This document shows, piece by piece, positions 1 to 42,124 of a stretch of DNA of 42,124 nucleotides. How positions within the stretch are numbered: the stretch's first letter is position 1; the number at the start of each line of letters is the position of its first letter. The position numbers and the translations under genes are program-made. The notes beneath the pieces are model-generated. The model was not told the DNA's origin, did no database searches, and saw only the letters and a list, made by a program, of their open reading frames with translations. Source of the DNA: an uncultured Phycisphaera sp. (GTDB taxonomy: Bacteria > Planctomycetota > Phycisphaerae > Phycisphaerales > UBA1924). Location of the stretch: assembly GCA_963977205.1 (NCBI GenBank), contig CAXBOF010000001.1:1-42124 (forward strand). The letters are read 5' to 3'.

Positions 1-31
1 TGTTCCGGTTGGACTGCTGTGCCGGTTGGCC

Positions 32-878
32 ATGGAGGTGGTGTCGGCCTGGGCGACATTTTGCGGAACACGGCCCGACATCCGGGGGCGCTGCGAAGTG
101 GGGTCAACACTCATCATGCTGCTGACGATGCATGCGCTTCCGGCGCACACCCAGAGCCTGATGCTCGCGGCCATCTTTGCATCGGGTGCACTTTTGGCTG
201 CTCCCTCGGCCGAGACGGCCGCCGTGTTCTCCGAGTTTGTGGCTGCGCATGCTCCTGGCCTGTGCGGCGACTGTGCGCTGTTTGGGGCGGTTCGTGCTGT
301 TGCTGCTGGGCGTCCACCGGGTCCGCTGTGCCGGGTCTCCCGAATGTGAATCCGAAAAGTGCGCGGTGAGACCGCCACAACTGGACATGCAGCCCGGCCG
401 ACACGTCGTGGCTCCCAAGCTCCGGGGTCGCGCCCGCCGACTTGCCCGCAAACGACCCCGTGCACCACCCCGGGCGCATCTGATAAAATCAGTGCCTGCA
501 CTGGATACATTTTCTATTGAAGAGCTTGTGGAGCGGGACCGCCGGGGACACACTGTGCTGCATGCGCTGGCGCGCGAGGGACGCCCCCGACTGTTTCTTG
601 CCGTTCTTCAGCGACTTCCGCCGCCTCTGCGTGGCCCCTTTCTGAATGCCCAGACGACTGCAATGGGGCCGGGGTGCGGCCGACGGACTGCGCTCCACAT
701 GGCTGCGCTCTACGGCCGAGTTGGGATGTGCAGGCTGCTGGTGGAGGCGGGCGCCAACCCCAGACTGCGGGACGAAAAGAATCGGACCGCATACGAGATT
801 CTGCGCTGCATCGTAGAGGCGGCAGAGCGGGACTTTAGCGAAGCCGTGAGCCAGCGCCGGATGGCTACGGCCGCATAA
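32..878 (+). CDS. Ankyrin-repeat protein; model join(32..334,393..426,493..878); may be 5'-partial at window edge
   Basis: Exon 493..878 translates to ANK repeats (GHTVLHALAREG...; RTALHMAALYGRVGMCRLLVEAGANPRLRDEKNRTAYE). An upstream high-GC3 hydrophobic ORF from ATG 32 (frame 2) joins frame 0 in phase through GT..AG introns 335..392 and 427..492. The upstream exons are less certain than the ANK exon. Confidence 0.55.
335..392 (+). other. Intron, 58 nt (ankyrin gene)
   Basis: GTCTCC...ATGCAG, phase 0. Removes the frame-2 stop at 347..349 and links to frame 0. Confidence 0.45.
427..492 (+). other. Intron, 66 nt, in-frame and retainable (ankyrin gene)
   Basis: GTCGCG...CTGATaaaatCAG, phase 1. 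Retention would only insert the Arg-rich RARRLARKRPRAPPRAHLIKS. Confidence 0.4.
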
Positions 879-909
879 ATCAGGCCAGGCGGAACTGTTG
901 CAGGGCCGG

Positions 910-1989
910 TTACGTGAAGGCGAGCCCTTTGTCTCCCGCGCTCTCGTCACCCGGCCGGAATGCGCGCCAGCACATCGACAGTGCAAACGGCAGGAAGAAT
1001 GCAAAGAACGTACTGCCGATCGCAATGATTTCGTGCTGGCTTTCGGACCAGCACATGAAGTTCGGTGCAAACTCGTGGCCATTCTTTCCCGCGTCGCCGT
1101 CGGTCCAGAACGTGTGTGTCGTCACAAAGAGCGCAAAGGCTCCGAAAATGACAAACACGAAGCACACCGCTGTGATCACCATGTGGAGGACGCGGACGAC
1201 CTTTTCGAGACCTGTGTCACTCTGCGACTCGTCGTTTCCAGCCCTGGCAAACGCGGAAGTGAATCCGACAGAAAGCATCGCGCCTACAATTACGCCGTAC
1301 ACATTCATCCGCGCGTGATAGATGTCCTCCTGGAGGCCGGCGTCGGTCTGCACCGAGGTGTGAAACACGTCCTTGTTGTCGATCTTCAATCCGATGTTTG
1401 TCACAAGCCCCGCCATCGCCCCCAACAGGAGGACCGCGATGCCGTAAAAGCCCCAGAACCCCCAGAATGCGTTCGGATGGGTATCTTTCTTGATCGGATA
1501 CCCGCCGTGCCACAGGGCGGATATCGTCGCAGCCGCAAAAGTCCACGCGGCCATCGCGTCGAGCCCGGGGTTGCCCGCCGACCCAATCTCCATGATGGCG
1601 GGGCCCTTGAGAATGGTCGTGGTGTCGTAGGCGCATTTCTCCTGGTTCCCATTTGCGTCATTGGGAATTTTGTACGCAGCGTGATCCTGGACCGTCTCAA
1701 CAAACATCCAGAGGACGAACGCCGCAAACCCGAACATTGTTGCCATCATGATCCACCCGCGTGGGTCTTTCAGACGCTCTTTCAGACCCGCCATTCCCTT
1801 CTTTGCGTGCCAACACGCGGCGGACACAAGCATGCCCAAAGCAATCATGATGAGGCCGACCCACGAGAGCCAATGCACCGTGTCATCCGACTTTAGGTGG
1901 GACCGGACGCCAACGCCGCTGGCAAAAAGGATGCCGCCCACGACGGCGCCAGTCCCCGCAAGATCGTACCCATCTAGACTGCTGATCAT
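910..1989 (-). CDS. Multi-pass membrane protein, 359 aa, unknown function
   Basis: Uninterrupted ATG-to-stop ORF with high GC3. Several hydrophobic helices (WLSWVGLIMIALGMLVSAACW, FWGFWGFYGIAVLLLGAMAGLV, VITAVCFVFVIFGAFALFV). TATAAG lies 33 nt upstream of the ATG. Confidence 0.8.
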   Translation of the reverse strand: MISSLDGYDLAGTGAVVGGILFASGVGVRSHLKSDDTVHWLSWVGLIMIALGMLVSAACWHAKKGMAGLKERLKDPRGWIMMATMFGFAAFVLWMFVETVQDHAAYKIPNDANGNQEKCAYDTTTILKGPAIMEIGSAGNPGLDAMAAWTFAAATISALWHGGYPIKKDTHPNAFWGFWGFYGIAVLLLGAMAGLVTNIGLKIDNKDVFHTSVQTDAGLQEDIYHARMNVYGVIVGAMLSVGFTSAFARAGNDESQSDTGLEKVVRVLHMVITAVCFVFVIFGAFALFVTTHTFWTDGDAGKNGHEFAPNFMCWSESQHEIIAIGSTFFAFFLPFALSMCWRAFRPGDESAGDKGLAFT

Positions 1990-2022
1990 GGTCTGCTATA
2001 GTGAGTCGACTGGGTGCCCTTT

Positions 2023-2028
2023 CTTATA
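2023..2028 (-). promoter_or_regulatory. TATA box (TATAAG)
   Basis: 33 nt upstream of minus-strand ATG 1989. Confidence 0.5.
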
Positions 2029-2068
2029 TGCTGCCCAGAGCTAGCTGGGGCGGTGGGGTCCGGGGCAC

Positions 2069-2074
2069 TATAAG
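2069..2074 (+). promoter_or_regulatory. TATA box (TATAAG)
   Basis: 26 nt upstream of ATG 2101. Confidence 0.5.
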
Positions 2075-2100
2075 CGCCGAAATCGGGATTTCAAAAGGAC

Positions 2101-2787
2101 ATGGACCCGAACGATCACGTTTTCGATGCTGGCGGTGCTGCAGATGCGCCGCCCGAGCTGTTTCCGCTGTACACCACGTCTGGGTCTGTGACGGACCGGT
2201 CCGAGAATCTGTCGTGCTCCTCCAGCTCGTCCTTCTGCTACCTGTGCTCGTTTGCGGGCGAGACGGGCATGTCGGTGGACATTCGGGCGCACATCCGGGA
2301 CCTCTCGAAGCGCGGGTTTGAGCTTCCGGCCATTGCGCGGGCCGTGGCCAAAATCTACAAGCGCGACATCCAGCCGCACGTCGAGCATGCCCGAATGGAC
2401 GGCACGGTGCGGTCCCCGATTTGCAGTCTGCCCCCGAGTCTCACCCTGCCCCCAGACGGTCCAGTCGCCCGAGTGGTCGATCGAGGCGATTCACCGCCAC
2501 CTCAGCATGGGCGGCGAGTTTTCCGAGACGGTGTTTCAGGTGCGGTCGGTGCGCTTCCCCGACTCTGGGCGCCGTGCTGACGCTGCCTGCAGGATTCGGT
2601 GGTCAAGAACATCTTCACGCACCTGATTGTGCGACTCAACCAGCGCGTGCTGACTGCAGACGGCCATGTGGACGAGGGCGCACGAAAGGCTCTCCTGGAC
2701 ACCATCGGCGAGCAGACCAAGTGGCGGCGGTCGATGGAGGTTGGGGATTCGGGGCCGGGGGCGGGCACCAAGCGCAAGAAGAAGTAG
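2101..2787 (+). CDS. Hypothetical protein with basic C-terminal tail, 3 exons join(2101..2406,2456..2539,2593..2787), 231 aa
   Basis: The coding signal moves frame 1 -> 2 -> 1 across two GTGCGG..CAG introns, all junctions phase 0. C-terminus GAGTKRKKK is NLS-like. TATAAG lies 26 nt upstream of ATG 2101. Confidence 0.7.
2407..2455 (+). other. Intron, 49 nt
   Basis: GTGCGG...CTCACcctgcccCCAG, phase 0, frame 1 -> 2. Confidence 0.7.
2540..2592 (+). other. Intron, 53 nt
   Basis: GTGCGG...CTGACgctgcctgCAG, phase 0, frame 2 -> 1. Confidence 0.8.
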
Positions 2788-2829
2788 CGAAAGTACCCGA
2801 GTGTTTTGAAACCAAGGGCGCGTGCCGCT

Positions 2830-3117
2830 CTACTCTGCTGGCAGGAACGATTGCACCGGCCCTGCATTGGCGACCAAGAACTGGATGTCGGCCCGCTTGA
2901 CCGTCTTGCCCCGCCGGTGCTCGACCAGCGCCATCAGCTTTGTCACCAGATCCTTCACCTCGGTCTTGTACAGATCCGACACCCGACCCGACACGTTTCG
3001 GGCTGCCCGCCCTTGCCCAGTACGATAGACCATCTTCAGCCCCGCCGCACAGCTCATCTTAACCTCGCCTGGCGTCTTTGCGCGCCGCACCGAATCAGTC
3101 ACTGCCGTTTTCGCCAT
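2830..3117 (-). CDS. Histone-fold protein (H4/H3-like singlet), 95 aa
   Basis: ...NVSGRVSDLYKTEVKDLVTKLMALVEHRRGKTVKRADIQFLV aligns by eye with the histone fold (H4 ...[20 protein letters not shown]; H3 ...HAKRVTIMPKDIQLA, recalled from memory). N-terminal basic tail. TATAAG lies 33 nt upstream. Confidence 0.7.
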   Translation of the reverse strand: MAKTAVTDSVRRAKTPGEVKMSCAAGLKMVYRTGQGRAARNVSGRVSDLYKTEVKDLVTKLMALVEHRRGKTVKRADIQFLVANAGPVQSFLPAE

Positions 3118-3150
3118 CCTTGTCCTGTTTGAGCTTCCTTCGGTGTCCGG

Positions 3151-3156
3151 CTTATA
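3151..3156 (-). promoter_or_regulatory. TATA box (TATAAG) of histone-fold gene
   Basis: 33 nt upstream of minus-strand ATG 3117, inside a 49-nt intergenic spacer. Confidence 0.55.
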
Positions 3157-3166
3157 CGCCAGCCCC

Positions 3167-3796
3167 CTAGATCGGCACCTTCGCCTGCACCGGCTGCACT
3201 GGGACCCCCGAGCGGGTTAGGATGCACCTGCCGTCGATGATCCTGCCCACTTTGACGCCGCAGACGGCCAGGTCCCCTGCCAGCGGCATCCGGCCGGGGT
3301 GGCCGCCTGGTACCAGGTTAAAATTAAATATGGGCACGACGCCCTCCACAATCACTCTGGCGTGGTTGAGGCCAAAGGGTGCCGTGACGGCCACCGGGGG
3401 CTGGTTGGGTGCCACGATGCCCAGGAAGAGCGCCCGGCGGGACGGCAGAAGCGTCCGGGCGACGTGACCCTTGTCGTTGGCCCTCTTGGCCACCTCGATG
3501 GCGGCGACGGCGGTGATTCGGTCTTTGTCGTCCGCCAGCCCCTTGGCCCATTCGAGCAGCTCGTTGTACGTGTGGTTCTCGTGGAGTGCCTTCCGCAACT
3601 GGCCCTCGGCGTCTCCACCCAGCACGTGGTCCTGCCTCTGGTTTACCCTGACGGCGATGGGCCGCCCTGCCACCTCGACCGTCGCCTTTTGCCCCATGAC
3701 GCCCGCGGGGTCATCGTCCACCAACAGCGGTTCGCCTGGACGTGGCACGAGACCCAGAAAGCGGTAGACGCACGTCGCAGAGACGGGCGCTGGCAT
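3167..3796 (-). CDS. Hypothetical protein, 209 aa
   Basis: High-GC3 ORF. I start it at ATG 3796 (MPAPVSATCVYRF...) because a TATATAT element at 3825..3831 lies inside the longer track ORF, 28 nt upstream of this ATG. Confidence 0.65.
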   Translation of the reverse strand: MPAPVSATCVYRFLGLVPRPGEPLLVDDDPAGVMGQKATVEVAGRPIAVRVNQRQDHVLGGDAEGQLRKALHENHTYNELLEWAKGLADDKDRITAVAAIEVAKRANDKGHVARTLLPSRRALFLGIVAPNQPPVAVTAPFGLNHARVIVEGVVPIFNFNLVPGGHPGRMPLAGDLAVCGVKVGRIIDGRCILTRSGVPVQPVQAKVPI

Positions 3797-3824
3797 CTGC
3801 GCGGTTGCACCTCCAATCTCCCCC

Positions 3825-3831
3825 ATATATA
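3825..3831. promoter_or_regulatory. Bidirectional TATA element (ATATATA)
   Basis: 28 nt from minus-strand ATG 3796 and 26 nt from plus-strand ATG 3858. Confidence 0.45.
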
Positions 3832-3857
3832 GCCGCGGTTTCCGCAAAGTATCGTCA

Positions 3858-4130
3858 ATGCGGGGAACGGGGCTTCTGGTCGCCTCCATTCTTGCCTCTT
3901 CAGTTTCACTCACGCACGGCAACCTCTGGTCGGGCGGTGTCTCGCTCGTCTTTGCGGCGCTTGTTCTCGAGCTTGCGCCTGAGCTGTCCCTGTCAGTCTC
4001 GCCTGCCCGACTGTCTGTGCTCCTAGAGGCGGTTGCGTCTGTGGTAGTTGTCGCAGCCGACGTCGACCACTACGCCGTGTTGGGTCTGGTGCTTGCGCTG
4101 GCATGTCTGGGGGGATCGAAGACCAAGTAA
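3858..4130 (+). CDS. Small hydrophobic ORF, 90 aa (possible membrane protein or leader exon of the next gene)
   Basis: ATG lies 26 nt downstream of the bidirectional TATA at 3825..3831. Three hydrophobic stretches, moderate GC3. Overlaps the ATG of the next gene by 28 nt. Confidence 0.3.
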   Translation: MRGTGLLVASILASSVSLTHGNLWSGGVSLVFAALVLELAPELSLSVSPARLSVLLEAVASVVVVAADVDHYAVLGLVLALACLGGSKTK

Positions 4131-5752
4131 AAGTGGTCCTCGGCGCTTTTGTGGAGAGTCCGCAGTATCGCCTTGCCGTCGAATCGTGGCAGCTTTCGAC
4201 GGTCGCGGGTGGCATCGATGTGGCCGACGGCTCGCCGGTTGATGTTCGCGGCGCAGCCGAATTGGTGCGTCACGCCCGATGTGCGGCGCCGGCTGCGTGC
4301 TGACCCTTTCCAGGTGCACTCGATGGTGCGGCAGCTGGTGCTGATGGGCTTTTGTGTGATTCAGGACGGCGTGGTGGACCCGATGGCCGCCATCTCGTGG
4401 GACAAGCAGAAGCGCGAGTGGGTTGCCCCAGTCAAGGACGAGGCTGAACCGCCCACCGTCTGCGTCTTCATGGCGCCGCTTGTGCATTCGAATGGCACTA
4501 CGCTCATGTCGTACGGCAGCGCCGCGCTGCCGGTGTGGTACCACCTGTCGGCCCTCACCGAAAATATGCGGCGGCGGGATGCGTTCAACTCGGCGCACAC
4601 CGTGTTCACCTCGGTCAATCCGAGCATGACGCCCGGCGACTCGCTCACTCCGTCCTTCATTGCGGCGCGGGGGCGGGCCGTCGGGGCCGCCGATCCAGAT
4701 TATACCACGTCTGACCGCCGGCACGAGCTGCTCGGGGACCTGATGCGCCGGTCCAACGGGCTGCGGTCCCATGGCGATGTTTTTATGGCGGGCCAGGGAT
4801 TCCCGGTCGACTCGAGGGCACCCAAGCTCCACTCGGAGCATTTTGTCACCGACGGTAAGCACCAATTTATTTTGGTCCAATCGTGCACACGGCCGGCACC
4901 GAAATCTCGCGCCCCTCGTCTGAACTCCCAAATCATGCACACGGCCCGACACCCCCACCCCTGGTTGCCCGCAATCTTCTGCTCCTGTGTCGACCCCCAA
5001 ATCGTGCACACGCCCCGACACTGGACCCCGTTCGACTCCCAAATCGTGCACACGGCCCGACACCACTGATGGCTCTGCAGGGATGAGTTCGGTGGGCGAG
5101 GCGCGACACCTGCAGGCCCCCGTGTCGGACATGAACCGGCTGGTGAAGCACTACGTGCACTCGTTCTACCAGGCGCTCGGGGTACCGCCTCAAAAGCTCG
5201 GTGCGCCGACTCTTCCTTCCCGCGCCATCGCGCCTCTCACTGACTGTGTCGCCAGGTGAGAACGTCAACTCTGAACGCCTTGCGGGATCCGAGATGATTT
5301 CGAGCGAGGCGCTGTGGACTCACGAGGCTCGAGTGCGCGATGTCCGGGATGTTGTCAACGAAGCGCTTGAGGTTCTCGGCGTCTCGCTGCGGCCGTCGGT
5401 GCGATACCGCGTCCTGGTGCAGCATCCAGAGCTGTTTGATCCGGAGAAGTACACCGACCTGCTGGCGCACTCGCTCGGGGTGCCCACCGAGTACGTGGCC
5501 CAGATCCCGGTCGAGACGGATGAGTCGACCCAGCAGCAGCCACCCACGAACGGCCGTCGGGGTGGCAATGACCACGATGCCGCCATGCAGCAAGGATCGG
5601 GGTCCCACAAACGCTGTCGCGACGGGAAGTTCTGCCAGAACAAACGGGGGGGGCCCGTGAGCGACATCCGCACTATTAGAGAACCCCATGCCAAGTTGGA
5701 TAGGGGCGAGACGCGCGTTCCGGAGGAGAAGAAGGGCCGCAATTCGGAATGA
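4103..5752 (+). CDS. Portal-like protein (tentative), 4 exons join(4103..4264,4314..4854,5081..5200,5256..5752), 439 aa
   Basis: Frames 2 -> 0 -> 1 -> 2 are linked in phase by three GT..AG introns. The spliced peptide ...VKHYVHSFYQALGVPPQKLG|GENVNSERLAGSEM... resembles the conserved ..a.GvPp.llG...sN.. segment of HK97-type phage portal proteins (recalled, not searched). The gene model is more certain than the function. Confidence 0.6.
4265..4313 (+). other. Intron, 49 nt (portal-like gene)
   Basis: GTGCGT...CTGACcctttCCAG, phase 0, frame 2 -> 0. Confidence 0.75.
4855..5080 (+). other. Intron, 226 nt, carrying four copies of a 25-nt motif (portal-like gene)
   Basis: GTAAGC...CACTGATggctctgCAG, phase 1, frame 0 -> 1. 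The only long intron in the window. Confidence 0.75.
4877..5063. repeat. Four dispersed copies of a ~25-nt motif CCCAAATCGTGCACACGGCCCGACAC inside one intron
   Basis: Copies at 4877..4900, 4927..4952, 4996..5021 and 5038..5063, with 1-3 mismatches each. Start-to-start spacings are 50, 69 and 42 nt. Confidence 0.85.
5201..5255 (+). other. Intron, 55 nt (portal-like gene)
   Basis: GTGCGC...CACTGACtgtgtcgCCAG, phase 1, frame 1 -> 2. Splits the GVPPQKLG|GENVNSE motif. Confidence 0.8.
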
Positions 5753-6681
5753 TGGACGAACGGGATGGCACCATCGTGTATGACAATGCGCTCACCGTAG
5801 ACGGCCAGCCAATGTACCACTACGCCGAGAGCGATGCGGACGGGTACATCGATCCGAGCGAATACGAGCAGCCGTTGTCCCGCGAGGCGTTCCACGAGCA
5901 CCATGCCCCCGAGGACCGATCCATTCCGGTGGTGGACGCCTCGCCCGAGACGCCGGAACGGTACCCGGCTCCGCCACGCCGTTTCTCGGCCGTTCCTGAA
6001 TCCTGGAATCCTCGCCCCGATCCTCCGCCCAAGCCTCCGCCAATCGAATCGATGCCACGGCGCCGGTCGGGACGGAGCCCACTCGTCGGCGCTGTGGGCC
6101 TGCTGGGCCTGGTGGGGTTGATCGGCATGGTGCCGTCGGACGACTCTGGTCCGGGCACTTCGGCCTCGACTGGCGCCTCGTGCCTCGTGGGATCGATCGC
6201 GTGGTCTGCTGCCCAGACGGTTCCTGCGGGGTACCGAATCGCCGACGGGTCTGAAATTGTCGAGGAGGACCACCCGGCCCTCTTTGCCGCCGTGGGGTCG
6301 GCAGTGCCCGATTTGGTGGGCCGGTACGCCCGTGGGGGCCTCGAGCCCGGTGCCGTCCTCGCCGCCTCTGTGGATGTCGGCTCGTTCTCGGTGGCCATTG
6401 ACGATCCTGGTCACTCGCACGTTGACGCAGCGGGCTCGACGGTGCTCCGCGACGGCAAGTACGCTCTGGCGCACCTCTACACGTGAGACGGCCCGCCCGG
6501 CATCGCCCCGCCCCCTCTTATGCGTGCATGCAGGTTTACGACGGACGGGGTCAACCTCAAGGACGCCGGGCCATCTGTGGTTCCTGCGCAGACGGGGATT
6601 GCTGCGCGGGTAGAGGGCGGCACCGAGACACGGCCCGCCAGCGTCGTCCTGGTTCCCCTCATCTGCACCGGCGGTCCGTAG
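5749..6681 (+). CDS. Membrane-anchored phage tail-collar domain protein, join(5749..6482,6534..6681), 293 aa
   Basis: LVGSIAWSAAQTVPAGYRIADGSEIVEEDHPALFAAVGSAVPDLVGRYARGG fits the tail-collar pattern (G.I...a....P.Gw..cdG.......yP.Lf..iG...PDLrGrf..G). Exon 2 supplies ...VEGGTETRPASVVLVPLI, the ETRP......I end of that domain. TM segment LVGAVGLLGLVGLIGMV lies upstream. The ATG overlaps the upstream stop (ATGA). Confidence 0.8.
6483..6533 (+). other. Intron, 51 nt (tail-collar gene)
   Basis: GTGAGA...ATGCAG, phase 2. The apparent stop TGA 6484..6486 is part of the donor. Splicing restores the ETRP-containing domain end. Confidence 0.85.
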
Positions 6682-6722
6682 CGGCGGTCCGAGACCAAAA
6701 TGGGAATCCGATCGTGTTTCTG

Positions 6723-6728
6723 TATAAA
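6723..6728 (+). promoter_or_regulatory. TATA box (TATAAA)
   Basis: 30 nt upstream of ATG 6759. Confidence 0.45.
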
Positions 6729-6758
6729 TTGAATGTTTCCGGCACCATAACTCGCGAG

Positions 6759-7307
6759 ATGGGCTCGCTGTTTACAGACTTCCAGGCCGTGCTCCATTTG
6801 GCCGGGGACGCTCCCATCGTGGGCGGAGTTCGCGCGGCCGTCTTGGAGCACGGGCTTGCGTTCCCTAGCACCCCGGGGGTATTCGAACTTTTGGTCACGG
6901 TTGGGGATGATTCCCCCCCAGGGCAACAGCAGCTGTGGACGGCCATACAAGTCTTTGCTATCTTTGGTCCGGGGCTGCGCAAGGGTCCCCCGAACGACAA
7001 CCGCTGGGACGTCCACTCGTGCCGGACACAGAACCTGCCGCCTGGGGTGGTCGCAGTCCCTCCCGAGGACGACTTTGGCCGATCCCTCGAGACGCTGGCC
7101 CCGGAGCGAGTGGGGGGCCCGCCAATGCGGCTCGCGCACGTGCATCGCCTTCTGACGCGCGAGTCGGCGTCTCCCTTTATTCGGATTGTTGTCGGCGGTG
7201 CCCTCACGATCTACGTCAGCCTGACGCCATTCGTGGTCGTTGGGGCCGATGTCGAGTTTACGGTGCCGTCTGTGAAGATGGTGGGGCTCCACTGGTCTGC
7301 TCACTAG
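6759..7307 (+). CDS. Hypothetical protein, 182 aa
   Basis: High-GC3 frame from ATG 6759 (MGSLFTDFQAVL...). TATAAA at 6723..6728, 30 nt upstream. No domain recognised. Confidence 0.6.
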   Translation: MGSLFTDFQAVLHLAGDAPIVGGVRAAVLEHGLAFPSTPGVFELLVTVGDDSPPGQQQLWTAIQVFAIFGPGLRKGPPNDNRWDVHSCRTQNLPPGVVAVPPEDDFGRSLETLAPERVGGPPMRLAHVHRLLTRESASPFIRIVVGGALTIYVSLTPFVVVGADVEFTVPSVKMVGLHWSAH

Positions 7308-7525
7308 GCGCGGGTCTCGAGACGGTCGTCGGCCGTCGACATAAACGTTTCGTATGGCGCCAGTCCCCGCGCTGGCTTTGTAGTCAGCGTCTTGATGCAC
7401 GAGGCGAGCGTCAGCGCCAGCGACAGGCCCATCATGCCGACCATGGCCGCCGAGGGCGATGCGGTGCACGTTCCGTCCATCGGGGGCACATCAAAGCCCG
7501 GATAGTCACCGGACGTGTCGTCCAT
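7304..7525 (-). CDS. Small single-pass membrane protein, 73 aa
   Basis: ATG ORF with high GC3 and one TM helix (AAMVGMMGLSLALTLASCI). Sits between two plus-strand genes. AT-rich CTTATTAG lies about 30 nt upstream on the minus strand. Confidence 0.4.
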   Translation of the reverse strand: MDDTSGDYPGFDVPPMDGTCTASPSAAMVGMMGLSLALTLASCIKTLTTKPARGLAPYETFMSTADDRLETRA

Positions 7526-7603
7526 GCCCGGTTTGGACGTGCGCCGCCCGGGCCTAATAAGTGGCGCGGGATCTGGGCACGGCAGATTCGGATTTCCGAA
7601 ACG

Positions 7604-7609
7604 TATAAG
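7604..7609 (+). promoter_or_regulatory. TATA box (TATAAG) of D5-like gene
   Basis: 51 nt upstream of ATG 7661, the longest spacing in the set. Confidence 0.45.
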
Positions 7610-7660
7610 AGCCGCAGCTTGAGTGAAACACTTTCAAATCGGGCACAACCCGGCCCGCCG

Positions 7661-10600
7661 ATGTCGGCTGCACTCCCCGAGCGGATTTTCGCCCCTTGGC
7701 AAACCAAGTGCGTGCAGGCTGGTGCGACGTTCAAGGGCTCGCACTGCCTTCTCTTTACGCAGCATGTGCCCCGCGAGGCCGAGTTTGCGGATACGCACGG
7801 TGCATGCACTCCTGGCCCCCGGTGGATGGCGTATTTCGCTTTTTGCATGGAGGCGCTCCGGCGGATTCAGTGCCCCGAGACGCAGCACACGACGCTGCTG
7901 GTTGAGCAGGTGGTCGACGAGGAAACGTTTCGGGATGCGCTTGCGCGGGGAACGTGCGAGGTTACGCCGGCCCGGCCCCCACGCGCGTGGCGCTTCTGGG
8001 TCATCTTCAAGACGGTGGATTCCTACGTGCAGTTTGCCACCGCCTTTGAGCAGATGCTGGAGGAGGGGGCAGCCGCGTCAAAGAAGTGGCAGGGCACGCG
8101 GAAGGGCGGTCCGCCCAGGGTGGATCAGGCGTCGTGGGTCTCCATTGCGGGGTCTGATGACCTCATCCACGGTCTGCAGCACACTTGCAACATCCCTGGT
8201 GGCGCCAGCAGCATTGCACTCGACCCGGGAGCCGACATTGGCGCCAAGAACCACATGCTCAACCTCCAGTCGTCCGAGTTGCTGCACGTCAGTGGGGCGT
8301 GCCCCGCACAGACGGGACGATCGTACATCGATCGACCCACCCAGCCCGGCATGTTTGATGCGGGGGATGACGACTCGGGTCCGCGGCTGACCTGGCGGGC
8401 ACCCTACTCAAGGACCACGAACGCGGGCATCAACGCGGGCATCAACCCGTGCGTCGCACGCTTTCCCTTTGCGCCATGGGGCCCGAGGACGGACGATTTC
8501 CGCCGCCTGGCATACCTCGGGACTCCGACGCCCGCCCGCGTGCTAGAGCCGCACCTCCTCAATCGGGCCACTGGACCGGGCCAGGCGGACCTCATCCGCA
8601 AGCACGCGGACAGCAACACTCTCGACGAGTACCTCGCGAACACCCCGGATGTCAACGACCCGCGCGATGCGGGCATTGTCACTGGGGACTCGGACGCGGG
8701 GGGCGCTGCACTGTCCCGCTCGGCTGCCATGGCACCCGAGTTTGCACAGAACGAGGAGTCGGCATCTGCTCGCATGCGGGCCCTCCGAGTCAGCACCGAG
8801 ACCCTGGCGGACCAGGTCGAGACAGAGGCTGATATCAGGCGCTTTGTGGCCAAGATTCAAGGTCCCACTCGCTTTCTGAAGGAGGCCCCCGTCCCCGATT
8901 CCATCCCATCAAGCTACCACGCCCTGGCGACTGCTGCAGCTGCGACAGCGCGGGGTCCTGCCACGGACGCGACCAAGTGGGCCCGTGCATTCTTTGACGA
9001 CTGCCAGAACACGTCCGATCTCATGCGACGACTGTCGGTTGCGCTCGAGCGGTACGCTGGGCTGCACGTGGCTCAGGTGACTGTGTCCAACTGGGTCATC
9101 CTGGCAATCATGGCTCCGCTGCTCGGGCCGGCCCCTCGGGCGCACACTGCACTGGTGGGACAGCCCGCAGCCGGAAAAAGCTGGACGATGGACGTCCTGC
9201 GGAAGATCATGCCAGGGATGTTTTCGTCGGTCGACTACACGTCGCTCAAGGCAACCCTGGTGGACACGCTCGGGAGCCGCAAGGTCCAGGTGACGGACGA
9301 GATTGCCAAATCCGAACGGGTGAGCGGCGAGAAAACGCGGCTTTCGAGTGGCGAGGAGCGCGGCATCAGGGCCGCCGTGGTGACGGATGCCAACGGAAAC
9401 AGCAAGGTCGTCTCGCAAGACTTTACATCCGTGTGGAACCACACGCAACTCGCCTGTGGGAACCAGCCACCTCGCGGCGACACGCCAATCGACACGCTGG
9501 CGCTGCAATCGCGGCAGCAGGTGATTCACTGCGCCAACCCCAAGGGGTTTGCATCCGGGACGCCGAGGCTCCACGACCAAGTCCTGCTGGCCATCCGGAT
9601 GTTCCTGACCGGGGCTCCGATGCAGGTCGGCTACATCTGGGCTGCCGGCTGCCCCGTCGCGTCCTCGGATATGATGGAGGCGAGTCCCATGGCGCGCCGT
9701 CCCCAACCCGCGCCCGCTCATCCCTCTGCAGGTGCTGCAGGCGTACCGCCGGGTCAAGGGCAAGGCGCCAATTCCTGCGCGCGAACTGTCCCGCCTGCGT
9801 GCTGCTGCCATTGGAGCCATGTCGGTTCGGATGGGCATCGAGACACGGGGAATGGAGGGCATGGCCGTCGACGAGTACATTGTCCGCAACGCCTACGTCC
9901 GGACCGAGGACATTGTGATTGCTCTGCAGACCATGGTGCTTCCCACGCAGCCCGAGATGGCCCGCCCAGTCTCACCCGCCACAGGACGCCGTCGCGCAGT
10001 CGCATGCGGGCACCATCGTGTTCAAGGCGCTGAAGAACATGGTCAACGTGAACATTGAGCGCGATGCAGACGGAAACATTACTGGTGCGGCGGTGGAAAC
10101 CGACAACAAGGGCGAGCGGGCCATCCTTACACAGGCGATGACTCAAAAGTGGTTTGACCGTCTTGTCGCGACCGTGTGTGCGATTGCCAAGCGCGACGAC
10201 CGTGAAATGGTCCGCCTCGGCCAGCGCCCAGCCACGCGCCGGCTGCCACTCACTGCGCGCGCAGGTTCCGGCTGACGATGTTCTTCGGCGACAGCTGCAG
10301 GAAGCTACGAGCGGCGCCAGGCCCATCGTTCTCGAGTGCATCAAGAACGAATCGAGACAGGCGCTCGGGATTGACCTGAAGCAGGTTGGACCAGTCTACA
10401 CCAAGACCGAGGCTGCCATGATCAAATTCCTGCACGACATCTGCAAGACGCTTGCGTACACGGCCGTTCGGTACCCGGACGAGAATCACGTCATCTTTGG
10501 GTCGTCCATCGTTGATGACATGCGACAGGCCCATCAAACGTGTCGCAAATGGGGCCCCGGGGCCGAGAAGATGTGGACGCGAGCGACCAAGAACCTCGAT

Positions 10601-11326
10601 GCAACGGACGTCCAGTCCTCCATTGCGCGCCTGATTGCATCGGGGGACATTGTCCTCGACCGCGTGATCGAGTGCAAGTACGTCAAGTCGGCAGAGGGCG
10701 GGCGTCCATCCAAGCTGAAACCGGGATTTGACGTCCTGTCGGCCGAGGTGATCAAGCGGAATCAGGCTGCGGTCGCCCGTCTTCCTGCGTCTGCTTCAGT
10801 GGACAAAGAGTCTCTGACCAAACAATTTGCGGCCGACACGGACCCCAAACTGGACGGCCGCACCTTCCACGGCATGGCACAGATGTACGGCCAGAGTGTT
10901 GCAGAGTCGGCCCGGTCTGGCACCTTTACGGTGAGGCACGATGCATCGAAGCGGGTCCGGCTTCCGGACAGGAACTACATCCCCCCAGATCAGGACGACC
11001 TTCCTACGGCGCCCGGCGGAAGTGCGTCAATTTTTGACGGCAGCAGTCCGCACGTGGATGCGTCAACCGTCAACGAGCGGGCCAGGCAGTGTCATCTCGT
11101 GCGGATCTTTTCCAACATCTCGTTGGCCCCCCTTCCGACCACTGCCGGAACCAAGCGTCGGTCCACCGAGTCCGAGGGGGACGGCCCGCCGGTCGCTCCC
11201 AAGGCCGCGCGCCGCGACGCCGGCCCGGCACAACCCGTTGCGGACCCCGAAAGCGACATCGAGCCCGAACTCGATTGGCAAGAGCGCTTGCCGGTTGGAG
11301 ACGAGGACAGTATGCATGCAGAATAG
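7661..11326 (+). CDS. D5-like SF3 primase-helicase, 4 exons join(7661..9625,9732..9935,9985..10209,10265..11326), about 1151 aa
   Basis: Walker A LVGQPAAGKSWT, Walker B KVQVTDEIA and motif C HTQLACGNQPP form an SF3 helicase pattern of the D5 type. The coding signal moves frame 2 -> 0 -> 1 -> 2 at GT..AG introns. Start is ATG 7661, downstream of TATAAG 7604..7609. The donor of intron 1 is ambiguous (9626 or 9656). Confidence 0.85.
9626..9731 (+). other. Intron, 106 nt (or 76 nt from alternative donor 9656) (D5-like gene)
   Basis: GTCGGC (or GTCGCG)...CTCATccctctgCAG. Both donors are phase 0, frame 2 -> 0. Confidence 0.5.
9936..9984 (+). other. Intron, 49 nt (D5-like gene)
   Basis: GTGCTT...CTCACccgccaCAG, phase 0, frame 0 -> 1. 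Confidence 0.75.
10210..10264 (+). other. Intron, 55 nt (D5-like gene)
   Basis: GTCCGC...CTCACtgcgcgcgCAG, phase 0, frame 1 -> 2. Confidence 0.8.
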
Positions 11327-11330
11327 ACCC

Positions 11331-11336
11331 TATAAC
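11331..11336 (+). promoter_or_regulatory. TATA box (TATAAC)
   Basis: 28 nt upstream of ATG 11365, 5 nt after the D5-like stop codon. Confidence 0.45.
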
Positions 11337-11364
11337 CGCACCCCATTCCCACTTCAGTTGACCC

Positions 11365-11872
11365 ATGGTGCTGGTTCCCTTTGTTGCGACTTTGCTGGCC
11401 TGCGCCGACCACAGCTCCATCCATGTCACGCGCAGGGCGTGTGCATTCGGTGTCTTCCTCTGGCGCCGCTCTGCACGTCGGGTGCTGATGCCGCCGCGCA
11501 GGTTCGTACCAAATGTTCCAGGCCAGTGTAGAGGCCGCCGTGGACGCCCTCGGATGCGGTCCTCAGTGCATGTCGTGCAATGCGGCGAGTGTCGATGACT
11601 GCACACGGTTCGCCATCCTGGCGGCCTACGCGGAAGAGGCGGGCGACCCGGCGATGGACAGGCTGCACCTCGCCCTCGCCACCTGCGTTCTTCCAAACGG
11701 CGCCACCGTTCCAGCGGCCGACATTCTGCGCCAGATCAAAGACGAGCCCGAGATGCCGTGCTCCAACTCGTCCGACGTCTCGGGCGACTCGATGGCCGCG
11801 GCCGTCACGCTCATCGGGTTTTCGCTCTTTGTGCTCATCAACACGGTCCTGTCGCTCGAAGAAAGTCAGTGA
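11365..11872 (+). CDS. Small Cys-rich type I membrane protein, join(11365..11440,11502..11872), 148 aa
   Basis: Exon 1 is a signal peptide (MVLVPFVATLLACA), 28 nt after TATAAC. A 61-nt GTGCAT..CTGAT..CAG intron joins it in phase 1 to the frame with CGPQCMSCNAASVDDC and C-terminal TM AAAVTLIGFSLFVLINTVL. Alternative: unspliced start at ATG 11513. Confidence 0.55.
11441..11501 (+). other. Intron, 61 nt
   Basis: GTGCAT...CTGATgccgccgcgCAG, phase 1. Joins the signal-peptide exon to the Cys-rich exon. Confidence 0.5.
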
Positions 11873-11897
11873 CCACGGGCGCGTTCCGTCGGCCCCG

Positions 11898-11903
11898 TAT
11901 AAT
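11898..11903 (+). promoter_or_regulatory. TATA box (TATAAT)
   Basis: 29 nt upstream of ATG 11933. Confidence 0.4.
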
Positions 11904-11932
11904 GGACTGCAGGCTGTGCAATTTAAACTGAT

Positions 11933-12121
11933 ATGGACCCCCACCCCGCGCAGTACCAGCTGATGGAAGCTGTTGGCCGTGCGCTGGCACCGCGGTGTCT
12001 GTTTCCCGATACTGCTCCTACGACGACGCCAAAGCCCGCGCCCGTCGCCACCGGAGGTGTCAAGCCCCCGCGCCGGTCGACGAGGCCATCACGCCCACCC
12101 CAGCGCTACGTGGCCGTCTGA
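11933..12121 (+). CDS. Small Pro/Arg-rich ORF, 62 aa
   Basis: ATG lies 29 nt downstream of TATAAT 11898..11903. Overlaps the 3' end of the convergent gene by 33 nt. No domain recognised. Confidence 0.35.
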   Translation: MDPHPAQYQLMEAVGRALAPRCLFPDTAPTTTPKPAPVATGGVKPPRRSTRPSRPPQRYVAV

Positions 12122-13543
12122 GGGGTAGACAAAGCCAAAGATGATGCACCACATCTCCAGCGGCAGCCTTGGGAGTTGGCGCAGGGGCGACTCTGCAGCC
12201 TCTATGGCCGCCCTGATGCGAGCCTGCTCTTCTTCGGGAAACAGTCGGTGCGTCGTGTGATTCCACCGCATGGGCGCCACTGCGAGCCGCAAAAGACGCT
12301 TGTGGTCTGGCGCGACGGTGCCGTGGATCCTGTTGAACTCGGTCCGCGAGATGCGATGCCCCGTCGTGATGGCCCCCGCCAGTCGTTCCGGGTCGATCCT
12401 CGCGAGCAGTGCCAGGGCCGACTCTGGTCGGGGCTTCGATACGGCGTCCACAGCCTCGGGCGTCTTTTTCAGGCGGGTGTTGGCCATCGCGTCGGCAACA
12501 GTCTTTTTGCCCTTTGTAAAGGGGTAGCCGTGTGCCAGAAGCGTGCTCACAAGGGGCACCGGGAACGCCCCGGACGCCGCCTGGGCGGTCACGGCCCCGA
12601 GCAGCTTGCGCGTGTCTTTGGCCGCGACCTTCTGCATCGCAACGACCCGATCGGCCGTCATGACGGACAGCACTGCTTCGAATGCCGATTGCTGTGACGG
12701 ATGTTTCCAGCACGCAAGCAGCATCCCCTGGGAGATCTTGTACGCCAGGTACCTTAGGTCGCCCGATGCCATTGCGGCCATCACGGCCTGGGCCCTGATC
12801 GAGTCGTCAAACTGGTTGGCAAGAACGTACTGCAGCACCAGCGGTTTGCTGATTGTTGTAGAGTTTGCGGCGAGCGTCGCCGCAATTCCTGCCTCGCCCA
12901 CTCGGGCCGCCTCGGAACAGTTGAGCCACGGCGTGCGGCCAAGGCCCGGAGCGCCCGGAGCTGCCGCCGCAATCAGTGCGACGTTCCGCTCGTGTGCCAC
13001 TTTGCCGGCAAACAGCCGTGCGTGCTCTGCTCCAGTCGACGCACAGATGCACTGGAGAGACACGGTTGTGACCAGGTTGGCCACCGCCGCCATCTTTGCT
13101 CGGTCAACCCCGTCCCAGTCTGCAAAGATGGCCGTTGCACGCTGATCAATCTGACCCGAATCGGTCCGCTCGACGATGGCCTCGACATCGGCGACACTGA
13201 CGTCGGAGCGGTTGAGCACCGCCCGCAGGACATCGACCGCATTGAGCGCAGGCACGCCGTCGACAAGCTGCAGGATGAGGCTCGCCGGGATGGCCGAAAT
13301 GTCCGCGGCCCGTACCCACTGGGGCACCCATCCGGGGGGACACCCTCCTTTTGCAAACTTCTCGATGTCGCAATCGTGCGAGGCAAGGATGCGGCGGGCT
13401 TGGGCGACAACGTCGTGCCACCCTTCCTGCAGTCCGTCCTTCAGGTACCGACGCAGCTGCGACCTCGGCATCGCAAGCCCCTGCTTAACCAGCTTTCCGA
13501 GGACCGCTTTCTCGGATCCGGGTGTGCGCCCCGATCGGAACAT
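12089..13543 (-). CDS. Hypothetical alpha-helical protein, 484 aa, F-box-like C-terminus
   Basis: Long high-GC3 ORF. The track start at 13555 is GTG, so I use the first ATG, 13543 (MFRSGRTPGS...). C-terminal LPRLPLEMWCIIFGFV resembles an F-box LP..l...Il..L motif (weak). Confidence 0.7.
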   Translation of the reverse strand: MFRSGRTPGSEKAVLGKLVKQGLAMPRSQLRRYLKDGLQEGWHDVVAQARRILASHDCDIEKFAKGGCPPGWVPQWVRAADISAIPASLILQLVDGVPALNAVDVLRAVLNRSDVSVADVEAIVERTDSGQIDQRATAIFADWDGVDRAKMAAVANLVTTVSLQCICASTGAEHARLFAGKVAHERNVALIAAAAPGAPGLGRTPWLNCSEAARVGEAGIAATLAANSTTISKPLVLQYVLANQFDDSIRAQAVMAAMASGDLRYLAYKISQGMLLACWKHPSQQSAFEAVLSVMTADRVVAMQKVAAKDTRKLLGAVTAQAASGAFPVPLVSTLLAHGYPFTKGKKTVADAMANTRLKKTPEAVDAVSKPRPESALALLARIDPERLAGAITTGHRISRTEFNRIHGTVAPDHKRLLRLAVAPMRWNHTTHRLFPEEEQARIRAAIEAAESPLRQLPRLPLEMWCIIFGFVYPSDGHVALGWA

Positions 13544-13596
13544 GATTTCTGTCACAATTCGAGTTCCGATTTGCTCTGCAGAGCGGGTTTTGAAAT

Positions 13597-14289
13597 ATGG
13601 CCGACGGCTCTGCCGAATTTGACGGCTTTGTCGGTCGAGTCCAGGCTGCCCTCTGCCCCACGTCAGGCGCCGAGGGCGAGGTCGACCAGGCGTACATTCG
13701 ACAGGTTCGCGAAGAAAGGGACCGGAATCTCGTTTCGGATGCCCTCTTGGTCATCGGCAACGCCGGAACCCGGCCCCTGGACCTCCCAGGTCACAACATT
13801 TGCACCGCCGACCACAACGCCAGCCAGCTTGAATGGGGCGACCCTGAAAATCCGTCTGGCAGGCGCCCCTGTGTCAATGGCGACGAATGCGTAGTCACCG
13901 GCACTTCGGGCGTTCTTGGCACCAGCATGCCACCCCTGCCCGAATTTCTGAACCCGACGCAAAAGGCGGCACACGATGCGACCGGAGCGCTTCCCGCTTC
14001 GCAGGGCCGGTGTCTCCTGTGCATGCGGAGGGACAATGCCTTGGCAGTCGATCTGCATACTGCCGGCGCGGCGCAGTCGTGCATTGTCGCTCCCGTGACC
14101 AACCCGGTCAACACCATCGGGGGATACAGGCTCGAGTGCACCACGTCCGTCTATGGAAACGCCATCTCGGGCGGGCCCGTGGTGCGCCACTACTCGGGCG
14201 CCGAGAAGATGCTGACACTCGAGGTGAACCAGCAGGGGCGCTGGCGCATCAACGAAGAAAAGCTACTTTGGCATCACCCAAAATGCTAG
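13597..14289 (+). CDS. Hypothetical Cys-containing protein, 230 aa
   Basis: ATG ORF with high GC3. CVNGDECV and CLLCMR cysteine pairs. First gene of a tightly packed plus-strand gene train. Confidence 0.65.
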   Translation: MADGSAEFDGFVGRVQAALCPTSGAEGEVDQAYIRQVREERDRNLVSDALLVIGNAGTRPLDLPGHNICTADHNASQLEWGDPENPSGRRPCVNGDECVVTGTSGVLGTSMPPLPEFLNPTQKAAHDATGALPASQGRCLLCMRRDNALAVDLHTAGAAQSCIVAPVTNPVNTIGGYRLECTTSVYGNAISGGPVVRHYSGAEKMLTLEVNQQGRWRINEEKLLWHHPKC

Positions 14290-15847
14290 CGCAGGCGTTC
14301 CGGTCGGAGCAGCCGCCACATCGCCAACCGTACTCGGTGGCCGTGGCGGCGTCCCGATTAGCCTGCGCTGAACCCACGGAACATCGCGCCATCTACCAGA
14401 CCCCCCTATGGCGCATCGACGACGACATCAACCCCCGGGCCACCCTCTACGACTGTGCCATTCGCCTCCACGCAAGGGCGTCCCATGTGCCCAAATCACT
14501 CCTCCCCGAGCTCAGCCTTCTCATCGACGCCACGCTCGCAACGTGCGTCTGGATCGACTCGGGCTCGGGTCGCAACCGGATCGACGCCATCTACTCTGCA
14601 GGTCCGCTCCGCCCGTCCCCACGCAGCCCAGATCCCACTGACCCGCGCACACAGGTATGGCGCCAGAGCAGGTCGATCCAGCCACGCTCCACGGCTACTT
14701 CTCGGGCACACTGGAGCACACCAGCATCATCGCCGGAGCCATTTCGGGCGTCGGTCCGCCAAAAGGCCTTCGTGAAACGTGGCAGCTCATCCAAAAAGCC
14801 ATGTGCCCAGACACCAAATCAGTCAGGTACGTAGGCGACCTCTGTGCCAAGTCCATCGAGCAGCACGAGCTCATGGGCCGCATCGTGACGACCGTCGTGC
14901 ACGGGGGCCTTCCGGGCTCCGGCCATCTGGCGCATCCGCAGTTCCGCATCGACAACTGGGGGCGGCCGAGCGACATTGCGGCCCTCGTCGTCCGGCGGCT
15001 GACCAAACGCGGCATCCTGCTCGCCGTCTGCGAATTCGTTGCCAACATTCCCTGCCATGTCACCAGGGCCATCGTGCCAGTGACATTCACCGGGAGCGTG
15101 GCGGCCGCCGTTTTTTCCCCGCGGTCGCGGGCTGCAAAGCTGGTCGCCACTCCGCGCGAAGCCCTCCGGATCGACACACCCCTGTCTCTTGGGACTCCCG
15201 TGCCGATCCTGGCAAAGGCAGATCCTCAAGAGGCCGCCGATGCCTTTGTGCGAATGGCCACTCCGTTCAGCACAGCAGCCCCGCGGAACGCCATCGAGAT
15301 GGCCGCCCTCCAACTCGCCGCCGCTCGCTCCAGGAGCATGAGGATCTGGACCGCGCACTCGTCGGTCCGGAAGTACCAGATGGATCGATTCGGCGAAATT
15401 CTCGTTCCGCTCTGTCTGGCGTGTCGCACCCTCCTGGTGCCGACGGGCAGCCGCAGCAAGACGCGCCGAGTGGCTCCCATCATGGTTGGAGGAGGCTCCC
15501 TCGTTTGCTCGGGGTGCAACTCGCGCTCCATCGCCAGAATCAACATGGCGGGCCTCGTGGCGCGCATCGACCGCGGTGGCAAAGAGGACGTCCTGTGCCC
15601 GTGCAGCGAGTGCGGCGTCCTTGGACCCATCGGAGGCGTCAGGGGACTGCTGCCGTACTGCGCCCGCCATGCGGCCGTCGAGGACATTGAACCCCAGGCG
15701 CACTGTGCCATTTGCCGCAGTCGCATACATGGGGACGGCGTCAAGTACGTCGAAGTCGCCTCAAAGCGGTACGAGTGCATCTGCTCGGCATGCCAAACAG
15801 TGTTTCCGGCGCGTGCTGCCCCGTCCCGCCCGATGCGCATCCACTGA
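14283..15847 (+). CDS. Hypothetical zinc-ribbon-rich protein, join(14283..14601,14655..15847), 503 aa
   Basis: ATG 14283 overlaps the upstream stop. A 53-nt GTCCGC..ACTGAC..CAG intron (phase 1) joins frame 0 to frame 2. The C-terminal third has CxxC pairs (CLAC, CSGC, CPCSEC, CAIC, CSAC). Confidence 0.7.
14602..14654 (+). other. Intron, 53 nt
   Basis: GTCCGC...ACTGACccgcgcacaCAG, phase 1, frame 0 -> 2. Confidence 0.75.
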
Positions 15848-15867
15848 CCGTCTGCACAGGCGATGAG

Positions 15868-16353
15868 ATGGACGGAGGCCGAATTCAGAGCGCTTCGTCG
15901 GTAGAGGAGCAGAGCGCGTCCCTCCGCACCTACGTCAAGGACGTTTGGACGTGCAAGGGCGTGGCCATCCAGGCGACCGGCCGTCGCTGCTTCACGGTGC
16001 GTCCCCCGCATCGCACCCCGCCCGCCCCGGCTGACTGTGGCAACAGGTGGCGCTGCCCCAGGTGACTTTAATCCGGAACCCGGCCCGACACCAGGCACCA
16101 CTGACCCGCGCCGCAGGAGATGCAGAACTTTGACGAGTTCGTGGCCGGGATCCGCATCCGGGGCGGTGCCGTGGACCTGGCGCTCTCCACCGACAGCATG
16201 CGCTGCACCATCTGGTGCGCCAACGCCATGCCCAAGCGCGAGGGGCCCGCCGAGCCAGCCCCTGCCCCAGCAACCGGGACGCCCCTGATGGCCGTGGCCG
16301 CCGTCGGACTGGCCGGCGTAGCATTTGCGGCGGCACAGCTGCTGCACGTATAA
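15868..16353 (+). CDS. Small tail-anchored protein, join(15868..15996,16047..16061,16117..16353), 126 aa
   Basis: Three exons, all phase 0, including a 15-nt micro-exon (VALPQ). Both introns have a GTG donor, a CTGAC branch motif and a CAG acceptor. C-terminal TM LMAVAAVGLAGVAFAAAQLL. Confidence 0.6.
15997..16046 (+). other. Intron, 50 nt
   Basis: GTGCGT...CTGACtgtggcaaCAG, phase 0. Confidence 0.7.
16062..16116 (+). other. Intron, 55 nt (follows a 15-nt micro-exon)
   Basis: GTGACT...ACTGACccgcgccgCAG, phase 0. Confidence 0.7.
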
Positions 16354-16354
16354 C
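16349..16354 (+). promoter_or_regulatory. TATA box (TATAAC) overlapping the upstream stop codon
   Basis: 28 nt upstream of ATG 16383. Contains the TAA stop (16351..16353) of the preceding gene. Confidence 0.4.
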
Positions 16355-16382
16355 CGAGCGGTTCCACTCATTACACCAGACC

Positions 16383-16754
16383 ATGCGTTTTGCAGACGCG
16401 TCCCTGTGGGCGCTGGCCACCCTGGTGGTTGCCATCTTTTCCCTCTTTGATGCAGTCCGGACCCGCAGCTACGCAGACGCCTCGTTCGTCATGACGGCCT
16501 CGCTGCTGTACTTCAACGCCGTCTGGATCGGCACGACGTACCTCGGCATCGGGGCGACCTCCTCCGGGGGAATCCGAAACCTGAGATCCCTCCTCTTTGT
16601 TTCCATTTTTATTGGGCTCGTCTCGTGGTACAAAACCGATATCCGGCTGGCCATAACCTCTGTGGCCGGCCTCGTCCTTTCGTGGGCGTTTGGCGCGCGC
16701 TCGCCCCCAGTCCTCCTCATCGTGAGCCAGTCGGTCGGCGCTCTCGTTCGATGA
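16383..16754 (+). CDS. Four-helix membrane protein, 123 aa
   Basis: ATG lies 28 nt after TATAAC 16349..16354. Hydrophobic helices (LWALATLVVAIFSLF, FVMTASLLYFNAVWIG, LLFVSIFIGLVSW, ITSVAGLVLSWAF). The stop overlaps the next ATG (ATGA). Confidence 0.7.
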   Translation: MRFADASLWALATLVVAIFSLFDAVRTRSYADASFVMTASLLYFNAVWIGTTYLGIGATSSGGIRNLRSLLFVSIFIGLVSWYKTDIRLAITSVAGLVLSWAFGARSPPVLLIVSQSVGALVR

Positions 16755-18265
16755 CACACCGCCTCAAGGGCACCCGCTTCATCGGCCCGGGCGGTGTGGA
16801 CGCCGGCCCAGTCACGCCACTCGACCCCAAGCTCCGGGTACAGTACCACGTGCTCTACGAAAATTTGGGATCGTTCTGGGAAGTCAGCAAGGTCGAGTTC
16901 CATAAGGTGCTGTGGGCGGTCCGGGTCGATCGTCGCGGGGCCATCACGCACGTCGGGCCGTTTGTCTACGTCGACCGGCTGCAGAAGCGCGGACTCGCTC
17001 CCAAGTTCCCGGTGGCAATGTCCAGAGCGCTGGCATCCCCGATTCCAGCCAAGACCAAACGATCCGCATCGGGCAATCCGGGGTCCCAGGCGAAGCGCGC
17101 TCGGACCAGTGCTATCGACTGCTCCCACGGGGATCCAGGGGACCCCCCATGCGCCGCCTGCGAGAGTCGGCACTTTGGATTCCGGCCCGTCTCGGAAGTG
17201 CGCAGGTGGAGCGAGGCCGGGCGCATCTGCATCCAAGACCTCGACCGCGGCGTCCTGAACATCATTGGGTTCTTCAGGCTCGAGGCACTCGGACTCCCCA
17301 CCGCCGGGCCGGGTGTCAGCCTCCGGGCATCGGCATTTCAGCTGCTGTCGCCAACTCAGCTCGCCCTCTCCGGAATCGATTCGGCCACGATAGCACACAT
17401 CTCCGTCGCTTTTTGGACTTCCCGAAACAGCACCAACTTCAACCACCTTCAACAGGCGCTCCTCTGTCTCGGTCGCGTGCTGTCCGCCGAAACATGGAGG
17501 ACGCTCATCACCACTGGGGTCGCAGAGGTGGCCCCAAGAGTGCTCCGCAACTTTCCAAAGGGCGTCTCGCTCGCGCCGCCCCAGGGCGCATCCCGCTTCA
17601 GCCTGGTGGGCATCGACACAGACCCCGAGCTCGGACCCTGCCCCCACGTGACCATCGTACTCCCAGACGTGCTCGCCACCATTAGGGCCCTCTCAAAGAC
17701 GGTCGGCCGTGTCTTTGTGTCCATCGTCGAAAACGGTCACCAGGCGGTCATCTCCGGGCGCCCCCGCATCGCCTTTCCAAGCACGTACGTCCCAAAGCCC
17801 GATGCGCCAGACGACACCGACACTGTCATCGTCGGCGCCGAAACGCTCTCGTGGTCAACCCTGGCGCAGGTGCTCACAACGGCGCCCCCCGATGGCCGCA
17901 TCGTCTTTGAGGGGTGCTACGTCGTTCCAGAGGCGCTCCGCAGCGGCCAGGTGCCCTTTCTCTATCTGCTCGCGTTTCTAGTCCGGCTCGACTGCAAATG
18001 CGCAGAGCCCGGAACACGGCACGCCATCTACGCCGGCCAGCCGCTGCGACCACCCGGAATCGAGCCGAAGCGGGCAGCCAGCCTGTTCAAACGCATCCGC
18101 AAGCTCAGACCAGACTTTGAAAGGGGTCTTCTGCAGGAGATTGATGGGCACCTGGCGGCGCTGAAGGCCGCGATGCCTCTTCTGAAGCGTGCAGTGGTTT
18201 CCGCATTTCCAGCAGCTCCGCCGTCGCAATCGGAGCCGGAAGTGTCCGAACCCCCGCCCGGGTGA
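16751..18265 (+). CDS. Hypothetical protein, 504 aa (candidate virion or structural protein)
   Basis: Uninterrupted high-GC3 ORF from ATG 16751 (MTHRLKGTRF...). It sits immediately upstream of the protease-scaffold candidate. No motif recognised. Confidence 0.7.
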   Translation: MTHRLKGTRFIGPGGVDAGPVTPLDPKLRVQYHVLYENLGSFWEVSKVEFHKVLWAVRVDRRGAITHVGPFVYVDRLQKRGLAPKFPVAMSRALASPIPAKTKRSASGNPGSQAKRARTSAIDCSHGDPGDPPCAACESRHFGFRPVSEVRRWSEAGRICIQDLDRGVLNIIGFFRLEALGLPTAGPGVSLRASAFQLLSPTQLALSGIDSATIAHISVAFWTSRNSTNFNHLQQALLCLGRVLSAETWRTLITTGVAEVAPRVLRNFPKGVSLAPPQGASRFSLVGIDTDPELGPCPHVTIVLPDVLATIRALSKTVGRVFVSIVENGHQAVISGRPRIAFPSTYVPKPDAPDDTDTVIVGAETLSWSTLAQVLTTAPPDGRIVFEGCYVVPEALRSGQVPFLYLLAFLVRLDCKCAEPGTRHAIYAGQPLRPPGIEPKRAASLFKRIRKLRPDFERGLLQEIDGHLAALKAAMPLLKRAVVSAFPAAPPSQSEPEVSEPPPG

Positions 18266-18641
18266 CGGCAATGGCGACCGCAGCGCCCGCAGCCAAATAG
18301 ATTTGCGCATCGCCCGTACTCGGATTTCCCACCACCGTCGTCGCCAGCAGCACAATGGTGGCCACCTGCGCGCGTCAGTCGGGTGGCGGGCCGTGTTCCG
18401 GGAATGCACCGACCATCGCAACGTCCAGCAGAATGTCGCGAGCACAGTCGGACGCGGACGAGGGCAGCCGGCCCTGACAGAATTCCGTCGCCACCGGCGC
18501 CAGCGCCAGCAGCAGGCACAGCTCGGCAGTCACCATCGCCGCCAGGCTCCACCCCACATCCCCCACGGCCGCCCAGCCCAGCAGAAGGAGCATCGCCAGA
18601 GCCCACGCCCCCAGCACGACCCATCCGCTGACCGTGGCCAT
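18105..18641 (-). CDS. Small membrane protein, complement(join(18105..18365,18414..18641)), 162 aa
   Basis: ATG 18641 lies 31 nt after a minus-strand TATATC. Hydrophobic MATVSGWVVLGAWALAMLLLLGWAAV... A 48-nt GTCGGT..CTGAC..CAG intron (phase 0) joins to VATIVLLATTVVG... The last ~160 nt overlap the 3' end of the convergent 16751..18265 gene, so the 3' end is uncertain. Confidence 0.5.
18366..18413 (-). other. Intron, 48 nt (minus strand)
   Basis: Minus-strand GTCGGT...GACTGACgcgcgCAG, phase 0. Removes an in-frame stop. Confidence 0.6.
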
Positions 18642-18672
18642 TGCACCACCATAAGAGGCTATGTCTTCCGTC

Positions 18673-18678
18673 GATATA
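18673..18678 (-). promoter_or_regulatory. TATA box (TATATC on minus strand)
   Basis: 31 nt upstream of minus-strand ATG 18641. Confidence 0.4.
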
Positions 18679-18691
18679 GGCACCCCTGCCG

Positions 18692-19835
18692 ATGCACATT
18701 TCGGGCCGGTGGTGCAACCCAGGCTCTCCCGGATTCGGCCTCGATGCCAAAGACGTCAATGGAGTCGCCTCTCGGCTCGTCGGTTCGTGTCCGCTTCCGC
18801 AATGGCCGCGCCGACCGCACTCACCGCGCCGACCGCAGGCAGGCCGCTCACCTACGAGCACACGGGCATCATCGAGGCCGCAGAGAATGCCCTCACCGCC
18901 ACAGGGGACATCAGGGCGGCCGACGTCGAGGCCCGGCTCGCAGCCAACACGGGCGCAGCGGCGCCCATCGGAAAGGTGGTGGCGGCCGATCGGCACGGGC
19001 GGTATCCGCTCCCCGCACACGCACGCCCGTTAGAGCCCGTTCTGATCCCGCCCGGAAGGTTTGTGGCCGCAATCGACGAGGGACTGCCCATGACGGCCGA
19101 GGCGGTTCGACAGCGGTACTTCGCCGTCAGCCTCACTCATGTGGGCGCCTCGAAGGAGCCGCTCGAGCTCAGCCTCACGACAGACCCCGCACGGCGGGAC
19201 GCATGGATCAAGGCGCACTATAAGGGCCAGTCGACGCGGCTGTCACAGCTCCAACAGCTCCTTAAGATGGCCGACGAATCCGCCCCTGCCCCCAGCCCCC
19301 TCGAGGCTGCGCTCGCCTCGATCACCGACCCCGAGCAGCGTGCTGCCATCGAGGCACAGCTTCGGGCGTACGAGAGCAAGTTTACGTCGCACGAGGACAA
19401 GATTGCCGAGCTGTCGAAGCACGCGAGTACGGACGAGGAGATTGTGAGGCAGCTTGCCGCCGGGCTCGTCGCGCAGTTCCAGGACCAGGCCGCCCCCCTC
19501 GGGCACGCCGACCCGGACCAGGTTGCCCCCCGCCCGCCTCGCATCCCCGACCCGGTTTAATGTGCCCGCAAATCCAGGTGATGAAGAGCCCTTTTGCGAT
19601 GCGCCAGCTTCTCGAGGTGTGCAGCCGGGGCTTTGCCGACCGCCGGGCCGCCGCATCCGGCGCTGGGGCCGCCATGGAGGTGTCGACGCCCGCACCGGTC
19701 GCAGTGCCCGAGGTGCCCGCCATTGCCGAGTCGTCGACGTCCGCCGAGGAGCCCCCGACTAAACGGGCCCGCGGTCGCAATGGTGTCAGCTCGGAGGACG
19801 CCCTGCTCCGCGCCTTTCAGCGCCGCTTCGATTAA
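18692..19835 (+). CDS. Assemblin-like maturation protease fused to scaffold (tentative), join(18692..18782,18839..19521,19578..19835), 343 aa
   Basis: The spliced N-terminus gives ...ASRLVGRPLTYEHTG (cf herpesvirus assemblin PLNINHD, catalytic His). RYFAVSLTHVGASKEP matches YLPSVSLATKRLGGEA (catalytic Ser). LELSLTTDPARR matches FAHVALCAIGRR. The C-terminal half is coiled-coil-like, and the proposed last exon ends in the amphipathic SSEDALLRAFQRRFD. All comparisons are from memory. Unspliced alternative end: 19560. Confidence 0.5.
18783..18838 (+). other. Intron, 56 nt (protease-scaffold gene)
   Basis: GTTCGT...CTCACcgcgccgaccgCAG, phase 1, frame 2 -> 1. Creates the RPLTYEH context. Confidence 0.5.
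19522..19577 (+). other. Intron, 56 nt (protease-scaffold gene, tentative)
   Basis: GTTGCC...TTAATgtgcccgcaaatcCAG, phase 0. Bypasses stop 19558..19560 and appends an 85-aa C-terminal exon. Confidence 0.4.
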
Positions 19836-19904
19836 CTTCACCACCACCACCGCCACACCCCCCCAAAGTAGCACAACGCCCCTCGTCGTGTAAATGAACT
19901 CTCA

Positions 19905-21425
19905 CTACATCGCCGCTTGGGGAAAGAACTCGTCCAGCTCAGTACCCGTTGGTTTGGCGCCCTCCGGGAATGTAGCCAGTGCCGCGACAGCACCACCGTC
20001 GTTTTGCCTGTCAGCCTTGTTCTTGTTCGCATATTTGCTCAAGGCACTTTTGGTGTTTGCGATCCACCCCGCGTCGAATAATTCCTTGGCAGAATCACTG
20101 TTCAGGATCGTTTTGTACTCTTCAGTCTTCGGCTTCGCCACATCCTTGGTGAGATCTTTCATCGATTCCATAAGGAACAGAGGAATCCTGAACGCAAGCC
20201 TGCCCGCGGCCGAAGCTGTTGCCGTGCCCGCCGTGCTCTGATACACAACCTCTGGAGCCCTAGGGAAGAGAGAGGCAACCCCGCTTCGTTCTGCCCTTTC
20301 GCGGATCGCCTTCACGGATTCACCAAGTGCAACAGCTTCCGCATAACCAGCACTAAAGCTGGGCTCGGACCCAAGGGCCTCGAAGCGGGTAAGTTGCCTG
20401 CCGAGGAGTGTGGACATGGCTAAAAGCCTTGGCAAGTTCGTGACTTCAGCGTCCAGGATCAAACCTATCAGAGCCACCGTTCGGTTAAGCTCCTCTGCCA
20501 GTGGGAGTGCGTGTTTCGCAGCCATAATCTTTGCTCTCAGTTCGCCGAGGAGGGTGTTGGTTGCGTCAGTATCACTGTTCGTTGGATCGTTTGCTGCTTC
20601 GAACGCACTTGCAACTGGTGCCCCAAACCGCGCCGCGAGAGCAGCGTCCGGGCTCTCCTGGAGTTCCTTGATCAGACCCAAAACTTCGAGTGCAAGATCT
20701 CCACGGCCGGTCTGATATTTGGCCAGGGGGCCTTCGTCGGAAATCATTGTTGTCAGTACGCTGTCGAGGTCGGGATAAATACTCTTGAAATCCACATCGT
20801 TTTGTATAGTCGTTATTTCCGTTTTCCAACTGCCCGGGGCCGCACCCAGAGTCGCAGCAGCCGGAGTCGAAGGAACCGCAGTCTTAGGCGCCGCACCCCC
20901 ACCCGCAGTCGCAGCAGCCGGAGTCGAAGGAACCGCAGTCGCCGCTTTCTGGACAGCAGCAGCAGCAGTCGCAGCCGCCACGTTCACAATGTGGTCGAGT
21001 TCGACCCTCGCGCCCGGGTAAAAGTAATCGGGTTCAGTTTCGTGCTTCTTGAGGCAGAGGGCGTACGGGTGGCGCGGGTTGGTCGTTTCGACCGGGGTCA
21101 CCTTTTCGAATGGAAATGGGCGGCCGGACGGGCCATACGAGACGTCGGCGTTGGGGTCGCAGCGGTCGATGAACGAGTTGAGGGCGACGGGCGTGTACTC
21201 GTCCCGCTGGATAGTCACGACGCCCCGGGAGGCAATGACGCGGAAGATTCCATCCCCGTCAGGCGGAACGGCGGATTTATTCACCAGTTGCAGGTAGCTC
21301 TTGTTGCGTTCGTCGTATGGGCCAGCCTCCGGGACGGGCTCAAAGGTGTAGATGCAGCCCGGGTGGAGCGGCACTTTGGCCTGGAGGCCGTTGGCGACCT
21401 TGACGAAAAAAGTCTGGGACAACAT
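19905..21425 (-). CDS. Hypothetical protein, 506 aa: beta-rich N-domain, Ala/Thr/Pro linker with 19-aa repeat, helical C-domain
   Basis: Start at ATG 21425 (MLSQTFFVKV...), 36 nt from the shared TATATAT. The longer track ORF upstream is a shadow of the plus-strand gene. The C-terminal two thirds have visibly lower GC than the neighbours. Confidence 0.75.
   Translation of the reverse strand: MLSQTFFVKVANGLQAKVPLHPGCIYTFEPVPEAGPYDERNKSYLQLVNKSAVPPDGDGIFRVIASRGVVTIQRDEYTPVALNSFIDRCDPNADVSYGPSGRPFPFEKVTPVETTNPRHPYALCLKKHETEPDYFYPGARVELDHIVNVAAATAAAAVQKAATAVPSTPAAATAGGGAAPKTAVPSTPAAATLGAAPGSWKTEITTIQNDVDFKSIYPDLDSVLTTMISDEGPLAKYQTGRGDLALEVLGLIKELQESPDAALAARFGAPVASAFEAANDPTNSDTDATNTLLGELRAKIMAAKHALPLAEELNRTVALIGLILDAEVTNLPRLLAMSTLLGRQLTRFEALGSEPSFSAGYAEAVALGESVKAIRERAERSGVASLFPRAPEVVYQSTAGTATASAAGRLAFRIPLFLMESMKDLTKDVAKPKTEEYKTILNSDSAKELFDAGWIANTKSALSKYANKNKADRQNDGGAVAALATFPEGAKPTGTELDEFFPQAAM
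20851..20940. repeat. Coding tandem repeat: identical 33-nt core repeated at 57-nt period
   Basis: GTCGCAGCAGCCGGAGTCGAAGGAACCGCAGTC at 20851..20883 and 20908..20940. Encodes TAVPSTPAAAT twice in the linker of the minus-strand gene. Confidence 0.85.
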
Positions 21426-21461
21426 GGCCGTGTCCGTTTGTGCATTCCCCCTGGCAAAGTG

Positions 21462-21468
21462 TATATAT
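21462..21468. promoter_or_regulatory. Bidirectional TATA element (TATATAT)
   Basis: The only AT-rich element in the 69-nt divergent spacer. 26 nt from plus-strand ATG 21495 and 36 nt from minus-strand ATG 21425. Confidence 0.55.
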
Positions 21469-21494
21469 GCCGCGATATCTAGAGGCACTCGGGC

Positions 21495-24400
21495 ATGGCA
21501 GCCATCCTTGCGGCCGCGGCCGTTGCGGTCGACACTCAGCCGGGGCAGGCGTTGTACCTCGGACCCATGGTCAACCTCACTCTGAATGACGAAACGTGTC
21601 CTCCGATCGGCGACGGCGACGTCCTGATGCTGGACGAGGGCCTCATCGAGGAACAGCCGCGCGGCGACTATCTCGTCATCCCAAACGAGTGCGACACGAG
21701 CGGCTACTTCAGCGATCACTATCTCGACGCCAATATTGATTCGTGGCGGTGGCAGACGCAGGCGCTTGATCGGATTGCGTGCAACTGTCGGAACGATTAC
21801 CCGGCGTGGCTGACGCTGCGGGGTCCCGATGTTTCCAATCAGGGCATCTGCGACTCGTACGAGACGGCGTACGGATGGCTGTACGGCGAACCCTCCGAGA
21901 CGATCAAGTGGATGACGGTCCCGCCGCAGTACAACATCTCCATTCCCAACGGCTACAGCGGCCAGCAGTTTCAGAACCCCGACCCAAACTCCAAACGCAA
22001 AACGCTCATCTGCAACTCGACCAACATCATTCAAAAGGCCAACCAGTGCGTCCCGCGCCGCCGTGGTTCTCCTGACACGCCGCTGACTCTGCCGCAGATG
22101 CTTCCACAACAGCGAGTACGAGGAAATGCTGATCCCGATCAACCAGGGCATCCTGAACGAGACCGAGGCGCAGTGCCGGAACGAGTCCGAAGCCAACTAC
22201 GACTTTCAGATCGACTGCTGCGTCAACGCCACCATCGAGGGCGAAGATCCCGCCTGGTTTGTCAGACGGGACATTTTCTTTGCGGTGCCACCCTCTTTAT
22301 TTTTTGTGAACCCGGCCCAGCCTTTTCTGACTGCCGCTTTTAGGCGGGATGCGAGTCGACGACGCGGGCGCTGAACAATGGGGATGGGCGGTGAGTGTGT
22401 CGGGCCGTGTTCCTCTGCCGGCAGCCTGACGGCCCGCAGGTTCCACACGGGCGCCGAGCAGGGCTGGACCCGCGGCATGTTTTCCAAACTGGGCACCACG
22501 TCGACGCTCAACATTACCGAAACCATCAAGGCCCTCGTGGTGCCGAAGGCCTATGCCCCAGACAGTACACGGTCATCCGAAGACGGCCCGGGCTTCAATG
22601 GAGTCTGCATCCCCGACGACGCCGATCTGCCTTCCTCGCTGAACTACGAGCCGTATTCCCAGAAGACGGCGACGCCGGGCAGCAATACGGGTACCGAGCT
22701 CCACACCACGAGCATGGTGCCGCGCCGTCTGCGCACCTTTGGCGCCGGTTCCGCGCCGAACCCGCTGCACGGAAGTCCAAAGGCCGTCAAGCGATGGGCG
22801 CTGCATTTTCTCATCGGGTTCAACGAGACGCTGGCCGACACGCCTCCTCTGGGGACCTACTTCAATCCCGTTCACTATGCGCGCCAGTTTATTCAGGTGC
22901 GTGTGCGTCCCTGCGCCACCGTCCGCCGCCGTCTCATTCGCCTCAGGTCAACCCCGACGGACGCGTGTACGAGAGCGGCACCCACAATCTCACCGACAAC
23001 CTGCACATGCTGCCGTGGGTTCGGAACTATGCCTCCAGCCGCCGCGGCGTCAGTCCGGGCATTCTGTACAACGTGACCAAGGGGGCGTACATCGTCTCTG
23101 AGGGCCCTCCGGCATACAAGCTCGACGACTACTTCCGCATCTGTCCCAAGGCGAGCCGCCGCGCCACGGTCGCTGTGCCCCGCCATCTGACGGCACCGCA
23201 GGATTACTCTGAGGGCGCTGGGCACCCGCTGGTACAATCCTACCGCGCCGCCGTTCCGCCTGCAGTGGTCTGAGCCCGCCCGCAGGCATCGTACCAGTTT
23301 TTCGTGCAGCCGGGCACCGACGACTACTACTGGGAGCGGAATGACGAGGACGTGCTGGGGGACAAGGGGTTTGTGAAAAAGCTTTACCCGAAGGGCCCTT
23401 CGGACGCCAAGAACCAGTTTGCCCCCGACACTTCGACGCAGTACAACTGCGCCATCGAGGCGATTGACGGGCTTCCCTCGGGGTCGCCCTTTTGGAAGGC
23501 GCCGCCGCTCGAGACCAAAGGATGGGGATCGTTTGGCAAGGACCTCAACTTTCTGATCAACTGCACGTCGCTCACAGGAGGTGCGCCGCCGAATGACATG
23601 GTCGACTGGCCAAGCATCATCAAGGAGCTGGGCGGGTACAACAATGTGCCGACGGCCGGGAAGGTTGGCACCGAATCCGTGGCGGGCCGTGTGCCGATTC
23701 CACGCCAATCTCACGCGCCCGCAGGTGACGCCGCAGGTCCTCATCAACCAGAACAATACACTGACGGCCAACAATGTTTTCGAAGTCGTAACCAACGGAA
23801 GTGCTGCCGTGTTCTTTGTCACCTTTGGGGACGAGTCGACATCGAGCGAACAGAGCCCGCCGCCGATGACGAGGGCGACGTATACAAAGTGCTCCAACGC
23901 CGGTGCGTCGCAGGGCCCTCGGTCCCGAGGCTTTCTGATTCCCATCGAGACGCTCTTTGCGACGACTCTGACCAAGGGAGGGGGCCCCGAAATCAAACTG
24001 GCGCTTGCGTCCGGGCAGGGCGCTCGATCGGACGCCGCCGGCAGCATTGTGGCCGCCGTTGCTGCCGAGTATGGGTTTGTCGGGTCTGTGCACCCGGACC
24101 AGATGTACGGGGCTGCCTATGCCGTTCTGGGCATTGACGATTTTGTGGCGCACAACCACGCGGGCGCCGGCACCCTTTTCCCCGATCAGGCCGTGCTGGG
24201 CTCGCGACCGCGCATCGACGACCTTGTGGGCAACATGGACACGGAGGACACGGACATCCGAAAGTCGATGACGGGGTCATGCGGGCAGATCAACGACATG
24301 CCGGCGCCCGGCACCAGAACGGGGTTTCTGGCAGAAGGCGGAAAGGCGAGCAACCGCCGTGTTCAGCGGCACGGCGTGTGGAGACCCCAGTTTTGCTGCC

Positions 24401-27400
24401 GACGGGTCGTTCGGGAAGGATCAGTGGAACCATCTGGACTCTGTATTCTACCACCAGTTTGTGAATCAGTACAACCTCCCAGGCTTCCAGATGAGCCTGG
24501 CTGGCGGCGACGACGATATCAGCACGAAGATTCCGCGCCCGCCAAACGCCGTTCCCGAGCCGACCGCCTACAATTCGCAACTTAACGCCGAGAACGACTG
24601 CTGGGCCCACCTGAGCGTCGGGGGCTGCGGAAACAACGGCGCGTGGAGCGCCCTCCCCGACTGCGCCCGTGACTCATTTGGGTCTCCAGGGGGCGATTTC
24701 CACTGCTTTGGGGGCGCAGACGGCGGCAACTACGTCGCCGACAACCCGGCGTGTGATCCGCGACAGTACGGAATAGACCTAAATGGAGGCCAGAAGGGGT
24801 GCACCAATGCGCGGGCGCGCTTCAAGGCATCTTCGGACTACTCGGTGAGCCCTTCGTCTGGGTCTGCGGATGGCGGTGCTGACTGCAGCGGCGCAGGTGT
24901 GGCCCTTTGTGGGCACTGGAGACGTCAACTACTCAATCTCTGGGACTGCGTATGGAACGGCAGTGCCAACCGGGCTCTTTGTGAGCAACAGGTTCAACGT
25001 GGAGTACCTGCAAAGGGAGGACAGGTTCGCGGAATCTACCGACAATGATGCCACCGGTTCGGAGCCAATACCGACGCTGAATGAATTCCTGGCTGTGGCC
25101 GCAAAGCGGGGCGCGTCCAACCCGTACGCCGTCATCAAACAGCTGTACCCCCACATGGTCTTTCCAAACGACGATGGCAAGTACGCCACCAACCTGTCGT
25201 CCATGAACGCCTTTGAGAGCTGCCAGTGCTTTGCGGGCCCCCTCAACAGCGACGGGCTGCCAAACTATCAGGCGTACAGCGACTACAGTGGCGGCGATGC
25301 GTTGGCGAAGAGCGATGGGGATCGCGTCACCTGGGGATGCACTGCTCAGGGCCCCGGGGGTTCGGCGGTCATGGGGAACGCCCCAGACCACGAACGGTGT
25401 GCCCCGAAGCGCCAGGGCGGCCATACGACGTTATGGCGGTGCTCTGGGCGAAAGGGCGGTGGCCACAGCTGCTACACGACCCGTCGCCCACAGACTCCCG
25501 GGCCCTTTCCGCGGAACGCAAACTGGGCCGATGCAGACATTCTGCGGCAGGGAACCTCAACGCCACCGAGCATTTCCGACGACGACATTGTTGCCAAGTT
25601 CGGCGGGAGTGGTGTCAAGCCCCGATGGTGGACAAAGGCGCTCGACGGTCTCCCCGCCGTCCGGGCCGGCGTCCTGGCGCTCATTGACGAATCCATCTGG
25701 AAGAACCCGGAGAAATGGCTGTCGACCAAAACGGCGTTCAAGAAGCGCCTGTACCGTGTGTCCAACCCGGACATGACTGAATTCGGGTACGCGGATCTCG
25801 AGGCGTTTCTGGATGTCGGCATCCTGGACATTGGCGATGCCGAGGATACCATGTTCGTCGTCCCCAATCGCGCGGACGAGCAAGCCCTGTACGTGAGGAC
25901 CGAAACCCGAGACCTCTGCAACGATTTCGGCCGCACGGGCGATAACAACACGGACTGGGCGGCGCACACGCTGACGGACGACCTCTTCAGGGCCGTGACG
26001 ACCGGAACGCCCGTCGAGTACGCAACCGAGGACCCTGCGGCCTACTGGAACATGACGGGCGATGTCGCAGTCTGCGCTGGAAATCTGCACGGCATGCCCA
26101 GCAACATGCCCGGTGCGCGCCAAAGCCCAGCCCCCTCTGCGTCCCGTTCGCTGACGGCTCCGCAGGCGTGTGCGGCCCCATTCCTGCACTCGAGGCGGCG
26201 TCGGCTGCGAGCCGGAATCTCAACGATGTGCCGTGTTCCCGCACCGGCATCGAGCTCCCCGTGTGCGGCAATCCCAGTTTCAATACGCACGATAGGACGA
26301 TGCGGCCCATCCTGGAGGGGTCCCAGTACGCGCACTACTGCAGTCCCACGTCAGGGATCGAGGGGTACGTCAATAGGAGCGTCGGCACCAGTCCCACGCT
26401 GCTGCAGTGTTTTGACGACGTTCTGGTACGCGGGTCTCGCAGCGTCCGCGCGGCGCCTTCTGACCCCATTGCCGCAGACGCCCTCGGACCGCGCGCAGTT
26501 TTGCTTTGGCGGTGGGTACGCCGGACTTAGGGGACTCCAGATGCCAAAGACGCGCCCTGCATCCCGCGTGTGCGACTCGACCACCGTCAACGCCGAGGGC
26601 AGCAGCGGCACCAGCACGTGCCTCGCGTTTGCGGGAGACCCCATTTGGACGGTGCAAAAGGTGCTCGATCAGGGCGATTTGACCTTTCCGGACGCCAGCG
26701 GGTACGGCGTGATTGTCGTTCCGGTGCGGCACACGCAGCGCGCCTTAACATGCCGGGCACTGACGGCGCGCCCAGGTCAATTACAGCATTGTGCGCCGGC
26801 TGCCCATGACGCTGGCGTACGAGGACGTGACGGTCGCCAATCGGTTTCAGGGCTCCCAGGCGTCCGAGGTGCACGTCACGCGGCTCCCGGATGGGTTTCC
26901 GTTCAAGACTGTGCCGACAAAGCTTGTGAACCAAAAGTCCGTCCTCAAGACCGCCATGTGCGGCGCCGACTTTAAGAACATGAACGCCCCCCAATCGTCG
27001 GATCCCCTGGAACGGCTTGCCAAGGTGATTGAGGCGCTGTTGGCCACGGACGGGTTCTGCACCGTCAGTCCCACCGAGAGCGTGCCGTGCCGCGGGGGGT
27101 ACTGTGTGCCCTTTCTCGAGTCGCAGGGGTCGGTGGTCCACACCTCGTGCGTGACCGAGGCTGAGATGTTTCCCCCGATTGCGGATACGGCGATCGAGGT
27201 GAAGCGGGGCAACGTGACGCTCAATCCATCGACGGCGTTTCAGAGGCCACTGTACTTTGGGGGCGTCGGGGGCAACACTCCGACATCGTGCGTCCGGGTC
27301 ACGGTGGGCGGTGCCGCGTTCAGAATGAGCGACGTTGTCTTTGATCAGACGGGGTGCGAGAGCCTGGCCGTGGCCGACCGCATCCCGGTTCTGTACGGCG

Positions 27401-28869
27401 GCAACAGCGCGGCGGGATCGTACATCTCGGGCATCTCGGTCCTCGGAAAGCCCGCTCCGGCCGTGACGTACCTCGGCAATGCGGCCGATGGCGATGCTCC
27501 GTACCTGGTCATGTCCGAACCCGACACCGCCAGCGCATACCTCGGCGACGTGGGGTTTGTGTTTAAGGTGCCGGACGATCCCTCCGAGCCCATTGGACTG
27601 GTTGCATCGATGGCCCGCACCATCGGAACGCAGCGGATTGAGCAGTGCGCCCGGAGCGACTGTTCCACCATCCGAACCCGGTCAGCGTCCGATCGGTGCG
27701 CCGAAGCGGCAGTGTGCTCCCAGCGGGGCTGTCCGTGGGACCTCAAGGGCCCGGGGTGCACGGACGACCCCGACGGGCCGTGTTTTCCCTTTTGCACCGT
27801 GGTGCTGACCAAGTGGGGAATCGGGTGTGCCAGGGGGTTCTCAAACGCAACCTTCCGGTACGCCATTGCGGCCGATACCGAGACGCAGCACGTGCCACAG
27901 ACCGGCGCCACGTACTCGGGCATTTCGATAGTGTCCGTGGCCGTGACGCCCGACACCCAGAGCTGCATCCTCAGCCGACCGCCGCTGCGCAACGAGACGT
28001 GCGCCCCCGACGATCCAAATCAGCAGTGGCTCATTGACGAGTCTTCCGGCGTTTCCCGGCTGCATCCAGTCCATCGGCCCTTTACGTGCATGATGATGTG
28101 GGGCGACCCCGACATTACCATCTCGGACGAATACGACAACGCCACCATCGGGTTCTTTCCGTGTCCGCCGTGCGACGTGGGCGTCGAAGAGACGGTCGAT
28201 GTGTGCGACGGGACTGCCCCCACGTACGAAGAGGCCGTGTGGTACGATACGCCCCCATACGAGACGCTGCCGATTCCAGTCTCGTACGACGACCACATCG
28301 TCGTGGCCGCCTTCCCCAACGGCAGCTGCCTGCTTCATTCGGGAGACGTGTGGGCCGACTGCCGCACCGAGTGCATCCGGGACGTTCCGGCCGAGATGTG
28401 CAACGGGACGGACGTGAAACCGGCCGGGGGACTGCTGCAGGCGTGCCGGCACGACGGATCTGTGGCCGCCATTGTCCGCCGGCAGTGCACCACGGGCGGC
28501 CCGATTGTACAGCCGCCGTCCGGATCGGGCGCCAGCGCCTCGTGCTTCCAGGGCTACTATCACATCTCGGCACACGGCCGCGGATACGTGTCGGGCGCGG
28601 CGACCATCAACGGCGTTTCCGTCACCATCTTCACATCGCAGGCCGTCATACAGCCCTACGACGAGTCTGCGGCCGTTGTGGGCGTCGGCGTGGACGTCTT
28701 TAACATTTCGGCAGTCACGGCCCTCTTTGGGCAAGCGTTCGAGCGCAATCTGTATCCGAGCAACAAGAGCACCGCCATCTACCTGGTGGCCGCCGTGGTG
28801 GCCTTTGCCCTCGGCATCATCATGCTCGTGATGGCCATGGTCAAACTCGCAAAGTCAAAGCAGGACTAG
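21495..28869 (+). CDS. Giant Cys-rich type I membrane glycoprotein, 13 exons, about 2248 aa: join(21495..22045,22098..22284,22344..22390,22440..22896,22947..23150,23202..23231,23286..23663,23725..24323,24367..24844,24897..26112,26166..26425,26478..26723,26776..28869)
   Basis: The coding signal hops between all three frames at 12 GT(GC)..AG introns, and every junction is phase-consistent. N-terminal signal-like MAAILAAAAVAV. About 27 N-x-S/T sequons counted by eye, many Cys. C-terminal TM IYLVAAVVAFALGIIMLVMAMV followed by KLAKSKQD. The junction near 24324..24390 and the GC-AG intron 23151..23201 are unresolved. Confidence 0.8.
22046..22097 (+). other. Intron 1 of giant glycoprotein gene, 52 nt
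   Basis: GTGCGT...CTGACtctgccgCAG, phase 2, frame 0 -> 1. Confidence 0.8.
22285..22343 (+). other. Intron 2, 59 nt
   Basis: GTGCCA...CTGACtgccgcttTTAG, phase 0. Followed by a 47-nt exon. Confidence 0.6.
22391..22439 (+). other. Intron 3, 49 nt
   Basis: GTGAGT...CCTGACggcccgCAG, phase 2. Confidence 0.7.
22897..22946 (+). other. Intron 4, 50 nt
   Basis: GTGCGT...CTCATtcgcctCAG, phase 0, frame 1 -> 0. Confidence 0.8.
23151..23201 (+). other. Possible GC-AG intron 5, 51 nt, in-frame and retainable
   Basis: AAG|GCGAGC...CTGACggcaccgCAG. Retention would insert ASRRATVAVPRHLTAPQ. No GT donor fits the phase. Confidence 0.35.
23232..23285 (+). other. Intron 6, 54 nt (follows a 30-nt exon)
   Basis: GTACAA...CTGAGcccgcccgCAG, phase 0. 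Contains the in-frame stop 23271..23273, so it must be removed. Confidence 0.7.
23664..23724 (+). other. Intron 7, 61 nt
   Basis: AAG|GTTGGC...CTCACgcgcccgCAG, phase 0, frame 0 -> 1. Confidence 0.6.
24324..24390 (+). other. Intron 8, boundaries unresolved (43 nt to acceptor 24366, or 67 nt to 24390)
   Basis: A frame 1 -> 2 switch is required somewhere in 24272..24390. Only donor GTTTCT at 24324 is phase-compatible with either CAG. No CTGAC motif is present. Confidence 0.3.
24845..24896 (+). other. Intron 9, 52 nt
   Basis: GTGAGC...CTGACtgcagcggcgCAG, phase 0, frame 2 -> 0. Confidence 0.85.
26113..26165 (+). other. Intron 10, 53 nt
   Basis: GTGCGC...CTGACggctccgCAG, phase 1, frame 0 -> 2. 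Confidence 0.85.
26426..26477 (+). other. Intron 11, 52 nt
   Basis: GTACGC...CTGACcccattgccgCAG, phase 0, frame 2 -> 0. Confidence 0.85.
26724..26775 (+). other. Intron 12, 52 nt
   Basis: GTGCGG...CTGACggcgcgccCAG, phase 0, frame 0 -> 1. Confidence 0.85.
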
Positions 28870-28912
28870 TGCCAATGCAATCCCGCTACATTACCGGCGC
28901 TCGAGGCACCGC

Positions 28913-29801
28913 CTACCCAAAGAGGAACCACGCCAGTGCGAGTACTCCGGCCGAGACTGCGAAAAACTCGAATGCCGTGTACATGAGGTCCTTGGAGGCT
29001 CCGGTGTCGGTGACGCCCTCGTAAAAGCGCGTCTCGTACGCCCGGCCAAAGAGCCCGCCCGTGTACCGGTCCACGGAAAACACGGTGCCCGCATCGCCCG
29101 TTGGGGCCTTGGCGTCCTGGTACACGGCAATGGTTTCCGACCCATTGGCCACCCACTCGTCCTCGCAGGCGGCGACTGCAACAAGCGAGTTTACGGCACT
29201 CAGGCCGGCGCACCGCACGCTGAGCCGATCCACGGGGGGGATGATGACGGCGTACGCGCCCCGGACGTTGACGAGCTCGAGGCCGACGCCCACCAGTGGT
29301 CCGAATTCACCGACGCGCACGTTCTCGATGTGCACATTGGGCCCCGTCACCTGCGGTGGATCAGTACCGCGGCTGTACGGGTGCGGCGTGTGCGCGGAAC
29401 TGCCGTCATGTTCTGCACGGTACACTTGTTCGTTCCGATGAGCCACGAGCCCGTCGCCAGCGTCACGTTCACCATGGCTCCGTCGCACCAGTACTCTTTT
29501 GACCCAAGCGTATCCGTGACCGAATCTCCGTCGCCTGTGGGCCCGTCGGTCAGCACGAGGCGCACAGTCCCGAGTCCGCGTGCCCACCGTATGTGATGCC
29601 GGTCGATGCGTTTGCGACCGTTATGGCCACAAAGCTGTCGGGTGCCACGGCCACAATGTCGGTCGTGTCGACGCATCCGCGCCCCCCGGGGACTGCAGGC
29701 GGCCTGCACGTTCCATCCCAGAAGCAGACGCTGGTGGCAAGGCTGACGACGATTGTACCGACCCCCGGACTCACCGAAGTTGTGCATTCGGGAAACCGCA
29801 T
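28913..29801 (-). CDS. Type I membrane glycoprotein, complement(join(28913..29350,29401..29534,29588..29801)), 261 aa
   Basis: Three minus-strand frames are joined in phase by 53-nt (GTGGGC..CTGAC..CAG) and 50-nt (GTTCCG..CTGAT..CAG) introns. Sequons NAS, NVT, NMT, NGS. C-terminal TM FFAVSAGVLALAWFLF. ATG lies 28 nt from the shared TATA at 29830..29836. Confidence 0.7.
29351..29400 (-). other. Intron, 50 nt (minus strand)
   Basis: Minus-strand GTTCCG...CTGATccaccgCAG, phase 0. Confidence 0.75.
29535..29587 (-). other. Intron, 53 nt (minus strand)
   Basis: Minus-strand GTGGGC...CTGACcgacgggcccaCAG, phase 1. Confidence 0.75.
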
Positions 29802-29829
29802 GTTCCTGCATTCCTAGTAGAATCGACGC

Positions 29830-29836
29830 ATATATC
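29830..29836. promoter_or_regulatory. Bidirectional TATA element (ATATATC)
   Basis: 28 nt from minus-strand ATG 29801 and 18 nt from plus-strand ATG 29855 (kinase). Confidence 0.5.
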
Positions 29837-29854
29837 ATCACAACCTGTCTGCCG

Positions 29855-30937
29855 ATGGACTCGGGCACAGACTCGGACAGTTCGGCCGGGATGGTCGCGC
29901 CGTCTGGATGGCAGGATCTTGTCCAGATCGCGCCCGGGGTACACGCGGCCACCGGGCGGGACGGCAGAAGGGTGGTCATCAAGGCGTTTTTGCCCGATCA
30001 CGACTACCGAGATGCAAACCTGGCGGCCGCGGGCATTGGGGCGCTACTCTTGCCGGACCAGGGCAAATTCGATCCGAACACAGTTGTGCCAAATCTAGTC
30101 TTTACGGGCAGGGAACCTCGCCAGTACCCTCCCTGCAAAAGGCTCGGCACCAGCGGACTCGTGTACTGCGATGCCGAGCTGACTGACGAAGGAGTTGCAC
30201 TTCCAAACACTCGGAGGCGATCCGTCGTCGACGACGATACTGGCACGGAGTACGTCCCCAAAGCAATTCGCGTGCTCCCACTGCACACCCGTGACATTTC
30301 AGTCATCTCAGAGTGCCTGGAACAGTGCCGACTGCTCAAGCCGGGGAGCGAGGATGTCACGATTGTTTTTGAGTGGCTGTGCGACCTGGCCGAGACGCTC
30401 TCCGATTATGGGGTGCATCTGACCGACCTCAAGGCGGACAACATGGTCTGCACTCGGCCGGCGGGGAAGCTGCAGCCAAAGCTGATTGACTGGGATCAGG
30501 TTGTGCACTATGGCATTGGCGGGGACTACAGGCGCGAGGAGCCGCGTTCGTGCACCACCTTCTTCAACTACGTGCACCTGATGCTGGCGAATGACCCCGA
30601 CCGGCTCCACACGCTGCTAGAGTGCGGGGCGGCGCGGACGGTGTACGAGGCGGGACTCGCGACGCTCAAGTTAGTATTCGACCCATCGGGCCGCGCCTCT
30701 CCGGAACACCCGCCGGTGGCCAAGGCATACCTGCCCCTCGAGGCGCTGACGACTGCCAACATTGCCATGTGCGACCCTCGGCCGCCCACCGTCCGGCCTG
30801 CGCTGACCGCCGACCGCAGGTACGCGATACAGTACGGATGGAACCTGCCGCCCGAATTTGGAAACCTCGACATGGAGTACACGTGGGCGTGGGTCGCAGT
30901 AGATCCGACGTTTGCAGCTGCACCCATGGCGCTATAA
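29855..30937 (+). CDS. Protein kinase-like protein, 360 aa
   Basis: RVVIKAF (VAIK-like Lys), VHLTDLKADNMV (HxDxKxxN catalytic loop), KLIDWDQ (DFG-position). Start moved to ATG 29855, downstream of the TATA at 29830..29836. Confidence 0.75.
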   Translation: MDSGTDSDSSAGMVAPSGWQDLVQIAPGVHAATGRDGRRVVIKAFLPDHDYRDANLAAAGIGALLLPDQGKFDPNTVVPNLVFTGREPRQYPPCKRLGTSGLVYCDAELTDEGVALPNTRRRSVVDDDTGTEYVPKAIRVLPLHTRDISVISECLEQCRLLKPGSEDVTIVFEWLCDLAETLSDYGVHLTDLKADNMVCTRPAGKLQPKLIDWDQVVHYGIGGDYRREEPRSCTTFFNYVHLMLANDPDRLHTLLECGAARTVYEAGLATLKLVFDPSGRASPEHPPVAKAYLPLEALTTANIAMCDPRPPTVRPALTADRRYAIQYGWNLPPEFGNLDMEYTWAWVAVDPTFAAAPMAL

Positions 30938-31109
30938 GGATTAGACACGCCAGTGCCAACCGCGCGCCCTCTATGGATGATGCAACAGAGTGCAATCTGC
31001 TGTGCAGAGCGCTTGCGCGATGGGCGTGGGTCACAGTAGATCCGACGTTTGCAGCTGCACCCATGGCGCTATAAGGATTAGACACGCCAGTGCCAACCGC
31101 GCACCCTCT
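30884..31109. repeat. 89-bp direct duplication of the kinase gene 3' end plus downstream sequence
   Basis: 30884..30972 and 31021..31109 differ at 2 positions. The spacer is 48 nt. Confidence 0.9.
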
Positions 31110-31141
31110 GTGAAACAGGGCAGAAGCATCCCCGCTTTCAG

Positions 31142-32448
31142 ATGGAAAAGAAGACGTACATCATCTCATGGAACGCCATCGCGGCGGCGATCCACTTTGG
31201 CGTCGCAGGATTCGTAATCTCGGAGGTCGCCGGCGGCGCTTTCCGGGTGCCAGTGCATCCGCTGACGCTCGCTCCAGGTGTACCAGCATCCGTGGGAGGC
31301 CCCCTTTGTCGTCCAGTATTCCCAGTGGAATCAGACGGGCGATGAGCGGTGCTCGGCCGAATCCCAGTGCCTCATCGCGCAAGCCTCGGTGCGCAAAACG
31401 CGTCTGCCAGGGCGCGCCCGTCCTGACTGGACCACTTCCGCAGATTGACTGGGGCACGGCCAATGTCGGCATGATCGTGGGTCGGATGCCCTGCCGCCAG
31501 CCCGCCCGCCCTGACGCGCTGCAGGTGCCATTCTTCAGCGTCATCTCCGGGGCCCATCATGCCGCCGTCGCCGTGTGGGTCGGTTGGGAGGGGGTCGATG
31601 CCTACCTCAAAATGGCCAAACGGGGCAACTGGCTGCGGGCAGTTGACTATGCACTCTCGTCGTCCCTGATGCTCGTCGTCACATCCATCCTGTTTCGGTC
31701 GCCGCCCGACGTGCCAACCCTGATGCTCGTGGCTGCAGTCCAGAGCGCCATCATCCTCATCGGGTACCTCCTCGAACGACTCCAGTACCGCCAGACCACT
31801 ACGGAGGAAAGGCAACCGCTTTTATCGGGCCAGGGAGACGACATCTCTACAGTGGACACTGCTGCGATTCAAGGCGATTTGACCGCGGATACGACGTCCG
31901 GGAAGCAGGCCTTTGGCGTGTGGATCCCGTTTGCGGCGTCGATGCTGATTTACGCTTTGGTGTGGACCAGCCTCCTGATCCCTTTTCACTACGCGGTGGA
32001 AGATGCGCCGACGGCGGTGGTGATTTTCATTGCGAGTCTTGCGGCACCCGGTGCGCGGCGAGGTCTGACTGTGGCCGCTGCAGGTCTACCTGGTGGCGAC
32101 GTTCACGCTCTTCCCGATCGTGTTTGTGTTTGGGGCGCCGGGACTGGGTCGCGAGACGGGCTTTCTGATTCTGAGCATGCTTGCCAAGGTGGGCAGTCCT
32201 GTGGCGGCACTGCGGCGACATTGCACGCTGACCGCGGCGCCCAGGTTCCGCTTCTGATGCTCTTTTACTTTGGGATTGTGGCGCGGTCGGGGACGGTTGT
32301 GTTCGAACGGCTGGAGGGTGCATTCAACACGACCGGCTCGTCCTCGTCCGCCAGCGACACCGAACTGTACATCGCGTTCGGCGCCTCTATTGCCGTCGTG
32401 ACCATCGTGGCCATCCTGATGTGGGGGACCAGGCCGAACCGAAAGTAG
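31142..32448 (+). CDS. Heliorhodopsin, 6 exons join(31142..31225,31278..31388,31444..31476,31525..32040,32084..32188,32245..32448), about 350 aa
   Basis: The spliced product aligns by eye with heliorhodopsin 48C12 (recalled from memory). AIHFGVAG matches GVFHLLQ. SGAHHAAV matches SALFHFIV. NWLRAVDYALSSSLMLVV matches NIFRWVEYSLSSSVMIVL, with Asp at the counterion position. RETGFLILSMLAK matches GERAYIVLSLVAK, the Schiff-base Lys (codon 32186..32188). That lysine exon is in a different frame from the long track ORF. The junction at 32017..32083 is unresolved. Confidence 0.85.
31226..31277 (+). other. Heliorhodopsin intron 1, 52 nt
   Basis: GTCGCC...CTGACgctcgctcCAG, phase 0, frame 2 -> 0. Confidence 0.7.
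31389..31443 (+). other. Heliorhodopsin intron 2, 55 nt
   Basis: GTGCGC...CTGACtggaccacttccgCAG, phase 0, frame 0 -> 1. Confidence 0.75.
31477..31524 (+). other. Heliorhodopsin intron 3, 48 nt, in-frame and retainable
   Basis: GTGGGT...CTGACgcgctgCAG, phase 0. Removal deletes VGRMPCRQPARPDALQ and gives VGMIVPFFSVISGAHH, which aligns with the heliorhodopsin TM2 region. Confidence 0.65.
32041..32083 (+). other. Heliorhodopsin intron 4, donor unresolved (GC-AG 43 nt shown; GT donors at 32017 or 32020 are alternatives)
   Basis: Acceptor CTGACtgtggccgctgCAG at 32083 is required to enter the frame encoding the lysine exon. Only phase-0 donors work. The consensus-looking GTGCGC at 32051 is out of phase. 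Confidence 0.3.
32189..32244 (+). other. Heliorhodopsin intron 5, 56 nt
   Basis: AAG|GTGGGC...CTGACcgcggcgccCAG, phase 0, immediately after the Schiff-base Lys codon. Returns to frame 1. Confidence 0.85.
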
Positions 32449-32587
32449 CCAACGACACCCTAACCACGACACTGGTTGCGCACGATGTTCGCATTGCCAC
32501 GACCGCCGAGTCGAGGGCAGAGGCGCGCTCGTTTGGGCGGCGTAGCAGTAAAGGTACATCCACGGCCGGTGGCGCCCTGTGCCGACT

Positions 32588-33532
32588 CTACCGCACCAGC
32601 ACTCCTGCGTCCTCGAGCATCCGCTGAAACTCGTGCGGGTACGGGATCTGCGTCATGCCCTGGAGTTCGTCGACCAGACGGCACGCGGGGGCCACTCGGC
32701 GGATCACCTCTGCACAGTCGGCTCCCAAGGGATACGGCCCAAGGCTGTACGAGCACGGCTTTGCGCTGCCGCACGCCACGCAGATTGCCTTGCACGCGTA
32801 GGGCGCCTGCTCGACAGTGTACTCTGCAACCATGCGCCGCAGCTCCTCGACTTGTTCCGGAGTCTTGGGCGGACCTCGGTGCAGCGGACCGTCCAACTGC
32901 GCCCGGCATACGGCGGGCACCGCTTCGGCAATGCCGTGTTCTCGCACGGCCTCAAGGTACTCGGCCCAGTGCGGGCTCAATCTCAGCACCGTGAGCGACG
33001 AACTACCGTCGACCATAGTCTCCCAGTTCAGCCCCACAATCATCCGCCAGAGCAGCGCTGCGGCGCGACGGTCCAACGCAGTCGCCGTTTCCAGCGAGAC
33101 GTGCGTGTTGGTGACCAAAAAGCCGTTCCTCCGCTCGTCCGGCCGGCCCGCGGTGGGCTCGAGGAGCAGGCCCGCCCCAGGGGACAACCCAGACGGCTCC
33201 CTGATGACCAGCGCAAAGCTCGCCGAGATCTTGCCCGCGTCGCCATCCTGCACGGGCACGCACACCATGTGCCCAGCCTTGGTATCCTCAAACTCGGGAG
33301 CGTCCGCTTCGCCCCCAGGCTCGGTCCTGGCCATCGTCTCGGCGCTGCACACTGACGAACCCGTGTCGGTGTCGGTCGAAACGCCGCCCTCGTCCTCGGA
33401 GCTGGACGTCTCCGATTCAGACTCTGACGATTCAGGCTCTGACGAGTCGCACCGCTTGAACTTCCGGCGTCCATCGCCGCTCTTGGCCTTCCTCTTGAGC
33501 GTCCGGCGGCGCTGTTCACAGAGTGGCGGCAT
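32588..33532 (-). CDS. Hypothetical nuclear protein, 314 aa
   Basis: Start at ATG 33532 (MPPLCEQRRRTLKRKAKSGDGRRKFKR, NLS-like), followed by an acidic Ser-rich tract (SSEPESSESESETSSSEDE) and a globular C-terminal region. The rest of the 561-aa track ORF is antisense to the RING gene. Confidence 0.65.
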   Translation of the reverse strand: MPPLCEQRRRTLKRKAKSGDGRRKFKRCDSSEPESSESESETSSSEDEGGVSTDTDTGSSVCSAETMARTEPGGEADAPEFEDTKAGHMVCVPVQDGDAGKISASFALVIREPSGLSPGAGLLLEPTAGRPDERRNGFLVTNTHVSLETATALDRRAAALLWRMIVGLNWETMVDGSSSLTVLRLSPHWAEYLEAVREHGIAEAVPAVCRAQLDGPLHRGPPKTPEQVEELRRMVAEYTVEQAPYACKAICVACGSAKPCSYSLGPYPLGADCAEVIRRVAPACRLVDELQGMTQIPYPHEFQRMLEDAGVLVR

Positions 33533-33712
33533 GCAGAATTGTGACCCGGTTCGATTTCTGGGTTCACGATGCGGATTCGCGGTCTTCTGCAAACCGGGCA
33601 CAGCAGCCCGATCGTCCGGTCCCGCCCTAAGGTCGGCGCAATCCTGGCGAATGTCCAAAACCGGCCCAGATGTCAAATCTGGAATTCGAACCCGCCACAA
33701 TTTCAGTCTGCC

Positions 33713-34438
33713 ATGGAAGTAACCCCGCAGATGCTGTTCGAGGAGTCTGGCCTTGACGAGGGACAGCACGGCCCCCTGCTGCCGGCGCGGTGCAAGAGGA
33801 GCGCTTCCGAGTTCGATGCCGAGGCCGAACCCGAAGGGGGTGCTGCTGCCGAGGTCGGGACCGACGTGTACACGAACCGGGTCATCGCCGAGGTCGAGAC
33901 GGACTCTCCAGAGACGACGCTTGACCGGCGAATGGAGCAGCTTGCCGCTGCCGACGCGCAGCACGCAGCAGAGGCACACAAGAATCTTGACGAAGAGCAC
34001 ACGGAGCGGAGGAGGGCCGCTCATAAGGGACTGGACAAGGACCTGCTGGTGATTGCGCAGAGTCCTGGGCCGGAGATGAGCGGCAGGCTGCAGAAGCGGA
34101 TCCGGGAGGCTGACGAAGAGGAGCGAGAGGACGATCGGAAGCTGGCCATCGGAAAGGCCGCCATTGCCCATGCGCAGGGACGGATGCCGGATTGGCCCAC
34201 CGTGGCGAACCTTTTGCGCTGCCCCGTGCTCATGCAGAACACGGCGGATCCGGTCAGGCTCACATGCGGGCATACGGTGGACAGGGGCGTCGCTCGAGAG
34301 CTGTACGCCGCGTCGGAGGGGGTCTTTCCGTGCCCCGTCTGCAGGACGCCGAACAAAAGGCCAATCGCAAAGACGGGCGCCCGGAGGGATCCGCTGCTCG
34401 CGAGGCTGGTACGGGCGCTGGTGGGGAATGCGGTGTAG
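33713..34438 (+). CDS. U-box/RING-like E3 ligase-type protein, 241 aa
   Basis: C-terminal LLRCPVLMQNTADPVRLTCGHTVDRGVARELYAASEGVFPCPVCRTP carries the CP..M.DPV...CGHT U-box/SP-RING-type signature ending in CPxC. The N-terminal half is acidic and coiled-coil-like. Confidence 0.7.
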   Translation: MEVTPQMLFEESGLDEGQHGPLLPARCKRSASEFDAEAEPEGGAAAEVGTDVYTNRVIAEVETDSPETTLDRRMEQLAAADAQHAAEAHKNLDEEHTERRRAAHKGLDKDLLVIAQSPGPEMSGRLQKRIREADEEEREDDRKLAIGKAAIAHAQGRMPDWPTVANLLRCPVLMQNTADPVRLTCGHTVDRGVARELYAASEGVFPCPVCRTPNKRPIAKTGARRDPLLARLVRALVGNAV

Positions 34439-34479
34439 ACGCGCAGTGTAAAGGTTTGCTCGGGCGCCGCCGGGCAGGG

Positions 34480-34559
34480 TTCGTCGGCAGATGGCTCGAC
34501 ACTGGCACCAAGAATTATTTTATTCGATTCGTTGGCAGATGGCTCGACACTTGCACCAA
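34480..34559. repeat. Two 32-nt direct repeats flanking an AT-rich core in a convergent intergenic region
   Basis: TTCGTCGGCAGATGGCTCGACACTGGCACCAA at 34480..34511 and TTCGTTGGCAGATGGCTCGACACTTGCACCAA at 34528..34559. Between them lies GAATTATTTTATTCGA. Confidence 0.85.
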
Positions 34560-34581
34560 TCGGGCTGGCGCCACGGTATAA

Positions 34582-35940
34582 TCAGTCCGTCTCTACGACG
34601 GCGGTGATGCCGGGCCCGACTGTAAAGAGCTCGCGCCTGGTGGCACGCTGGGCGGCGACGAGGAAGTGCGTCTTCCGGATGCTTCCGTTTCCGACGACGT
34701 GAACGCCTGCTGGGGCCGTCATGCCCTGAGCCATGTCGATGGTGAAGCCGCCTGTGGGAGTTTAGCGGGCGCGCGCCCACATCCGCGCGGGCCTGGAAAT
34801 ACCGTGCCGGATGGGAACCACAAAGTGGCCTTCGAGCTCGAGGGGCTGCAGCGACACCTCTTCGCCAGTGCTGAGGATCGTGACGACGACGATGGCGTTT
34901 TCACCCATGACGACCGAGTCGGCCTCGATCTCTTCGCCGTCCTCGGAGATGACGCGCTCAAATCGGATGTCAGTCCCGTTGGTGAGCAGCGTCCCCCTTT
35001 CGGTGGCCCTGGCCTTGGTGTCAATGTCGACGCAGCCGTAGACGAGCCAGCCCTTGGTGTGGCCGCCCACAAAGCGCCCATCTTCGGCGTCCTTGCCGCG
35101 CTCCTTGGGGATGGTTTCGGGGTCGCTGGGGAGCAGCAGGATGCCCTCTCTGTCATTCTCGCGGAACTGCCGCACTGCTTCCCGCACATCCTCCCTGATC
35201 TGCCCGAGGATCAGAGCCCCCTCTGGCGGAACGGCAGCCCGACGCTGCCGGACAAGCTGATCCGCCAGCCCGCCCGGGATTTGCCATTCCTGGAGCTCGC
35301 TGAGGACGCGCTTCCAGTCGGGGTCCGTGTACCGCCGCGACTCTTTCAGCTCGATCGGGGGCGCCCTGCGCAGCAGAGGATGCGTGGATGCGGGCTTTCC
35401 ACCCCTCGGCTTGATCTGGCCCTCGTCGCCCACAAACAGGACGCGGACGCCGCCAAACGGCATCGACCTCGCCCGAAAGGTGCACCTCAGGATGGCATCC
35501 AGCTTGGCAATCTCGGCCGATGTCCACAGGCCAAACTCTTCGACGACAAGGATCTTTGGCGTCCCGGCGGGCGTATTGTACCACGGCTTTGATTTGGCAG
35601 TGCCGAGGGGAACCTTTGCCCACCATTTGGCGTCGATGGCGATCTTGGCCCACACGACGGCTTCTGGTGGGTAGCTGCCCCGCGGAACGGCGAGCCCGGC
35701 AATCGTCTGCCGGTGCTGCCCCAGCGACTTGTGGCTGATGGCAGTCACCATCACGCGGCAGCCGGCGTTTACCCAGCATCTGAGGACGTCTGCCACGACG
35801 ACGGACTTGCCAGTTCCGGCTTTCCCTATGAGCAGCACAACGCGGTGCGCCTCGAATAAGTCGCCGATCTGATCCGCTGCGGCCCTTTGCTCGCCCGACA
35901 GCACGGGGGGAGCCTGCGGAGTGGATTCGCGCCCGTCCAT
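34582..35940 (-). CDS. Pif1/RecD-like SF1 helicase, complement(join(34582..34751,34803..35940)), 435 aa
   Basis: Walker A LLIGKAGTGKSVV, motif II KILVVEEFG, MPFGGVRVLFVGDEGQIKP. Removing a 51-nt GTATTT..CTAAAC..CAG intron (phase 1) adds GFTIDMAQGMT...HFLVAAQRATRRELFTV, the C-terminal conserved motifs of this helicase type. Confidence 0.85.
34752..34802 (-). other. Intron, 51 nt (SF1 helicase gene, minus strand)
   Basis: Minus-strand GTATTT...CTAAACtcccaCAG, phase 1. Removes stop 34762..34764 and restores the helicase C-terminal motifs. Confidence 0.85.
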
Positions 35941-36093
35941 GTGCTCTGGCGGGGGAGACGCTTCAGCCGACGCGGGAAATTCTGGGCCCTCTGGATGTGA
36001 AAACTGCCAGGTAGCAGGCTTTTGATTTCAGAAACTGTGCATACATGCGGGCCTGCAAAAGTGTCAGAACTGCAGAGGCGCCGCGGCCGTCGT

Positions 36094-36447
36094 TTAGGGC
36101 ACCTGCGCTGCCCCCGTCTTTGGAGTGTCCTTCTTGACCTCGACGACGACCGAGTGCCCGGGCACGGCGATTAGCAGGTCTGCCCGCCCGGTTCCACAAT
36201 GGACGGGTCCATCAGCGCCGATCGGGGTGTACATGATGGGACAGGGCGCCTCGCGGGTCACCGAGACTCCGGGGAGCATGTGGCGGACCTCGGCGGCAAG
36301 GGCGGTGGAGATCCACTCTTCCCGGCAGGGGTAATCCTTGAAGGCGCGGGCGACGCGCCAGGCGCTGGCCTTGACGGCCCACTCGACGCGGGCAATCCAC
36401 GCATCAGTTCCTTCGTGCCCGCCCCGACCGAGTCCTGCCGCCGCCAT
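36094..36447 (-). CDS. PD-(D/E)XK (VRR-NUC-like) nuclease, 117 aa
   Basis: ...GTGRADLLIAVPGHSVVVEVKKD is a D..(n)..E.K nuclease-core pattern. I start at ATG 36447 (MAAAGLG...), 36 nt downstream of a TATAAT. The upstream part of the 420-aa track ORF is Arg-rich shadow sequence. Confidence 0.5.
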   Translation of the reverse strand: MAAAGLGRGGHEGTDAWIARVEWAVKASAWRVARAFKDYPCREEWISTALAAEVRHMLPGVSVTREAPCPIMYTPIGADGPVHCGTGRADLLIAVPGHSVVVEVKKDTPKTGAAQVP

Positions 36448-36483
36448 GGTCGCTTCGTCGTGCAGGAGGAACCCCCGGGTCAT

Positions 36484-36489
36484 TATAAT
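36484..36489. promoter_or_regulatory. TATA element (TATAAT, near-palindromic TTATAA)
   Basis: 36 nt from minus-strand ATG 36447 and 87 nt from plus-strand ATG 36577. Confidence 0.4.
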
Positions 36490-36576
36490 GTCGACGACGG
36501 GGTTGGCGCCCCAAACAACGACGCCGAGAGCCGCCCGACCAGTCCGTTGGATGCGCCGTTTCTGGGCCAAATCGAA

Positions 36577-37224
36577 ATGGCGATTGTCGACCGTGTCACC
36601 AAACTCTCGGGCGATCCAATGGCCGATCTGTTCGCGGAGAAATCGGTGGCGGCATCGGTCCAGTCGGTCGTCCGGCAGTCGACTACGGCCGCAGGCACGC
36701 TGCGGAGGAACCCAAACATCACGTACGGGCAGGGCACCCTGACCAGGCTTTGCCACGGCGTCCCGATGGTGACGGTGGGCGTCGAGGCAGTGGCGTCTGG
36801 GCACAAGTATGGCGGTCCGACGGTCGTCGTCCAGTGCAACGCCGACGGCATGAAATCGGGCGTGACGGCTGCCCGGATTGTCGAGTCGGCAGGAATCAAC
36901 TTTGGTGGCTGGGTGTGCGTCGTGTGGTGTCCGCCGCATCGCCGTGCAGCAGTCCTCGCTGCGCCGGTGGGGTCGGGGGACGAGCTCTACTACCTCGTGT
37001 GCCTCTGCAACATGGCCGCCAACGGAGCCATCTCGGTCGGCGCCAACGTCGAGGCCGCCATGACATCGGTCGCAGGCCACGGGGGGCCCACCGGCATTCA
37101 TCCCGTCTACGGAAGGCAGGATTCCCCATTCTACAAGTGGTACCGGACGCTGACTCCGCGCCCCAATGGCTGGAGGACGTCGGCCGGCGCCCGCATCACC
37201 GTCGTCGGAGGATCTCCCGAGTAA
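36577..37224 (+). CDS. Hypothetical protein, 215 aa
   Basis: High-GC3 frame from ATG 36577 ([19 protein letters not shown]...). No motif recognised. The N-terminus could be extended by an unrecognised exon. Confidence 0.55.
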
Positions 37225-37417
37225 CTGCGCCCAACCAGGTCGCCAATGGGCAGCCGCGCGAGTAACAGAAAGCATGGAAAGCACCTTCGGGGAACGCAGA
37301 CGGAGAGCTGTTCTGCTTCCATGGAAAGCTGCGGAAAGCAGCCCTCGGCCAGCCATGGCGAATAAAACTGTGGCCTGCGAGAATGTACAGTGTGCGCACT
37401 AGGCTCTCTGGGGTCCG

Positions 37418-37873
37418 CTAGATGTTGATGCGCCAGCGGGCCCTCTTCCGGAACATGCGGTACCTGGCCGACACCCGCATGAGGTACCGCTGGCCGGGCG
37501 TGACGTCCTCGGGCTCTGAGAAGCGAACGTCGCCAGTCCAGTGGGGCGGAATGGCTGCGGCGGATGCACGGATATCGGCGTCGTATGATGCGGCGCGAAT
37601 CTCAAAGATGACGAGCCCGCCCGCCGGCGTCGCATTGCAGTACGGCTGCGCCAGGTGCCAGTGGCCCGCCTGCACCACACACGGAGTCGGTCCCATTGCC
37701 GTTGTCCCCCGCCACGCCGCCCGAAATACCCGCCCGACCCAGGGAACCCGTTTCAGTTGCTCCAGCCAAAGGTGCCGCCGCAGGCCCCGGCCGTGGGCGA
37801 CATTCGGGAGGCGGAATAAGTCGGAGTTAATCCGTCCAACACGAAAAAGTAACGCCCGATCCGCCGACCGCAT
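37418..37873 (-). CDS. Hypothetical protein, 151 aa, basic C-terminus
   Basis: ATG ORF with good GC3 (…GPTPCVVQAGHWHLAQPYCNATPAGGLVIFEIRAASYD…RMFRKRARWRINI). No domain recognised. Confidence 0.55.
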   Translation of the reverse strand: MRSADRALLFRVGRINSDLFRLPNVAHGRGLRRHLWLEQLKRVPWVGRVFRAAWRGTTAMGPTPCVVQAGHWHLAQPYCNATPAGGLVIFEIRAASYDADIRASAAAIPPHWTGDVRFSEPEDVTPGQRYLMRVSARYRMFRKRARWRINI

Positions 37874-38073
37874 GGCGGGATTTGCGCGGACTGATCCCGA
37901 GTCTGTCCGTCCGATGTCTGCATTGGGCCCCCTTTGACCGCGGCAGACAGACTAAATTCCGTTGGACGGACGGATTGCGACTCTGTCTGCGGCGCACTGG
38001 GGTTTGGACCTTGGGGTGGCGAGCTGGCGAGTTTGCAAAGTGGCTTTTGGATGAACACGGCCCGACACGCTTT

Positions 38074-39787
38074 CTACCCAATGCTGTTTGGAAAGAGTTC
38101 CTTGAACGCCTGAAGAAAGTTGGCGGGCGGGGACCCCGCAGGCGGAACCTCGGGCGACTTCCATCGTGCCCACAGCTCTACGGCCACGCCGTGCGCCTCT
38201 TCGGCCGTCGTCTCCACAAACCGGTCCACAGAGGCCACGGCCGCCTCGGGCGCCTGCGCGTCAAACGCACGCAGAAAGTGATCCAGCTCTGCCGCCCCAA
38301 AAGCCTTTGGATTCTCTGCAAACCGCGCCAGAAACCCATCCATGTCCTCGGGCCGGGCGGCGCCGTAAATTTCCGCTGCGGCGTCCTCGCCACTCGAAAA
38401 GTCGGGGCAGTCCGCATCGAGGCGAACGAGGGTGCTCGAATCGACTGTGGCCTCGGAACCAGCGTCCTCTGCCTCCGCCTCGGGCTCTTCGGGCGCCTCG
38501 TTCCCAGAGGCAACGTCGGACCAGGCGTCCGGCGGGCCGGGGTGGGTCATCGTCTCGTCGACGTGCTCGACACAATCGTCGCCGTCGCCACCGAGATGGC
38601 CGTCCCGACTGCCATCGTCCACCGTCGGCGCTGCGTCTCCATCGCATCCACCACCTGCAGTTGGGGTGAGCCATGCGTCGGCACGGAAACGGACAGGCCG
38701 CACCGAGGGGGTCAGGAGCATCGGACTCAGCCATAGGATCACTGCGAGCCGGAAGAGCGTCTCTACTGTTTCCCTGGTTGACATGACGTTTATAATGGGC
38801 GACTCTCGGGTGACAATGGCCGACGAGGCGAGTCCCGCCATCATCTGCACCAGAATGCCTGCGGGCGGCGTCGGCGGGTGGCGGGGGCGGCAGGGCGGGC
38901 ACCGAACCCAGACGGCCCACAAAGGGCACCTGAAGGGCGACTACGATGGCGGGCTCGATCAGACGGCGCTCCCACTCTTCGATGGGGCCGCGCTCGGCCT
39001 GCAGGAACCGGAGCACGACCACGATGGCCGCCCCGGCGCCACAGATGCCCACGAAAGAGGCGTACCGCAGATATCGCCAGGCGGTGCTCGTCTCGAAGGT
39101 TTCGGCCGCGCCCACGATGGCGCCGAGAGCCGCAAGGGGACCGTCCACAATCAGCAGGAGCCACTTGGTCGAGTCTGCATCGGCGTCGGTGTCGTGCCGT
39201 GTTCCGGCGACGAGGGCCAGATAGATGCCGAGGAGGACTGTGGACATGATGGCCGCCGCGTCGTACAGGCTGCCCGTGGGGTGCGGCAGGATGATCCGAG
39301 TGGCGCCGTCGGTGCCGACCGTCAGGTACGCCCCGAGCGCCGTGGCGGACAGTGTGACGGTTCCGGGGACGCCCGACTCGGACGGGGTCAGATCGGCCGC
39401 CCAGACAGGATCGGTGCCGCGAAAGAGGGCGACGGTGGCCTCGACGCCGTTTGGGAACTGGTGGGCGGGCGCCGAAAAATCAAAGACGACCGGTCGCTGC
39501 ACGGTGACTGCATCGGACGAGAGGGTGCACTTCAGGCCGGTGGGATGCCCCAGGTCGGTTCCGACGGGCCCGATGGGCGGCAGCGTGTGCAGCCGGCCAC
39601 CGTGGATCCACAGGGGACTGCCGACTGCGGCCGCGACGTCCGAGAGGGCGATTGGGACCTCTGTGATGGTGACGTGGTGGTGGTCGACCTCGATGACGGT
39701 GGGGGATACGGCGACGGCGGCGGGGTCGGGGACGAGGCCAAAGTCCATCAGGGCGAACCCCGCGGCCGTGAGGGCGTACAGCTGCAT
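38074..39787 (-). CDS. Multi-pass membrane glycoprotein with acidic C-terminal domain, complement(join(38074..38858,38908..39787)), 554 aa
   Basis: ATG 39787 (MQLYALTAAGFALMDFG, signal-like) lies 31 nt after a minus-strand TATAAG. The order is ectodomain, hydrophobic helices, a 49-nt GTTCGG..CAG intron (phase 1), more TM sequence, then an Asp/Glu-rich tail. This joins two track ORFs (38261..39862 and 38074..38922). Confidence 0.8.
38859..38907 (-). other. Intron, 49 nt (minus strand)
   Basis: Minus-strand GTTCGG...cgcccgCAG, phase 1. Joins two overlapping track ORFs into one membrane protein. Confidence 0.8.
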
Positions 39788-39797
39788 GGTGCCCAGT

Positions 39798-40079
39798 TTA
39801 ATTTGAGCGCCCCCCGGGCTTATAGCCAACCACCTCAGAGGCTGCCCGGTGCCCGGAAGCAATGTGCCGGTTCAGGGTGCCCTTGCGGAAAAAGAGTCGA
39901 CCGCAGATGTGGCACTGGAACTGCGGCGGATGGTGGTACACGACGTGCCCGTCGGACGTGGGGTTGTGGCAGATGGAGCACAGGGGGCCCTCAACGGGTG
40001 TATCGAACTCCAACAAGGAGCGCCAGCTGGGTGAGGAGCGCACCGGCAAACAGCGTGGGTGCTGCACACCGTCCGACAT
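39798..40079 (-). CDS. C2H2 zinc-finger ORF, 93 aa (separate small gene or alternative 3' exon of the upstream gene)
   Basis: FQCHICGRLFFRKGTLNRHIASGH is a canonical C2H2 finger, preceded by CSICHNPTSDGH. The ATG at 40079 overlaps the 3' end of the 39991..40524 gene in another frame. The stop lies 10 nt before the next ATG. Confidence 0.4.
   Translation of the reverse strand: MSDGVQHPRCLPVRSSPSWRSLLEFDTPVEGPLCSICHNPTSDGHVVYHHPPQFQCHICGRLFFRKGTLNRHIASGHRAASEVVGYKPGGRSN
39819..39824 (-). promoter_or_regulatory. TATA box (TATAAG) inside the upstream zinc-finger ORF
   Basis: 31 nt upstream of minus-strand ATG 39787. Confidence 0.5.
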
Positions 40080-40524
40080 CCACCTGCGAAGCGGAAAGGG
40101 TGTTTTCGTTGGCGAATCCCTGCAGCCGGAGCGCATATACCACCGAGACGACAACGCCCGCCGATGCAGACACTGCCGCAGCCGTGCGTGCCTCAGTTCG
40201 AAAGGCGTCAAACGCCGAGATGCACACGGCGACGGGCACGAGGGCCGTTGTGCCAATGGCGGCGACTGCGTACGCCTGCAGCCACGGCTCCCAGTCCGAG
40301 ACGGCCACCAGGCACGTGCCAGCCCCGCCTGTGGCTTCCAGCTGCTCTGCGATAAAGGAGTTGTATCCCTTTCCCATTGGGACGTCCACCGAGCGCGCGC
40401 CCGTGCACACCACCGTGAGGGCGGGGCAGTGATCGTCCAGCGTCACCCATGCTGGGATTCCGGCAGCCAAAAGCCCAAGTGCCAACAGCCCCACCGACGT
40501 CCGTGTATCACGGTGTAAACCCAT
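39991..40524 (-). CDS. Four-helix membrane protein, 177 aa
   Basis: ATG ORF. Hydrophobic helices SVGLLALGLLAAGIPAWV, AYAVAAIGTTALVPVAVCISAF, AAAVSASAGVVVSVVYAL, APTLFAGALLTQLALLVGV. The 5' end overlaps the divergent 40449 gene by 76 nt. Confidence 0.65.
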   Translation of the reverse strand: MGLHRDTRTSVGLLALGLLAAGIPAWVTLDDHCPALTVVCTGARSVDVPMGKGYNSFIAEQLEATGGAGTCLVAVSDWEPWLQAYAVAAIGTTALVPVAVCISAFDAFRTEARTAAAVSASAGVVVSVVYALRLQGFANENTLSASQVDVGRCAAPTLFAGALLTQLALLVGVRYTR

Positions 40525-41273
40525 GGGGCGTGCTGACTGTAGAGGCGCTGGACGCGAATCTGCCGTATCCGTGGCGCGTGGCGGTGTCCGGGGGGCCCTC
40601 GCCGCTTAAAGTGCACGGGCGCGGGCTTTATACCGACGACGCCGAGCTCCAGCGGTGGATCGAGACGCGGGCGATTCCGGCGATTGCGCACATCAACCGG
40701 GCTTTCGATGGCACGGATGCCAGTCCGCGTCGCGAGGCGATGGCCGAGGAGATTGTGGGGGCCCTGGGGTTTCTGGACCCGACCGAGGTTCCTGCGGCGG
40801 CCGTGGAGCACGTGGCGGTGGCGACGCCCGAGTACCGAGAGCGGCTGGTGGGGGCGCTGTACTTTATCTTTGCGTACAACGTGCCCGAAGAGTTTGTGGA
40901 GCACCGGGCGGGGGCGCTGGCGGCTGCACTGGAGCGTCCGCCGTTTGACGGTCCCCGGGATGACCACAGTCCGGTGTTCCAGGCGGCGTCGGCGATGGCC
41001 GTCCAGTACGCGCGGCGGCACCACCGGATGCCGTGGACTGTGCCGACCGACGGGAGCCGATGCACGGACCGGGTCGAGGCGATGGCGATGTGTATCCGAC
41101 TGGCGCGACTGTGCGCGTGGGCCGATGTGGCCACCGAGCTGGAGACGGAGGCGGCGCCGTGGGAGGAGGAGATGGCCGCGCGACCCGCCATCACGGACAG
41201 CCGGGCCAAGAGCGCCATCGCGCAGTGGCTCTCCGAGTGCAAACGTAGCCACCCCCCAGCCCTCAACATCTAA
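40449..41273 (+). CDS. Hypothetical protein, 274 aa
   Basis: High-GC3 ORF (…LQRWIETRAIPAIAHINRAFDG…LVGALYFIFAYNVPEEFVEH…). The start is uncertain: ATG 40449 is the only in-frame ATG near the 5' end and overlaps the divergent gene. Confidence 0.6.
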   Translation: MLGFRQPKAQVPTAPPTSVYHGVNPWGVLTVEALDANLPYPWRVAVSGGPSPLKVHGRGLYTDDAELQRWIETRAIPAIAHINRAFDGTDASPRREAMAEEIVGALGFLDPTEVPAAAVEHVAVATPEYRERLVGALYFIFAYNVPEEFVEHRAGALAAALERPPFDGPRDDHSPVFQAASAMAVQYARRHHRMPWTVPTDGSRCTDRVEAMAMCIRLARLCAWADVATELETEAAPWEEEMAARPAITDSRAKSAIAQWLSECKRSHPPALNI

Positions 41274-41298
41274 ACGCCGGCCCCAACCACCAGCCCCG

Positions 41299-41304
41299 TA
41301 TATG
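41299..41304 (+). promoter_or_regulatory. TATA box (TATATG)
   Basis: 35 nt upstream of ATG 41340. Confidence 0.45.
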
Positions 41305-41339
41305 CACCAAGCACACCACAAGACACCACCCAGACACAG

Positions 41340-42124
41340 ATGTCTGCCAGCCGAGACCCCCGATACGAATTGGATGAGTTAACAGCTCGTCTGGAAGCTT
41401 TAGATCAAGAACTCTCGGAGAGGGTGAAAGAAAGCGGTCGGCTCGAAGCTAGCAATTTTCAGTTGACGCAAAGGCTCGAGCGTGCAAAGGAAGAACTCGC
41501 ACGCAGTAGCCCAGGTCAGGCTGCAGCCCTTCAAGAGGTTCTAGACGATGAAGTCAAAAAACAAGCCGATCTCAGAGACAAGAACGATCGCCTTGCAGCG
41601 AAACTTGCAGAGCTCACAGAGGGTACAAAAACTCTCGCGGCTGAGCTGGAAGCGGCACAGGCCGAGGTAAAGCAGAAAAGTGAGGAAGCGGGAAGATTGG
41701 AAGCCGAATTGGAGCAAACTCGAGCCGCTCTCACTGCCCAACAGACCCTGAGCAAAGAACAAGCCACGCGCATCCAAGAGGTTGCAGCCGAAGCCGAGGC
41801 GGCACGGGCCCTGACAAATGAGAAAAGTGAGGCCGCGGGAACACTCCAGGCCCGTCTAGACGAGGCTCAAGCCGCTCTCACTGCCCAACAGAACCTGAAC
41901 GAAACACAAGCCAGAGGCATCCGAGACCTCGAAGAGAGCCTCGGGGAGGCTACAGCCGGAGCCGAGGCGGCACAGGCCGTGGCAAATGAGAAAAGTGAGG
42001 CCGCGGGAACGCTCCAAGCCCGTCTAGACGAGGCTCAAGTCGCTCTCACTGACCAACAGAACCTGAACGAAACACAAGCCAGGGGCATCCGAGACCTCGA
42101 AGATAGCCTCGGGGAGGCTACAGC
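41340..42124 (+). CDS. Coiled-coil protein with 56-aa tandem repeats, 3'-partial (runs off window)
   Basis: ATG lies 35 nt after TATATG 41299..41304, and the frame is open to the window end (absent from the ORF track because there is no stop). The sequence is heptad-like and Glu/Ala/Gln/Leu-rich. Codons are noticeably more A/T-ending than in the rest of the window. Confidence 0.8.
   Translation, partial: MSASRDPRYELDELTARLEALDQELSERVKESGRLEASNFQLTQRLERAKEELARSSPGQAAALQEVLDDEVKKQADLRDKNDRLAAKLAELTEGTKTLAAELEAAQAEVKQKSEEAGRLEAELEQTRAALTAQQTLSKEQATRIQEVAAEAEAARALTNEKSEAAGTLQARLDEAQAALTAQQNLNETQARGIRDLEESLGEATAGAEAAQAVANEKSEAAGTLQARLDEAQVALTDQQNLNETQARGIRDLEDSLGEAT
41625..42124 (+). repeat. 168-nt (56-aa) tandem coding repeat, about 3 units
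   Basis: Units starting at 41793 and 41961 are near-identical (...NEKSEAAGTLQARLDEAQ.ALT.QQNLNETQARGIRDLE.SLGEATA). The preceding unit from about 41625 is diverged. The third unit is cut by the window end. Confidence 0.85.

Follow-up and report, generated by a model that had tools for sequence, protein, structure and literature searches.

A genome fragment of a probable intron-rich, mirusvirus-like DNA virus from marine plankton

The stretch of DNA analysed here (the window; 42,124 nucleotides) is GC-rich and gene-dense, and its 42 kb carry ∼34 genes. It is probably a genomic fragment of a large dsDNA virus infecting a marine unicellular eukaryote, and within the Duplodnaviria this virus most likely falls in the intron-rich, replication-gene-poor branch of the Mirusviricota (resembling Okeanovirales/Styxvirales, or in one of the 'cryptic' orders). 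This reading is based on a portal fold, an H4-like histone, a heliorhodopsin, a RING/U-box protein and PIF1, and on densely spaced spliceosomal introns in a sequence of high GC and gene density that otherwise consists of ORFans. A preliminary description had proposed a nuclear dsDNA virus of mirusvirus-like type; the same features bear this out as the best-supported explanation, and every gene coordinate named there corresponds to a real gene. Formal membership of the Mirusviricota is defined by the capsid protein, and assignment of the window, the best-supported explanation, was made by gene content, GC, intron density and branch-point motif. The element is a real virus that fits the description of the recently reported intron-rich mirusviruses and most likely joins them, rather than being a new kind of virus.

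The portal gene, its neighbours and splicing

The gene at 4103..5752 (+ strand) encodes a protein of 439 aa in a clean spliced ORF of four exons (4103-4264, 4314-4854, 5081-5200 and 5256-5752). The tblastn segments of a homologue whose gene is uninterrupted break precisely at the three introns. When an AF2 model of the protein (pLDDT 62) was compared with the PDB by Foldseek, the best 50 matches were portal proteins only, with a probability of 1.0, the top one being that of T5 (9imv_A, E 4e-5). The top matches in BFVD were likewise portals, herpes UL6 matching weakly. The predicted fold confirms the product as a portal protein of the Duplodnaviria type, as suspected in the preliminary description. 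Portals of this virus and its relatives are 380-440 aa long; the family comprises 192 clusters with a common motif, GVPPQxLGxNINSER, and Pfam Phage_portal was matched by 5 of 60 distant members. These clusters are unlabelled sequences with no established tie to named mirusviruses. The portals of HK97-type and other small Caudoviricetes and of Haloferax tailed virus 1, the best Foldseek matches, are similar in length (370-420 aa) and predicted fold, but have no detectable sequence similarity to the window portal, which has a eukaryotic host and three spliceosomal introns.

Both neighbours of the portal gene are conserved. A 240-aa protein without a family match (3167..3889, - strand) is 40% identical to its orthologue in L001, and the syntenic position in L006, L017 and L018 is occupied by genes of 161-209 aa. 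The two-exon gene at 5749..6681 (+ strand) encodes a membrane-anchored protein with a phage-tail-collar domain (Pfam Collar, 24 bits, at the cut-off); the domain recurs in the L017 and L018 orthologues, and the L001 orthologue is 43% identical.

The window contains at least 22 GT-AG introns (median 53 nt; ∼0.57 per kb), validated by intron-free homologues that align across the predicted gaps. In 14 of 22 introns a CTSAC branch-point motif lies 10-17 nt upstream of the 3' splice site, as compared with 6% in random sequence. The intron load noted earlier is thereby upheld, and on sequence grounds we regard the introns as real and as a eukaryotic nuclear signature. The genes are intact, with a coding-type GC3 bias, and several of the proteins have basic NLS-like stretches. 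The viral genome may be transcribed and replicated in the host nucleus, where the host spliceosome would process viral pre-mRNAs with GT...CTSAC...AG introns of ∼50 nt.

It is extremely improbable that the window comes from a tailed bacteriophage or an archaeal virus, or from nucleocytoviruses, among them the 'Ariadnavirales', which depend on the nucleus. In favour of such an origin, the portal is closest to solved structures from tailed phages and from one archaeal tailed virus, one protein has a phage tail-collar domain, and related contigs are gene-dense and called mostly as uninterrupted ORFs; ariadnaviruses, too, are without replication genes but with heliorhodopsin and PIF1. Arguments against it are the spliceosomal introns and their branch points, the H4 histone, ankyrin, U-box and NLS-like stretches. 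The window proteins gave zero PHROG matches, a tblastn search of 50,697 phage genomes returned no match and the portal motif was absent from 185,579 prokaryote genomes; by these comparisons the window is not from a prokaryotic virus. Nor were tail or terminase genes seen. No NCLDV hallmark was matched by Pfam in the window, and ariadnaviruses have neither introns nor a portal. The introns and the histone, together with the lack of PHROG, phage, prokaryote or NCLDV hallmark matches, effectively refute this origin.

Genes with recognizable domains or motifs

A histone-fold protein had been noted at 2830..3117 (- strand). A profile of five orthologues of this 95-aa protein matched histone H4 chains in the PDB (E 1.6e-10, query positions 8-87), establishing it as H4-like; family members match Pfam CBFD_NFYB_HMF and Histone weakly. 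The histone might help to package viral DNA or disguise it as chromatin. The call of a heliorhodopsin at 31142..32448 (+ strand; exons 31142-31252, 31444-32019, 32084-32188 and 32245-32448) also stands, with a match to Pfam PF18761 of 45.7 bits (cut-off 26.7; profile positions 3-156 of 242), and the same Pfam family is called in Tara contigs. Both genes had been ascribed to a giant-virus-type repertoire, whereas heliorhodopsin, histones and C3HC4 RING proteins are core mirusvirus functions (PMC12768974).

The gene at 7661..11326 (+ strand; exons approximately 7661-9625, 9732-9935, 9985-10175 and 10321-11326) encodes a SF3/AAA+-like ATPase of ∼1,100 aa, a candidate replication initiator-helicase. 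Its Walker A (G..xGKS), Walker B (DE) and motif C Asn are invariant across five lineages, and it matches the AAA+ core of HslU weakly in the PDB (E 0.006). Of the D5-like SF3 primase-helicase proposed earlier, the SF3/AAA+ motifs were retained but not D5 or primase, no signature of either being found and no match in Pfam or PHROG. A PIF1/RecD-like SF1 helicase (34762..35940, - strand; Pfam matches above cut-off to AAA_30, 48.6 bits, and PIF1, 31.6 bits) has orthologues in all related loci. Host polymerases are probably recruited via the ATPase, acting as an origin-binding helicase, and the PIF1-like helicase.

Among the predicted eukaryote-interaction genes, the ankyrin-repeat protein (177..878, + strand; 5' part of the model approximate) was verified by Pfam (Ank, 36 bits against a cut-off of 21.1; also Ank_5 and Ank_2), and the gene is called with Ank matches in Tara contigs. 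The U-box/RING (C3HC4-type) protein is present at 33713..34438 (+ strand), although its matches to zf-C3HC4_4 (E 5e-4) and zf-RING_UBOX (E 1e-3) fall under the curated cut-offs. This gene is strain-variable: the ∼760 nt that bear it are present in L009 and missing from L008. Heliorhodopsin, a light-sensing rhodopsin, and the U-box protein may serve to manipulate the host. A kinase was not confirmed; the kinase-like protein at 29855..30937 (+ strand) has the motifs HLTDLKADN and IDWD in its translation and no Pfam or PDB match. No C2H2 protein was located in the window, leaving that claim unconfirmed as well.

An assemblin-like protease fused to a coiled-coil scaffold had been read at 18692..19835 (+ strand; exons 18692-18782, 18839-19001, 19059-19521 and 19578-19835). 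The ends of the gene and a conserved scaffold-like coiled coil were substantiated; the protease fold was not, since no protease family was matched, and the product is a candidate protease-scaffold. It has a conserved N-terminal domain of ∼140 aa, its start, MHISGRWC, is kept in relatives, and the L025 orthologue is 40% identical. An in-frame 57-nt intron (19002-19058) had been missed earlier, and the last intron was validated by P0017 and P0020, both of which lack it. A homologue is annotated 'coiled-coil protein SlyX' (JGI source), and hhalign against HK97 gp4 gave a probability of 0.3%. The scaffold protein would form a base for capsid building, with a dodecameric portal as the site of DNA entry.

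The glycoproteins reported earlier are represented by a giant Cys-rich type-I membrane glycoprotein predicted by the gene finder at 21495..28869 (+ strand), with at least 10 exons, introns of ∼50 nt and a C-terminal TM anchor. It is collinear with a single L025 ORF of at least 1,984 aa, and the restored homology proves two of the predicted introns. Together with the collar-domain membrane protein, it may act in the envelope or in entry.

Relation to the Mirusviricota and state of the genome

Intron-rich Mirusviricota are documented by 1,202 genomes with a GC of 25-72% and as many as 271 introns in one genome (Medvedeva et al., Nat Microbiol 2025, PMC12768974). High GC and introns, taken earlier as a sign of an undescribed lineage, are therefore already covered. 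Some orders have 55-62% GC, as do the Okeano/Styx MAGs, and CTGAC/CYSAC branch points; in the Okeano/Styx MAGs the Pfam annotation rate is only 13-14%, polymerases are absent and virion genes are richest in introns (PMC12768974). The window resembles the Okeanovirales, Styxvirales and 'cryptic' orders in its marine metagenomic origin, GC (∼55-64%), few Pfam-annotatable genes, lack of DNA/RNA polymerase, and dense GT-AG introns concentrated in virion genes with a CTGAC/CYSAC branch point. Also shared are heliorhodopsin, histone, C3HC4 RING, a PIF1-like helicase, FG-GAP proteins (encoded in the flank of the window) and a portal matched best, in structure, by those of phages. In the tables of PMC12768974, 407 genomes carry the PIF1 orthogroup and 187 an FG-GAP orthogroup; within the portions of the supplementary tables consulted, the window's contigs were matched to no MAG.

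The mosaic of herpes/phage-type morphogenesis genes and giant-virus-type informational genes described earlier was upheld for the portal; the assemblin-like protease and the NCLDV-type informational genes were not, DNA polymerase, RNA polymerase, D5 and A32 being absent from the window. TBP, Snf2 and Snf7 are absent from it too. The proposed check of the flanks for MCP, triplex, terminase and host genes was run over ∼0.9 kb on the left and ∼20 kb on the right and revealed none; in these ∼63 kb, window included, an HK97-fold MCP, triplex 1 and 2, terminase and jelly-roll protein were not found, in contrast to the Mirusviricota. The large SF3/AAA+-type ATPase conserved beside the portal is a further difference from them.

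An unlikely alternative is a eukaryotic Duplodnaviria lineage apart from Mirusviricota and Herpesvirales, with genomes of ∼140 kb, a portal of phage size and a capsid gene that has diverged beyond recognition, in which the nuclear, intron-rich lifestyle would be convergent and heliorhodopsin and histone independently acquired. Its portals (380-440 aa) are shorter than the two sized mirusvirus portals (648 and 690 aa). Two independent assemblies of relatives (138,896 and 138,958 bp) suggest a genome of ∼139 kb, and relatives' genomes are apparently ∼139-145 kb, as compared with a mean mirusvirus MAG of 265 kb (PMC12768974). The lineage is absent from IMG/VR, and there are almost no Pfam or PHROG matches. 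However, all positively identified features, including the branch-point motif, match published mirusvirus traits, and the phylum already holds 13 'cryptic' orders whose MAGs are small (56-96 kb) and rich in singletons (PMC12768974). The missing MCP carries little weight because the inspection covered only about half of a genome of ∼140 kb.

Herpesvirales are likewise nuclear eukaryotic Duplodnaviria with a portal, a scaffold protein with a C-terminal tail, spliced genes and envelope glycoproteins. They lack histone and heliorhodopsin, however, and the window has no Pfam herpes matches, herpes-type polymerase or helicase-primase; UL6 portals match the model at a probability of at most 0.5.

The Okeano/Styx averages (0.18-0.2 per kb) are about a third of the intron density of the window, which resembles that of the Aurantiochytrium limacinum mirusvirus episome and integrant (Soporavirales; 0.62-0.65 per kb). 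That virus shows that intron-laden mirusvirus genes work, with nuclear particle production reported (PMC12768974). It comes from culture, whereas the window virus is from Arctic plankton and gives no evidence of integration. The density would fit an endogenous or episomal copy in a protist genome instead of free-virion DNA, but such a copy is quite unlikely; this is a question of the state of the genome, not of what the element is, and shares some ground with the mirusvirus reading. All assemblies end within ∼1 kb of the window's left end, where either a repeat or an insertion junction may account for the break. On the other side, no host junction was found within -0.9 kb or +20 kb, disfavouring the endogenous copy suggested earlier, and no host or cellular gene, rRNA or Rfam-supported tRNA was found in window or flanks. 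The intactness and GC3 bias of the genes also argue against such a copy, as do near-identical copies with strain-level indels across many samples. The same virus (98.8-99.9% identity) is present in Tara, Alaskan-Arctic and other assemblies, and relatives with ∼50% identical portals lie on ∼139-kb contigs. The window is syntenic with metagenomic contigs of 139 kb and 145 kb, in whose inspected stretches no cellular genes or host sequence were seen.

Other conserved genes

Several membrane proteins are encoded. A single ORF at 910..1989 (- strand; GC3 0.75, coding-type) specifies a 359-aa multi-pass protein with a sub-threshold match only, to Cyt_bd_oxida_II, and a two-exon multi-pass protein predicted by the gene finder at 38074..39787 (- strand) has as orthologues L001 genes that encode 303 and 96 aa. 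A small membrane protein at 18201..18644 (- strand; ends approximate) was recognized by tblastx conservation with L013 (77-80%) and L025 (35-47%); its in-frame 48-nt intron (18366-18413, GT..CTGAC..CAG) contains a stop codon.

The three-exon gene at 2101..2787 (+ strand) encodes a 197-aa protein with a C-terminal basic NLS-like tail, 42-59% identical to orthologues of 196-200 aa in four other lineages and without a PDB or Pfam match. A 484-aa helical protein (12089..13543, - strand) without a family match is 28% identical to a 360-aa L001 orthologue. Gene 'c' (14283..15847, + strand; 5' exon predicted) has a C-terminal cluster of CxxC zinc-ribbon motifs and no PDB match; it is 37% identical over 389 aa to a 462-aa L001 protein, with invariant Cys pairs. 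Gene 'd' (16751..18265, + strand; 504 aa; homologues P0023-P0028) has a basic NLS-like stretch and a C-x-H-x7-C-x2-C knuckle, and its AF2 model has a pLDDT of 37.5. Gene 'f' (19905..21425, - strand) combines a conserved N-terminal beta-rich domain with a variable Ala/Pro-rich helical region; orthologues of 680-710 aa occur in L013 and L015, and its position is shared by L025 and L027.

Near the right end, a conserved 274-aa protein (40449..41273, + strand) is 36% identical to a 264-aa L001 protein, and an identical protein is found on 10 public contigs. The window ends inside the following gene (41340..42124, + strand), which encodes a coiled-coil protein of 625 aa and has tandem repeats of 168 nt; only its 5' part lies in the window, and the gene is present in full at L008 10892-12769. 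TRF placed a tandem-repeat array at 41778-42124.

Spliceosomal introns and gene structure

The GC content of the window was uniformly high (0.59-0.67 in 2-kb windows), and a third-position GC bias of the coding type ran in a single frame through nearly all of it. Many of the genes were fragmented under bacterial-style ORF calling. Gene models were built with a custom exon-aware finder, using codon log-odds and GT/AG only, and were then curated by hand; this gave about 34 genes, at least eight of which are split by short introns. Almost all ORFs of the window were without a match in Pfam, PHROGs and PDB sequence searches. No RNA gene with Rfam support was found in the window. A tRNA-Ala(CGC) called by ARAGORN within a coding region (36292-36388, minus strand, 97 nt) matched nothing in Rfam at gathering thresholds and is therefore probably a false positive.

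The introns are real and spliceosomal. Their median length is about 53 nt (n=22), and 14 of the 22 carry CTGAC or CTCAC (CTSAC) 10-17 nt upstream of the 3' splice site, as compared with 6% of random 35-mers (binomial p about 1e-12). As the gene finder made no use of this motif, the branch-point enrichment constitutes independent evidence. The exons of the portal gene (4103-4264, 4314-4854, 5081-5200 and 5256-5752, plus strand) join to encode 439 aa without interruption, and a 382-aa homologue on a JGI contig, encoded by a single ORF, aligns to the window in four segments whose ends are the portal exon junctions. Removal of two predicted introns (26113-26165 and 26426-26477) from the giant glycoprotein gene (21495-28869, plus strand) recovers homology that is absent in the read-through frame.

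Some of the introns are in-frame, so that prokaryote-style callers silently read through them. A 57-nt intron of this kind (19002-19058, plus strand) in the scaffold-like gene (18692-19835, plus strand) was overlooked both by the preliminary description and by public gene calls, the latter acquiring 19 spurious residues. It has a branch-point-like CTGAT near its 3' splice site, and its excision yields a gapless alignment to the orthologue in the related metagenomic locus L025. The last intron of the same gene is missing in two relatives (P0017 and P0020). A second in-frame intron, of 48 nt (18366-18413, minus strand), lies in a small minus-strand gene and has CTGAC near its 3' splice site; it contains a stop codon that breaks the public prokaryote-style calls.

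Introns occur in the window at about 0.57 per kb. Three interrupt each of the portal and scaffold-like genes, while the PIF1 gene (34762-35940, minus strand), gene d (16751-18265, plus strand) and several others are intronless. Relatives with contigs of ~139 kb have fewer introns than the window, yet are not intron-free. The window is a well-resolved case of a large DNA virus taking on eukaryotic gene structure, with roughly one intron per 2 kb in a compact genome, at positions that are not the same in relatives.

Two further observations concern individual introns. Intron positions in the scaffold-like gene vary among lineages (L025 11943-12400; L013, another related locus, 9560-10000): the type found in L001 and L025 has an intron after MFISGKWC, and the L013 type has additional ones. 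This difference between lineages indicates that introns turn over quickly and that the 'intron-poor' ~139-kb relatives are not devoid of them. At 226 nt, the longest portal intron (4855-5080) includes a 24-nt repeat, CAAATCGTGCACACGSCCCGACAC, in three copies; within the window the repeat is confined to this intron, and the intron may be expanding or introner-like.

Virion assembly genes

The gene at 4103-5752 had been described as portal-like from its sequence, and structure prediction bore this out. An AF2 model of the product (pLDDT 62, built from 12 sequences) matched portal proteins only in Foldseek searches of PDB and BFVD. The PDB matches were to the portals of T5, Haloferax tailed virus 1, HK97, GTA, T4, lambda and G20c, with a probability of 1.0 for the best-ranked matches and E-values down to 4e-5; BFVD also returned portals, and herpes UL6 matched far more weakly. 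On the strength of this model, the protein has the portal fold expected of Duplodnaviria (Heunggongvirae). A search of 5.8 billion proteins gave fifteen homologues, all lacking Pfam domains, and a profile search against 1.84 billion representatives delineated a family of 192 clusters, mostly of 400-530 aa, with the common motif GVPPQxLGxNINSERLASS. Weak matches to Pfam Phage_portal were obtained for 5 of 60 sampled family members and PHROGs matches for none of those sampled, and an hhalign comparison of the family with HK97 gp3 was not significant.

The scaffold-like gene encodes 324 aa once its three introns are removed. It had been read as an assemblin-like protease fused to a scaffold; the gene boundaries and the scaffold architecture hold, while the protease fold was unsupported by any search. 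A conserved N-terminal domain of ~140 aa, in which His and Ser residues (P[LV]TYEH, VSLTHVG, PLELSL) are invariant, is followed by an Ala/Pro linker, a coiled coil and a conserved C-terminal helix, EDALLRAFQRRFD. To judge from its sequence, the product is built like a scaffold protein. Neither Pfam nor PHROG gave a protease family match, even at E<=10, and hhalign against the HK97 gp4 protease returned a probability of 0.3%.

Pfam, PHROGs and PDB sequence searches revealed no candidate HK97-fold major capsid protein (MCP) in the window or flanks, which cover part of the genome. No Pfam match to terminase was found in the related or flanking loci read, and within the window open-frame P-loop motifs were confined to the SF3-like and PIF1 genes. 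Over the window, ~0.9 kb of left flank and ~20 kb of right flank, neither a cellular housekeeping gene nor a candidate for capsid protein, triplex 1 or 2, terminase or the conserved mirusvirus jelly-roll protein was recognised. The four genes proposed as places to look for the missing virion functions (12089-13543, 14283-15847, 16751-18265 and 19905-21425) were assigned to no family. Two of them, gene c (14283-15847, plus strand) and gene d, encode conserved zinc-binding Cys/His clusters, which are atypical of capsid proteins; the AF2 model of the gene d product, from a shallow alignment, had a pLDDT of 37.5.

Within its block, conservation is highest in the portal and in a 197-aa protein (2101-2787; 42-59% identity between lineages), for which the searches found no known relative. 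The 197-aa protein carries the motif RSENLSCS..FCYLCSY.GETG and ends in a basic tail.

Replication and accessory genes

The gene at 7661-11326 (plus strand), described earlier as a D5-like SF3 primase-helicase, retains the SF3 part of that assignment: SF3 motifs A, B and C are present. All five lineages sampled share the conserved ~1,100-aa protein, with no variation between them in the Walker A GxxxxGKS, the Walker B DE or the motif C Asn. Its D5 and primase identity was unsupported: Pfam, PHROG and PDB searches found no D5_N, Pox_D5 or primase (AEP) domain. The sole external match was a weak one to a generic AAA+ protein (HslU, E 0.006). The occurrence of this ATPase and PIF1, with no polymerase in the ~63 kb read, makes replication of a >100-kb virus by host polymerases a concrete question.

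Several accessory genes proposed previously were confirmed. A profile of five orthologues of the histone-fold protein (2830-3117, minus strand) matched histone H4 (E 1.6e-10) over its full length, query 8-87 against H4 15-95, including the RKTV..DV signature. The heliorhodopsin (31142-32448, plus strand) scored 45.7 bits against PF18761, for which the cut-off is 26.7; profile positions 3-156 of 242 align, that is, the N-terminal two-thirds only, and a Lys in the last transmembrane helix (SMLAKVPL) was noted by eye only. Pfam also supported the ankyrin and PIF1-like helicase calls and, with weak matches, the RING/U-box call, whereas the kinase was recognizable from motifs only, with no match in Pfam or PDB. 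Three core accessory functions of mirusviruses, heliorhodopsin, H4-like histone and C3HC4 RING (weak), are present in the window. No Pfam matches to three others, TATA-binding protein, Snf2 ATPase and Snf7, were found among the window ORFs; these genes may lie elsewhere in the genome. The U-box/RING gene is polymorphic between strains: ~760 nt containing it are present in the window (33711-34571) and in a near-identical contig, L009, and absent from TARA scaffold_425 (L008, 4022-4123).

The portal fold, histone, rhodopsin, helicase domains and spliceosomal intron signals are features of the window around which an infection cycle can be proposed. Viral genes would be transcribed in the nucleus and spliced by the host, and the SF3-like ATPase and PIF1 would recruit host polymerases for replication. 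The viral H4 may chromatinise viral DNA. A procapsid would be built on the coiled-coil scaffold and DNA would enter it through the portal, and the giant glycoprotein and the collar-domain protein could have envelope or entry roles.

Relatives, placement and flanks

Copies of this virus with 98.8-99.9% identity were recovered from several of the Tara assemblies, from one Alaskan-Arctic assembly (COLL22-1) and from further ENA and Logan runs. In more distant relatives, whose contigs reach 139 and 145 kb, portal identity to the window is 40-50%; two assemblies obtained independently, 138,896 and 138,958 bp long, point to a near-complete genome. Gene order is kept in these relatives: PIF1, then at some distance the 197-aa protein, H4 histone, a ~200-aa protein, a small protein, portal and collar-domain protein, followed by the SF3-like ATPase and, further on, gene c and then gene d, scaffold, gene f (19905-21425, minus strand) and giant glycoprotein. 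No relative of the lineage was found in IMG/VR or among 50,697 phage genomes, and the portal motif occurred in 0 of 185,579 prokaryotic genomes. Absent as it is from IMG/VR, this lineage can be sought through its conserved block (histone, portal, collar protein and SF3-like ATPase).

Mirusviricota are defined by the MCP, together with triplex proteins and terminase. That MCP-based definition aside, the window probably belongs to a mirusvirus, and the mirusvirus-like interpretation of the preliminary description was essentially right. We file it so because every feature positively identified fits the published description of intron-rich Mirusviricota (Medvedeva et al., 2025; PMC12768974), and because mirusvirus portals, like that of the window, have phage portals as their best Foldseek matches. 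That study reported 1,202 new genomes with a GC content of 25-72%, in which DNA and RNA polymerases are lost, only 13-14% of genes have Pfam matches, and heliorhodopsin, histone and C3HC4 RING are core genes. Canonical GT-AG introns occur mostly in virion genes, with the branch points CYSAC in Okeanovirales and CTGAC in Styxvirales (PMC12768974); the window likewise has GT-AG introns with CTSAC, as in the intron-rich orders. The study also lists orthogroups for PIF1 (407 genomes) and FG-GAP (187 genomes), and describes 13 'cryptic' orders as poorly sampled (PMC12768974). A virus of this kind has not been novel since late 2025, and the current picture of Mirusviricota is unchanged unless the capsid genes prove different.

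The main alternative, a separate eukaryotic lineage of Duplodnaviria, is unlikely on the same positive features, and draws on portal length: the two mirusvirus portals that could be sized, of 648 and 690 aa, are longer than that of the window. It is equally improbable that the window and its relatives represent a deep, undescribed nuclear lineage of protist Duplodnaviria, outside the published mirusvirus orders or as a new class within the phylum. Within such a lineage would fall at least five sub-lineages, with contigs of ~139-145 kb, and perhaps also the 192-cluster portal family (400-530 aa). Its portal would be of phage size and its capsid gene too divergent to recognise, and its replication genes would be limited to an SF3-type initiator and PIF1 helicase. 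If real, it would be the smallest-genome, most host-dependent branch of eukaryotic HK97-type viruses. Assignment to mirusviruses remains our preferred reading.

Other groups were rejected. Caudoviricetes offered no sequence relatives in PHROGs or the 50,697 phage genomes, and the portal motif is missing from the 185,579 prokaryotic genomes searched. For Nucleocytoviricota, Pfam searches of the window ORFs found no double-jelly-roll MCP, A32 ATPase, PolB, RNAP or VLTF3, and none was recorded in the flanks. The 'Ariadnavirales', nucleus-dependent NCLDVs, were discarded since that group has neither introns nor a portal.

On the left, all assemblies stop within ~0.9 kb of window position 1 (L020, L021 and L022), and a left-flank search with a 359-aa protein as query returned no record. 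The shared end may reflect the terminus of the genome, a terminal repeat or some other repeat at which assembly breaks. On the right, TARA scaffold_425 runs on for ~31 kb, of which 20 kb was read. This stretch encodes a coiled-coil protein, two ~870-900-aa membrane and zinc-binding paralogues, a GT64 (exostosin-like) glycosyltransferase (7196-8098 of the right-flank locus L023) and two FG-GAP/beta-propeller proteins of ~470 aa (L023 384-1805 and 5697-7112). The FG-GAP proteins match the orthogroup that the mirusvirus study places in 187 genomes. The adjacent genes for the 865- and 899-aa proteins (L008 12801-15398 and 15464-18163) appear paralogous by eye, with Gly/Ala-rich hydrophobic N-terminal halves and Cys-rich C-termini. 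A metagenome scan with the 899-aa protein returned one 4.4-kb Tara contig only; in the related loci L001 and L006, an 871-872-aa gene stands at the position corresponding to the pair. The window itself ends inside a gene for a 625-aa protein with a long Gly run, whose coiled-coil units are encoded by a 168-nt tandem repeat (41778-42124, continuing in L008 to 12769; 2.1 copies, 93% identity).

Follow-up and report, generated by a model that had tools for sequence, protein, structure and literature searches.

Introduction

Mirusviruses are a described kind of intron-rich virus, for which 37,703 introns have been reported (Medvedeva et al. 2025, PMC12768974). The average density in the Okeanovirales is 0.2 introns per kb, an Aurantiochytrium episome has 0.65 introns per kb, and the maximum is 271 introns per mirusvirus genome (PMC12768974). 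The same publication gives a GC content of 61% for the Okeanovirales family Beta_01 and the intron branch consensus CYSAC, and describes heliorhodopsin as an Okeanovirales core gene, PIF1-like helicases as common and Pfam annotation as low in this order (PMC12768974). We analysed a stretch of 42,124 nucleotides (the window) that carries about one intron per kb, which is the top of the range reported for mirusviruses (PMC12768974). In its GC content (64%), its branch motif, its heliorhodopsin and its PIF1-like helicase the window resembles Okeanovirales mirusviruses. Unlike in mirusviruses, no capsid hallmark gene was recognised; a search of the window and the 9 kb to its right for HK97-type capsid protein, triplex, portal and terminase genes recognised none of them.

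Results

Forty-one introns were curated between positions 2407 and 38907, and they interrupt at least 16 of the approximately 21 modelled genes; a doubtful segment at 24324..24366 was left out of this number. At the level of sequence, the comparisons confirm about 41 segments as real spliceosome-type introns in the genes of a virus-like element: the segments carry splice signals, do not code for protein and can be lost, and their removal gives proteins collinear with homologues encoded without interruption. The initial annotation had listed about 39 ultra-short introns of uniform signature from 335 to 38907. Strains, relatives, distant ORFs and profiles support such a set from 2407 onwards, and nothing to the left of this position was confirmed. 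The median length is 52 nt; 36-37 of the 41 introns fall within 48-61 nt (33 had been counted before) and one measures 226 nt (4855-5080), as noted earlier. GTGCG donors were found in 12 introns and CTGAC in 23, in agreement with the previous ten and about twenty. CAG acceptors terminate 39 of the 41 introns, and CTSAC (CTGAC or CTCAC) is located 9-17 nt before the CAG acceptor in 29. GT donors had been assumed throughout, which holds for the 39 GT-AG introns but not for two GC-AG introns (9680-9731 and 24639-24689). A G immediately precedes 35 introns and immediately follows 37.

The composite motif GTG[AC]G..CT[GC]AC N6-16 YAG (40-70 nt) occurs 19 times in the window compared with 4.4 ± 2.1 times in dinucleotide shuffles (maximum 11), an approximately four-fold excess; 17 copies are on the forward strand, a bias that follows the genes. 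CTGAC N6-16 CAG was observed 32 times versus 18.7 ± 4.6 in dinucleotide shuffles. If they were not excised, 38 of the 41 introns would shift the frame or bring in a stop. After splicing, each curated gene forms one open frame except the giant gene near 24340, so that the earlier statement that every junction is phase-consistent holds apart from this site. The stops at 6484, 19558, 23271 and 34762, said to be removed by splicing, each represent an ORF end inside a curated intron.

Three groups of sequences were compared with the window: close strains from independent assemblies (92-99.9% identity), relatives of middle distance (L004, L008 and L009; about 62-72% nucleotide identity) and distant, intron-poor syntenic relatives (L016, L017, P0036 and P0038-P0040). 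Relative to the close strains, 7 of 13 isolated indels of a length other than 3n lie inside introns, which make up 5.5% of the window (P about 2e-6). The remaining six are located in or beside intergenic spacers or at the extreme window end, with the exception of a 2-nt deletion in the C-terminal tail of gene D; other exon indels are 3n or compensated. Substitution rates versus strain L003 are 0.056, 0.050 and 0.121 at codon positions 1, 2 and 3 and 0.088 in introns, and 26 of the 31 coding differences in L001 and L002 are at codon position 3. At more than 20 shared sites L004, L008 and L009 have GT/GC..AG introns of unrelated sequence and other length between conserved exons, while the introns at 19522, 22285, 22391, 22897 and 24845 are precisely missing in L008, in L009 or in both. 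An alignment of the spliced translations to homologues had been proposed as a check; at about 36 junctions the uninterrupted ORFs of the distant relatives are indeed collinear with the spliced translations, in genes A, B, C, D, E, H, K, L, M and Y, the giant gene and the heliorhodopsin and SF1 helicase genes.

The introns are described below along the window, on the forward strand unless marked as reverse. Gene A (2101-2787) has introns at 2407..2455 (49 nt, GTGCG..CTCAC..CAG, signal score 8.7) and 2549..2592 (44 nt, GTGCG..CTGAC..CAG, signal score 10.9), and at both junctions its spliced protein is covered by a single tblastn HSP to an uninterrupted ORF in L016. The same is true for the first two introns of gene B (4103-5752), 4265..4313 (49 nt, signal score 11.2) and 4855..5080 (GTAAGC..CTGAT..CAG), each spanned by a single L016 HSP. 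No length other than 226 nt would bring frame 3 into frame 1 at the latter, from which 13 nt are deleted in strain L007. The third, 5201..5255 (55 nt, signal score 13.0), is missing in L016, and at this site L004 carries a GT..AG intron of 58 nt with unrelated sequence. The tail-collar gene C (5812-6681) is interrupted at 6483..6533 (51 nt, including stop 6484), where L004 carries an unrelated 52-nt intron and L003 a 1-nt deletion; the junction is spanned by one L016 HSP and by a PHROG tail-collar match.

Gene D (7661-11326), a P-loop NTPase gene, has a GC-AG intron at 9680..9731 (52 nt, GCGAGT), where L004 has a 51-nt GCAAGT..TAG intron, and two further introns at 9936..9984 (49 nt; the frame of L004 shifts differently) and 10210..10264 (55 nt, signal score 12.1; frame shift in L004). 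All three junctions are bridged in the alignment with P0036, a homologue of 1117 aa without interruption. In gene E (11365-11872) the intron at 11450..11501 (52 nt, signal score 11.7) coincides with a gap and frame change in L004 and is spanned by one L016 HSP. Only 2 nt separate the intron-like segment at 14602..14654 (signal score 10.8) from the ATG of gene H (14657), so that it is probably a 5'-UTR intron. In four strains it carries an insertion of 4 nt, and the corresponding segment of L004 (56 nt, GTGCG..CTCAT..CAG) is unrelated in sequence. Since its length is incompatible with an upstream coding exon in four of five strains, this segment is not an intron of the coding region.

Gene H (14657-16353) contains introns at 15813..15859 (47 nt, exact donor uncertain, frame 2 to 1; 1-nt insertion inside in L003, divergent sequence at the site in L004), 15997..16046 (50 nt, signal score 13.0; 1-nt indels inside in strains) and 16062..16116 (55 nt, signal score 10.4). 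The third is preceded by a 15-nt micro-exon, through which one L016 HSP runs unbroken across junctions 2 and 3. In the membrane-protein gene K (18641-18138, reverse) the intron 18366..18413 (48 nt) includes an in-frame TGA; in L004 the exons on either side are conserved and enclose an unrelated 56-nt intron, and one L016 HSP covers the junction. Gene L (18692-19835) has three introns, one more than previously assigned. At the first, 18783..18838 (56 nt), L004 has a 69-nt intron and L016 one of approximately 50 nt (GTAAGT..CAG); intron 1 is therefore old. The second, 19002..19058 (57 nt, AAG acceptor), is missing in L016 and is matched in position by unrelated introns in L004 (55 nt) and L008 (54 nt), and the third, 19522..19577 (56 nt, stop 19558 inside, weak signals), is precisely missing in both L008 and L016. 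The intron numbers given before for genes B and D (three each), the SF1 helicase (one) and heliorhodopsin (five) were all recovered. The labels 'portal-like' (gene B), 'D5-like' (gene D) and 'protease-scaffold' (gene L) found no support in Pfam, PHROGs, PDB sequences or AlphaFold models (pLDDT 47 and 33).

In the giant glycoprotein gene (21495-28869) twelve introns had been proposed, of which eleven are solid and one is doubtful. Those at 22285..22343 (59 nt, TAG acceptor), 22391..22439 (49 nt), 22897..22946 (50 nt) and 24845..24896 (52 nt, signal score 13.6) are missing in L008 and L009, the last three precisely. Unrelated introns occupy the sites of 22046..22097 (52 nt; 61 nt in L009), 23232..23285 (54 nt, stop 23271 inside; GT donor in L008, GC donor in L009), 26113..26165 (53 nt; 50 nt in L009), 26426..26477 (52 nt; 48 nt in L009) and 26724..26775 (52 nt; L009, and an intron of about 170 nt in L008). 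At 23664..23724 (61 nt) the frames of L008 and L009 shift differently; an alternative donor at 23679 (46 nt) was considered, and the homologue alignment favours 23664, which corrects the earlier placement of this sixth intron. The intron at 24639..24689 (51 nt) is of the GC-AG type (GCGCGT), and frame 2 stays open after splicing; the homologous site has introns in L009 (GTGCGG) and L008 (GTAATT). The uninterrupted homologues P0038-P0040 align without gaps at introns 1-5 and 8-11. The doubtful GT..AG segment 24324..24366 (43 nt) has weak splice signals and would repair the frame break; the exon at this place is 29 nt shorter than in L008 and L009, which breaks the frame, and the product about 18 aa shorter than in P0038-P0040.

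Gene M (29801-28913, reverse) has introns at 29535..29587 (53 nt) and 29351..29400 (50 nt); L008 and L009 carry introns of unrelated sequence at both sites, and an uninterrupted 257-aa ORF of L017 aligns across both junctions. In gene N (29855-30937) the intron 30769..30819 (51 nt) has the same site and divergent sequence in L008 and L009, where its GT directly follows a conserved GCCAACATTGCCAT. The heliorhodopsin gene (31142-32448) is interrupted at 31226..31277 (52 nt; gaps of different length in L008 and L009), 31389..31443 (55 nt), 31477..31524 (48 nt, preceded by an 11-codon micro-exon), 32020..32083 (64 nt; the alignment has a 4-aa gap here, which leaves up to 12 nt of uncertainty in the boundary) and 32189..32244 (56 nt, directly after the ..SMLAK codon). 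An uninterrupted 339-aa ORF of L017 aligns across these junctions.

The SF1/PIF1-like helicase gene (35940-34582, reverse) contains an intron at 34752..34802 (51 nt, stop 34762 inside), with unrelated introns at the site in L008 (53 nt) and L009 (52 nt); the spliced product aligns over aa 10-431, with a continuous C-terminus, to an uninterrupted PIF1-like ORF of L016. The earlier proposal that splicing restores conserved proteins is thus borne out by this C-terminus, by the PHROG match of the tail-collar protein and by a Pfam Heliorhodopsin match that is unbroken across junctions 1-3. Gene X (37356-35963, reverse) has an intron at 36053..36102 (50 nt, signal score 9.0), where L009 has an unrelated 50-nt intron and L008 changes frame across a gap of another length. 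Gene Y (reverse, start uncertain, end at 38074) has introns at 38859..38907 (49 nt; unrelated 57-nt intron in L008) and 38655..38703 (49 nt, GTGCGG..CTCAC..CAG; a longer unrelated intron with the same acceptor in L008). Frame arithmetic demands a length of 1 mod 3 for the latter, and an uninterrupted L016 ORF aligns across both junctions.

Discussion

The window looks virus-like: it is gene-dense, with compact and in part overlapping genes, almost all of them orphans, and it has relatives in the 0.1-0.22 µm Tara fraction. Searches of 5.8 and 1.84 billion proteins yielded only 3-5 homologue clusters per window protein, with members from the Tara 0.1-0.22 and 0.22-3 µm fractions. A decaying endogenous element that gained introns during long residence, as had been suggested, does not match the observations: substitutions concentrate strongly at the third codon position, every spliced frame is intact, and relatives are present in the smallest size fraction. 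The window very probably belongs to the genome of an uncultured large DNA virus from the sea, GC-rich, with 41 very short U2-type spliceosomal introns, and most likely an Okeanovirales-type mirusvirus. The assignment to the mirusviruses rests on composition, branch motif and gene content.

The window genes are presumably transcribed in the nucleus of the host. The major spliceosome of the host would recognise a G/GTGCG-type 5' site (the slash marks the splice border), occasionally GC, together with a CTSAC branch site that precedes a CAG/G acceptor by 9-17 nt, and could then excise each segment of approximately 52 nt. The nuclear spliceosome of the host is the only known means of removing such introns, so that splicing by this machinery, and with it a nuclear location, can reasonably be assumed. 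The intron signature had been regarded as a fingerprint of the host. Introns of approximately 55 nt with a CTGAC branch motif are also found in several fungi, Plasmodiophora and Ostreococcus, and the signature is therefore too unspecific to identify it.

The initial annotation placed the intron density far above that of any virus, a view that is out of date with the mirusvirus introns now reported (PMC12768974). Intron-rich mirusviruses were already published in 2025, and the window stands out by its unusual intron density. The same genes are almost free of introns in one distant lineage, the relatives of 62-72% identity share most sites and lack five introns, and the window has the most introns. 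This distribution indicates that the introns of the window are evolutionarily young and still turning over.

Short introns with a uniform signature

Coding frames in the window are interrupted by short segments of a common form. A composite motif of donor, branch site and acceptor (GTG[AC]G..CT[GC]AC N6-16 YAG, 40-70 nt) occurs 19 times, 17 times on the + strand, compared with 4.4 ± 2.1 (maximum 11) in 200 dinucleotide-preserving shuffles, and the simpler pattern CTGAC N6-16 CAG was counted 32 times where shuffles give 18.7 ± 4.6. The G+C content is 64% throughout the window and allows long open frames in all six frames, so that open frames by themselves are weak proof of coding. Candidate introns were nominated by a self-written, self-trained exon-chaining gene finder that combines codon log-odds with weight matrices for donor, branch site and acceptor. 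This program served for nomination only, and each candidate was then judged against related sequences; left to itself it predicted about 60 introns and fused neighbouring genes.

The curated set comprises 41 introns in 16 of the approximately 21 modelled genes. It begins at position 2407, and candidates to the left of it are not confirmed. Candidates for which relatives were not available for comparison (271-317, 326-378, 480-539, 865-913, 33402-33452, 36628-36686, 39782-39830, 40027-40069 and 40503-40544) are kept outside the 41. Others were rejected as coding-conserved or as having lost GT or AG in relatives; these start at 6879, 7268, 14224, 14754, 16318, 16425, 16722, 17472, 18242, 18487, 18634, 24406, 25397, 29642, 29734, 35200 and 35914. 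The initial annotation had arrived at about 39 introns, and its numbers are in close agreement with the curated set. The stops that it described as removed by splicing (6484, 19558, 23271 and 34762) are ORF ends that, by eye, each lie in a GT..AG segment of about 50 nt. We model three introns in gene L, where two had been described, and for the sixth intron of the giant glycoprotein gene (21495-28869) homologue alignment favours a donor at 23664 over 23679.

The introns have a median length of 52 nt, with 36-37 of the 41 at 48-61 nt and one of 226 nt. Donors are GT in 39 cases (GTGCG in 12) and GC in two, 9680-9731 (GCGAGT) and 24639-24689 (GCGCGT), for which the orthologous sites in relatives read GT or GC. 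All acceptors are AG and 39 are CAG; a G precedes 35 and follows 37 of the 41 introns. CTGAC is present in 23 introns and CTGAC or CTCAC in 29, the branch A being 9-17 nt from the 3' end; the wider motif CT[GC]A[CT] is found in the last 30 nt of 36 introns, with the branch A at 9-18 nt. The introns are C-rich (41% C, 12% A). If retained, 33 of them would shift the frame and 14 would introduce an in-frame stop, and only three would be harmless. Once the introns are removed, each curated gene becomes a single open frame, with the exception of the giant gene near 24340.

Group I and group II self-splicing introns and inteins are frequent in phage and giant-virus genes and were considered as an explanation of the segments, together with programmed frameshift sites. 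At 44-64 nt (median 52) the segments are far below the hundreds of nucleotides of a ribozyme, they combine GT/GC-AG ends with a branch motif at a fixed distance from the acceptor, and Rfam returned no family match in the window. Inteins are ruled out because 33 of the 41 lengths are not multiples of three. Judged by length and sequence, explanations of this kind are already refuted, and we assign them next to no probability. The termini, the branch motif and the dispensability of the segments are all those of U2-type (major) spliceosomal introns, to which we assign them as a prediction.

Uninterrupted homologues bridge the predicted junctions

An exhaustive HMMER search of 1.84 billion proteins returned only five representatives of gene D, one of which (P0036) is an uninterrupted ORF of 1117 aa. 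It is located on L016, a 130-kb JGI contig of 57.6% G+C. This contig and three further distant relatives (L017-L019) carry genes A to L, the giant gene, genes M and N and the heliorhodopsin gene in nearly conserved order, and almost all of them are uninterrupted ORFs. Uninterrupted homologues bridge about 36 junctions in total, with the spliced products giving single, essentially gap-free alignments. P0036 spans all three junctions modelled in gene D. Alignment to distant uninterrupted ORFs bridges two junctions each in genes A, L, M and Y, two in gene H via a micro-exon of five codons, three in gene B including that of the 226-nt intron, one each in genes C, E, K and the SF1 helicase gene, and five in the heliorhodopsin gene (31142-32448) via a micro-exon of 11 codons. 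The spliced giant glycoprotein (2253 aa) matches three uninterrupted homologues of 2020-2127 aa from end to end at about 40% identity, without a gap at 10 of its 12 modelled junctions. Family profiles cross junctions as well: the Pfam Heliorhodopsin profile covers residues 9-178 of the spliced protein and three junctions (4e-14), and a PHROG tail-collar fibre profile covers residues 120-261 of gene C including its junction.

The gene H homologue of L016 switches frame within a few nucleotides (L016 17100-17150) at the site of the window intron 15813-15859. There is no space for an intron; a sequencing error, a frameshift or a gene that ends differently could account for the switch.

Variation among close strains and relatives

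More than ten near-identical contigs from other samples were retrieved by exact-protein look-ups (L001, L002, L007 and L010-L015 at 96-99.9% identity, L003 at 92%). Among 13 isolated indels in these strains with a length that is not a multiple of three, seven are located inside curated introns (4878, 6515, 9725/9730, 14615, 15835, 16016 and 16024), which make up 5.5% of the window (binomial P ≈ 2e-6). Of the other six, four map to short spacers between genes, one affects the C-terminal tail of gene D and the last is found at the very left edge of the window. Exonic indels in the close strains are multiples of three or compensated. Substitution rates at codon positions 1, 2 and 3 are 0.056, 0.050 and 0.121 in comparison with L003 (introns, 0.088) and 0.205, 0.146 and 0.425 in comparison with the more diverged relative L004; in L001 and L002 taken together, position 3 accounts for 26 of the 31 coding differences. 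This third-position bias indicates purifying selection on the genes in the frames of the splice models.

In relatives at 62-72% nucleotide identity (L004-L006, L008 and L009), the exons align at more than 20 sites while the segment between them is of unrelated sequence and different length. The replacing segments likewise start with GT (or GC), end with AG and contain a CTSAY motif. At 19522-19577, 22285-22343, 22391-22439, 22897-22946 and 24845-24896 the intron is absent to the nucleotide in L008 and/or L009, and the frame is continuous.

These comparisons bear on an objection to the introns: the jumps of frame could stem from indels introduced by sequencing or assembly, or the genes could be pseudogenes of an endogenous virus in decay, and the supposed introns would be chance GT..AG pairs. 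A GC-rich sequence is full of open frames and of such pairs, our permissive gene finder did produce about 20 false introns, and one frame break, near 24340, is real. The objection does not explain why the segments recur across independent assemblies, more than ten in number and sampled in different oceans, why relatives have either an intron of unrelated sequence or an exact absence at the site, why uninterrupted homologues bridge the junctions, or why exon substitutions are so strongly biased to third codon positions. By these comparisons the indel or pseudogene explanation is effectively refuted already, and its residual probability is very small.

An apparently intron-less heliorhodopsin gene in L011 and L012 (a 368-aa ORF with a Pfam match) was rejected; both strains are collinear with the window, and the ORF arises by chance, as the frame happens to stay open across the introns.

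L003 and L007, 92-98% identical elsewhere, stop aligning at 19908-19915, and contig L001 ends at 19908. A long ORF on the - strand (19905-21440) has its 3' end at this alignment break, and the G+C content falls to 58.6% at 20001-22000; the region looks like a strain-hypervariable gene that coincides with an assembly breakpoint. In the 99.9% identical L011, about 100 nt stand in place of a block with a RING-finger gene (block 33712-34570, gene 33713-34438), which L008 and L009 also lack; this is a presence/absence polymorphism of a gene cassette. Within the giant gene, seven small indels with a net length of -30 nt separate 25287-25380 from the sequence of the 96% identical L010; this stretch is hypervariable, with the frame kept. 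The L008 intron homologous to 26724-26775 is about 170 nt long and contains five telomere-like CCCTAA repeats and a duplicated 27-mer.

Doubtful segments and local features

The splice signals of the intron 14602-14654 are excellent; its length varies by 4 nt among strains, and L004 has a counterpart. Only 2 nt separate its 3' end from the ATG of gene H, which is conserved, and in four of five strains a coding exon upstream would be incompatible with its length; the most suitable reading is that of a putative 5'-UTR intron. Between the stop codon of gene G (14287-14289) and this intron there is a conserved open stretch in frame 3 that lacks an ATG (14295-14601). A GT..AG pair at 14224-14294, which is kept in L003 and L004, overlaps the conserved C-terminus of gene G, and an extension of gene G by alternative splicing via this pair is possible.

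The frame break of the giant gene near 24340 (at about 24355) is due to the lack of 29 nt of exon that are kept in L008, L009 and the distant homologues (about 18 aa). Removal of a weak GT..AG segment of 43 nt (24324-24366), not among the 41 introns, would bring the gene back into frame with the loss of about 24 codons. The segment could be a new intron that arose from exon sequence, or the break could reflect a defective strain or an assembly error. In the first case the giant gene may present an example of 'intronization', in which a piece of exon turned into an intron and offset the frame-breaking deletion.

Further local features of the window are as follows. A 168-nt tandem repeat (41778-42124; 2.1 copies, 93% identical) runs off the right end and sits in a 625-aa ORF that continues in the strain contigs L011-L015. 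Secondary BLAST matches revealed a direct repeat of about 92 nt (30884-30975 and 31021-31112, about 97% identical) that extends over the 3' end of gene N and the intergenic stretch in front of the heliorhodopsin gene. The stop and start codons of genes I and J overlap as ATGA (16751-16754), and exon 2 of gene K (- strand) is antisense to the 3' end of gene J (18138-18265). A 97-nt tRNA-Ala(cgc) called by ARAGORN in gene X (36292-36388, - strand), where Rfam has no tRNA, is probably a false positive.

Nature of the element

Few genes can be recognised by function: a heliorhodopsin, a PIF1-like SF1 helicase (with matches to the Pfam profiles AAA_30 and PIF1), a protein with a phage tail-collar domain and a RING-finger protein. 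Only these four of the approximately 21 genes have a family match and the remainder are orphans. For gene D and the giant glycoprotein, databases with billions of proteins gave only 3-5 clusters of homologues each. Tara Oceans genes from 0.22-3 µm and 0.1-0.22 µm filters are among the cluster members, and the samples from which the contigs derive (Tara, JGI, ENA) are marine. The genes are tightly packed on both strands with short spacers and strain-variable cassettes. Orphan genes, tight packing, filter fractions and purifying selection together speak for a virus that replicates, and against a cellular chromosome or an insert in decay.

Genes B, D, F, G, H, J and L and the large ORFs to the right of the window gave no useful match in Pfam or PHROGs, nor did genes D and L in searches of PDB sequences, and scans of IMG/VR returned nothing useful. 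AlphaFold models of gene L (single sequence, pLDDT 47) and gene D (five-sequence alignment, pLDDT 33) were unusable. The labels 'D5-like', 'portal-like' and 'protease-scaffold', which the initial annotation had attached to genes D, B and L, are backed by none of the tools used. Searches of Pfam, PHROGs and PDB with gene D and its homologues P0034 and P0036 gave no hit, neither to D5_N or Pox_D5 nor to SF3 helicases, apart from a weak, sub-threshold match to AAA_29; the spacing of the Walker A (GQPAAGKS) and Walker B (VTDE) motifs, read by eye, is at most suggestive of a D5-like protein. An HK97-fold major capsid protein, a triplex protein, a portal, a maturation protease and a terminase were not recognised by Pfam, PHROGs or PDB sequences in the window and the 9 kb to its right. 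The capsid module may be encoded elsewhere in the genome.

A piece of a picoeukaryote nuclear chromosome, or an integrated and domesticated virus, in which the introns are ordinary host introns, was weighed against a replicating virus. Compact protist genomes have introns of similar form and density, Aurantiochytrium carries integrated intron-rich mirusviruses (PMC12768974), and the longest contigs found extend over just 42-145 kb. The roughly 52 kb of the lineage and 40 kb of distant-relative contigs examined do not contain a cellular housekeeping gene, though, and nearly all proteins are orphans with 3-13 cluster members worldwide. Relatives were recovered from the 0.1-0.22 µm fraction, synteny is kept at 25-57% protein identity despite the difference in G+C (57.6% vs 64%), and strain-variable cassettes together with hypervariable surface-protein genes are usual for viruses. 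We regard a host-chromosomal piece or a domesticated virus as improbable.

If the element is a replicating virus, mirusviruses of the putative order Okeanovirales are the nearest candidates. According to the mirusvirus survey (PMC12768974), genomes of the Okeanovirales family Beta_01 average 61% GC, have the branch consensus CYSAC, bear Pfam annotations on about 12% of their genes and are marine. The window matches with 64% GC, CTSAC in 29 of 41 introns, scarce annotation and marine origin. In the same survey heliorhodopsin is a core mirusvirus gene (supplement) and PIF1-like helicases are common; both are present in the window, although such genes are not exclusive to mirusviruses. The names of the strain contigs are absent among the entries listed in the supplementary mirusvirus catalogue. 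On these traits membership in the Okeanovirales is likely, with no capsid-module gene found.

A real intron-rich nuclear virus could also stand apart from the mirusviruses, as an undescribed lineage or a group related to nucleocytoviruses that acquired introns independently. The undetected HK97 module, the extremely sparse homologues and the failure of the 1170-aa P-loop protein, gene B and gene L to match anything in Pfam, PHROGs or PDB would fit such a lineage, and heliorhodopsins and PIF1-like helicases are known outside mirusviruses, too. Dense spliceosomal introns among large DNA viruses have so far been reported only for Okeanovirales and Styxvirales, however; the nucleocytoviruses predicted to be nuclear ('Ariadnavirales' and 'Manovirales') lack an intron invasion, and GC content, CYSAC motif, low Pfam coverage and marine origin all fit Beta_01. 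We consider a position outside the mirusviruses rather unlikely. There is a similarly small chance that the element represents a sparsely sampled lineage of nucleus-dependent large DNA viruses, outside the catalogued mirusviruses, that is undergoing an invasion by host-type introns in near real time.

Discussion

To our knowledge, introns with the features described here are removed solely by the nuclear major spliceosome, and the genes should for this reason be transcribed where host snRNPs are available. Viral transcription would then proceed with access to the host splicing machinery, the splicing itself being predicted from sequence. Short uniform introns with a branch site near the acceptor, in compact genomes, are generally read as a sign of recognition across the intron ('intron definition'). 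The uniform signature of the window introns presumably mirrors that of the introns of the host itself.

The intron 18783-18838 is shared by the window and the distant relative L016 and is old, since it is present even there; most of the other window introns are missing from the L016 lineage. The giant gene has no intron in the uninterrupted homologues P0038-P0040, about seven in the relative L009 and 11-12 in the window. The simplest reading would be a stepwise gain of introns toward the lineage of the window, with loss as a possible alternative. The mutual similarity of the intron cores does not exceed that of shuffled sequences (observed maximum 0.455, shuffled maximum 0.476), so that there is no sign of introner transposons. 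Intron-borne genes, such as the endonuclease or MING-1 genes of 'shintrons' and MING-1 introns, were not found in the set, of which 40 of 41 introns are at most 64 nt long and the 226-nt intron is too short for a gene.

In 1,202 mirusvirus genomes, Medvedeva et al. (Nat Microbiol 2025; PMC12768974) found 37,703 spliceosomal introns, with positions that vary between close relatives, CTGAC/CYSAC branch motifs and a predicted nuclear replication. Their putative orders Okeanovirales and Styxvirales share with the window a large, GC-rich (61% on average in Beta_01) marine DNA genome with few annotatable genes, GT-AG introns with these branch motifs at positions that vary among close relatives, genes for heliorhodopsin and a PIF1-like helicase, and a predicted nuclear replication. 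The window is denser in introns, at about 0.97 per kb of genome (1.47 per kb of coding sequence), where the order averages are 0.18-0.21 per kb; the one comparable case is the extreme of that study, a genome with 271 introns. The length mode is about 52 nt instead of about 80 nt, and introns are spread over helicases, rhodopsin, glycoproteins and small membrane proteins, with no concentration in morphogenesis genes. Unlike these orders, the window has neither intron-borne genes nor introner-like similarity, and a capsid-module gene was not seen.

High densities, below that of the window (0.62-0.65 per kb; 0.65 in the episome), are known for the mirusvirus episome and integrant of Aurantiochytrium limacinum (Collier et al. 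2023 and Chung et al. 2025, as cited in PMC12768974). That virus has been shown to form particles in the nucleus, evidence that such introns can be correctly processed. It belongs to a different order, the Soporavirales, and has a cultured thraustochytrid host and experimental support; the window is known from metagenomes alone. Pandoraviruses and some chloroviruses are likewise large DNA viruses with a nuclear phase and host-spliced introns, but belong to the Nucleocytoviricota and have few introns per genome (PMC12768974). Among cellular organisms, Cryptococcus and Plasmodiophora (median 55 nt) have introns of about 50-60 nt with a CTGAC-type branch site near the 3' end, as in the window (PMC2483917), and ACTGAC is present in 87% of the confirmed introns of Ostreococcus lucimarinus outside chromosome 2 (Irimia and Roy 2008, PMC2483917). 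Such short-intron protist and fungal genomes are cellular and the likeness is a generic one that does not identify the host; they offer a plausible picture of its splicing preferences.

The intron finding is real and well supported by the comparisons made here; the phenomenon was published in 2025 and is not new in kind. The difference is one of degree: the density, the shorter length mode, the spread over kinds of genes and the clean graded series of relatives. Prokaryote-style gene calls, as deposited in public databases for these contigs, mis-annotate most of the proteins. Relatives with almost no, some and many introns in the same syntenic genes, together with strains from all over the world, constitute a natural system for the rate and route of intron gain, in a window that shows no trace of introner transposons. 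Population and comparative data thereby provide an independent confirmation, from sequences only, that some abundant marine viruses would need the host spliceosome for most of their genes.

Follow-up and report, generated by a model that had tools for sequence, protein, structure and literature searches.

TATA boxes themselves are textbook elements. Herpesviruses use RNA polymerase II promoters with a TATA box and an initiator, and their beta/gamma late TATT boxes are read by a viral TBP-like protein. The intron-rich mirusviruses, which make up the putative orders Okeanovirales and Styxvirales, are marine, have GC contents of up to 72%, carry heliorhodopsin and TBP core genes, and yield Pfam matches in only ~13% of their genes (PMC12768974). 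Their genes are interrupted by numerous GT-AG spliceosomal introns whose branch sites read CYSAC or CTGAC, and nuclear expression is predicted for them (PMC12768974). Among nucleocytoviruses, the nuclear groups known to date ("Ariadnavirales" and "Manovirales") reportedly show no sign of intron invasion. The searchable mirusvirus literature contains no TATA box as a promoter element and no description of viral promoters. Thus, a TATA element in such a genome would be ordinary in kind, yet it is apparently undescribed for this virus group.

The DNA analyzed here is a stretch of 42,124 nt (the window) with a GC content of 64%, and it belongs to a virus-like genome that is GC-rich, intron-rich and marine, and that may be a mirusvirus of the intron-rich kind. 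TATA-type hexamers recur in the window at a short distance upstream of start codons. These hexamers are likely TBP-type TATA-box core promoters, and the large DNA virus-like genome to which they belong is likely expressed, with splicing, in a eukaryotic nucleus.

Spliceosomal introns and gene models

The genome is rich in short (45-60 nt) spliceosomal introns. They are of the GT-AG type, except for one GC-AG intron, and carry a CTGAC branch site. Contig L019, from JGI sample 3300039353, represents a spliced, cDNA-like copy of the heliorhodopsin gene that lacks all 5 introns and whose 5' end falls inside exon 1. In comparison with L009, every indel whose length is not a multiple of three lies in a predicted intron or spacer. 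Transcripts of this genome thus undergo eukaryotic nuclear processing, since splicing at canonical spliceosomal introns places them in the nucleus. Three gene models are central to what follows.

21495..28869, + strand: gene with at least 7 exons, ~7.4 kb, encoding ~2,100 aa, with a single box at 21462
31142..32448, + strand: heliorhodopsin gene with 5 introns (31226-31277, 31389-31443, 31480-31524, 32032-32083, which is the GC-AG intron, and 32189-32244)
34582..36447, - strand: helicase gene with introns 36102-36053, 35971-35914 and 34802-34752

The orthologue of the giant gene at 21495 is an intronless 2140-aa ORF of L020, and the two align colinearly across frame-switching exons, so that the "genes" at 22378, 24870 and 26806 in the ORF track are exons of this one gene. 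Similarly, ORF 16751-18265 is exon 2 of a gene that starts at 16383 and is joined to it via intron 16722-16768, and ATG 11365 opens a short first exon from which intron 11441-11501 leads to ORF 11513-11872. A single gene includes ORFs 14283, 14657 and 16120 as exons, although internal-exon status is only probable for 14283. Since the majority of ORFs are exons, gene calling in the prokaryotic style gives a badly distorted picture of such a genome, and a first gene model based on GC3 and codon scores, which treated ORFs as genes, was abandoned. The exon-chaining model that is used here is heuristic beyond the regions checked against relatives, and its dynamic programme over-joins neighbouring genes if long introns are allowed; counts of boxes per gene are therefore approximate.

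Database searches yielded few matches. The helicase is the sole match in PHROGs, a phage and archaeal-virus DNA collection and Rfam gave no match, and scans of IMG/VR and GTDB (185,579 bacterial and archaeal species genomes) turned up no relative. Pfam searches with the spliced large proteins and four giant homologues gave no match, PDB sequence searches with four large ORFs returned nothing meaningful, and no Pfam match in the window corresponds to a double jelly-roll capsid protein, a packaging ATPase or the genome's own polymerases. An HK97 capsid protein, triplex, portal or terminase was not recognized in the large ORFs by Pfam, PHROGs or PDB sequence searches, which cannot detect the mirusvirus versions of these proteins. 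No TBP or histones were seen in the window plus its flanks (~60 kb, whereas related contigs reach 145 kb). Among the proteins aligned, to a depth of 3-5 close relatives, none stood out as a hallmark candidate. Among 1.84 billion representative proteins, HMMER matched the giant gene's last exon to only 23 relatives, which indicates that the clade is small. At gene ends, there are no hairpin terminators and no T-runs, and AATAAA is rare (8 copies) and loosely associated with convergent junctions.

TATA hexamers and their placement

Matches to TATAWR number 21 on both strands of the window, compared to 3.27 expected, and none of 100 dinucleotide-preserving shuffles reaches this count. The hexamers listed in an initial annotation of this DNA stand at the coordinates given there and are real and over-represented, and the motif is enriched over shuffled sequence within the window. 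Their position relative to genes is also fixed. An ATG that opens an ORF of at least 80 aa lies 24-42 nt downstream of 18 of 31 TATAWN sites, as against 9.3% of all positions (p ~1-2e-11), and a test free of any gene model found the first ATG 30-43 nt downstream at 14 of 29 sites, as against a 13% background (p 5e-6). A recount yields 16 boxes for ~19 starts in the window, with distances given below from the first T to the ATG.

2021..2028, - strand: TATAAGAA, 39 nt before ATG 1989; gene 1989..489, predicted to have 2 exons
2069..2076, + strand: TATAAGCG, 32 nt before ATG 2101
3149..3156, - strand: TATAAGCC, 39 nt before ATG 3117; 8 nt past the stop of the upstream ORF
3825..3831, both directions: shared palindromic ATATATA, 35 nt from ATG 3796 (-) and 32 nt from ATG 3858 (+); ATGs 61 nt apart
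6723..6730, + strand: TATAAATT, 36 nt before ATG 6759
7604..7611, + strand: TATAAGAG, 57 nt before ATG 7661
11331..11338, + strand: TATAACCG, 34 nt before ATG 11365
11898..11905, + strand: TATAATGG, 35 nt before ATG 11933; gene doubtful
16349..16356, + strand: TATAACCG, 34 nt before ATG 16383; overlaps the TAA stop of the upstream gene
18671..18678, - strand: TATATCGA, 37 nt before ATG 18641
21462..21468, both directions: shared palindromic TATATAT, 42 nt from ATG 21425 (-) and 33 nt from ATG 21495 (+); ATGs 69 nt apart
29830..29836, both directions: shared ATATATC, 33 nt from ATG 29801 (-) and 24 nt from ATG 29855 (+); ATGs 53 nt apart
31070..31077, + strand: TATAAGGA, heliorhodopsin box, 72 nt before the true ATG 31142; duplicate copy at 30933-30940
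36480..36487, - strand: TATAATGA, 40 nt before ATG 36447 (nuclease-like/PIF1-helicase gene); palindromic core ATTATAAT at 36482-36489
39817..39824, - strand: TATAAGCC, 37 nt before ATG 39787; read in reverse orientation, 43 nt from ATG 39862 (+)
41299..41306, + strand: TATATGCA, 41 nt before ATG 41340; gene extends past the window edge

For most genes the distance is 24-42 nt and typically ~35 nt, with values of 32, 32, 33, 33, 34, 34, 35, 35, 36, 37, 37, 39, 39, 40, 41 and 42 nt, and with outliers at 57 and 72 nt. The spacing of 26-36 nt first reported for 15 genes holds when it is measured from the end of the hexamer, whereas the number of genes does not. Likewise, the five copies of TATAAG counted originally are those on the + strand alone, and both strands together carry 8.

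Orientation of the boxes follows the arrangement of the genes. Asymmetric boxes in tandem contexts are in the sense orientation in 7 of 7 cases by the author's count, while boxes common to divergent pairs, including the three described from the outset, are palindromic. A further divergent pair has two oriented boxes, which stand back to back at 2028 (-) and 2069 (+), 41 nt apart. The only strongly enriched 6-mers upstream of starts are of the TATA type, in a start set that was itself partly selected by TATA. Measured against the 8-position consensus TATA(A/T)A(A/T)(A/G), the majority of boxes agree at only 5-6 positions (e.g., TATAAGCC), and a few TATAWN sites fall within coding sequence (19219, 38791/38794, 4704 and 34577).

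By the approximate exon-chaining model, ~7 of roughly 28 modelled gene starts are boxless. Such starts had led to the proposal of two promoter or temporal classes, which is unsupported as stated because it rested on ORFs that are not genes. In this intron-rich genome, the "TATA-less" ORFs 35940 (whose ATG sits within helicase intron 35971-35914), 16751 and probably 14283 are internal to genes rather than first exons. In contrast, 13597, 33532 and 33713 are indeed boxless, and the truly TATA-less starts form a smaller set (13543/13597, 18802, 33532/33713 and 37873). A second promoter class is possible on evidence other than that originally offered. The string CACAAYY occurs 11-17 nt upstream of TATA-less ATGs, significantly so in L020 (8 of 21, p 0.003) but not in the window (6 of 24, p 0.21), and is kept only as a lead to a second promoter element.

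Conservation and predicted start sites

Conservation of the boxes is deep. The box is kept at 6 of 7 orthologous promoters while the surrounding spacer has diverged. Boxes are conserved both in lineages that are ~70% identical in DNA and in L020, a syntenic relative with a GC content of 59% and proteins that are 30-37% identical. Box 21462 is kept in L005, L001, L006/L014 and the distant L020, and box 36480 is kept as TATAAC or TATATT in L005, L001 and L006. Box 29830 is retained in L001 and L006 on the side of the minus gene, and L020 has a shared TATATA in its place; the shared TATATA boxes of L020 lie 34/34 and 42/34 nt from divergent ATGs. In heliorhodopsin orthologues, the box-to-ATG distance is 36 nt in L001, 38 nt in L006 and 26 nt in L020, and box 18671 is represented by TATATG at the L001 orthologue. 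The unusually long spacing of box 7604 recurs as TATAAG at 57-59 nt in L011 and L012, whose protein is only 50% identical. Box 39824 is absent from L001. Two AT-richer relatives, L021 (GC 55%) and L022 (GC 47%), are uninformative for the motif because TATA-like strings are frequent there by chance.

When the TATA rule was applied to 9 kb outside the window, in L015, it gave predictions for three additional gene starts.

865-aa ORF of L015: TATAAGAG, with the ATG 36 nt downstream
899-aa ORF of L015: TATAAGGA, with the ORF 35 nt downstream
125-aa ORF of L015: TATAAGGC, with the ORF 47 nt downstream

Within the window, the TATA-guided corrections of over-extended starts at 36447, 39787 and 18641 that were proposed initially agree with orthologue N-termini, as do the starts chosen at 21425 and 29801. 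The boxes mark true first exons, and hence can serve as anchors for gene models.

An A is present at +26 from the TATA at 13 of 19 sites in the window (p 4e-6) and at 7 of 10 sites outside it (p 9e-4), and this position probably marks the initiator. If so, box placement implies very short 5' UTRs, predicted at ~6-16 nt. The context of the ATG is (G)N(C/A)(C/G)ATGG, and a Shine-Dalgarno sequence is absent.

These features can be assembled into a mechanism. A TBP, either host or virus-encoded, would bind TATA(A/T)(A/G), and the resulting pre-initiation complex would initiate ~26 nt from the first T at the A-rich, initiator-like position. The mRNAs would carry a 5' UTR of ~6-16 nt, and their first ATG, in a mildly Kozak-like context, would be used. 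Asymmetric boxes (TATAAG, TATAAC) are directed at their own gene, whereas a symmetric TATATA midway between divergent ATGs 53-70 nt apart may serve both genes. The boxes thus lead one to expect, in a eukaryotic virus, 5' UTRs of unusual brevity and bidirectional promoters built on a single box. For cap-dependent scanning as it operates in most eukaryotes, leaders of 6-16 nt would be short, which counts against this reading.

A more far-reaching proposal is tentative and less likely than not. It envisions a virus-specific transcription code, with the boxes as its cis-acting half, in which a viral TBP would read TATAAG/TATATA and direct initiation at +26 to give nearly leaderless capped mRNAs. 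A symmetric TATATA might then seed a pre-initiation complex in each direction, and one element of 6-7 bp would drive both divergent genes. This architecture would be older than the invasion of introns by which the window lineage came to differ from the intron-poor L020.

Possible readers of the boxes and comparison with known systems

The strongest alternative concerns the polymerase. The boxes could be read not by host RNA polymerase II but by a multisubunit RNA polymerase that the virus itself encodes, together with a TBP-like factor of its own, which is the situation in cytoplasmic nucleocytoviruses and in those mirusviruses that have polymerase genes. Large DNA viruses equipped with their own polymerase typically have compact, ATG-proximal promoters and short 5' UTRs. 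Moreover, TBP is common among mirusviruses, of which one major order has RNA polymerase genes as well (PMC10132985, PMC12768974). This arrangement nevertheless appears improbable, because splicing at many canonical spliceosomal introns gives the transcripts a nuclear location, RNA polymerase genes are missing from the intron-rich mirusvirus orders published to date, and no polymerase or transcription-factor gene was seen in the ~60 kb of window and flanks, although related contigs reach 145 kb.

It is far less probable that the hexamers are not promoters at all, but a compositional residue of AT-richer intergenic DNA or 3'-end/polyadenylation signals of upstream genes. Several boxes do overlap or adjoin an upstream stop codon (16349, 30933, 11331 and 3156, as well as 12765 in L015), and spacers are so short that any element in them falls near an ATG. 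However, some boxes stand between divergent genes and hence away from any gene end; boxes face the downstream gene, and it is the distance to the ATG, not that to the stop codon, which is fixed; the hexamer itself is kept exactly while the rest of the spacer diverges; and 21 matches are observed where shuffles give 3.3. Least credible is an archaeal genome or archaeal virus with TATA/BRE promoters ~26-30 nt before leaderless mRNAs, because, even though TATA ~30 nt before the ATG, the lack of a Shine-Dalgarno sequence and a GC content of 64% resemble the leaderless genes of GC-rich haloarchaea, this reading is ruled out by GT-AG introns with CTGAC branch points in most genes and their removal in L019, and is further opposed by the lack of T-run terminators, the absence of any match among bacterial and archaeal species genomes or in the phage and archaeal-virus collection, the single helicase match in PHROGs, and a G+C-rich upstream flank that is unlike a purine-rich BRE.

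TBP-type core promoters used in a eukaryotic nucleus, presumably by recruited RNA polymerase II, therefore remain the preferred reading, and several known systems can be set beside them. Archaeal TATA/BRE promoters are similar in that TATA lies ~26-30 nt before the first transcribed base, almost at the start codon, and that divergent spacers are very short, but they differ in the two respects of spliceosomal introns and upstream flank. Herpesviruses are likewise large DNA viruses of the nucleus, with a TATA-type box per gene ~25-30 nt before the start site, tightly packed tandem genes, and possibly a virus-encoded TATA-binding factor. Unlike herpesviruses, the window has predicted UTRs of ~6-16 nt, single symmetric boxes common to divergent genes, and genes densely interrupted by 45-60 nt introns; AATAAA is rare and no herpesvirus-like protein was recognized in it. 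Medusavirus is also GC-rich, with upstream motifs that favour a certain distance from the ATG and are enriched between divergent genes, but these are a 24-nt palindrome, GCCATRTGAVKTCATRTGGYSRSG, 40-70 nt upstream and a poly-A motif, with no TATA box (PMC8557863).

The intron-rich mirusviruses differ from the window in that its introns peak near 50 nt rather than ~80 nt and look denser, and in that neither the window nor its flanks yielded an identifiable HK97 capsid protein, portal, terminase, triplex or TBP. They resemble it in being marine and GC-rich, in carrying heliorhodopsin, and in having GT-AG introns with a CTGAC branch site (PMC12768974). By analogy, the core-gene TBP that is so conspicuous in mirusviruses would be the natural reader of such boxes, which provide it with a concrete DNA target.

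Enrichment and spacing of the boxes

TATA-type hexamers of the form TATAWR occur 21 times in the window, both strands counted, compared with 3.27 copies expected, and none of 100 dinucleotide-preserving shuffles reached 21. The hexamer coordinates given in the initial annotation were confirmed, and three palindromic boxes lie between divergent ATGs 53-69 nt apart, exactly as it had described. Its tallies require some adjustment: TATAAG is found eight times rather than five when both strands are counted, and 16 boxes serve about 19 starts, where fifteen genes had been listed.

The spacing of the boxes is likewise far from random. For 18 of the 31 TATAWN sites, an ORF of 80 aa or more begins with an ATG 24-42 nt downstream, versus 9.3% over all positions (p ~2e-11). 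Independently of any gene model, 14 of 29 sites have their first downstream ATG at a distance of 30-43 nt, where the background is 13% (p 5e-6). Asymmetric boxes in tandem gene contexts are aimed at the downstream gene in every case by our own count (7/7), and the boxes common to divergent pairs are symmetric.

A further signal is an A at position +26 from the first T, observed in 13 of 19 window promoters (p 4e-6) and in 7 of 10 promoters of the related marine metagenome contigs L015 and L020, none of which was used to find it (p 9e-4). This A is frequently within CA or TCAAA, resembling an initiator. Transcription starting there would leave most genes with 5' UTRs of only 6-16 nt. A Shine-Dalgarno sequence is absent, and the ATG context is weakly Kozak-like.

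Spliceosomal introns and revised gene models

The unspliced heliorhodopsin ORF covers just the central part of the Pfam model; the helices it lacks are encoded in other frames. Comparison with relatives reveals conserved exons interrupted by short stretches that vary in length and are poorly conserved; these begin with GT, contain CTGAC, and end with CAG. Once they are spliced out, the Pfam match grows from model positions 58-156 to 3-156. A search with the spliced protein recovered P0034, which is encoded on the 981-nt JGI contig L019. This contig is collinear with the window without the five introns, and its 5' end is truncated inside exon 1. The gene truly starts at ATG 31142 rather than at the position given by the ORF track.

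Heliorhodopsin gene and its introns (window positions)
31142-32448: heliorhodopsin gene, five introns of 45-56 nt, spliced form represented by L019
31226-31277: intron
31389-31443: intron
31480-31524: intron
32032-32083: intron, GC-AG
32189-32244: intron

A 92-nt direct repeat (30884-30975 and 31021-31112, 97% identical, spacing 137 nt) copies the 3' end of gene 29855-30937 plus a TATAAGG box, leaving the heliorhodopsin gene with two boxes in tandem. L015 also carries the repeat; in L005 there is a single copy.

Similar features recur across the window. Many apparent ORF stops are in fact the TGA of a CTGAC branch site followed by YAG|G, or a TGA or TAA within a GTGAGA or GTGTAA donor. Relative to the 92%-identical contig L009, all three frame-breaking indels in ORF-covered DNA fall in predicted introns (14602-14654, 15813-15859, and 15997-16046), the other three are in spacers, and every multiple-of-three indel is in an exon. 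Spliceosomal introns imply expression in a eukaryotic nucleus and exclude an archaeal origin, which the promoter geometry had initially suggested.

Several apparent genes are better understood as exons. An intronless 2140-aa ORF in L020 is collinear with 21546-28854 in seven frame-switching blocks whose junctions are at, or a few bases from, predicted introns, indicating that 21495-28869 is one gene behind the single box 21462. Its exons comprise about seven plus-strand ORFs, including 22378, 24870, and 26806; a full HMMER search aligns ORF 26806-28869 to the C-terminal third of proteins of ~2,000-2,200 aa. The product is predicted to be a cysteine-rich protein of ~2,100-2,300 aa with many N-glycosylation motifs and a C-terminal membrane anchor. 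It has only 23 relatives among 1.84 billion representative proteins, and no Pfam domain was found in any of the four giant homologues tested. A 256-aa gene of L020 aligns to 29801..28922 as three exons.

The helicase gene starts at ATG 36447 on the minus strand and has introns at 36102-36053 and 35971-35914, whose GT/AG boundaries are conserved and interiors divergent in L001 and L014; its reading frame is open once both are removed. Exon 1 (36447-36105), before the PIF1 domain, holds a DLLIA...VVVEVKK stretch that by eye appears PD-(D/E)xK nuclease-like. ARAGORN calls a 97-nt tRNA-Ala(CGC) at 36292-36388 (minus strand), which is probably a false positive; it sits within this conserved first coding exon, and Rfam reports no tRNA there.

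A single gene contains ORFs 14283, 14657, and 16120 as exons, and ORF 16751 is exon 2 of a gene starting at ATG 16383 behind TATAACCG. The intervening intron (16722-16768) has a GTGAGC donor, its flanking exons join in frame, and the coding phase inferred from substitutions agrees. Orthologue N-termini back the TATA-guided shortening of ORFs proposed earlier for 36447, 39787, and 18641, and likewise the TATA-guided starts 21425 and 29801.

These models bear on the proposal of two promoter classes, which was drawn from genes without a box. ATG 35940 is inside an intron, and 16751 and 14283 belong to exons, so that inference was largely an artefact of unrecognised introns. In the revised, approximate gene model, a box precedes ~19-21 of ~28 gene starts. 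Starts that truly lack one are 13543/13597, 18802, 33532/33713, and 37873, and given these a second promoter class is possible. A candidate element, CACAAYT, is positioned 11-17 nt upstream of both ATGs in the 33532/33713 pair (there as CACAATT) and of several box-less starts in L020, where alone it is statistically significant. CACAATT may be the initiator of a second promoter type.

Conservation among marine relatives

The window has a G+C content of 64%, and Pfam and PHROGs matches among its long ORFs are confined to an ankyrin repeat, a phage tail-collar domain, heliorhodopsin, and a PIF1/AAA_30 helicase. Searches of a phage collection, IMG/VR, and 185,579 species genomes of bacteria and archaea yielded no relatives. 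All homologues come from marine metagenomes, among them the 0.1-0.22 um size fraction of Tara, and the contigs carrying them reach 145 kb. Syntenic relatives share ~92-99% DNA identity (L005, L007-L009, L015) or ~70% (L001-L004, L006/L014), and the most distant, L020 (GC 59%), has proteins 30-37% identical.

The shared box 21462 reads TATATA in all lineages examined, while the remaining spacer varies. Boxes are also retained at genes 29801, 18641, 36447, and heliorhodopsin, and relatives with a protein of just 50% identity still have the TATAAG of ATG 7661, at 57-59 nt; box 39824 is absent in L001. L020 preserves the order of the window: minus gene, shared TATATA, 2140-aa plus gene, 256-aa minus gene, shared TATATA, plus gene, TATAAA, heliorhodopsin. 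Its shared boxes lie 34/34 and 42/34 nt from their ATGs. Outside the window, the 9 kb of L015 that extend past its right end contain three TATAAG boxes, and these precede the ATGs of 865-, 899-, and 125-aa ORFs by 36, 35, and 47 nt, as the spacing rule would predict.

Certain other segments stand out in these comparisons.

Segments of unusual conservation or divergence (window positions)
18692-18715: 24-nt intergenic block ATGCACATTTCGGGCCGGTGGTGC, equal to L001 (~70% DNA identity) except for one R (A/G) site; upstream of box 18678 and ~90 nt before box-less ATG 18802
19915-20963: stretch within the 3' half of minus gene 21425-19905, divergent even from 94%-identical L005; L008 and L009 end near 19910-19915, and the region may be hypervariable, breaking assemblies
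21477-21488: block ATCTAGAGGCAC between the shared TATATAT box and ATG 21495, ending at the predicted start site; unchanged across the window, L005, L001, and L014, and absent in L020
25187-25244: 58-nt block 95% identical to L001 and 89% to L014, in an exon region otherwise ~69% identical
32450-34590: ~2.1 kb missing from L001 and L014, holding the divergent TATA-less ORF pair (ATG 33532 minus, ATG 33713 plus)

Probable promoter function and comparison with known systems

The boxes are very probably functional, and the core idea of the initial annotation is right. Judging from the sequence, TBP would bind the box, a pre-initiation complex would start transcription ~26 nt downstream, and translation would begin at the first ATG, behind a very short leader. 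Direction would be set by asymmetric boxes, and a symmetric TATATA midway between divergent genes would serve both. The polymerase recruited could be viral or host RNA polymerase II; the host enzyme is favoured by the evidence for splicing and by the published lack of polymerase genes in intron-rich mirusviruses.

Where genes lie in tandem, the box of the second gene overlaps the preceding stop codon or directly adjoins it, and AATAAA, with 8 copies, is rare, so upstream transcripts would end inside downstream genes. This suggests nested 3'-coterminal transcripts, by analogy with herpesviruses.

Upstream TAA stops within the TATA box of the next gene
16351-16353: window
30935-30937: window
12767-12769: L015

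The intron-rich mirusviruses are the closest described group. They are marine viruses with a GC content of up to 72%, heliorhodopsin and TBP among their core genes, and a Pfam match for ~13% of their genes; their introns are GT-AG with a CYSAC or CTGAC branch site, and reproduction is predicted to take place in the nucleus (PMC12768974, PMC10132985). The nuclear nucleocytoviruses placed in the proposed 'Ariadnavirales' and 'Manovirales' are reported to lack any sign of intron invasion. A TBP gene was not found in the window and available flanking sequence. Membership in the mirusviruses is plausible, if unproven, with the balance tilting slightly in its favour.

In kind, the box is an ordinary TATA-box core promoter like those of herpesviruses and cellular genes, and it differs from the promoter motifs of medusavirus. 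What appears less usual is the combination of very short leaders predicted for a eukaryotic setting, one symmetric box for both genes of a divergent pair at about ±34 nt, and a layout kept across relatives with very different intron content. Our literature search found no paper that ties mirusviruses to a TATA box or describes mirusvirus promoters. The boxes would represent a known kind of mechanism in a group where it is apparently undescribed.

What the first reader, a model, noticed from the sequence alone, without database searches (positions are those of the whole stretch)
4103..5752. Portal-like gene whose best motif is split by an intron
The segment SFYQALGVPPQKLG|GENVNSERLAGSEMISSEALW only exists after joining exons 5081..5200 and 5256..5752. 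It resembles the conserved GvPp.llG....sN stretch near the wing and stem helices of HK97-type phage portal proteins. The protein size (439 aa) fits a phage-type portal better than the larger herpesvirus portal. The basic C-terminal tail (…KRCRDGKFCQNKRGG…EEKKGRNSE) is unusual.
Basis: inference. Interest (0 to 1): 0.65.

Follow-up and report, generated by a model that had tools for sequence, protein, structure and literature searches.

The report
Intron-split portal gene of a mirusvirus-like virus
This is a real, intact gene for a capsid portal protein (the ring through which a virus packs its DNA), broken by three short host-type introns; it fits the recently described intron-rich mirusviruses, so it is a good but ordinary example of a known kind.

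Summary
Window 4103..5752 (+) has four exons (4103-4264, 4314-4854, 5081-5200, 5256-5752) and three GT-AG introns of 49, 226 and 55 nt. Together they encode a 439-aa protein.

The spliced product aligns without gaps across all three junctions to uninterrupted ~380-aa homologues from related metagenomic viruses.

Seven independent metagenome contigs carry the same virus at 90-99% nt identity:
- They keep every splice site.
- All indels fall inside introns. Intron 2 is 226, 214, 213 or 179 nt.
- In the more divergent strains, introns differ 3-5 times more than exons.
- pN/pS is 0-0.13 on the spliced core.

The AlphaFold2 model (pLDDT 81, pTM 0.74) matches only portal proteins in the PDB and BFVD. 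These are small HK97-type portals of bacterial and archaeal tailed viruses, not the herpesvirus portal.

The motif LGVPPQKLGENVNSERLAGS aligns with HK97 FFGVPPHLVGDVEK. In the model it lies between a stem helix and the long wing helix.

Context points to an intron-rich mirusvirus, a kind published in 2025: a heliorhodopsin gene, CTGAC branch motifs, 64% GC and mostly unannotatable genes. No capsid or terminase gene was identified in the window.

The C-terminal tail is a disordered, fast-evolving, lineage-specific extension and only mildly basic.

Verdict: new member of a known kind.

The parts
4103..5752 (+). Portal protein gene: 4 exons and 3 introns, giving a 439-aa product
   Evidence: Spliced translation. 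Alignment to homologues. tblastn from an intron-less relative. Portal fold.
4103..4264 (+). Exon 1 (codons 1-54): N-terminal helical hairpin of the wing
   Evidence: The start ATG and N-terminus align with homologue N-termini. Helices 5-18 and 20-34 in the model.
4265..4313 (+). Intron 1: 49 nt, phase 0, GTGCGT...CTGAC...CAG
   Evidence: It differs by 16.3% in strain L023, against 4.4-5.6% in the flanking exons. Splice sites are conserved.
4314..4854 (+). Exon 2 (codons 55 to first base of 235): wing beta-sheet, helix 126-147, stem helix 184-211, start of clip (FVTDG)
   Evidence: pN/pS of the core is 0-0.13.
4855..5080 (+). Intron 2: 226 nt, phase 1 (splits Gly235), GTAAGC...CTGAT...CAG; holds 4 direct copies of ~AATCGTGCACACGGCC(CGACAC)
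   Evidence: Repeats. Length is 226, 214, 213 or 179 nt among strains, so not always a multiple of 3, with 5 indel events in L022, L023 and L025. No stable RNA fold, z = +1.06. No Rfam match.
5081..5200 (+). Exon 3 (rest of codon 235 to first base of 275): clip strand 236-241, stem helix 249-266, GVPPQKL
5201..5255 (+). Intron 3: 55 nt, phase 1 (splits Gly275 inside the motif), GTGCGC...CTGAC...CAG
   Evidence: It differs by 12.7-21.8% in strains L004, L024, L022 and L025, against 0-5% in the flanking exons. Its length is constant and its splice sites are conserved.
5256..5752 (+). Exon 4 (codons 275-439 plus stop): tunnel-loop segment, long wing helix 285-315, small crown helices 325-348, disordered tail
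5176..5290 (+). Coding bases of the conserved motif LGVPPQKLGENVNSERLAGS (residues 267-286): 5176-5200 plus 5256-5290, interrupted by intron 3
   Evidence: Nearly invariant in 13 homologues. Aligns to HK97 FFGVPPHLVGDVEK. Lies between helix 249-266 and helix 285-315.
5513..5749 (+). C-terminal tail (residues 361-439): disordered and lineage-specific, with a local KRCRDGKFCQNKR cluster
   Evidence: pLDDT below 50 from residue 375. Absent from P0003-P0009; a different Cys- and basic-rich tail is present in P0010 and P0011. pN/pS 0.45-1.7, with no indels.

Best explanation
The locus encodes the portal protein of a large double-stranded DNA virus of a unicellular eukaryote, most likely an intron-rich mirusvirus (phylum Mirusviricota). 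The primary transcript carries three short GT-AG introns with CTGAY branch-like motifs. The host spliceosome must remove them in the nucleus to restore a 439-aa reading frame.

The product has the small HK97-type portal fold, in this order: N-terminal helices and an alpha/beta wing; stem helix (184-211); clip (about 212-248, including the FVTDG strand); second stem helix (249-266); the GVPPQKLGENVNSE segment, which occupies the position of the tunnel loop; a long wing helix (285-315); and a small crown.

By analogy with solved portals, twelve copies would form the ring at one capsid vertex. Through that ring the terminase pumps the genome in, and the genome later leaves.

What is shown: the gene structure, purifying selection on the spliced frame, and the fold. 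What is inferred: splicing in vivo, ring assembly, nuclear expression, and assignment to Mirusviricota.
For: **Exon structure**
- The spliced ORF is intact.
- Alignment to 13 uninterrupted homologues is gap-free at the junctions.
- tblastn pieces from an intron-less 139-kb relative coincide with the exons.

**Population test on 7 independent metagenome contigs at 90-99% nt identity**
- All GT/AG sites and CTGAY motifs are kept.
- There are zero indels in exons.
- Intron 2 length varies: 226, 214, 213 or 179 nt.
- In the divergent strains L022, L023 and L025, introns differ by 12-22% and exons by 3-6%.
- pN/pS of the core is 0-0.13.

**Fold**
- AF2 model with pLDDT 81.3 and pTM 0.74.
- All top-50 PDB hits are portals; every named hit in the BFVD top 50 is a tailed-phage protein, nearly all annotated as portal (also with the shallower model).

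**Sequence link to the HK97-type portal family**
- Pfam PF04860 is the only family hit by more than one member, 9 of 98.
- Colinear hhalign pairs the GVPP motifs.
- A local profile search is enriched over shuffles.

**Mirusvirus context**
- Heliorhodopsin ORF at 31168-32448.
- 64% GC.
- Very few annotatable genes.
- At least two other genes in the window also carry short introns.
- PMC12768974 reports mirusviruses with GC up to 72%, GT-AG introns 14-fold enriched in virion genes including the portal, branch consensus CTGAC or CYSAC in the intron-rich orders, and heliorhodopsin as a core gene.
- PMC10132985 established a portal in the mirusvirus virion module.
Against: - The window protein itself has no hit in Pfam, and none in PDB by sequence. 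In PHROGs it has only a non-significant one (E 0.47).
- Profile-profile similarity to phage portals is statistically weak: P 0.011, probability 4%.
- TM-scores to solved portals are moderate (0.44-0.48), as expected for a monomer model with mobile domains, but they are not proof of identical topology.
- No major capsid protein, terminase, triplex or protease gene was recognised in the 42-kb window.
- The contig names were not found in the supplementary tables of PMC12768974, and IMG/VR holds no relative. Assignment to Mirusviricota therefore rests on indirect features.
- No transcript data were available to show splicing.
Confidence: 0.85

Rival explanations
1. The gene is a decaying portal pseudogene in an endogenous viral element of a eukaryotic genome. 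On this reading the 'introns' are insertions or frame-breaking debris.
For: Intron-bearing viral genes are also typical of decaying endogenous elements (PMC12768974). Free virus, episome and integrant cannot be told apart from a 42-kb window. No transcript evidence is available.
Against: - pN/pS of the spliced core is 0-0.13 in six strain comparisons.
- No exon carries an indel or a stop in any of 7 independent contigs.
- All six splice dinucleotides and the branch-like motifs are conserved while intron interiors diverge by 12-22%.
- No cellular-looking genes occur in the window, and gene order is shared with intron-less viral contigs.
Confidence: 0.06
2. The protein has a portal-like fold but is not the capsid portal of this virus. 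It could be a paralogue or an exapted ring protein, with the true portal encoded elsewhere in the genome.
For: The window shows no linked terminase or capsid gene. At 439 aa it is at the small end, given that the published curated mirusvirus portal alignment is 543 aa long.
Against: - The family has 193 representatives, mostly 400-530 aa, at E<=1e-3. The published portal alignment length falls within that size range, though the counts are not directly comparable.
- The whole length of the fold is matched, not a single domain.
- The core is under strong constraint.
- There is one copy per contig in every relative inspected.
Confidence: 0.05
3. The interruptions are not spliceosomal introns. They could instead be self-splicing group I or II introns, assembly errors, or sites of programmed frameshifting or bypassing.
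For: Splicing was not observed directly.
Against: - There is no Rfam match in the window.
- Intron 2 has no stable fold (z = +1.06).
- Introns of 49 and 55 nt are far too short for self-splicing ribozymes.
- The same interruptions occur in 7 independent assemblies.
- Boundaries are canonical GT-AG with CTGAY, as described for mirusvirus introns.
- Intron 2 lengths of 226, 213 and 179 nt differ modulo 3, which no fixed frameshift could accommodate.
Confidence: 0.02

Closest known systems
Portal proteins of Mirusviricota, with spliceosomal introns in virion-module genes (Gaia et al. 2023, PMC10132985; Medvedeva et al. 2025, PMC12768974)
   Same: A portal-fold protein in a GC-rich eukaryotic-virus-like contig. 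Short GT-AG introns with a CTGAC-type branch motif. Introns in a virion morphogenesis gene. A heliorhodopsin gene nearby. Most genes are unannotatable. Intron presence varies between relatives: the nearest relatives at 40-50% aa identity have none.
   Different: Membership could not be tested against the published portal HMM or phylogeny. No MCP, terminase or triplex gene was seen in the window. This lineage has a disordered 65-80-aa C-terminal extension that its closest relatives lack. Intron 2 carries a variable-copy internal repeat.
HK97-type phage portal proteins (Pfam PF04860 Phage_portal; e.g. HK97 gp3, T5, Haloferax tailed virus 1, GTA portal)
   Same: Size of about 400 aa. The same order of wing, stem, clip, stem, tunnel-loop segment, long helix and small crown. 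A GVPPxxxG motif at the same place. These are the best structural matches.
   Different: Only 10-14% identity. The window protein does not reach any Pfam threshold. It is encoded with spliceosomal introns in a eukaryotic-virus context. No adjacent terminase, protease or capsid gene cluster, as phages have.
Herpesvirus portal (pUL6 family; EBV BBRF1, PDB 7bqt)
   Same: A portal of a nuclear-replicating eukaryotic duplodnavirus. The nuclear expression inferred here parallels herpesvirus capsid assembly.
   Different: Herpes portals are much larger. Structural similarity is marginal (rank 49, E 0.05, TM 0.15), with no Pfam hit.
Introners (intron-generating transposable elements; PMC12166617, PMC12768974)
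   Same: Intron 2 is long for this genome, repeat-bearing, absent from relatives, and variable in length between strains.
   Different: No second copy occurs in the window. All four metagenome matches to its repeat unit are the same portal locus. No terminal inverted repeats or target-site duplication were seen.

Membership tests
Portal protein of tailed viruses and relatives (HK97-type, PF04860-like) | Portal fold (wing, stem helices, clip, long kinked helix, crown) over the full length | tested here: met
   AF2 model with pLDDT 81.3 and pTM 0.74. All 50 best PDB Foldseek hits are portals, E down to 4e-6, TM 0.44-0.48, 385-494 aligned columns. BFVD top hits are Caudoviricetes portals.
Portal protein of tailed viruses and relatives (HK97-type, PF04860-like) | Significant sequence-profile match to the Phage_portal family | tested here: inconclusive
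   The query itself has no Pfam hit. 9 of 98 family members hit PF04860, best E 3e-4. hhalign against 18 HK97-type portals gives P 0.011 and probability 4%, colinear over 269 columns. A local profile hits 88 of 129 members against 16 of 640 shuffles at E<=10.
Portal protein of tailed viruses and relatives (HK97-type, PF04860-like) | Conserved GVPPxxxG segment between the second stem helix and the long wing helix | tested here: met
   LGVPPQKLG (267-275) lies between helix 249-266 and helix 285-315. It aligns to HK97 FGVPPHLVG. 36 of 52 best profile domains cover it.
Portal protein of tailed viruses and relatives (HK97-type, PF04860-like) | Assembly into a dodecameric ring at one capsid vertex | not testable with these tools
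   No multimer prediction or experiment was available.
Portal protein of tailed viruses and relatives (HK97-type, PF04860-like) | Genome also encodes an HK97-fold capsid protein and a large terminase | tested here: inconclusive
   None was recognised among 20 large ORFs of the window by Pfam. Ten of these were also run against PHROGs and four against PDB sequences.
Mirusviricota (intron-rich lineages) | Portal falls within the mirusvirus portal clade or HMM | not testable with these tools
   The published HMMs and sequences are not on hand. The contig names are absent from the paper's supplements.
Mirusviricota (intron-rich lineages) | Core non-virion genes such as heliorhodopsin | tested here: met
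   ORF 31168-32448 hits PF18761 Heliorhodopsin with E 3.5e-10, above the gathering score. It is listed as a core mirusvirus function in PMC12768974.
Mirusviricota (intron-rich lineages) | Canonical GT-AG introns in virion genes, with branch consensus CTGAC or CYSAC | tested here: met
   Three GT-AG introns with CTGAC, CTGAT and CTGAC (CTGAC in all three in strains L022, L023 and L025). The consensus comes from PMC12768974.
Herpesvirus portal (pUL6 family) | Sequence or close structural match to herpesvirus portals | tested here: not met
   No Pfam hit. The EBV portal appears only at rank 49, E 0.05, TM 0.15, and is absent from the top 50 with the better model.
Spliceosomal introns | GT-AG boundaries, a branch-like motif, and removal that restores a conserved frame | tested here: met
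Spliceosomal introns | Relaxed constraint inside introns with conserved splice signals across strains | tested here: met
   In the divergent strains L022, L023 and L025, introns differ by 12-22% and exons by 3-6%. All indels are in introns, and the splice signals are invariant.
Spliceosomal introns | Spliced transcripts observed | not testable with these tools
   No transcriptome data are accessible.
Introners | Several near-identical intron copies at different loci of one genome | tested here: not met
   The intron-2 repeat unit occurs only in intron 2 within the window. The 4 JGI metagenome matches are all the same portal locus. Only 42 kb of the genome, and no host genome, could be searched.

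The most novel reading that the evidence does not exclude
Intron 2 may be a young, still-changing insertion. It is 226 nt and carries four copies of a ~22-32-nt unit. It is absent from every relative at 50% aa identity or less. Among strains that differ by under 10% it varies between 179 and 226 nt through gain and loss of repeat units. If so, it could be a snapshot of intron gain by a repeat-bearing mobile element (an introner-like element shared with the unknown host) inside the clip-coding part of an essential virion gene. Separately, the lineage-specific Cys- and basic-containing C-terminal tail (KRCRDGKFCQNKR) may act as a nuclear import signal for a portal that must reach the nucleus.
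Probability: 0.12. Interest if true: 0.5.

Novelty: new member of a known kind. Interest (0 to 1): 0.3.

Why it matters
The locus is a clean, internally validated example of a virion gene in a large eukaryotic virus that depends on the host spliceosome. Population data from seven metagenomes confirm the exon-intron structure without any RNA data.

It supports the published idea that intron-rich mirusviruses express late genes in the nucleus. It also shows that their portal keeps the small HK97-type architecture, down to the GVPP segment, rather than the enlarged herpesvirus form.

Practically, prokaryote-style gene callers truncate this gene: database entries P0001 and P0002 read into intron 2. 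Portal-based surveys of such viruses will therefore miss or mis-size it unless splicing is modelled.

It does not open a new question beyond what the 2023 and 2025 mirusvirus papers established.

Tried and rejected
- **Direct family searches with the 439-aa protein.** Pfam and PDB sequences gave nothing; PHROGs gave only one non-significant hit (E 0.47).
- **PDB search with the 98-sequence family profile.** Only chance hits to ribosomal protein L34e, through the low-complexity tail.
- **hhalign against HK97 gp3 alone, and against a narrow 74-96%-identity HK97 alignment.** Only a 24-column match was found. A search with HK97 gp3 returned only close relatives and was of little use for a diverse profile. 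I then assembled 14 diverse phage portals from GenBank phage records.
- **IMG/VR scan for relatives.** None found. A 16-mer of the intron repeat in IMG/VR gave 13 matches that share nothing else with the window, so they are chance.
- **Introner hypothesis.** No second copy anywhere accessible.
- **Structured or self-splicing intron.** No Rfam hit and no stable fold.
- **Search for capsid, terminase or other virion genes in the window.** No hits from Pfam on 20 large ORFs, PHROGs on 10 or PDB sequences on 4, apart from heliorhodopsin, a PIF1-like helicase and a Collar domain.
- **GC3-based gene map.** Too weakly discriminating to be useful.
- **Source names for family members.** None carry an informative name.
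- **Contig identifiers in the supplements of PMC12768974.** Not found.
Full report
**1. What is in the sequence**

The window is 64% G+C throughout. Between 4103 and 5752 on the + strand no single frame is open.

Joining 4103-4264, 4314-4854, 5081-5200 and 5256-5752 gives a 1320-nt reading frame of 439 codons plus a stop. The three excised segments are:

| Intron | Coordinates | Length | Phase | Boundaries |
|---|---|---|---|---|
| 1 | 4265-4313 | 49 nt | 0 | GTGCGT...CAG |
| 2 | 4855-5080 | 226 nt | 1, splits Gly235 | GTAAGC...CAG |
| 3 | 5201-5255 | 55 nt | 1, splits Gly275 | GTGCGC...CAG |

Each has CTGAC or CTGAT 12-16 nt before the 3' AG.

Exons show codon periodicity (GC2 0.36-0.52, GC3 0.65-0.87). 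Introns do not.

**2. Is the splicing model real?**

Three independent lines say yes.

*(a) Homologues.* A search of 5.8 billion proteins found thirteen homologues of 259-413 aa at 40-50% identity. It also found two 99%-identical entries (P0001, P0002), which are prokaryote-style ORF calls of this same gene reading on into intron 2. The spliced product aligns to the homologues with no gap at any junction. G235, G275 and the stretch G268-S286 (bar two positions) are invariant.

*(b) An intron-less relative.* The homologue P0004 is one uninterrupted 382-aa ORF in 139-kb metagenome contigs. Its tblastn pieces on the window are 4112-4225, 4308-4856, 5080-5202 and 5255-5605, which are the four exons. 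About twenty neighbouring genes are syntenic. The order PIF1-like helicase ... portal, Collar-domain gene, ~1100-aa gene recurs in other relatives.

*(c) Strain variation.* Seven independent metagenome contigs carry the same virus lineage at 90-99% nt identity: three from ENA (L004-L006) and four from JGI (L022-L025).

- All six splice dinucleotides and the CTGAY motifs are conserved across these contigs.
- Exons contain no indel and no stop.
- Intron 2 is 226, 214, 213 or 179 nt long, so its length is not conserved modulo 3.
- In the more distant strains, introns differ by 12-22% and exons by 3-6%.
- On the spliced frame, pN/pS is 0.00-0.13 for residues 55-360.

This rules out assembly error, frameshifting and a decaying pseudogene as the main explanation. 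The introns are not ribozyme-like: there is no Rfam match, and intron 2 folds no better than shuffles (z = +1.06). Splicing in vivo was not observed and remains inferred.

**3. What the protein is**

The protein itself has no hit in Pfam or PDB sequences, and only a non-significant one in PHROGs.

A profile of the first homologues, searched against 1.84 billion representatives, found 193 proteins at E<=1e-3, mostly 400-530 aa.

With a 13-sequence alignment the AlphaFold2 model was mediocre (pLDDT 64), yet its 48 best PDB matches were all portal proteins. With a 98-sequence alignment the model reached pLDDT 81.3 and pTM 0.74, with only residues 215-218 and 375-439 unreliable. Its matches were:

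- In the PDB, the 50 best hits are all portals. Examples are Haloferax tailed virus 1 (E 4e-6, TM 0.44-0.48), T5, Pakpunavirus, P74-26, G20c, the Rhodobacter gene transfer agent, T4, JBD30, HK97, Mu and lambda.
- In BFVD, every named hit among the top 50 is a tailed-phage protein, and almost all of those are annotated as portal.
- The EBV portal appeared only once, at rank 49 (E 0.05, TM 0.15).

The order of secondary-structure elements is:

- N-terminal helical hairpin
- helix 48-65 plus six short strands
- helix 126-147
- stem helix 184-211
- low-confidence clip loop
- strand 236-241
- stem helix 249-266
- short turn 271-274
- loop
- long helix 285-315
- small C-terminal helices 325-348

From general knowledge of portal structures, this is the wing / stem / clip / stem / tunnel loop / long wing helix / crown order of small HK97-type portals.

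**4. The motif**

HK97 gp3 reads ...ELARFFGVPPHLVGDVEKSTSWGSG....

- hhalign of the family profile against HK97 alone, or against a narrow HK97 alignment, failed.
- Against 18 diverse HK97-type phage portals the alignment is colinear over 269 columns. It pairs ALGVPPQKLGENVNS with FFGVPPHLVGDVEKS. Its statistics are weak: P 0.011, probability 4%.
- A local HMM of those phage portals hits 88 of 129 family sequences at E<=10, against 16 of 640 shuffled controls. Of the 52 best domains, 36 cover the GVPP position. The best example is family member P0093, with IAFAFGVPPHITGENVNS against iarvfgvPphlvgdleka.
- Pfam Phage_portal is the only Pfam family hit by more than one member, 9 of 98, best E 3e-4.

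Intron 3 sits inside this segment. Intron 2 sits just after the FVTDG strand of the clip.

**5. What virus**

Within the window:

- ORF 31168-32448 is a heliorhodopsin (E 3.5e-10).
- There is a PIF1-like helicase, and the portal's downstream neighbour has a Collar domain.
- Nothing else among twenty large ORFs matched Pfam, and none of the subsets run against PHROGs (ten) or PDB sequences (four) matched either.
- At least two other genes are split by short introns.

These traits fit the intron-rich mirusviruses described by Medvedeva et al. 2025 (PMC12768974):

- GC of 25-72%.
- 37,703 mostly GT-AG introns, peaking at ~80 bp.
- 14-fold enrichment of introns in virion genes, including the portal.
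- Branch consensus CTGAC (Styxvirales) or CYSAC (Okeanovirales).
- Only 13-14% of genes with a Pfam annotation in those orders.
- Heliorhodopsin as a core gene.
- Intron positions that vary between close relatives.

The mirusvirus portal itself was reported in 2023 (PMC10132985).

I could not find a capsid, triplex or terminase gene in the window. I could not test the protein against the published portal set, and the contig names do not occur in that paper's supplements. I put assignment to Mirusviricota at about 0.75. The portal call stands on its own evidence.

**6. The introns and the tail**

All thirteen homologues at 50% identity or less are uninterrupted. The three introns are therefore specific to this lineage, and gain is the parsimonious reading.

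Intron 2 holds four direct copies of a unit around AATCGTGCACACGGCC(CGACAC). Strains differ by loss or gain of units. The unit occurs nowhere else in the window, and all four JGI metagenome matches are this same locus. The defining introner feature, several copies at different loci, is therefore not met with the data at hand.

The C-terminal tail (361-439) has these properties:

- It is disordered.
- It is absent from the nearest relatives. A different Cys- and basic-rich tail (…CRKGTQKRARTEE) is present in P0010 and P0011.
- It is only mildly basic, with 16 K+R against 13 D+E.
- It evolves with pN/pS 0.45-1.7 but without indels.

A role of the KRCR...KR cluster in nuclear import is a guess consistent with nuclear assembly. 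It was not tested.

**7. Verdict**

The finding is a well-behaved new member of a known kind: an intron-split, HK97-type portal gene of a mirusvirus-like virus. Its interest is modest. Its practical value is as a worked case showing that unspliced gene calls truncate such genes in public protein collections.

Noticed in passing
window 5749-6681 (+), intron 6483-6533: The gene just downstream of the portal has a Phage Tail Collar domain (PF07484, E 3.5e-5) and overlaps the portal stop (ATGA). Its apparent stop at 6484-6486 lies inside a GTGAG 5' splice site of a 51-nt in-frame GT-AG intron. The intron-less homologue in L001 aligns through to 6672.
   Followed up: partly
window 31168-32448 (+): Heliorhodopsin-like ORF (PF18761, E 3.5e-10, above the gathering score). 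It is a core gene of mirusviruses according to PMC12768974.
   Followed up: partly
window 38580-39508 (-): The homologue of an uninterrupted 303-aa L001 gene is split into three tblastn pieces (39508-38906, 38859-38701, 38657-38580). This implies two introns of about 45 nt in another gene of unknown function.
   Followed up: no
window 6935-10033 (+), probable start near 7652: A large conserved ORF of 793-1032 aa (1092-1121 aa in relatives) with a Walker A motif, GQPAAGKS. It has no Pfam, PHROG or PDB sequence hit. It keeps its place after the portal and Collar genes in all relatives inspected.
   Followed up: partly
window 34762-35940 (-): A PIF1-like / AAA_30 helicase. A PIF1-like helicase lies a few kb from the portal in relatives L001, L039 and L040 too.
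   Followed up: partly
window 4855-5080, compared with L004 and L022-L025: Intron 2 of the portal gene is length-polymorphic between strains (226, 214, 213 and 179 nt) through gain and loss of its internal ~22-43-nt repeat units.
   Followed up: yes
window 41778-42124: A tandem repeat with a 168-nt period, 2.1 copies at 93% match, running off the end of the window. It looks like a coding repeat rich in Glu, Ala and Gln.
   Followed up: no
window 36292-36388 (-): ARAGORN calls a 97-nt tRNA-Ala(cgc) inside a long ORF. It is unusually long, so it is either intron-containing or, more likely, a false positive in GC-rich DNA. There is no Rfam tRNA hit at gathering score.
   Followed up: no
protein database entries P0001 and P0002 (contigs L004-L006): Public protein collections hold this portal only as truncated 244-283-aa products that read through the exon 2 / intron 2 boundary (…FVTDGKHQFILVQSCTRPAPKSR…). 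This is an artefact of prokaryote-style gene calling on an intron-bearing viral genome.
   Followed up: yes

What the first reader, a model, noticed from the sequence alone, without database searches (positions are those of the whole stretch)
18692..19835. Assemblin-like protease-scaffold fusion with a Glu in place of the second catalytic His and a spliced-on C-terminal helix
After removing a 56-nt intron, the N-terminal domain shows three blocks in herpesvirus assemblin order:
- RPLTYEH, matching PLNINH (catalytic His);
- FAVSLTHVGAS, matching SVSLATKRLGG (catalytic Ser);
- LELSLTTDPARR, matching FAHVALCAIGRR, where the His position is Glu.
The rest is a Gln/Glu/Ala-rich coiled coil, as in scaffold proteins. 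A second 56-nt intron (19522..19577) would bypass the stop at 19558. It would append a tail ending ...SSEDALLRAFQRRFD, reminiscent of the capsid-binding C-terminal helix of scaffold proteins. If correct, this is direct evidence for an HK97-lineage capsid assembly pathway in this element.
Basis: inference. Interest (0 to 1): 0.7.

Follow-up and report, generated by a model that had tools for sequence, protein, structure and literature searches.

The report
Spliced mirusvirus capsid protease-scaffold gene

Summary
Window 18692..19835 (+) is one gene of four exons: 18692-18782, 18839-19001, 19059-19521 and 19578-19835.

The spliced 324-aa protein aligns end to end with uninterrupted ~330-aa proteins from other marine metagenomes. 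In 33 family members H38, S109, E121 and R130 are invariant.

An AlphaFold model has pLDDT of at least 95 over residues 1-140. Its best solved-structure matches are all herpesvirus proteases, and its best viral-model matches are HK97-type phage prohead proteases. A weak but collinear profile alignment puts H38, S109, E121 and R130 on HSV-1 H61, S129, H148 and R157. A His-Ser-Glu triad is already a recognised variant in this protease superfamily.

The rest of the protein is a coiled coil, a herpes-M-site-like motif (LLEVC|S), a KRAR nuclear-import-like signal and a C-terminal amphipathic helix.

The window is a Tara Oceans contig that also carries a heliorhodopsin, which fits a mirusvirus. The capsid maturation protease (2023) and the intron richness (2025) of mirusviruses are published.

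One modestly new point: a conserved TATAAG sits 36-48 nt upstream of a universally conserved internal Met. This suggests a nested, UL26.5-like scaffold gene.

The parts
18692..18782 (+). Exon 1 (residues 1-30 plus 1 nt): MHISGRWCNPGSPGFGLDAKDVNGVASRLV(G). It supplies strand beta1 and helix A of the protease domain.
   Evidence: ATGCACATTTC[A/G]GG is conserved in all four loci. Family N-termini read M..[FV][SA]G.W. pLDDT is 96-97.
18783..18838 (+). Intron 1: 56 nt, GTTCGT...CTCAC...CGCAG, phase 1.
   Evidence: Relatives have 60-nt (L001) and 155-nt (L007) GT..AG segments at the same place, 30-62% identical to the window, between conserved exons. Intronless homologues run gap-free across the junction.
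18839..19001 (+). Exon 2 (residues 31-85): RPLTYEH38, a two-helix insertion, then PIGKVVAADRHG (beta3).
   Evidence: H38 (18859-18861) and G75 are invariant. H38 aligns with HSV-1 H61.
19002..19058 (+). Intron 2: 57 nt, in frame, GTATCC...CTGAT...GGAAG.
   Evidence: L001 (48 nt, GTGAGG..CTGAC..CACAG) and L007 (52 nt) have unrelated out-of-frame GT..AG segments here. No homologue carries the 19-residue insertion that retention would give.
19059..19521 (+). Exon 3 (residues 85-239). It holds the rest of the protease core: S109 (19129-19131), E121 (19165-19167), R130 (19192-19194) and Y139-K140 (19219-19224). It then holds the linker, the internal Met155 (19267-19269), the PLEAAL motif and the coiled coil.
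   Evidence: Invariant residues. Strands beta5, beta6 and beta7 and a long helix over residues 176-226. hhalign to HK97 gp4 and to herpes proteases.
19219..19224 (+). TATAAG (codons Y139-K140). Candidate internal TATA element, 48 nt upstream of the internal ATG.
   Evidence: A TATA motif lies 36-48 nt upstream of the internal ATG in all 13 lineages with DNA. The motif Tyr is TAT in 8/8 GC-rich lineages, against 4 TAT: 35 TAC elsewhere in the same genes (Fisher P 1.6e-6). The same TATAWR-to-ATG spacing recurs at other genes of the window.
19267..19269 (+). Internal ATG (Met155, context aagATGg). Candidate start of a nested 170-aa scaffold-only protein.
   Evidence: A Met followed by A/E/S/D/T sits at the protease/scaffold boundary in 33/33 family members, inside an otherwise unconserved linker.
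19522..19577 (+). Intron 3: 56 nt, GTTGCC...AATCCAG, phase 0. It contains the in-frame stop at 19558-19560.
   Evidence: Precisely absent from L001, L003 and L007. P0002-P0005 read through the junction. Close relatives P0001 and P0007 retain it.
19578..19835 (+). Exon 4 (residues 240-324 plus stop). It holds a helix with LLEVC254|S255 (candidate maturation cleavage site), a disordered Ala/Pro/Glu segment, KRAR (residues 301-304, NLS-like) and the C-terminal amphipathic helix EDALLRAFQRRFD (312-324).
   Evidence: The motif [LVIM]-x-[AVC]-[CA]-[SN] is found in 32/33 members, 35-89 residues from the C-terminus. A KRxR-like signal is found in 28/33. Helices at 244-267 and 311-323.

Best explanation
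Window 18692..19835 is the capsid maturation protease-scaffold gene of a marine, GC-rich, intron-bearing mirusvirus.

Gene structure and protein (shown). The host spliceosome would have to remove three short GT-AG introns (56, 57 and 56 nt) to give a 324-aa protein. Residues 1-140 form a minimal prohead-protease/assemblin-fold serine protease. Its predicted triad is His38-Ser109-Glu121, with Arg130 at the position of the herpesvirus oxyanion-hole arginine. Residues 155-324 are the scaffold: a coiled coil, a helix carrying a herpes-M-site-like motif, a basic KRAR signal and a C-terminal amphipathic helix.

Mechanism (inferred by analogy with herpesvirus UL26/UL26.5 and phage lambda C/Nu3).
1. 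The scaffold part binds the HK97-fold major capsid protein through its C-terminal helix.
2. The basic signal carries the complex into the nucleus.
3. The coiled coil nucleates procapsid assembly.
4. The tethered protease then cuts the scaffold, probably at or beside ...LLEVC|S..., so that it can leave before DNA packaging.
5. A second, more abundant scaffold-only product is probably made from the internal Met155, driven by the TATAAG embedded in codons Y139-K140.

Not shown here: the splicing itself, catalysis, the cleavage sites, nuclear import, capsid binding and the nested transcript.
For: Gene model:
- Intron presence/absence and length polymorphism fall exactly at GT..AG boundaries in related contigs.
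- The spliced product matches uninterrupted homologues end to end.
- dN/dS is 0.08-0.17.

Protease:
- H38, G75, S109, E121, P128, R130 and Y139 are invariant in 33 sequences.
- The AF2 model has pLDDT of at least 95 over residues 1-140.
- Foldseek PDB: the top 11 hits are all herpesvirus proteases, best E 2.2e-3, probability 1.0.
- Foldseek BFVD: the best named hits are phage prohead proteases, and the top-ranked entries (best E 3.3e-6) carry no name in the table.
- hhalign versus the HK97 gp4 family (P 0.004) aligns S109~S114 and E121~E141.
- hhalign versus seven herpes proteases (P 0.006-0.06) is collinear, with H38~H61, S109~S129, E121~H148 and R130~R157.
- 12 of 33 members weakly hit Pfam PF25720 'Herpesvirus ORF28 domain' on the Ser..Glu..PAR segment, best E 1.7e-5. 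IcHV-1 ORF28 is the alloherpesvirus protease-and-scaffold protein (PMC3203048).
- A His-Ser-His/Glu triad is recognised for this superfamily (PMC5601938).

Scaffold:
- Long helices and a C-terminal helix; conserved tail motifs.

Nested gene:
- Boundary Met in 33/33 members.
- TATA motif 36-48 nt upstream in 13/13 lineages; codon-bias test P 1.6e-6.
- TATAWR is about 6-fold over-represented in the window and usually lies 31-57 nt before gene starts.

Virus identity:
- Heliorhodopsin ORF.
- The window is a whole Tara Oceans contig.
- Mirusvirus hallmarks and introns are published (PMC10132985, PMC12768974).
Against: - No member reaches a Pfam threshold for S21, S78 or PF25720.
- HMMER profile searches of PDB sequences find only coiled-coil noise.
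- The profile-profile scores are weak.
- I could not superpose coordinates, so the triad geometry was not measured.
- No RNA data were available, so splicing and the internal transcript are inferred.
- The LLEVC|S motif lies in a confidently predicted helix. It could be a binding interface rather than a cleavage site.
- No R-site-like motif was found at the protease/scaffold junction.
- The only TATA-like element upstream of ATG 18692 is about 17-19 nt away. That is shorter than at other genes, so the main transcription start is unclear.
- I did not identify the major capsid protein gene in this window.
Confidence: 0.88

Rival explanations
1. The conserved Tyr-Lys and boundary Met are protein-level constraints, for example the end of strand beta7 and a linker or cleavage residue. 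On this view they are not an internal promoter and start codon, and only the full-length fusion is made.
For: - Y139 is invariant as an amino acid and ends strand beta7.
- Some phage protease-scaffold fusions work without a nested product (general knowledge).
- No RNA evidence was available here.
Against: - TAT is used in 8/8 GC-rich lineages against a 10% background (P 1.6e-6).
- L028 has lost Y-K but keeps GTATAT at -41, built from rare codons.
- The Met sits in an otherwise unconserved linker, is always followed by A/E/S/D/T and has a purine at -3 in all six lineages where the start-codon context was read.
- The spacing matches the TATAWR-to-ATG spacing of other genes in the window.
Confidence: 0.3
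2. The N-terminal domain has the protease fold but is catalytically dead. The protein would then act only as a scaffold or core protein, and another enzyme would do the processing.
For: - No Pfam protease family is hit at threshold.
- The domain is much smaller than assemblin and lacks its dimerisation helices.
- Mirusviruses also commonly encode trypsin-like proteins (PMC10132985).
Against: - H38, S109, E121 and R130 are invariant across 33 sequences that are otherwise only 20-48% identical.
- These residues fall on the catalytic positions of herpes and HK97 proteases.
- Dead enzymes normally lose such residues.
Confidence: 0.07
3. There is no splicing. The locus would be two ordinary adjacent ORFs, 18661..19560 (299 aa) and 19560..19835 (91 aa), as a prokaryote-style gene caller reports.
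For: Both ORFs are open. Public gene calls such as P0001, P0186 and P0010 are of this kind.
Against: - Relatives fuse the two ORFs exactly at the GT..AG boundaries.
- ATG 18661 and its frame-1 N-terminus are not conserved, whereas the ATG 18692 frame-2 exon is conserved and forms strand beta1 of a confident fold.
- Full-length intronless homologues match only the spliced product.
Confidence: 0.03
4. The element is a decaying endogenous viral insertion in a eukaryotic genome, not an active virus, and the introns were acquired after endogenisation.
For: - Spliceosomal introns are typical of host genes.
- Endogenous mirusvirus-like elements are known (PMC10827195).
Against: - Strong purifying selection on the spliced CDS.
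- An intact catalytic set.
- Syntenic relatives on 58-135 kb contigs in several metagenomes.
- Intron-rich free mirusvirus genomes with transcript support are published (PMC12768974).
Confidence: 0.1

Closest known systems
Mirusvirus capsid maturation protease (hallmark of the Mirusviricota virion module; Gaia et al. 2023, PMC10132985)
   Same: - Same ecological source: a Tara Oceans contig.
- Heliorhodopsin on the same contig.
- Prohead-protease fold.
- Introns of the kind described for intron-rich mirusviruses, which are enriched in virion genes (PMC12768974).
   Different: The published main texts I read name the gene. They do not describe its triad, its scaffold fusion, its tail motifs or a nested start. 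I could not run the authors' HMM, so identity with their family is inferred.
Herpesvirus assemblin / UL26-UL26.5 protease-scaffold module (MEROPS S21, Pfam PF00716)
   Same: - Same fold (best PDB matches).
- Same order of catalytic His and Ser, and an Arg nine residues after the third triad position.
- N-terminal protease fused to a scaffold with an NLS-like signal and a C-terminal amphipathic helix.
- A hydrophobic-x-small|small motif upstream of the tail, resembling the M site (V/L/I)-X-A|S.
- Probable in-frame nested scaffold gene with a promoter inside the protease coding region.
   Different: - Glu replaces the second His.
- The core is about 140 aa instead of 220-250, and it lacks the C-terminal dimer-interface helices.
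- It carries a roughly 35-residue helical insertion after the catalytic His.
- The Ser-to-third-residue hairpin is 12 residues, against 19-25.
- No Pfam S21 hit, and no recognisable R site.
- The gene is interrupted by spliceosomal introns.
HK97-type phage prohead protease (gp4; MEROPS S78, Pfam PF04586) and phage protease-scaffold fusions such as lambda C/Nu3
   Same: - Best Foldseek matches among viral models.
- Compact core.
- Shared motifs: PVGKW~P[VI]G.V, GMSVGF~GLSLTH and E-I-S-V-x-x-x-P-A~E-L-S-L-T-x-x-P-A.
- Acidic third residue.
- Nested in-frame scaffold expression is also known in lambda (my own knowledge).
   Different: - No Pfam S78 hit.
- Invariant Arg130 where HK97 gp4 has Asn.
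- Eukaryotic features: introns, an NLS-like signal and TATA elements.
Alloherpesvirus capsid protease-and-scaffolding protein (IcHV-1 ORF28, AngHV-1 ORF57, CyHV-3 ORF78; probably Pfam PF25720)
   Same: This is the only Pfam family that the mirusvirus family touches. 12 of 33 members hit it, always on the Ser..Glu..PAR segment. The architecture is also a protease-scaffold fusion.
   Different: All hits are below the curated cut-off (at most 24.7 bits against 40). The window's own protein does not hit. I could not verify what PF25720 was built from beyond its name.

Membership tests
Peptidase S21 (herpesvirus assemblin, PF00716) | Significant match to the family profile | tested here: not met
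   No hit at E<=10 for the spliced protein or its N-domain. None of the 33 family members lists PF00716. The HSV-1 control scores 325 bits.
Peptidase S21 (herpesvirus assemblin, PF00716) | Assemblin fold (seven-stranded beta-barrel core) | tested here: met
   Foldseek PDB: ranks 1-11 are KSHV, HSV-2, HCMV, PrV and VZV proteases, E 2e-3 to 0.4, probability up to 1.0. The model is confident.
Peptidase S21 (herpesvirus assemblin, PF00716) | Ser-His-His catalytic triad | tested here: not met
   The position aligned to HSV-1 H148 is the invariant E121. His and Ser are present.
Peptidase S21 (herpesvirus assemblin, PF00716) | Self-cleavage at M and R sites, (V/L/I)-X-A|S | tested here: inconclusive
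   An M-site-like motif [LVIM]-x-[AVC]-[CA]-[SN] is found in 32/33 members, 35-89 aa from the C-terminus. No R-site-like motif was found. Cleavage itself cannot be tested here.
Peptidase S78 (HK97 prohead protease, PF04586) | Significant match to the family profile | tested here: not met
   No PF04586 hit. The HK97 gp4 control scores 105 bits. hhalign to gp4 homologues gives only P 0.004 and probability 8%.
Peptidase S78 (HK97 prohead protease, PF04586) | Prohead-protease fold with His, Ser and a downstream E-x-S-x-x-x-x-P-A strand | tested here: met
   29 BFVD matches at E<=1e-3 (best 3.3e-6). Nearly all that carry a name are phage prohead or head-maturation proteases, or head proteins that may be protease fusions. 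S109~S114 and E121~E141 in hhalign. gp4 sequence read.
Mirusviricota capsid maturation protease (Gaia 2023) | Encoded in a mirusvirus genome | tested here: inconclusive
   Supporting: heliorhodopsin ORF, a Tara Oceans contig, short GT-AG introns with CYSAC/CTGAC-like branch sites as published (PMC12768974). However, the MCP, triplex, portal and terminase genes were not identified in this window.
Mirusviricota capsid maturation protease (Gaia 2023) | Match to the authors' dedicated HMM | not testable with these tools
Alloherpesvirus protease domain (PF25720 Herpes_ORF28) | Match at the curated threshold (40 bits) | tested here: not met
   Best 24.7 bits (E 1.7e-5). 12/33 members hit, always at profile positions ~147-211. 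The window protein itself has no hit.
Spliceosomal introns of intron-rich mirusviruses | GT-AG boundaries, short length, variable presence between close relatives | tested here: met
   Window introns are 56, 57 and 56 nt. L001 has 48, 60 and 48 nt; L007 has 62, 155 and 52 nt. One intron is unique to the relatives and one is unique to the window lineage.
Spliceosomal introns of intron-rich mirusviruses | Spliced reads in RNA | not testable with these tools
   No read-level metatranscriptome access.
Nested protease/scaffold expression (UL26/UL26.5 type) | In-frame internal start with its own promoter inside the protease coding region | tested here: inconclusive
   Sequence signatures only: Met in 33/33 members, TATA at -36..-48 in 13/13 lineages, codon test P 1.6e-6. 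No transcript or protein data.

The most novel reading that the evidence does not exclude
The herpesvirus UL26/UL26.5 strategy may extend to Mirusviricota. In that strategy a low-abundance protease-scaffold fusion and an abundant scaffold-only protein are made from an in-frame nested gene whose promoter lies inside the protease coding sequence. Here the promoter would be hard-wired as a TATAAG formed by the Tyr-Lys codons at the end of the protease domain, 36-48 nt before a universally conserved Met. Together with the NLS-like signal and the M-site-like motif, this would date the whole nuclear, scaffold-escorted assembly programme to before the herpesvirus-mirusvirus split. Conservation of this architecture has so far been argued only within Herpesvirales (PMC11565193).
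Probability: 0.55. Interest if true: 0.5.

Novelty: new member of a known kind. Interest (0 to 1): 0.35.

Why it matters
For this contig, the work replaces two wrong prokaryote-style gene calls with the correct four-exon gene and identifies it as the capsid protease-scaffold.

More broadly, the family alignment gives testable residues for the mirusvirus protease: H38, S109, E121 and R130. It also gives a candidate cleavage site, a nuclear-import signal and a capsid-binding helix. These support the published idea that intron-rich mirusviruses assemble capsids in the nucleus.

The TATAAG/Met155 signature gives a direct way to ask whether nested scaffold expression predates the herpesvirus-mirusvirus divergence, using existing Tara metatranscriptomes.

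None of this overturns current views.

Tried and rejected
- Pfam and PHROGs scans of the unspliced and spliced protein gave nothing useful.
- phmmer and a profile hmmsearch against PDB sequences returned only coiled-coil or chance hits.
- Single-sequence AlphaFold was useless, with pLDDT 47 and an all-helix model.
- A first hhalign run with four alphaherpesvirus sequences in -glob mode gave a meaningless alignment.
- A word-indexed search with the protease-domain profile A3 found only close relatives, so there was no bridge to S21 or S78.
- A search for HK97 gp4 homologues returned only close relatives (at least 68% identity), giving a shallow S78 profile.
I replaced it with a degenerate DNA pattern scan of metagenome contigs. 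That gave 13 true family loci, representing six lineages that I then examined, and 4 false ones.
- Aurantiochytrium mirusvirus elements were considered as the source and rejected. They are 42-45% GC, against 64% here.
- ATG 18661 was considered as the start and rejected because it is not conserved.
- The alternative 56-nt intron 18787..18842 was considered and rejected, because only the 18783/18838 pairing is compatible with L001.
- H112 of 'SLTH' was considered as the third triad residue and rejected. It is Thr in five members.
- Pfam scans of neighbouring and other large ORFs did not reveal MCP, portal or terminase.
Full report
**What is in the sequence**

The window is 64% G+C throughout. 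Mechanical ORF listing gives a 299-aa ORF at 18661..19560 and a 91-aa ORF at 19560..19835 on the + strand. The second ends ...SSEDALLRAFQRRFD.

**Gene model**

A search with the joined product found close relatives (77-79% identity). In these the tail is contiguous with the body...PEQV|MNSPFEMRRLLEV...RAFQRRFD (P0002-P0005). A 96%-identical relative (P0001) reads into the intron, as the window does.

I fetched the contigs behind these proteins and aligned the DNA. Four results followed.

- The 56 nt at 19522..19577 are exactly missing from L001, L003 and L007.
- At 18783..18838 all sequences lose similarity and differ in length (56, 60 and 155 nt), while keeping GT..AG ends between conserved coding flanks.
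- The same holds at 19002..19058 (57, 48 and 52 nt).
- The relatives carry a further intron after 'FGLEPE' that the window lacks.

The L001 introns all carry CTGAC about 10 nt before the AG. The window introns carry CTCAC, CTGAT and CCGAC. These agree with the branch-site consensus sequences reported for intron-rich mirusviruses (PMC12768974).

ATG 18692 (MHISGRWC) is conserved in all four loci. ATG 18661 is not.

The spliced CDS uses exons 18692-18782, 18839-19001, 19059-19521 and 19578-19835, and encodes 324 aa. An exhaustive HMMER search with it found 43 relatives. Several are single uninterrupted ORFs of 327-334 aa that align from residue 1 to 324 (P0008, P0009, P0011, P0012; E 7e-66 to 1e-41). 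No gaps fall at the three junctions. dN/dS between the window, L001 and L007 is 0.08-0.17, while the introns are 30-62% identical. I regard all three introns as established by comparison, though not by RNA.

**What the protein is**

In a 33-sequence alignment that is otherwise only 20-48% identical, the invariant residues are H38, G75, S109, E121, P128, R130 and Y139.

Single-sequence tools see nothing. With the alignment, AlphaFold gives pLDDT of at least 95 for residues 1-140. The order of elements is:

- beta1, helix A, beta2, then H38;
- two inserted helices;
- beta3, beta4, helix D;
- beta5, which carries S109;
- beta6, which carries E121;
- beta7.

A long helix follows at 176-226, then a helix at 244-267, a disordered stretch and a terminal helix at 311-323.

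Foldseek against the PDB ranks herpesvirus proteases in places 1-11: KSHV 2pbk (E 2.2e-3, probability 1.0), then HSV-2, HCMV, PrV and VZV. Against predicted viral structures there are 29 matches at E<=1e-3, best 3.3e-6. Nearly all those that carry a name are HK97-type (COG3740) phage prohead proteases, or head proteins that may be protease fusions. No herpesvirus protein appears among the named entries of the top 50, though many entries are unnamed. The domain is therefore a compact member of the prohead-protease/assemblin fold.

**Residue correspondence**

HK97 gp4 was read from its genome record. It has H65 (FFNH), PVGKW, S114 (GMSVGF) and E141-ISVCTFPAN. hhalign of the mirusvirus profile against gp4 homologues is weak (P 0.004). 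It still aligns PVG.V with PVGKW, S109 with S114 and E121 with E141.

I rebuilt seven herpesvirus protease sequences from PDB alignments. hhalign against them is also weak (P 0.006-0.06) but collinear over the whole domain:

- HISGRW with IYVAGF;
- PLTYEH38 with PINVDH61;
- AVS109L with SVS129L;
- E121LSLTTDPAR130 with H148VALCAIGRR157.

E121 therefore sits where the second His of assemblin sits. The invariant R130 sits nine residues later, as do HSV-1 R157 and HCMV R166. From my own knowledge these are the oxyanion-hole arginines; PMC4498786 confirms the Ser-His-His triad and an oxyanion-hole loop.

Twelve of 33 members give sub-threshold hits to Pfam PF25720 'Herpesvirus ORF28 domain', always on this Ser..Glu..PAR segment (best E 1.7e-5, 24.7 bits against a cut-off of 40). 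ORF28 of ictalurid herpesvirus 1 is the alloherpesvirus capsid protease-and-scaffolding protein (PMC3203048).

A published alignment of capsid maturation proteases from Teratorn, allo-, ortho- and malacoherpesviruses and phages labels the triad 'His-Ser-His/Glu' (PMC5601938). The T4/phiKZ group uses Asp at that position (PMC5694885). The Glu is therefore a known state of this superfamily, not an anomaly.

The family fails the profile tests for S21 and S78. I file it as the mirusvirus branch of the superfamily, not as a member of either Pfam family.

**The scaffold part**

After a variable linker come several conserved features:

- a conserved PLEaAL..l..e.R motif and a coiled coil;
- a helix with the motif [LVIM]-x-[AVC]-[CA]-[SN] (window LLEVC254-S255), found in 32/33 members, 35-89 residues from the C-terminus;
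- a KRxR-type basic signal in 28/33 members (window KRAR, residues 301-304);
- a terminal amphipathic helix ending in a conserved Phe.

This mirrors herpesvirus scaffold proteins. These have an M site (V/L/I)-X-A|S upstream of a C-terminal capsid-binding helix, and nuclear localisation signals that escort the capsid protein into the nucleus (background cited in PMC13030845).

Whether LLEVC|S is actually cut is not shown. It lies in a confidently modelled helix and could be an interface instead. I found no R-site-like motif.

**A nested scaffold gene?**

Every one of the 33 proteins has a Met followed by A, E, S, D or T at the protease/scaffold boundary, within an otherwise unconserved linker. 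In the window this is Met155 (ATG 19267, context aagATGg).

In the DNA of all 13 lineages I could read, a TATA motif lies 36-48 nt upstream of that ATG. It is usually TATAAG/TATAAA, made by the Tyr139-Lys140 codons. In the eight lineages with GC3 of at least 0.75, this Tyr is always TAT. The other Tyr codons of the same genes are 4 TAT to 35 TAC (Fisher P 1.6e-6). One lineage (L028) has lost Tyr-Lys but keeps GTATAT at -41, using rare codons.

In the window as a whole, TATAWR occurs 21 times against 3.3 expected (0 of 100 shuffles reach 21). It usually lies 31-57 nt upstream of an ATG that opens a long ORF, and two sites are bidirectional TATATA elements.

This is the signature expected of an internal promoter and start for a scaffold-only protein of 170 aa. 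It would parallel UL26.5 inside UL26, an arrangement shown to be conserved across Herpesvirales (PMC11565193, PMC13030845). It remains an inference until 5' ends are mapped.

**What the element is**

- The window carries a heliorhodopsin ORF (31168-32448; Pfam E 3.5e-10).
- It equals a complete 42,124-nt contig held by NCBI, ENA and Tara.
- Relatives lie on syntenic contigs of 58-135 kb from other metagenomes.

Mirusviruses are defined by an HK97-type virion module that includes a capsid maturation protease, and they commonly encode heliorhodopsins (PMC10132985). Many lineages are rich in short spliceosomal introns concentrated in virion genes, with variable positions between close relatives (PMC12768974).

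The Aurantiochytrium elements are excluded as the source by their 42-45% GC. I did not identify the capsid, portal or terminase genes in this window.

**Verdict**

The gene belongs to a known hallmark family of a known virus phylum. Its introns are a published phenomenon, and the Glu is a recognised variant. The additions here are:

- the third intron;
- the invariant His-Ser-Glu-Arg set;
- the closer structural kinship to HK97-type proteases;
- the tail motifs;
- the TATAAG/Met155 evidence for a nested scaffold gene.

Noticed in passing
window, whole; e.g. 2023-2028(-), 2069-2074(+), 3826-3831(both strands), 7604-7609(+), 21462-21467(both strands), 31070-31075(+), 39819-39824(-): TATAWR is about 6-fold over-represented (21 sites against 3.3 expected). 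It usually lies 31-57 nt upstream of an ATG that opens a long ORF. Two TATATA sites sit between divergent genes. This looks like the element's promoter grammar.
   Followed up: partly
window 30884-30975 and 31021-31112: A 92-nt direct repeat, 97% identical with 137-nt spacing. Each copy carries GCGCTATAAGGATT, just upstream of the heliorhodopsin ORF. It looks like a duplicated promoter region.
   Followed up: partly
window 31168-32448 (+): ORF with a heliorhodopsin domain (PF18761, E 3.5e-10). Heliorhodopsins are a common mirusvirus gene.
   Followed up: no
window 34765-36027 (-): ORF with AAA_30 / PIF1-like helicase domains (E 1e-12 and 1.6e-7).
   Followed up: no
window 5704-6483 (+): ORF with a borderline Phage Tail Collar domain hit (PF07484, 24.0 bits, exactly at the cut-off of 24).
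   Followed up: no
window 18375-18641 (-): A small hydrophobic ORF (MATVSGWVVLGAWALAMLLLLGW...) is transcribed divergently from the protease gene. Its start region CCGTGGCCAT..CCACCATAAG is nearly invariant in L001, L003 and L007.
   Followed up: no
window 6935-10033 (+): The 1032-aa mechanical ORF has a TATAAG at 7604 and an ATG at 7661 that opens 790 aa. The real gene may start there. Its function is unknown (no Pfam hit).
   Followed up: no
window 18673-18680 and 18692: The only TATA-like element before the main start codon (GATATAGG) is just 17-19 nt upstream. That is much closer than at other genes, so the 5' end of the full-length transcript is unclear.
   Followed up: no
L007 578-732: In this relative, intron 1 is expanded to 155 nt by low-complexity runs of C, T and A. 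L001, L003 and L007 also have an extra intron (48-62 nt) after codon 20 that the window lacks.
   Followed up: partly
window 913-1995 (-): ORF with a sub-threshold match to cytochrome bd oxidase subunit II (26 bits against a cut-off of 35.6). It is probably just a multi-pass membrane protein. It is preceded by TATAAG at 2023-2028, 39 nt before its ATG.
   Followed up: no

Follow-up and report, generated by a model that had tools for sequence, protein, structure and literature searches.

Among nucleus-dependent giant viruses, the core functions of Mirusviricota include heliorhodopsin, C3HC4 RING and Snf7 proteins; their genomes range from 25 to 72% in GC content and carry up to 50 introns per gene with CTGAC/CYSAC branch points, and introns are enriched 14-fold in virion genes (PMC12768974). 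Mirusvirus particles gain an envelope-like layer (PMC12606086). The window, that is, the whole 42,124-nt stretch of DNA analysed, contained a heliorhodopsin gene (40 bits), a PIF1 helicase gene and a RING finger, the match of the last being below the Pfam cut-off, in agreement with the viral context originally proposed. Snf7 and PIF1 adjoined P0051 on the contig of a distant relative of the large gene described here, and a 139-kb contig with P0004 had the same heliorhodopsin synteny. The intron density of the large gene was 1.6 per kb versus an average of 0.2 per kb for the order, unlike Ariadnavirales and Manovirales, the other nucleus-dependent giant viruses, which have no introns. Because of the nearby heliorhodopsin, RING and PIF1, the Snf7 of the relative and the intron richness, the source is most likely a marine mirusvirus-like virus, and the genome looks, from its sequence, like an intron-rich mirusvirus of the Okeanovirales/Styxvirales type. 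The window and its visible flanks had none of the mirusvirus hallmark genes (HK97 capsid protein, triplex, portal, terminase).

The locus at 21495–28869 on the forward strand was resolved into 13 exons and 12 introns of 49–61 nt by comparison with two related contigs, L001 and L002, with about 64% protein identity to the window gene (Table 1). The borders were GT-AG in 10 of the 12 introns and GC-AG in two. A frame plot of GC3 periodicity showed that coding, with switches of frame, is continuous over 21495–28866, and all pieces were kept in unchanged order in L001 and L002, bearing out a gene assembled from different frames. The spliced L001 and L002 sequences gave intact ORFs of 2,250 and 2,246 aa, respectively. 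Removal of the introns present only in the window restored exact colinearity with the orthologues, which read straight through, and introns of one clade were exactly absent from another. Conservation reached the GT/AG boundaries and ran upstream of any start codon, e.g., in VNYSIVRRLPM. In L006, the most diverged close relative spanning the introns (93% identity), divergence was 12.5% in introns versus 7.6% at codon position 3, and the introns carried indels of lengths not divisible by 3; introns were no more diverged than codon position 3 in L003, L004, and L008. In these four relatives, divergence at codon position 3 was about twofold or more that at positions 1 and 2, and exon indels were multiples of 3 or summed to one, with the exception of the 29-nt deletion described below. 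Since the 2,162-aa homologue P0044, which covers positions 16–2231 of the 2,236-position profile, is encoded without interruption in one ORF, and the spliced genes of L001 and L002 are intact, the locus is judged to be one gene, not several; it is probably expressed, with its 12 predicted introns spliced.

Table 1. Features of the large gene and its product, with positions in the window. Introns and protein features are predicted.
Feature	Position	Strand	Remarks
Upstream element GTATATATG (TATA-like), then ATCTAGAGGCAC	21460..21488	+	27 nt before ATG; conserved
Exon 1	21495..22045	+	Start codon; 69% identical to L001 over 186 aa
Signal-like peptide MAAILAAAAVAV	21495–21530	+	In exon 1
Intron 1	22046..22097	+	52 nt, GTGCGT..CGCAG; position common to L001, L002
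Exon 2	22098..22284	+	
Intron 2	22285..22343	+	59 nt, GTGCCA..TTTTAG; window only, L001 and L002 unbroken; removal gives DIFFA/AGCESTTRALNNGDGR, colinear with DIFFAAACESTTRAVNNADGR of L001
Exon 3	22344..22390	+	47 nt
Intron 3	22391..22439	+	49 nt, GTGAGT..CGCAG; window only
Exon 4	22440..22896	+	
Intron 4	22897..22946	+	50 nt, GTGCGT..CCTCAG; window only; removal gives QFIQ/VNPDGRVYES, unbroken QFIAVNLDGRVYES in L001
Exon 5	22947..23150	+	
Intron 5	23151..23201	+	51 nt, GC-AG, donor GCGAGC, presumably spliced; in frame, no stop, retention would add 17 aa; obligatory GT-AG introns here in L001, L002
Exon 6 (micro-exon, DYSEGAGHPL)	23202..23231	+	30 nt; L001 has DYAEGAGHPM and L002 DYSEGAGHPM, each flanked by two introns
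Intron 6	23232..23285	+	54 nt, GTACAA..CGCAG, in-frame stop; shared position; GC donor in L002
Exon 7	23286..23663	+	
Intron 7	23664..23724	+	61 nt; shared position
Exon 8	23725..24638	+	Holds frameshift site
Intron 8	24639..24689	+	51 nt, GC-AG, donor GCGCGT (GTGCGT in 93%-identical L006, nucleotide comparison); in frame, no stop; shared position, obligatory introns in L001, L002
Exon 9	24690..24844	+	
Intron 9	24845..24896	+	52 nt, GTGAGC..GCGCAG; window clade only; removal gives SDYS/VWPFVG, unbroken SDYSVWPFIS in L001
Exon 10	24897..26112	+	53% identical to L001 over 430 aa; frame checked through 25380–25560
Intron 10	26113..26165	+	53 nt; shared position
Exon 11	26166..26425	+	78% identical to L001
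Intron 11	26426..26477	+	52 nt; shared position
Exon 12	26478..26723	+	
Intron 12	26724..26775	+	52 nt; shared position
Exon 13	26776..28869	+	Begins VNYSIVRRLPM, upstream of that ORF's own start codons, conserved to the acceptor in L001, L002; 62–96% identity to P0001–P0003; stop codon 28867–28869 included
Module A	26303..27681	+	Residues ~1436–1860; spans introns 11 and 12; jackhmmer envelopes
Ricin-type (R-type) lectin-like region	27949..28371	+	Residues ~1950–2090; A4 profile against PDB
Membrane-proximal stem	28627..28764	+	Residues ~2176–2221; QPYD....VFN-I-S..T.LFG.AFE; stem HMM
Transmembrane helix	28774..28842	+	Residues 2225–2247; only strongly hydrophobic segment
Cytoplasmic tail KLAKSKQD	28843..28866	+	8 residues; conserved in L001, L002

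The predicted exon–intron architecture stood, but the intact ORF of about 2250 aa originally attributed to it did not. At 24355/24356 in exon 8, 29 nt were missing relative to L008 (a Tara contig 98.8% identical to the window), L001 and L002, shifting frame f0 to f1 (blastn, L008 versus window). The sequence of L008 at this site was TCCCCCTCAATTCGGCCGATGGCATCTGC, and L001 and L002 read across it unbroken in one frame (EGGK..PLNSADGICAVFSG). The switch was also considered as an intron, for which there is no room. The spliced coding sequence of the window was 6,739 nt, which is not divisible by 3, and its translation ended after 904 codons at a stop codon at 24583–24585; with the 29 nt put back, a 2,255-aa ORF without stops was obtained. 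The original prediction, which missed this deletion, had named frameshifts as a sign of a decayed locus, and by that standard the window copy is broken or mis-assembled. The missing 29 nt reflect a null allele or population variant of very recent origin or else an assembly error. Because the window copy is frameshifted, it may yield only a 904-residue secreted fragment without the anchor.

That the deletion is real and inactivating, and the window copy a true pseudogene, for instance in a defective strain or in an endogenous (integrated) mirusvirus undergoing decay, is possible, though not probable. The sequence as given leaves no doubt about the deletion, which removed conserved residues including the invariant Cys838; the site offers no intron-like solution with the typical splice signals of this gene, and decaying endogenous viral elements have been mentioned (PMC12768974). 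On the other hand, the rest of the gene is undamaged, the repaired 6.7-kb spliced sequence having no stops; downstream differences from the relatives at 93–99% identity were mostly at codon position 3, with other exon indels in multiples of 3; and the stretches of neighbouring genes overlapped by L003 and L004 had no noticed disruption at the level of overlap, as distinct from reading frames. A single 29-nt gap would also result from mis-assembly or from a minority variant. A pseudogene could give only the anchor-less N-terminal fragment, which concerns the window copy and not the family.

An all-against-all HMMER search revealed 36 clusters related to the product among 1.84 billion representatives. 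Apart from P0044, P0008 (2,070 aa) had the segments in identical order in one uninterrupted ORF, and further members were 1,100–2,900 aa long. All members had in common a conserved C-terminal module A, the stem and the transmembrane helix; module B was optional, the tail was short and often ended in KKxx or KxKxx, and the N-terminal ~1,400 residues were conserved among closer relatives only. The family is undescribed but widespread: the original statement that no family was recognised holds for curated families, but not for this wide uncharacterised one.

With the 29 nt restored, the product reads as a type I membrane protein of about 2,255 residues, in line with the originally proposed topology. 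The hydrophobic N-terminus and the start were conserved in L001, L002, P0044, and P0008. The 27 N-x-S/T sequons, compared with 15.8 ± 3.6 in shuffled sequences, were conserved at 20 of 27 positions, and all 69 Cys columns were invariant at 64% identity. At the transmembrane region, where the structure model had a helix (model residues 831–863), 19-residue windows starting at residues 2222–2234 scored 1.9–2.9; the only other windows above 1.6 started at 2190–2192 within the stem and scored 1.7–1.9. The stem followed the family consensus QP....V.N.S..T..FG.A.E (A3), in which the sequon at N2201 and a predicted helix (model residues 812–826, protein residues 2203–2217) were conserved family-wide. 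The product is probably glycosylated and may be located in the virion.

The element noted earlier as QxW-like (Q-Q-W at 28021–28029) lies in the region that opens the optional Cys-rich module B. All 18 PDB matches of the family profile of this region were ricin-type beta-trefoil lectin domains, the best being ebulin B, abrin B, and ricin B with E-values of 7.8e-4, 2.4e-3, and 7e-3, respectively, and sub-threshold Pfam ricin matches fell in the corresponding region of the distant members P0010 and P0022. The ricin-type assignment is borderline, with E-values of 7.8e-4 to 1e-2 and a sub-threshold Pfam score of 17.7 bits against a gathering score of 29. The position of the QxW within a lectin-like region favours an attachment reading.

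With modest confidence, we explain the locus as a spliceosomal-intron-rich gene of a marine mirusvirus-like genome for a type I membrane glycoprotein of this family, the likeliest role being attachment, as an envelope glycoprotein that passes through the ER. The signal peptide would take the protein into the ER, where disulfide bonds and N-glycans would be added, and the dilysine tail would keep it in the ER/nuclear-envelope membrane system. Nuclear-assembled capsids would collect it on becoming enveloped. Once in the virion, the protein would attach to host surface glycans through its variable N-terminal region together with the lectin-like domain, and module A, stem and transmembrane helix may have a part in anchoring to the membrane, in oligomerisation or in fusion. 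The frameshift in the window copy, the borderline lectin E-values, the RING match below the cut-off, the equal fit of the tail to an ER resident, the lack of significant Foldseek matches and the lack of a hallmark gene in the window or visible flanks count against this explanation. The original description of the locus was partly confirmed, and its interpretation, in which the protein may serve attachment or fusion on the virion surface or degrade walls, partly supported, the attachment reading being the favoured one.

Type I proteins with dilysine signals, which bind COPI, are retrieved to the ER. The last five residues of the tail, K-S-K-Q-D, fit the KxKxx pattern, and KKxx or KxKxx tails occurred in about 10 of about 30 lineages, many family members having neither; an ER-retrieval function is plausible by this analogy. 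The tail would be equally expected of a protein that stays in the ER and is never incorporated into virions, and it is conceivable, though somewhat unlikely, that the product is an ER, nuclear-envelope or host-surface glycoprotein working inside the infected cell, in glycan/secretory-pathway remodelling, superinfection block or retention of host factors, as adenovirus E3-19K does via its KKXX tail. The recurrence of such tails across the family and the possible binding of ER-lumen glycoproteins by the lectin-like domain agree with this. However, envelope proteins of viruses budding at ER-derived membranes, such as foamy virus Env and coronavirus S, carry dilysine-type signals too, the very high intron density agrees with the reported enrichment of introns in virion and late genes, and receptor-binding envelope proteins are usually built in this way, with a conserved anchor module carrying a very large, variable N-terminal ectodomain.

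Module A (~420 residues, conserved family-wide) has the core motif C.RF.V...F.....FDQ..C.......P.VF.G. (A5 consensus) and includes the stretch at 27298–27447 originally called beta-helix-like. The structure model predicted it to be strand-rich, with many short strands (pLDDT ~90), and many of the top Foldseek matches of the C-terminal model were tailspikes, pectate/alginate/fucoidan lyases and adenovirus LH3. Together with the common pairing of lectins and enzymes, this would suit a membrane-anchored degrader of polysaccharides or cell walls, in which module A would act as a depolymerase with a right-handed beta-helix, as in phage tailspikes, and the lectin would direct it to its substrate. 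We regard this as unlikely: those matches all had E ≥ 0.8 and probability ≤ 0.15 (best of any kind, E 0.28–0.6), profile searches with module A matched no beta-helix protein or other entry in PDB or Pfam, no member matched Pfam beta-helix or pectate-lyase families, and no catalytic motif was identified. The stretch is at most a putative beta-helix.

An origin in a high-GC marine picoeukaryote, as a surface adhesin or scale protein, for example, is very unlikely. Spliceosomal introns, a TATA-like element, a dilysine signal, the absence of relatives in IMG/VR and of a viral hallmark gene in the window are compatible with a cellular locus, but Pfam domains were absent from nearly all neighbouring ORFs, intergenic gaps were very short (~70 nt to the divergent and ~45 nt to the convergent neighbour), the gene order big-gene, kinase-like, heliorhodopsin, PIF1 was common to contigs at 60% identity and lower, Snf7, PIF1 and heliorhodopsin match the mirusvirus core set, and close relatives formed only three clusters among 5.8 billion proteins. 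Several independent small genes, which the original prediction had named as the refuting outcome and which prokaryotic gene callers would suggest (5–8 ORFs at the locus in L001 and L002), are already effectively refuted by the single-ORF homologues P0044 and P0008, the conservation up to splice boundaries and ahead of start codons, and the exact absence in one clade of introns found in another.

The upstream TATA noted originally was present: TATATA, which the 42-kb window contains only twice, lies in a 69-nt gap shared with the divergent gene ending at 21425. GTATATATG...ATCTAGAGGCAC also precedes the ATG in L001 and L002, TCTAGAGGCAC had a single exact match (21478–21488), and the element may function as a promoter.

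A single continuous coding signal was observed on the forward strand from 21495 to 28866 in the GC3 frame plot, with about a dozen frame changes. Long spurious ORFs are common in the window because its G+C content is 64%. Among 5.8 billion proteins, close relatives of the last ORF (26791–28866) fell into only three clusters, and these were located on contigs L001 (NCBI GCA_035092405.1), L002 (from an ENA metagenome), and L003 (from Logan). The whole locus was colinear in L001 and L002 at 45–78% identity, and the best-scoring frame of each piece agreed with the GC3 plot. The introns were fixed by comparing the window, L001, and L002 directly at each junction and by enumerating GT/GC-AG candidates in L001 and L002. 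This comparison yielded 12 introns in the window, in agreement with the 13 exons of the original prediction. The introns were 49–61 nt in length, with GT-AG boundaries in ten and GC-AG boundaries in two, and a branch-point-like CTGAC motif was found 10–14 nt from the acceptor in eight. Their removal gave a coding sequence without stops, except for the effect of a 29-nt deletion.

Features of the large gene, its product, and the neighboring genes
Feature	Position	Strand	Description
Intron 1	22046–22097	+	Position common to L001/L002
Intron 2	22285–22343	+	Window clade only
Intron 3	22391–22439	+	Window clade only
Intron 4	22897–22946	+	Window clade only
Intron 5	23151–23201	+	GC-AG, 51 nt; position common to L001/L002
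Intron 6	23232–23285	+	Position common to L001/L002; obligatory GC donor in L002
Intron 7	23664–23724	+	Position common to L001/L002
Intron 8	24639–24689	+	GC-AG, 51 nt; position common to L001/L002
Intron 9	24845–24896	+	Window clade only
Intron 10	26113–26165	+	Position common to L001/L002
Intron 11	26426–26477	+	Position common to L001/L002
Intron 12	26724–26775	+	Position common to L001/L002
Module A	residues ~1436–1860		jackhmmer
Module B	residues ~1936–2170		Optional, Cys-rich; jackhmmer
Stem, then TM helix			Conserved sequon, QP....V-N-x-S..T..FG.A.E; jackhmmer
Kinase-like ORF			Downstream of the large gene
Heliorhodopsin	31168–32445	+	Pfam, 40.1 bits (cut-off 26.7)
RING-finger protein	33545–34435	+	Pfam, 20.2 (below cut-off of 30)
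PIF1/AAA_30 helicase	34765–36027	-	Pfam

Eight of the 12 intron positions were common to the window, L001, and L002. At introns 2, 3, 4, and 9, L001 and L002 were uninterrupted, and excision from the window gave exact colinearity, as illustrated on intron removal by DIFFA/AGCESTTRALNNGDGR/FHTGAEQ in the window and DIFFAAACESTTRAVNNADGRYHTGAEQ in the ortholog. Four introns were thus private to the window clade, and one was private to L002. Both GC-AG introns of the window were exactly 51 nt long, in frame, and stop-free, and therefore their retention would be tolerated; the 93%-identical contig L006 had a GT donor at one of them. GC-AG donors recurred in the lineage of this gene (23151 and 24639 in the window and 1951 in L002), which may reflect relaxed splicing or exonization in progress. 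In L001, intron 12 (8097–8217) was 121 nt long and showed (LT)n and (NP)n runs in two frames, suggestive of a short tandem repeat, whereas the 52-nt intron 12 of the window had no repeat of this type.

The exon structure was also compared with the contigs of close relatives. Relative to L006, divergence was 12.5% in introns and 7.6% at codon position 3, an intron excess that was absent in the closer relatives L003, L004, and L008. Indels relative to L006 were 1, 1, 3, and 1 nt in introns, and, apart from the 29-nt deletion, exon indels in all four relatives were multiples of 3 or summed to one. Differences at codon position 3 were about twofold those at positions 1 and 2 or more in each of the four. 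An odd-looking stretch at 25380–25560, which was suspected of being out of frame, proved to be in frame and conserved.

The frame switch from f0 to f1 at 24355/24356 was not attributable to an intron, since the conserved stretches on either side are only 10 nt apart. The Tara contig L008, 98.8% identical over 23755–27322, contained 29 extra nucleotides exactly at this site and, with them, read EGGKASNLPLNSADGICAVFSG, in agreement with L001 and L002. The spliced coding sequence of the window as written was 6,739 nt long and reached a stop at 24583–24585, after 904 codons. Insertion of the 29 nt gave 6,768 nt encoding 2,255 amino acid residues with no stop, and the spliced ORFs of L001 and L002 were intact, with 2,250 and 2,246 residues, respectively. 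Many chance cryptic GT/GC-AG introns could restore the frame, such as 24376–24424 (49 nt) and 24346–24424 (79 nt), but they were rejected as the default reading: none had the GTG(C/A)G donor and CTGAC..CGCAG 3′ end usual in this gene, and every one would remove conserved residues. The 29-nt deletion is either a genuine null allele or an artifact of assembly. It is possible that the window copy is a pseudogene, a reading that applies to this copy alone; apart from the deletion, no other damage was found in the gene. A 25-nt patch at 25406–25430 was heavily substituted between the window and L008, which are otherwise about 99.7% identical, with a net in-frame indel of 3 nt, and could be a local hypervariable or recombined stretch of the ectodomain.

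The richness in sequons and cysteines and the single C-terminal TM helix with an 8-residue tail, all proposed in the original prediction, were borne out in the repaired product, in which the 29 nt are restored. The cysteine columns of the three orthologous proteins (64% identity) were invariant in 69 of 69 cases. There were 27 sequons, 20 of them conserved, compared with 15.8 ± 3.6 in shuffled sequences, corresponding to 3 SD above expectation. The C-terminal TM helix was the one strongly hydrophobic segment in the hydropathy scan; besides it, a few stem windows just upstream exceeded the cut-off of 1.6. The scan, the helix in the AF2 model, and a survey of tails agreed on a single C-terminal TM helix followed by a short cytosolic tail. 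A short hydrophobic N-terminus, a candidate cleavable signal peptide, was kept in the ten members that appear N-terminally complete (the window, L001, L002, P0044, P0008, P0013, P0020, P0021, P0023, and P0031).

The tail, KLAKSKQD, matches the KxKxx dilysine pattern, ending in KSKQD in the window and in KRKQE/D in L001 and L002, and KKxx or KxKxx was found at the C-terminus in about 10 of about 30 family lineages. Type I proteins with KKXX/KXKXX signals for ER retrieval, such as adenovirus E3-19K, foamy virus Env, and coronavirus spike, likewise have a short cytosolic tail, and, as in these proteins, the K-x-K-x-x of the window protein lies at the exact C-terminus; it is kept in the orthologs and recurrent in the family. 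In contrast to the known examples, about two thirds of the family lineages have no such motif, and retrieval in a protist host is putative, by analogy with these proteins. A rival explanation is that the protein resides in the ER or at the cell surface and is absent from the virion.

To define the family, all 1.84 billion representatives were scanned by HMMER with the last-exon alignment, and 36 clusters were found, all of them metagenomic "hypothetical proteins". The C-terminal matches included proteins of 1,100–2,900 residues. P0044 (2,162 residues) matched along the entire protein as a single ORF without interruptions; P0008 had 2,070 residues. The shared architecture, defined by a local jackhmmer run, consists of module A, module B, the stem, and the TM helix, whereas conservation of the N-terminal ~1,400 residues was limited to closer relatives. 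The original prediction recognized no family, and the searches agreed as far as curated families are concerned. Pfam gave nothing above threshold for each exon piece, the full spliced proteins, or the distant homologs. Sequence searches of the PDB with the last exon, the full-length 3-sequence profile, the 31-sequence C-terminal profile, the module A profile, and the 5-sequence N-terminal profile gave only TM-helix noise or chance matches, and scanning IMG/VR with either the protein or the alignment gave no relatives.

A conserved ORF of 224 residues (28916–29587, reverse strand), convergent with the large gene, ended in ...FSVDRYTGGLFGRAYETRFYEG...TM, resembling the stem and TM helix of the large protein (VFNISAVTALFGQAFERNLY...TM). 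The likeness was weak (BLASTP E = 0.018; family stem HMM E = 0.011, second-best among the window ORFs), and this ORF may encode a small paralog with the shared anchor module.

The DPNQQW element noted in the original prediction falls within residues 1925–2095, and a 17-sequence profile of this region, A4, matched only ricin-type lectins in the PDB. All 18 matches were R-type lectins (best E 7.8e-4), namely the B chains of ebulin, abrin, RCA, ricin, and mistletoe lectin, the lectin domains of GalNAc-transferases, and V. cholerae cytolysin. At the homologous place, Pfam ricin (PF00652) matched two distant members below threshold; the score of 17.7 bits against a gathering score of 29 was obtained for P0010, not the window protein. 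The A4 alignment contained one clear QQW and two weaker C-L / W units, and no internal repeats were detected by self-BLAST. These results make an R-type lectin-like domain at residues ~1950–2090 a reasonable but not conclusive assignment. The C-L...l.l..C....Q-x-W....g..C-L pattern of ricin-type lectins recurs in this segment. The window domain differs from them in its extra cysteines (PC.PC motif), its insertions, and its only one clear QxW, and all scores in the family were under the curated thresholds. It also lies near the membrane in a viral protein of 2,255 residues, where sugar binding is putative.

The AF2 model of residues 1392–2255, built with a 31-sequence alignment, had a pLDDT of 70.9 and a pTM of 0.69 and was beta-rich, the stem and the TM segment each forming a helix; the last-exon model, from four aligned sequences, was unusable (pLDDT 28). 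A Foldseek search of the former against PDB and BFVD gave no match with E < 0.1. The top non-significant matches were beta-trefoils and right-handed beta-helices, the top PDB match being HA33 with several FGF/lectin trefoils lower in the list, all with E ≥ 0.6. The stretch in module A that had been described as possibly beta-helix-like gained no support from sequence profiles: no Pfam beta-helix family matched in the 31 members, and the module A profile, A5, found no beta-helix protein in the PDB. Module A resembles phage tailspikes and pectate-lyase-like right-handed beta-helix proteins as a long run of short beta-strands. Such proteins recurred in the top Foldseek list, but at E 0.8–5 with probability ≤ 0.15 and without support from sequence profiles. 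The same matches bear on a second rival explanation, that the protein is an anchored glycan depolymerase.

Most ORFs in the window had no Pfam domain. The order of the kinase-like ORF, heliorhodopsin, RING finger, and PIF1 helicase was also found in L001 and L002, and heliorhodopsin was also downstream of the distant homolog P0004 on a 139-kb contig. Snf7 and PIF1 adjoined the family gene on the P0051 contig, which belongs to a distant member and was the only place where Snf7 was detected. In a check of core accessory functions, no TBP, histone, or Snf2 gene came to light. No HK97-fold capsid, triplex, portal, or terminase gene was recognized by Pfam, which may miss mirusvirus versions, among the ~40 window ORFs, a 42-kb piece of an expected ~265 kb or more. 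The related contigs were all from marine metagenomes, including Tara.

The core functions of Mirusviricota include heliorhodopsin, C3HC4 RING, and Snf7; their GC content ranges from 25 to 72%, up to 50 introns occur per gene, and introns are 14-fold enriched in virion genes (PMC12768974). Their branch points are CTGAC/CYSAC, and intron positions vary among close relatives (PMC12768974). Ariadnavirales and Manovirales, other nucleus-dependent giant viruses, have no introns. The large gene shares with the intron-rich genes of Okeanovirales and Styxvirales (PMC12768974) a marine metagenomic origin, high GC content, and many short GT-AG introns with CTGAC-like branch sites at positions variable between close relatives. 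As in Mirusviricota (PMC12768974), it adjoins a heliorhodopsin gene and a putative RING-finger gene, and most of its neighbors lack a known domain. It differs in that its introns of 49–61 nt are shorter than the ~80-bp mode, two have GC donors, and their density of 1.6 per kb is about eightfold the order average (PMC12768974). That study places its emphasis on the introns of the capsid and terminase genes, and a membrane glycoprotein is not mentioned; "envelope", "glycoprotein", and "transmembrane" have zero occurrences in it. The structure of the large gene fits present knowledge of intron-rich mirusviruses. We infer, rather than observe, that the locus is that of a mirusvirus, as it lacked a recognizable gene for a capsid, portal, or terminase. 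A third rival explanation, of low probability, is a cellular gene.

Mirusviruses abound in the ocean, are known almost exclusively from metagenomes, and are linked to herpesviruses through their capsid module. To our knowledge, nothing is known about mirusvirus attachment or cell entry. In the single cultured mirusvirus system, enveloped-looking particles were observed with no envelope proteins assigned, and the particles appear to acquire an envelope (PMC12606086). The protein described here would enter the ER, receive disulfide bonds and glycosylation, be kept in the ER/nuclear-envelope system by its dilysine tail, and then be built into the envelope apparently acquired by the particles. On the virion, the lectin-like domain and the variable N-terminal region would bind host glycans, and the conserved module A, stem, and TM helix would serve as an anchor, oligomerization, or fusion apparatus.

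The family is new and belongs to a known kind of protein, the viral type I envelope-type glycoprotein. More tentatively, and with somewhat less than even confidence, we propose that it is a conserved envelope attachment/fusion glycoprotein of intron-rich mirusviruses, unrelated to gB/gH and delivered to the envelope via ER retention. Receptor binding would fall to a variable N-terminal region, and the rest of the protein would consist of a novel beta-rich module, the R-type lectin domain, and a stem/anchor that is glycosylated and conserved. The family would then be the first candidate entry machinery of Mirusviricota. Herpesvirus gB, gH/gL, and gp350/BLLF1 are similarly type I and heavily glycosylated (predicted for the window protein), with attachment and fusion roles to be expected, and, as proposed for the window protein, come from a nucleus-replicating lineage with an HK97-type capsid. 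The window protein, in contrast, is two to three times larger and has a dilysine tail. No Pfam or PDB sequence match to herpesvirus glycoprotein families was obtained over its full length, and none of these glycoproteins was among the top 50 Foldseek matches of residues 1392–2255. A description of the family was not found in the mirusvirus literature searched.

The family is a concrete candidate for mirusvirus attachment and entry on three counts: the type I glycoprotein is large, conserved, and equipped with a lectin-like domain; its anchor module is shared by at least 36 sequence clusters; and its synteny with heliorhodopsin is conserved. HMM-ready markers for locating such genes in other genomes are available in module A and the stem motif. 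The locus also displays intron gain or loss and GT-to-GC donor changes among close viral relatives, and it illustrates the fragmentation of such genes in public databases by prokaryotic gene callers.

Several other features of the window were observed. The ORF at 5704–6483 (forward strand) matched PF07484, the phage tail collar domain, with a score just equal to the gathering threshold (24.0 bits, E = 3.8e-5). A tRNA-Ala(CGC) was called by ARAGORN at 36292–36388 on the reverse strand, inside the ORF 36175–37221; its length of 97 nt implies an intron or a false positive, and Rfam gave no tRNA there at the gathering threshold. The ORF at 913–1995 (reverse strand) is probably just a multi-pass membrane protein; its match to cytochrome bd oxidase subunit II scored 26 bits, under the threshold of 35.6. 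The 96%-identical relative L004 carried a 1.2-kb insertion (3838–5042) about 30 nt past the stop of the large gene, corresponding to 28900/28904 in the window. It encodes an ORF of 276 residues, ankyrin-like by eye, and represents strain-level variation in gene content.
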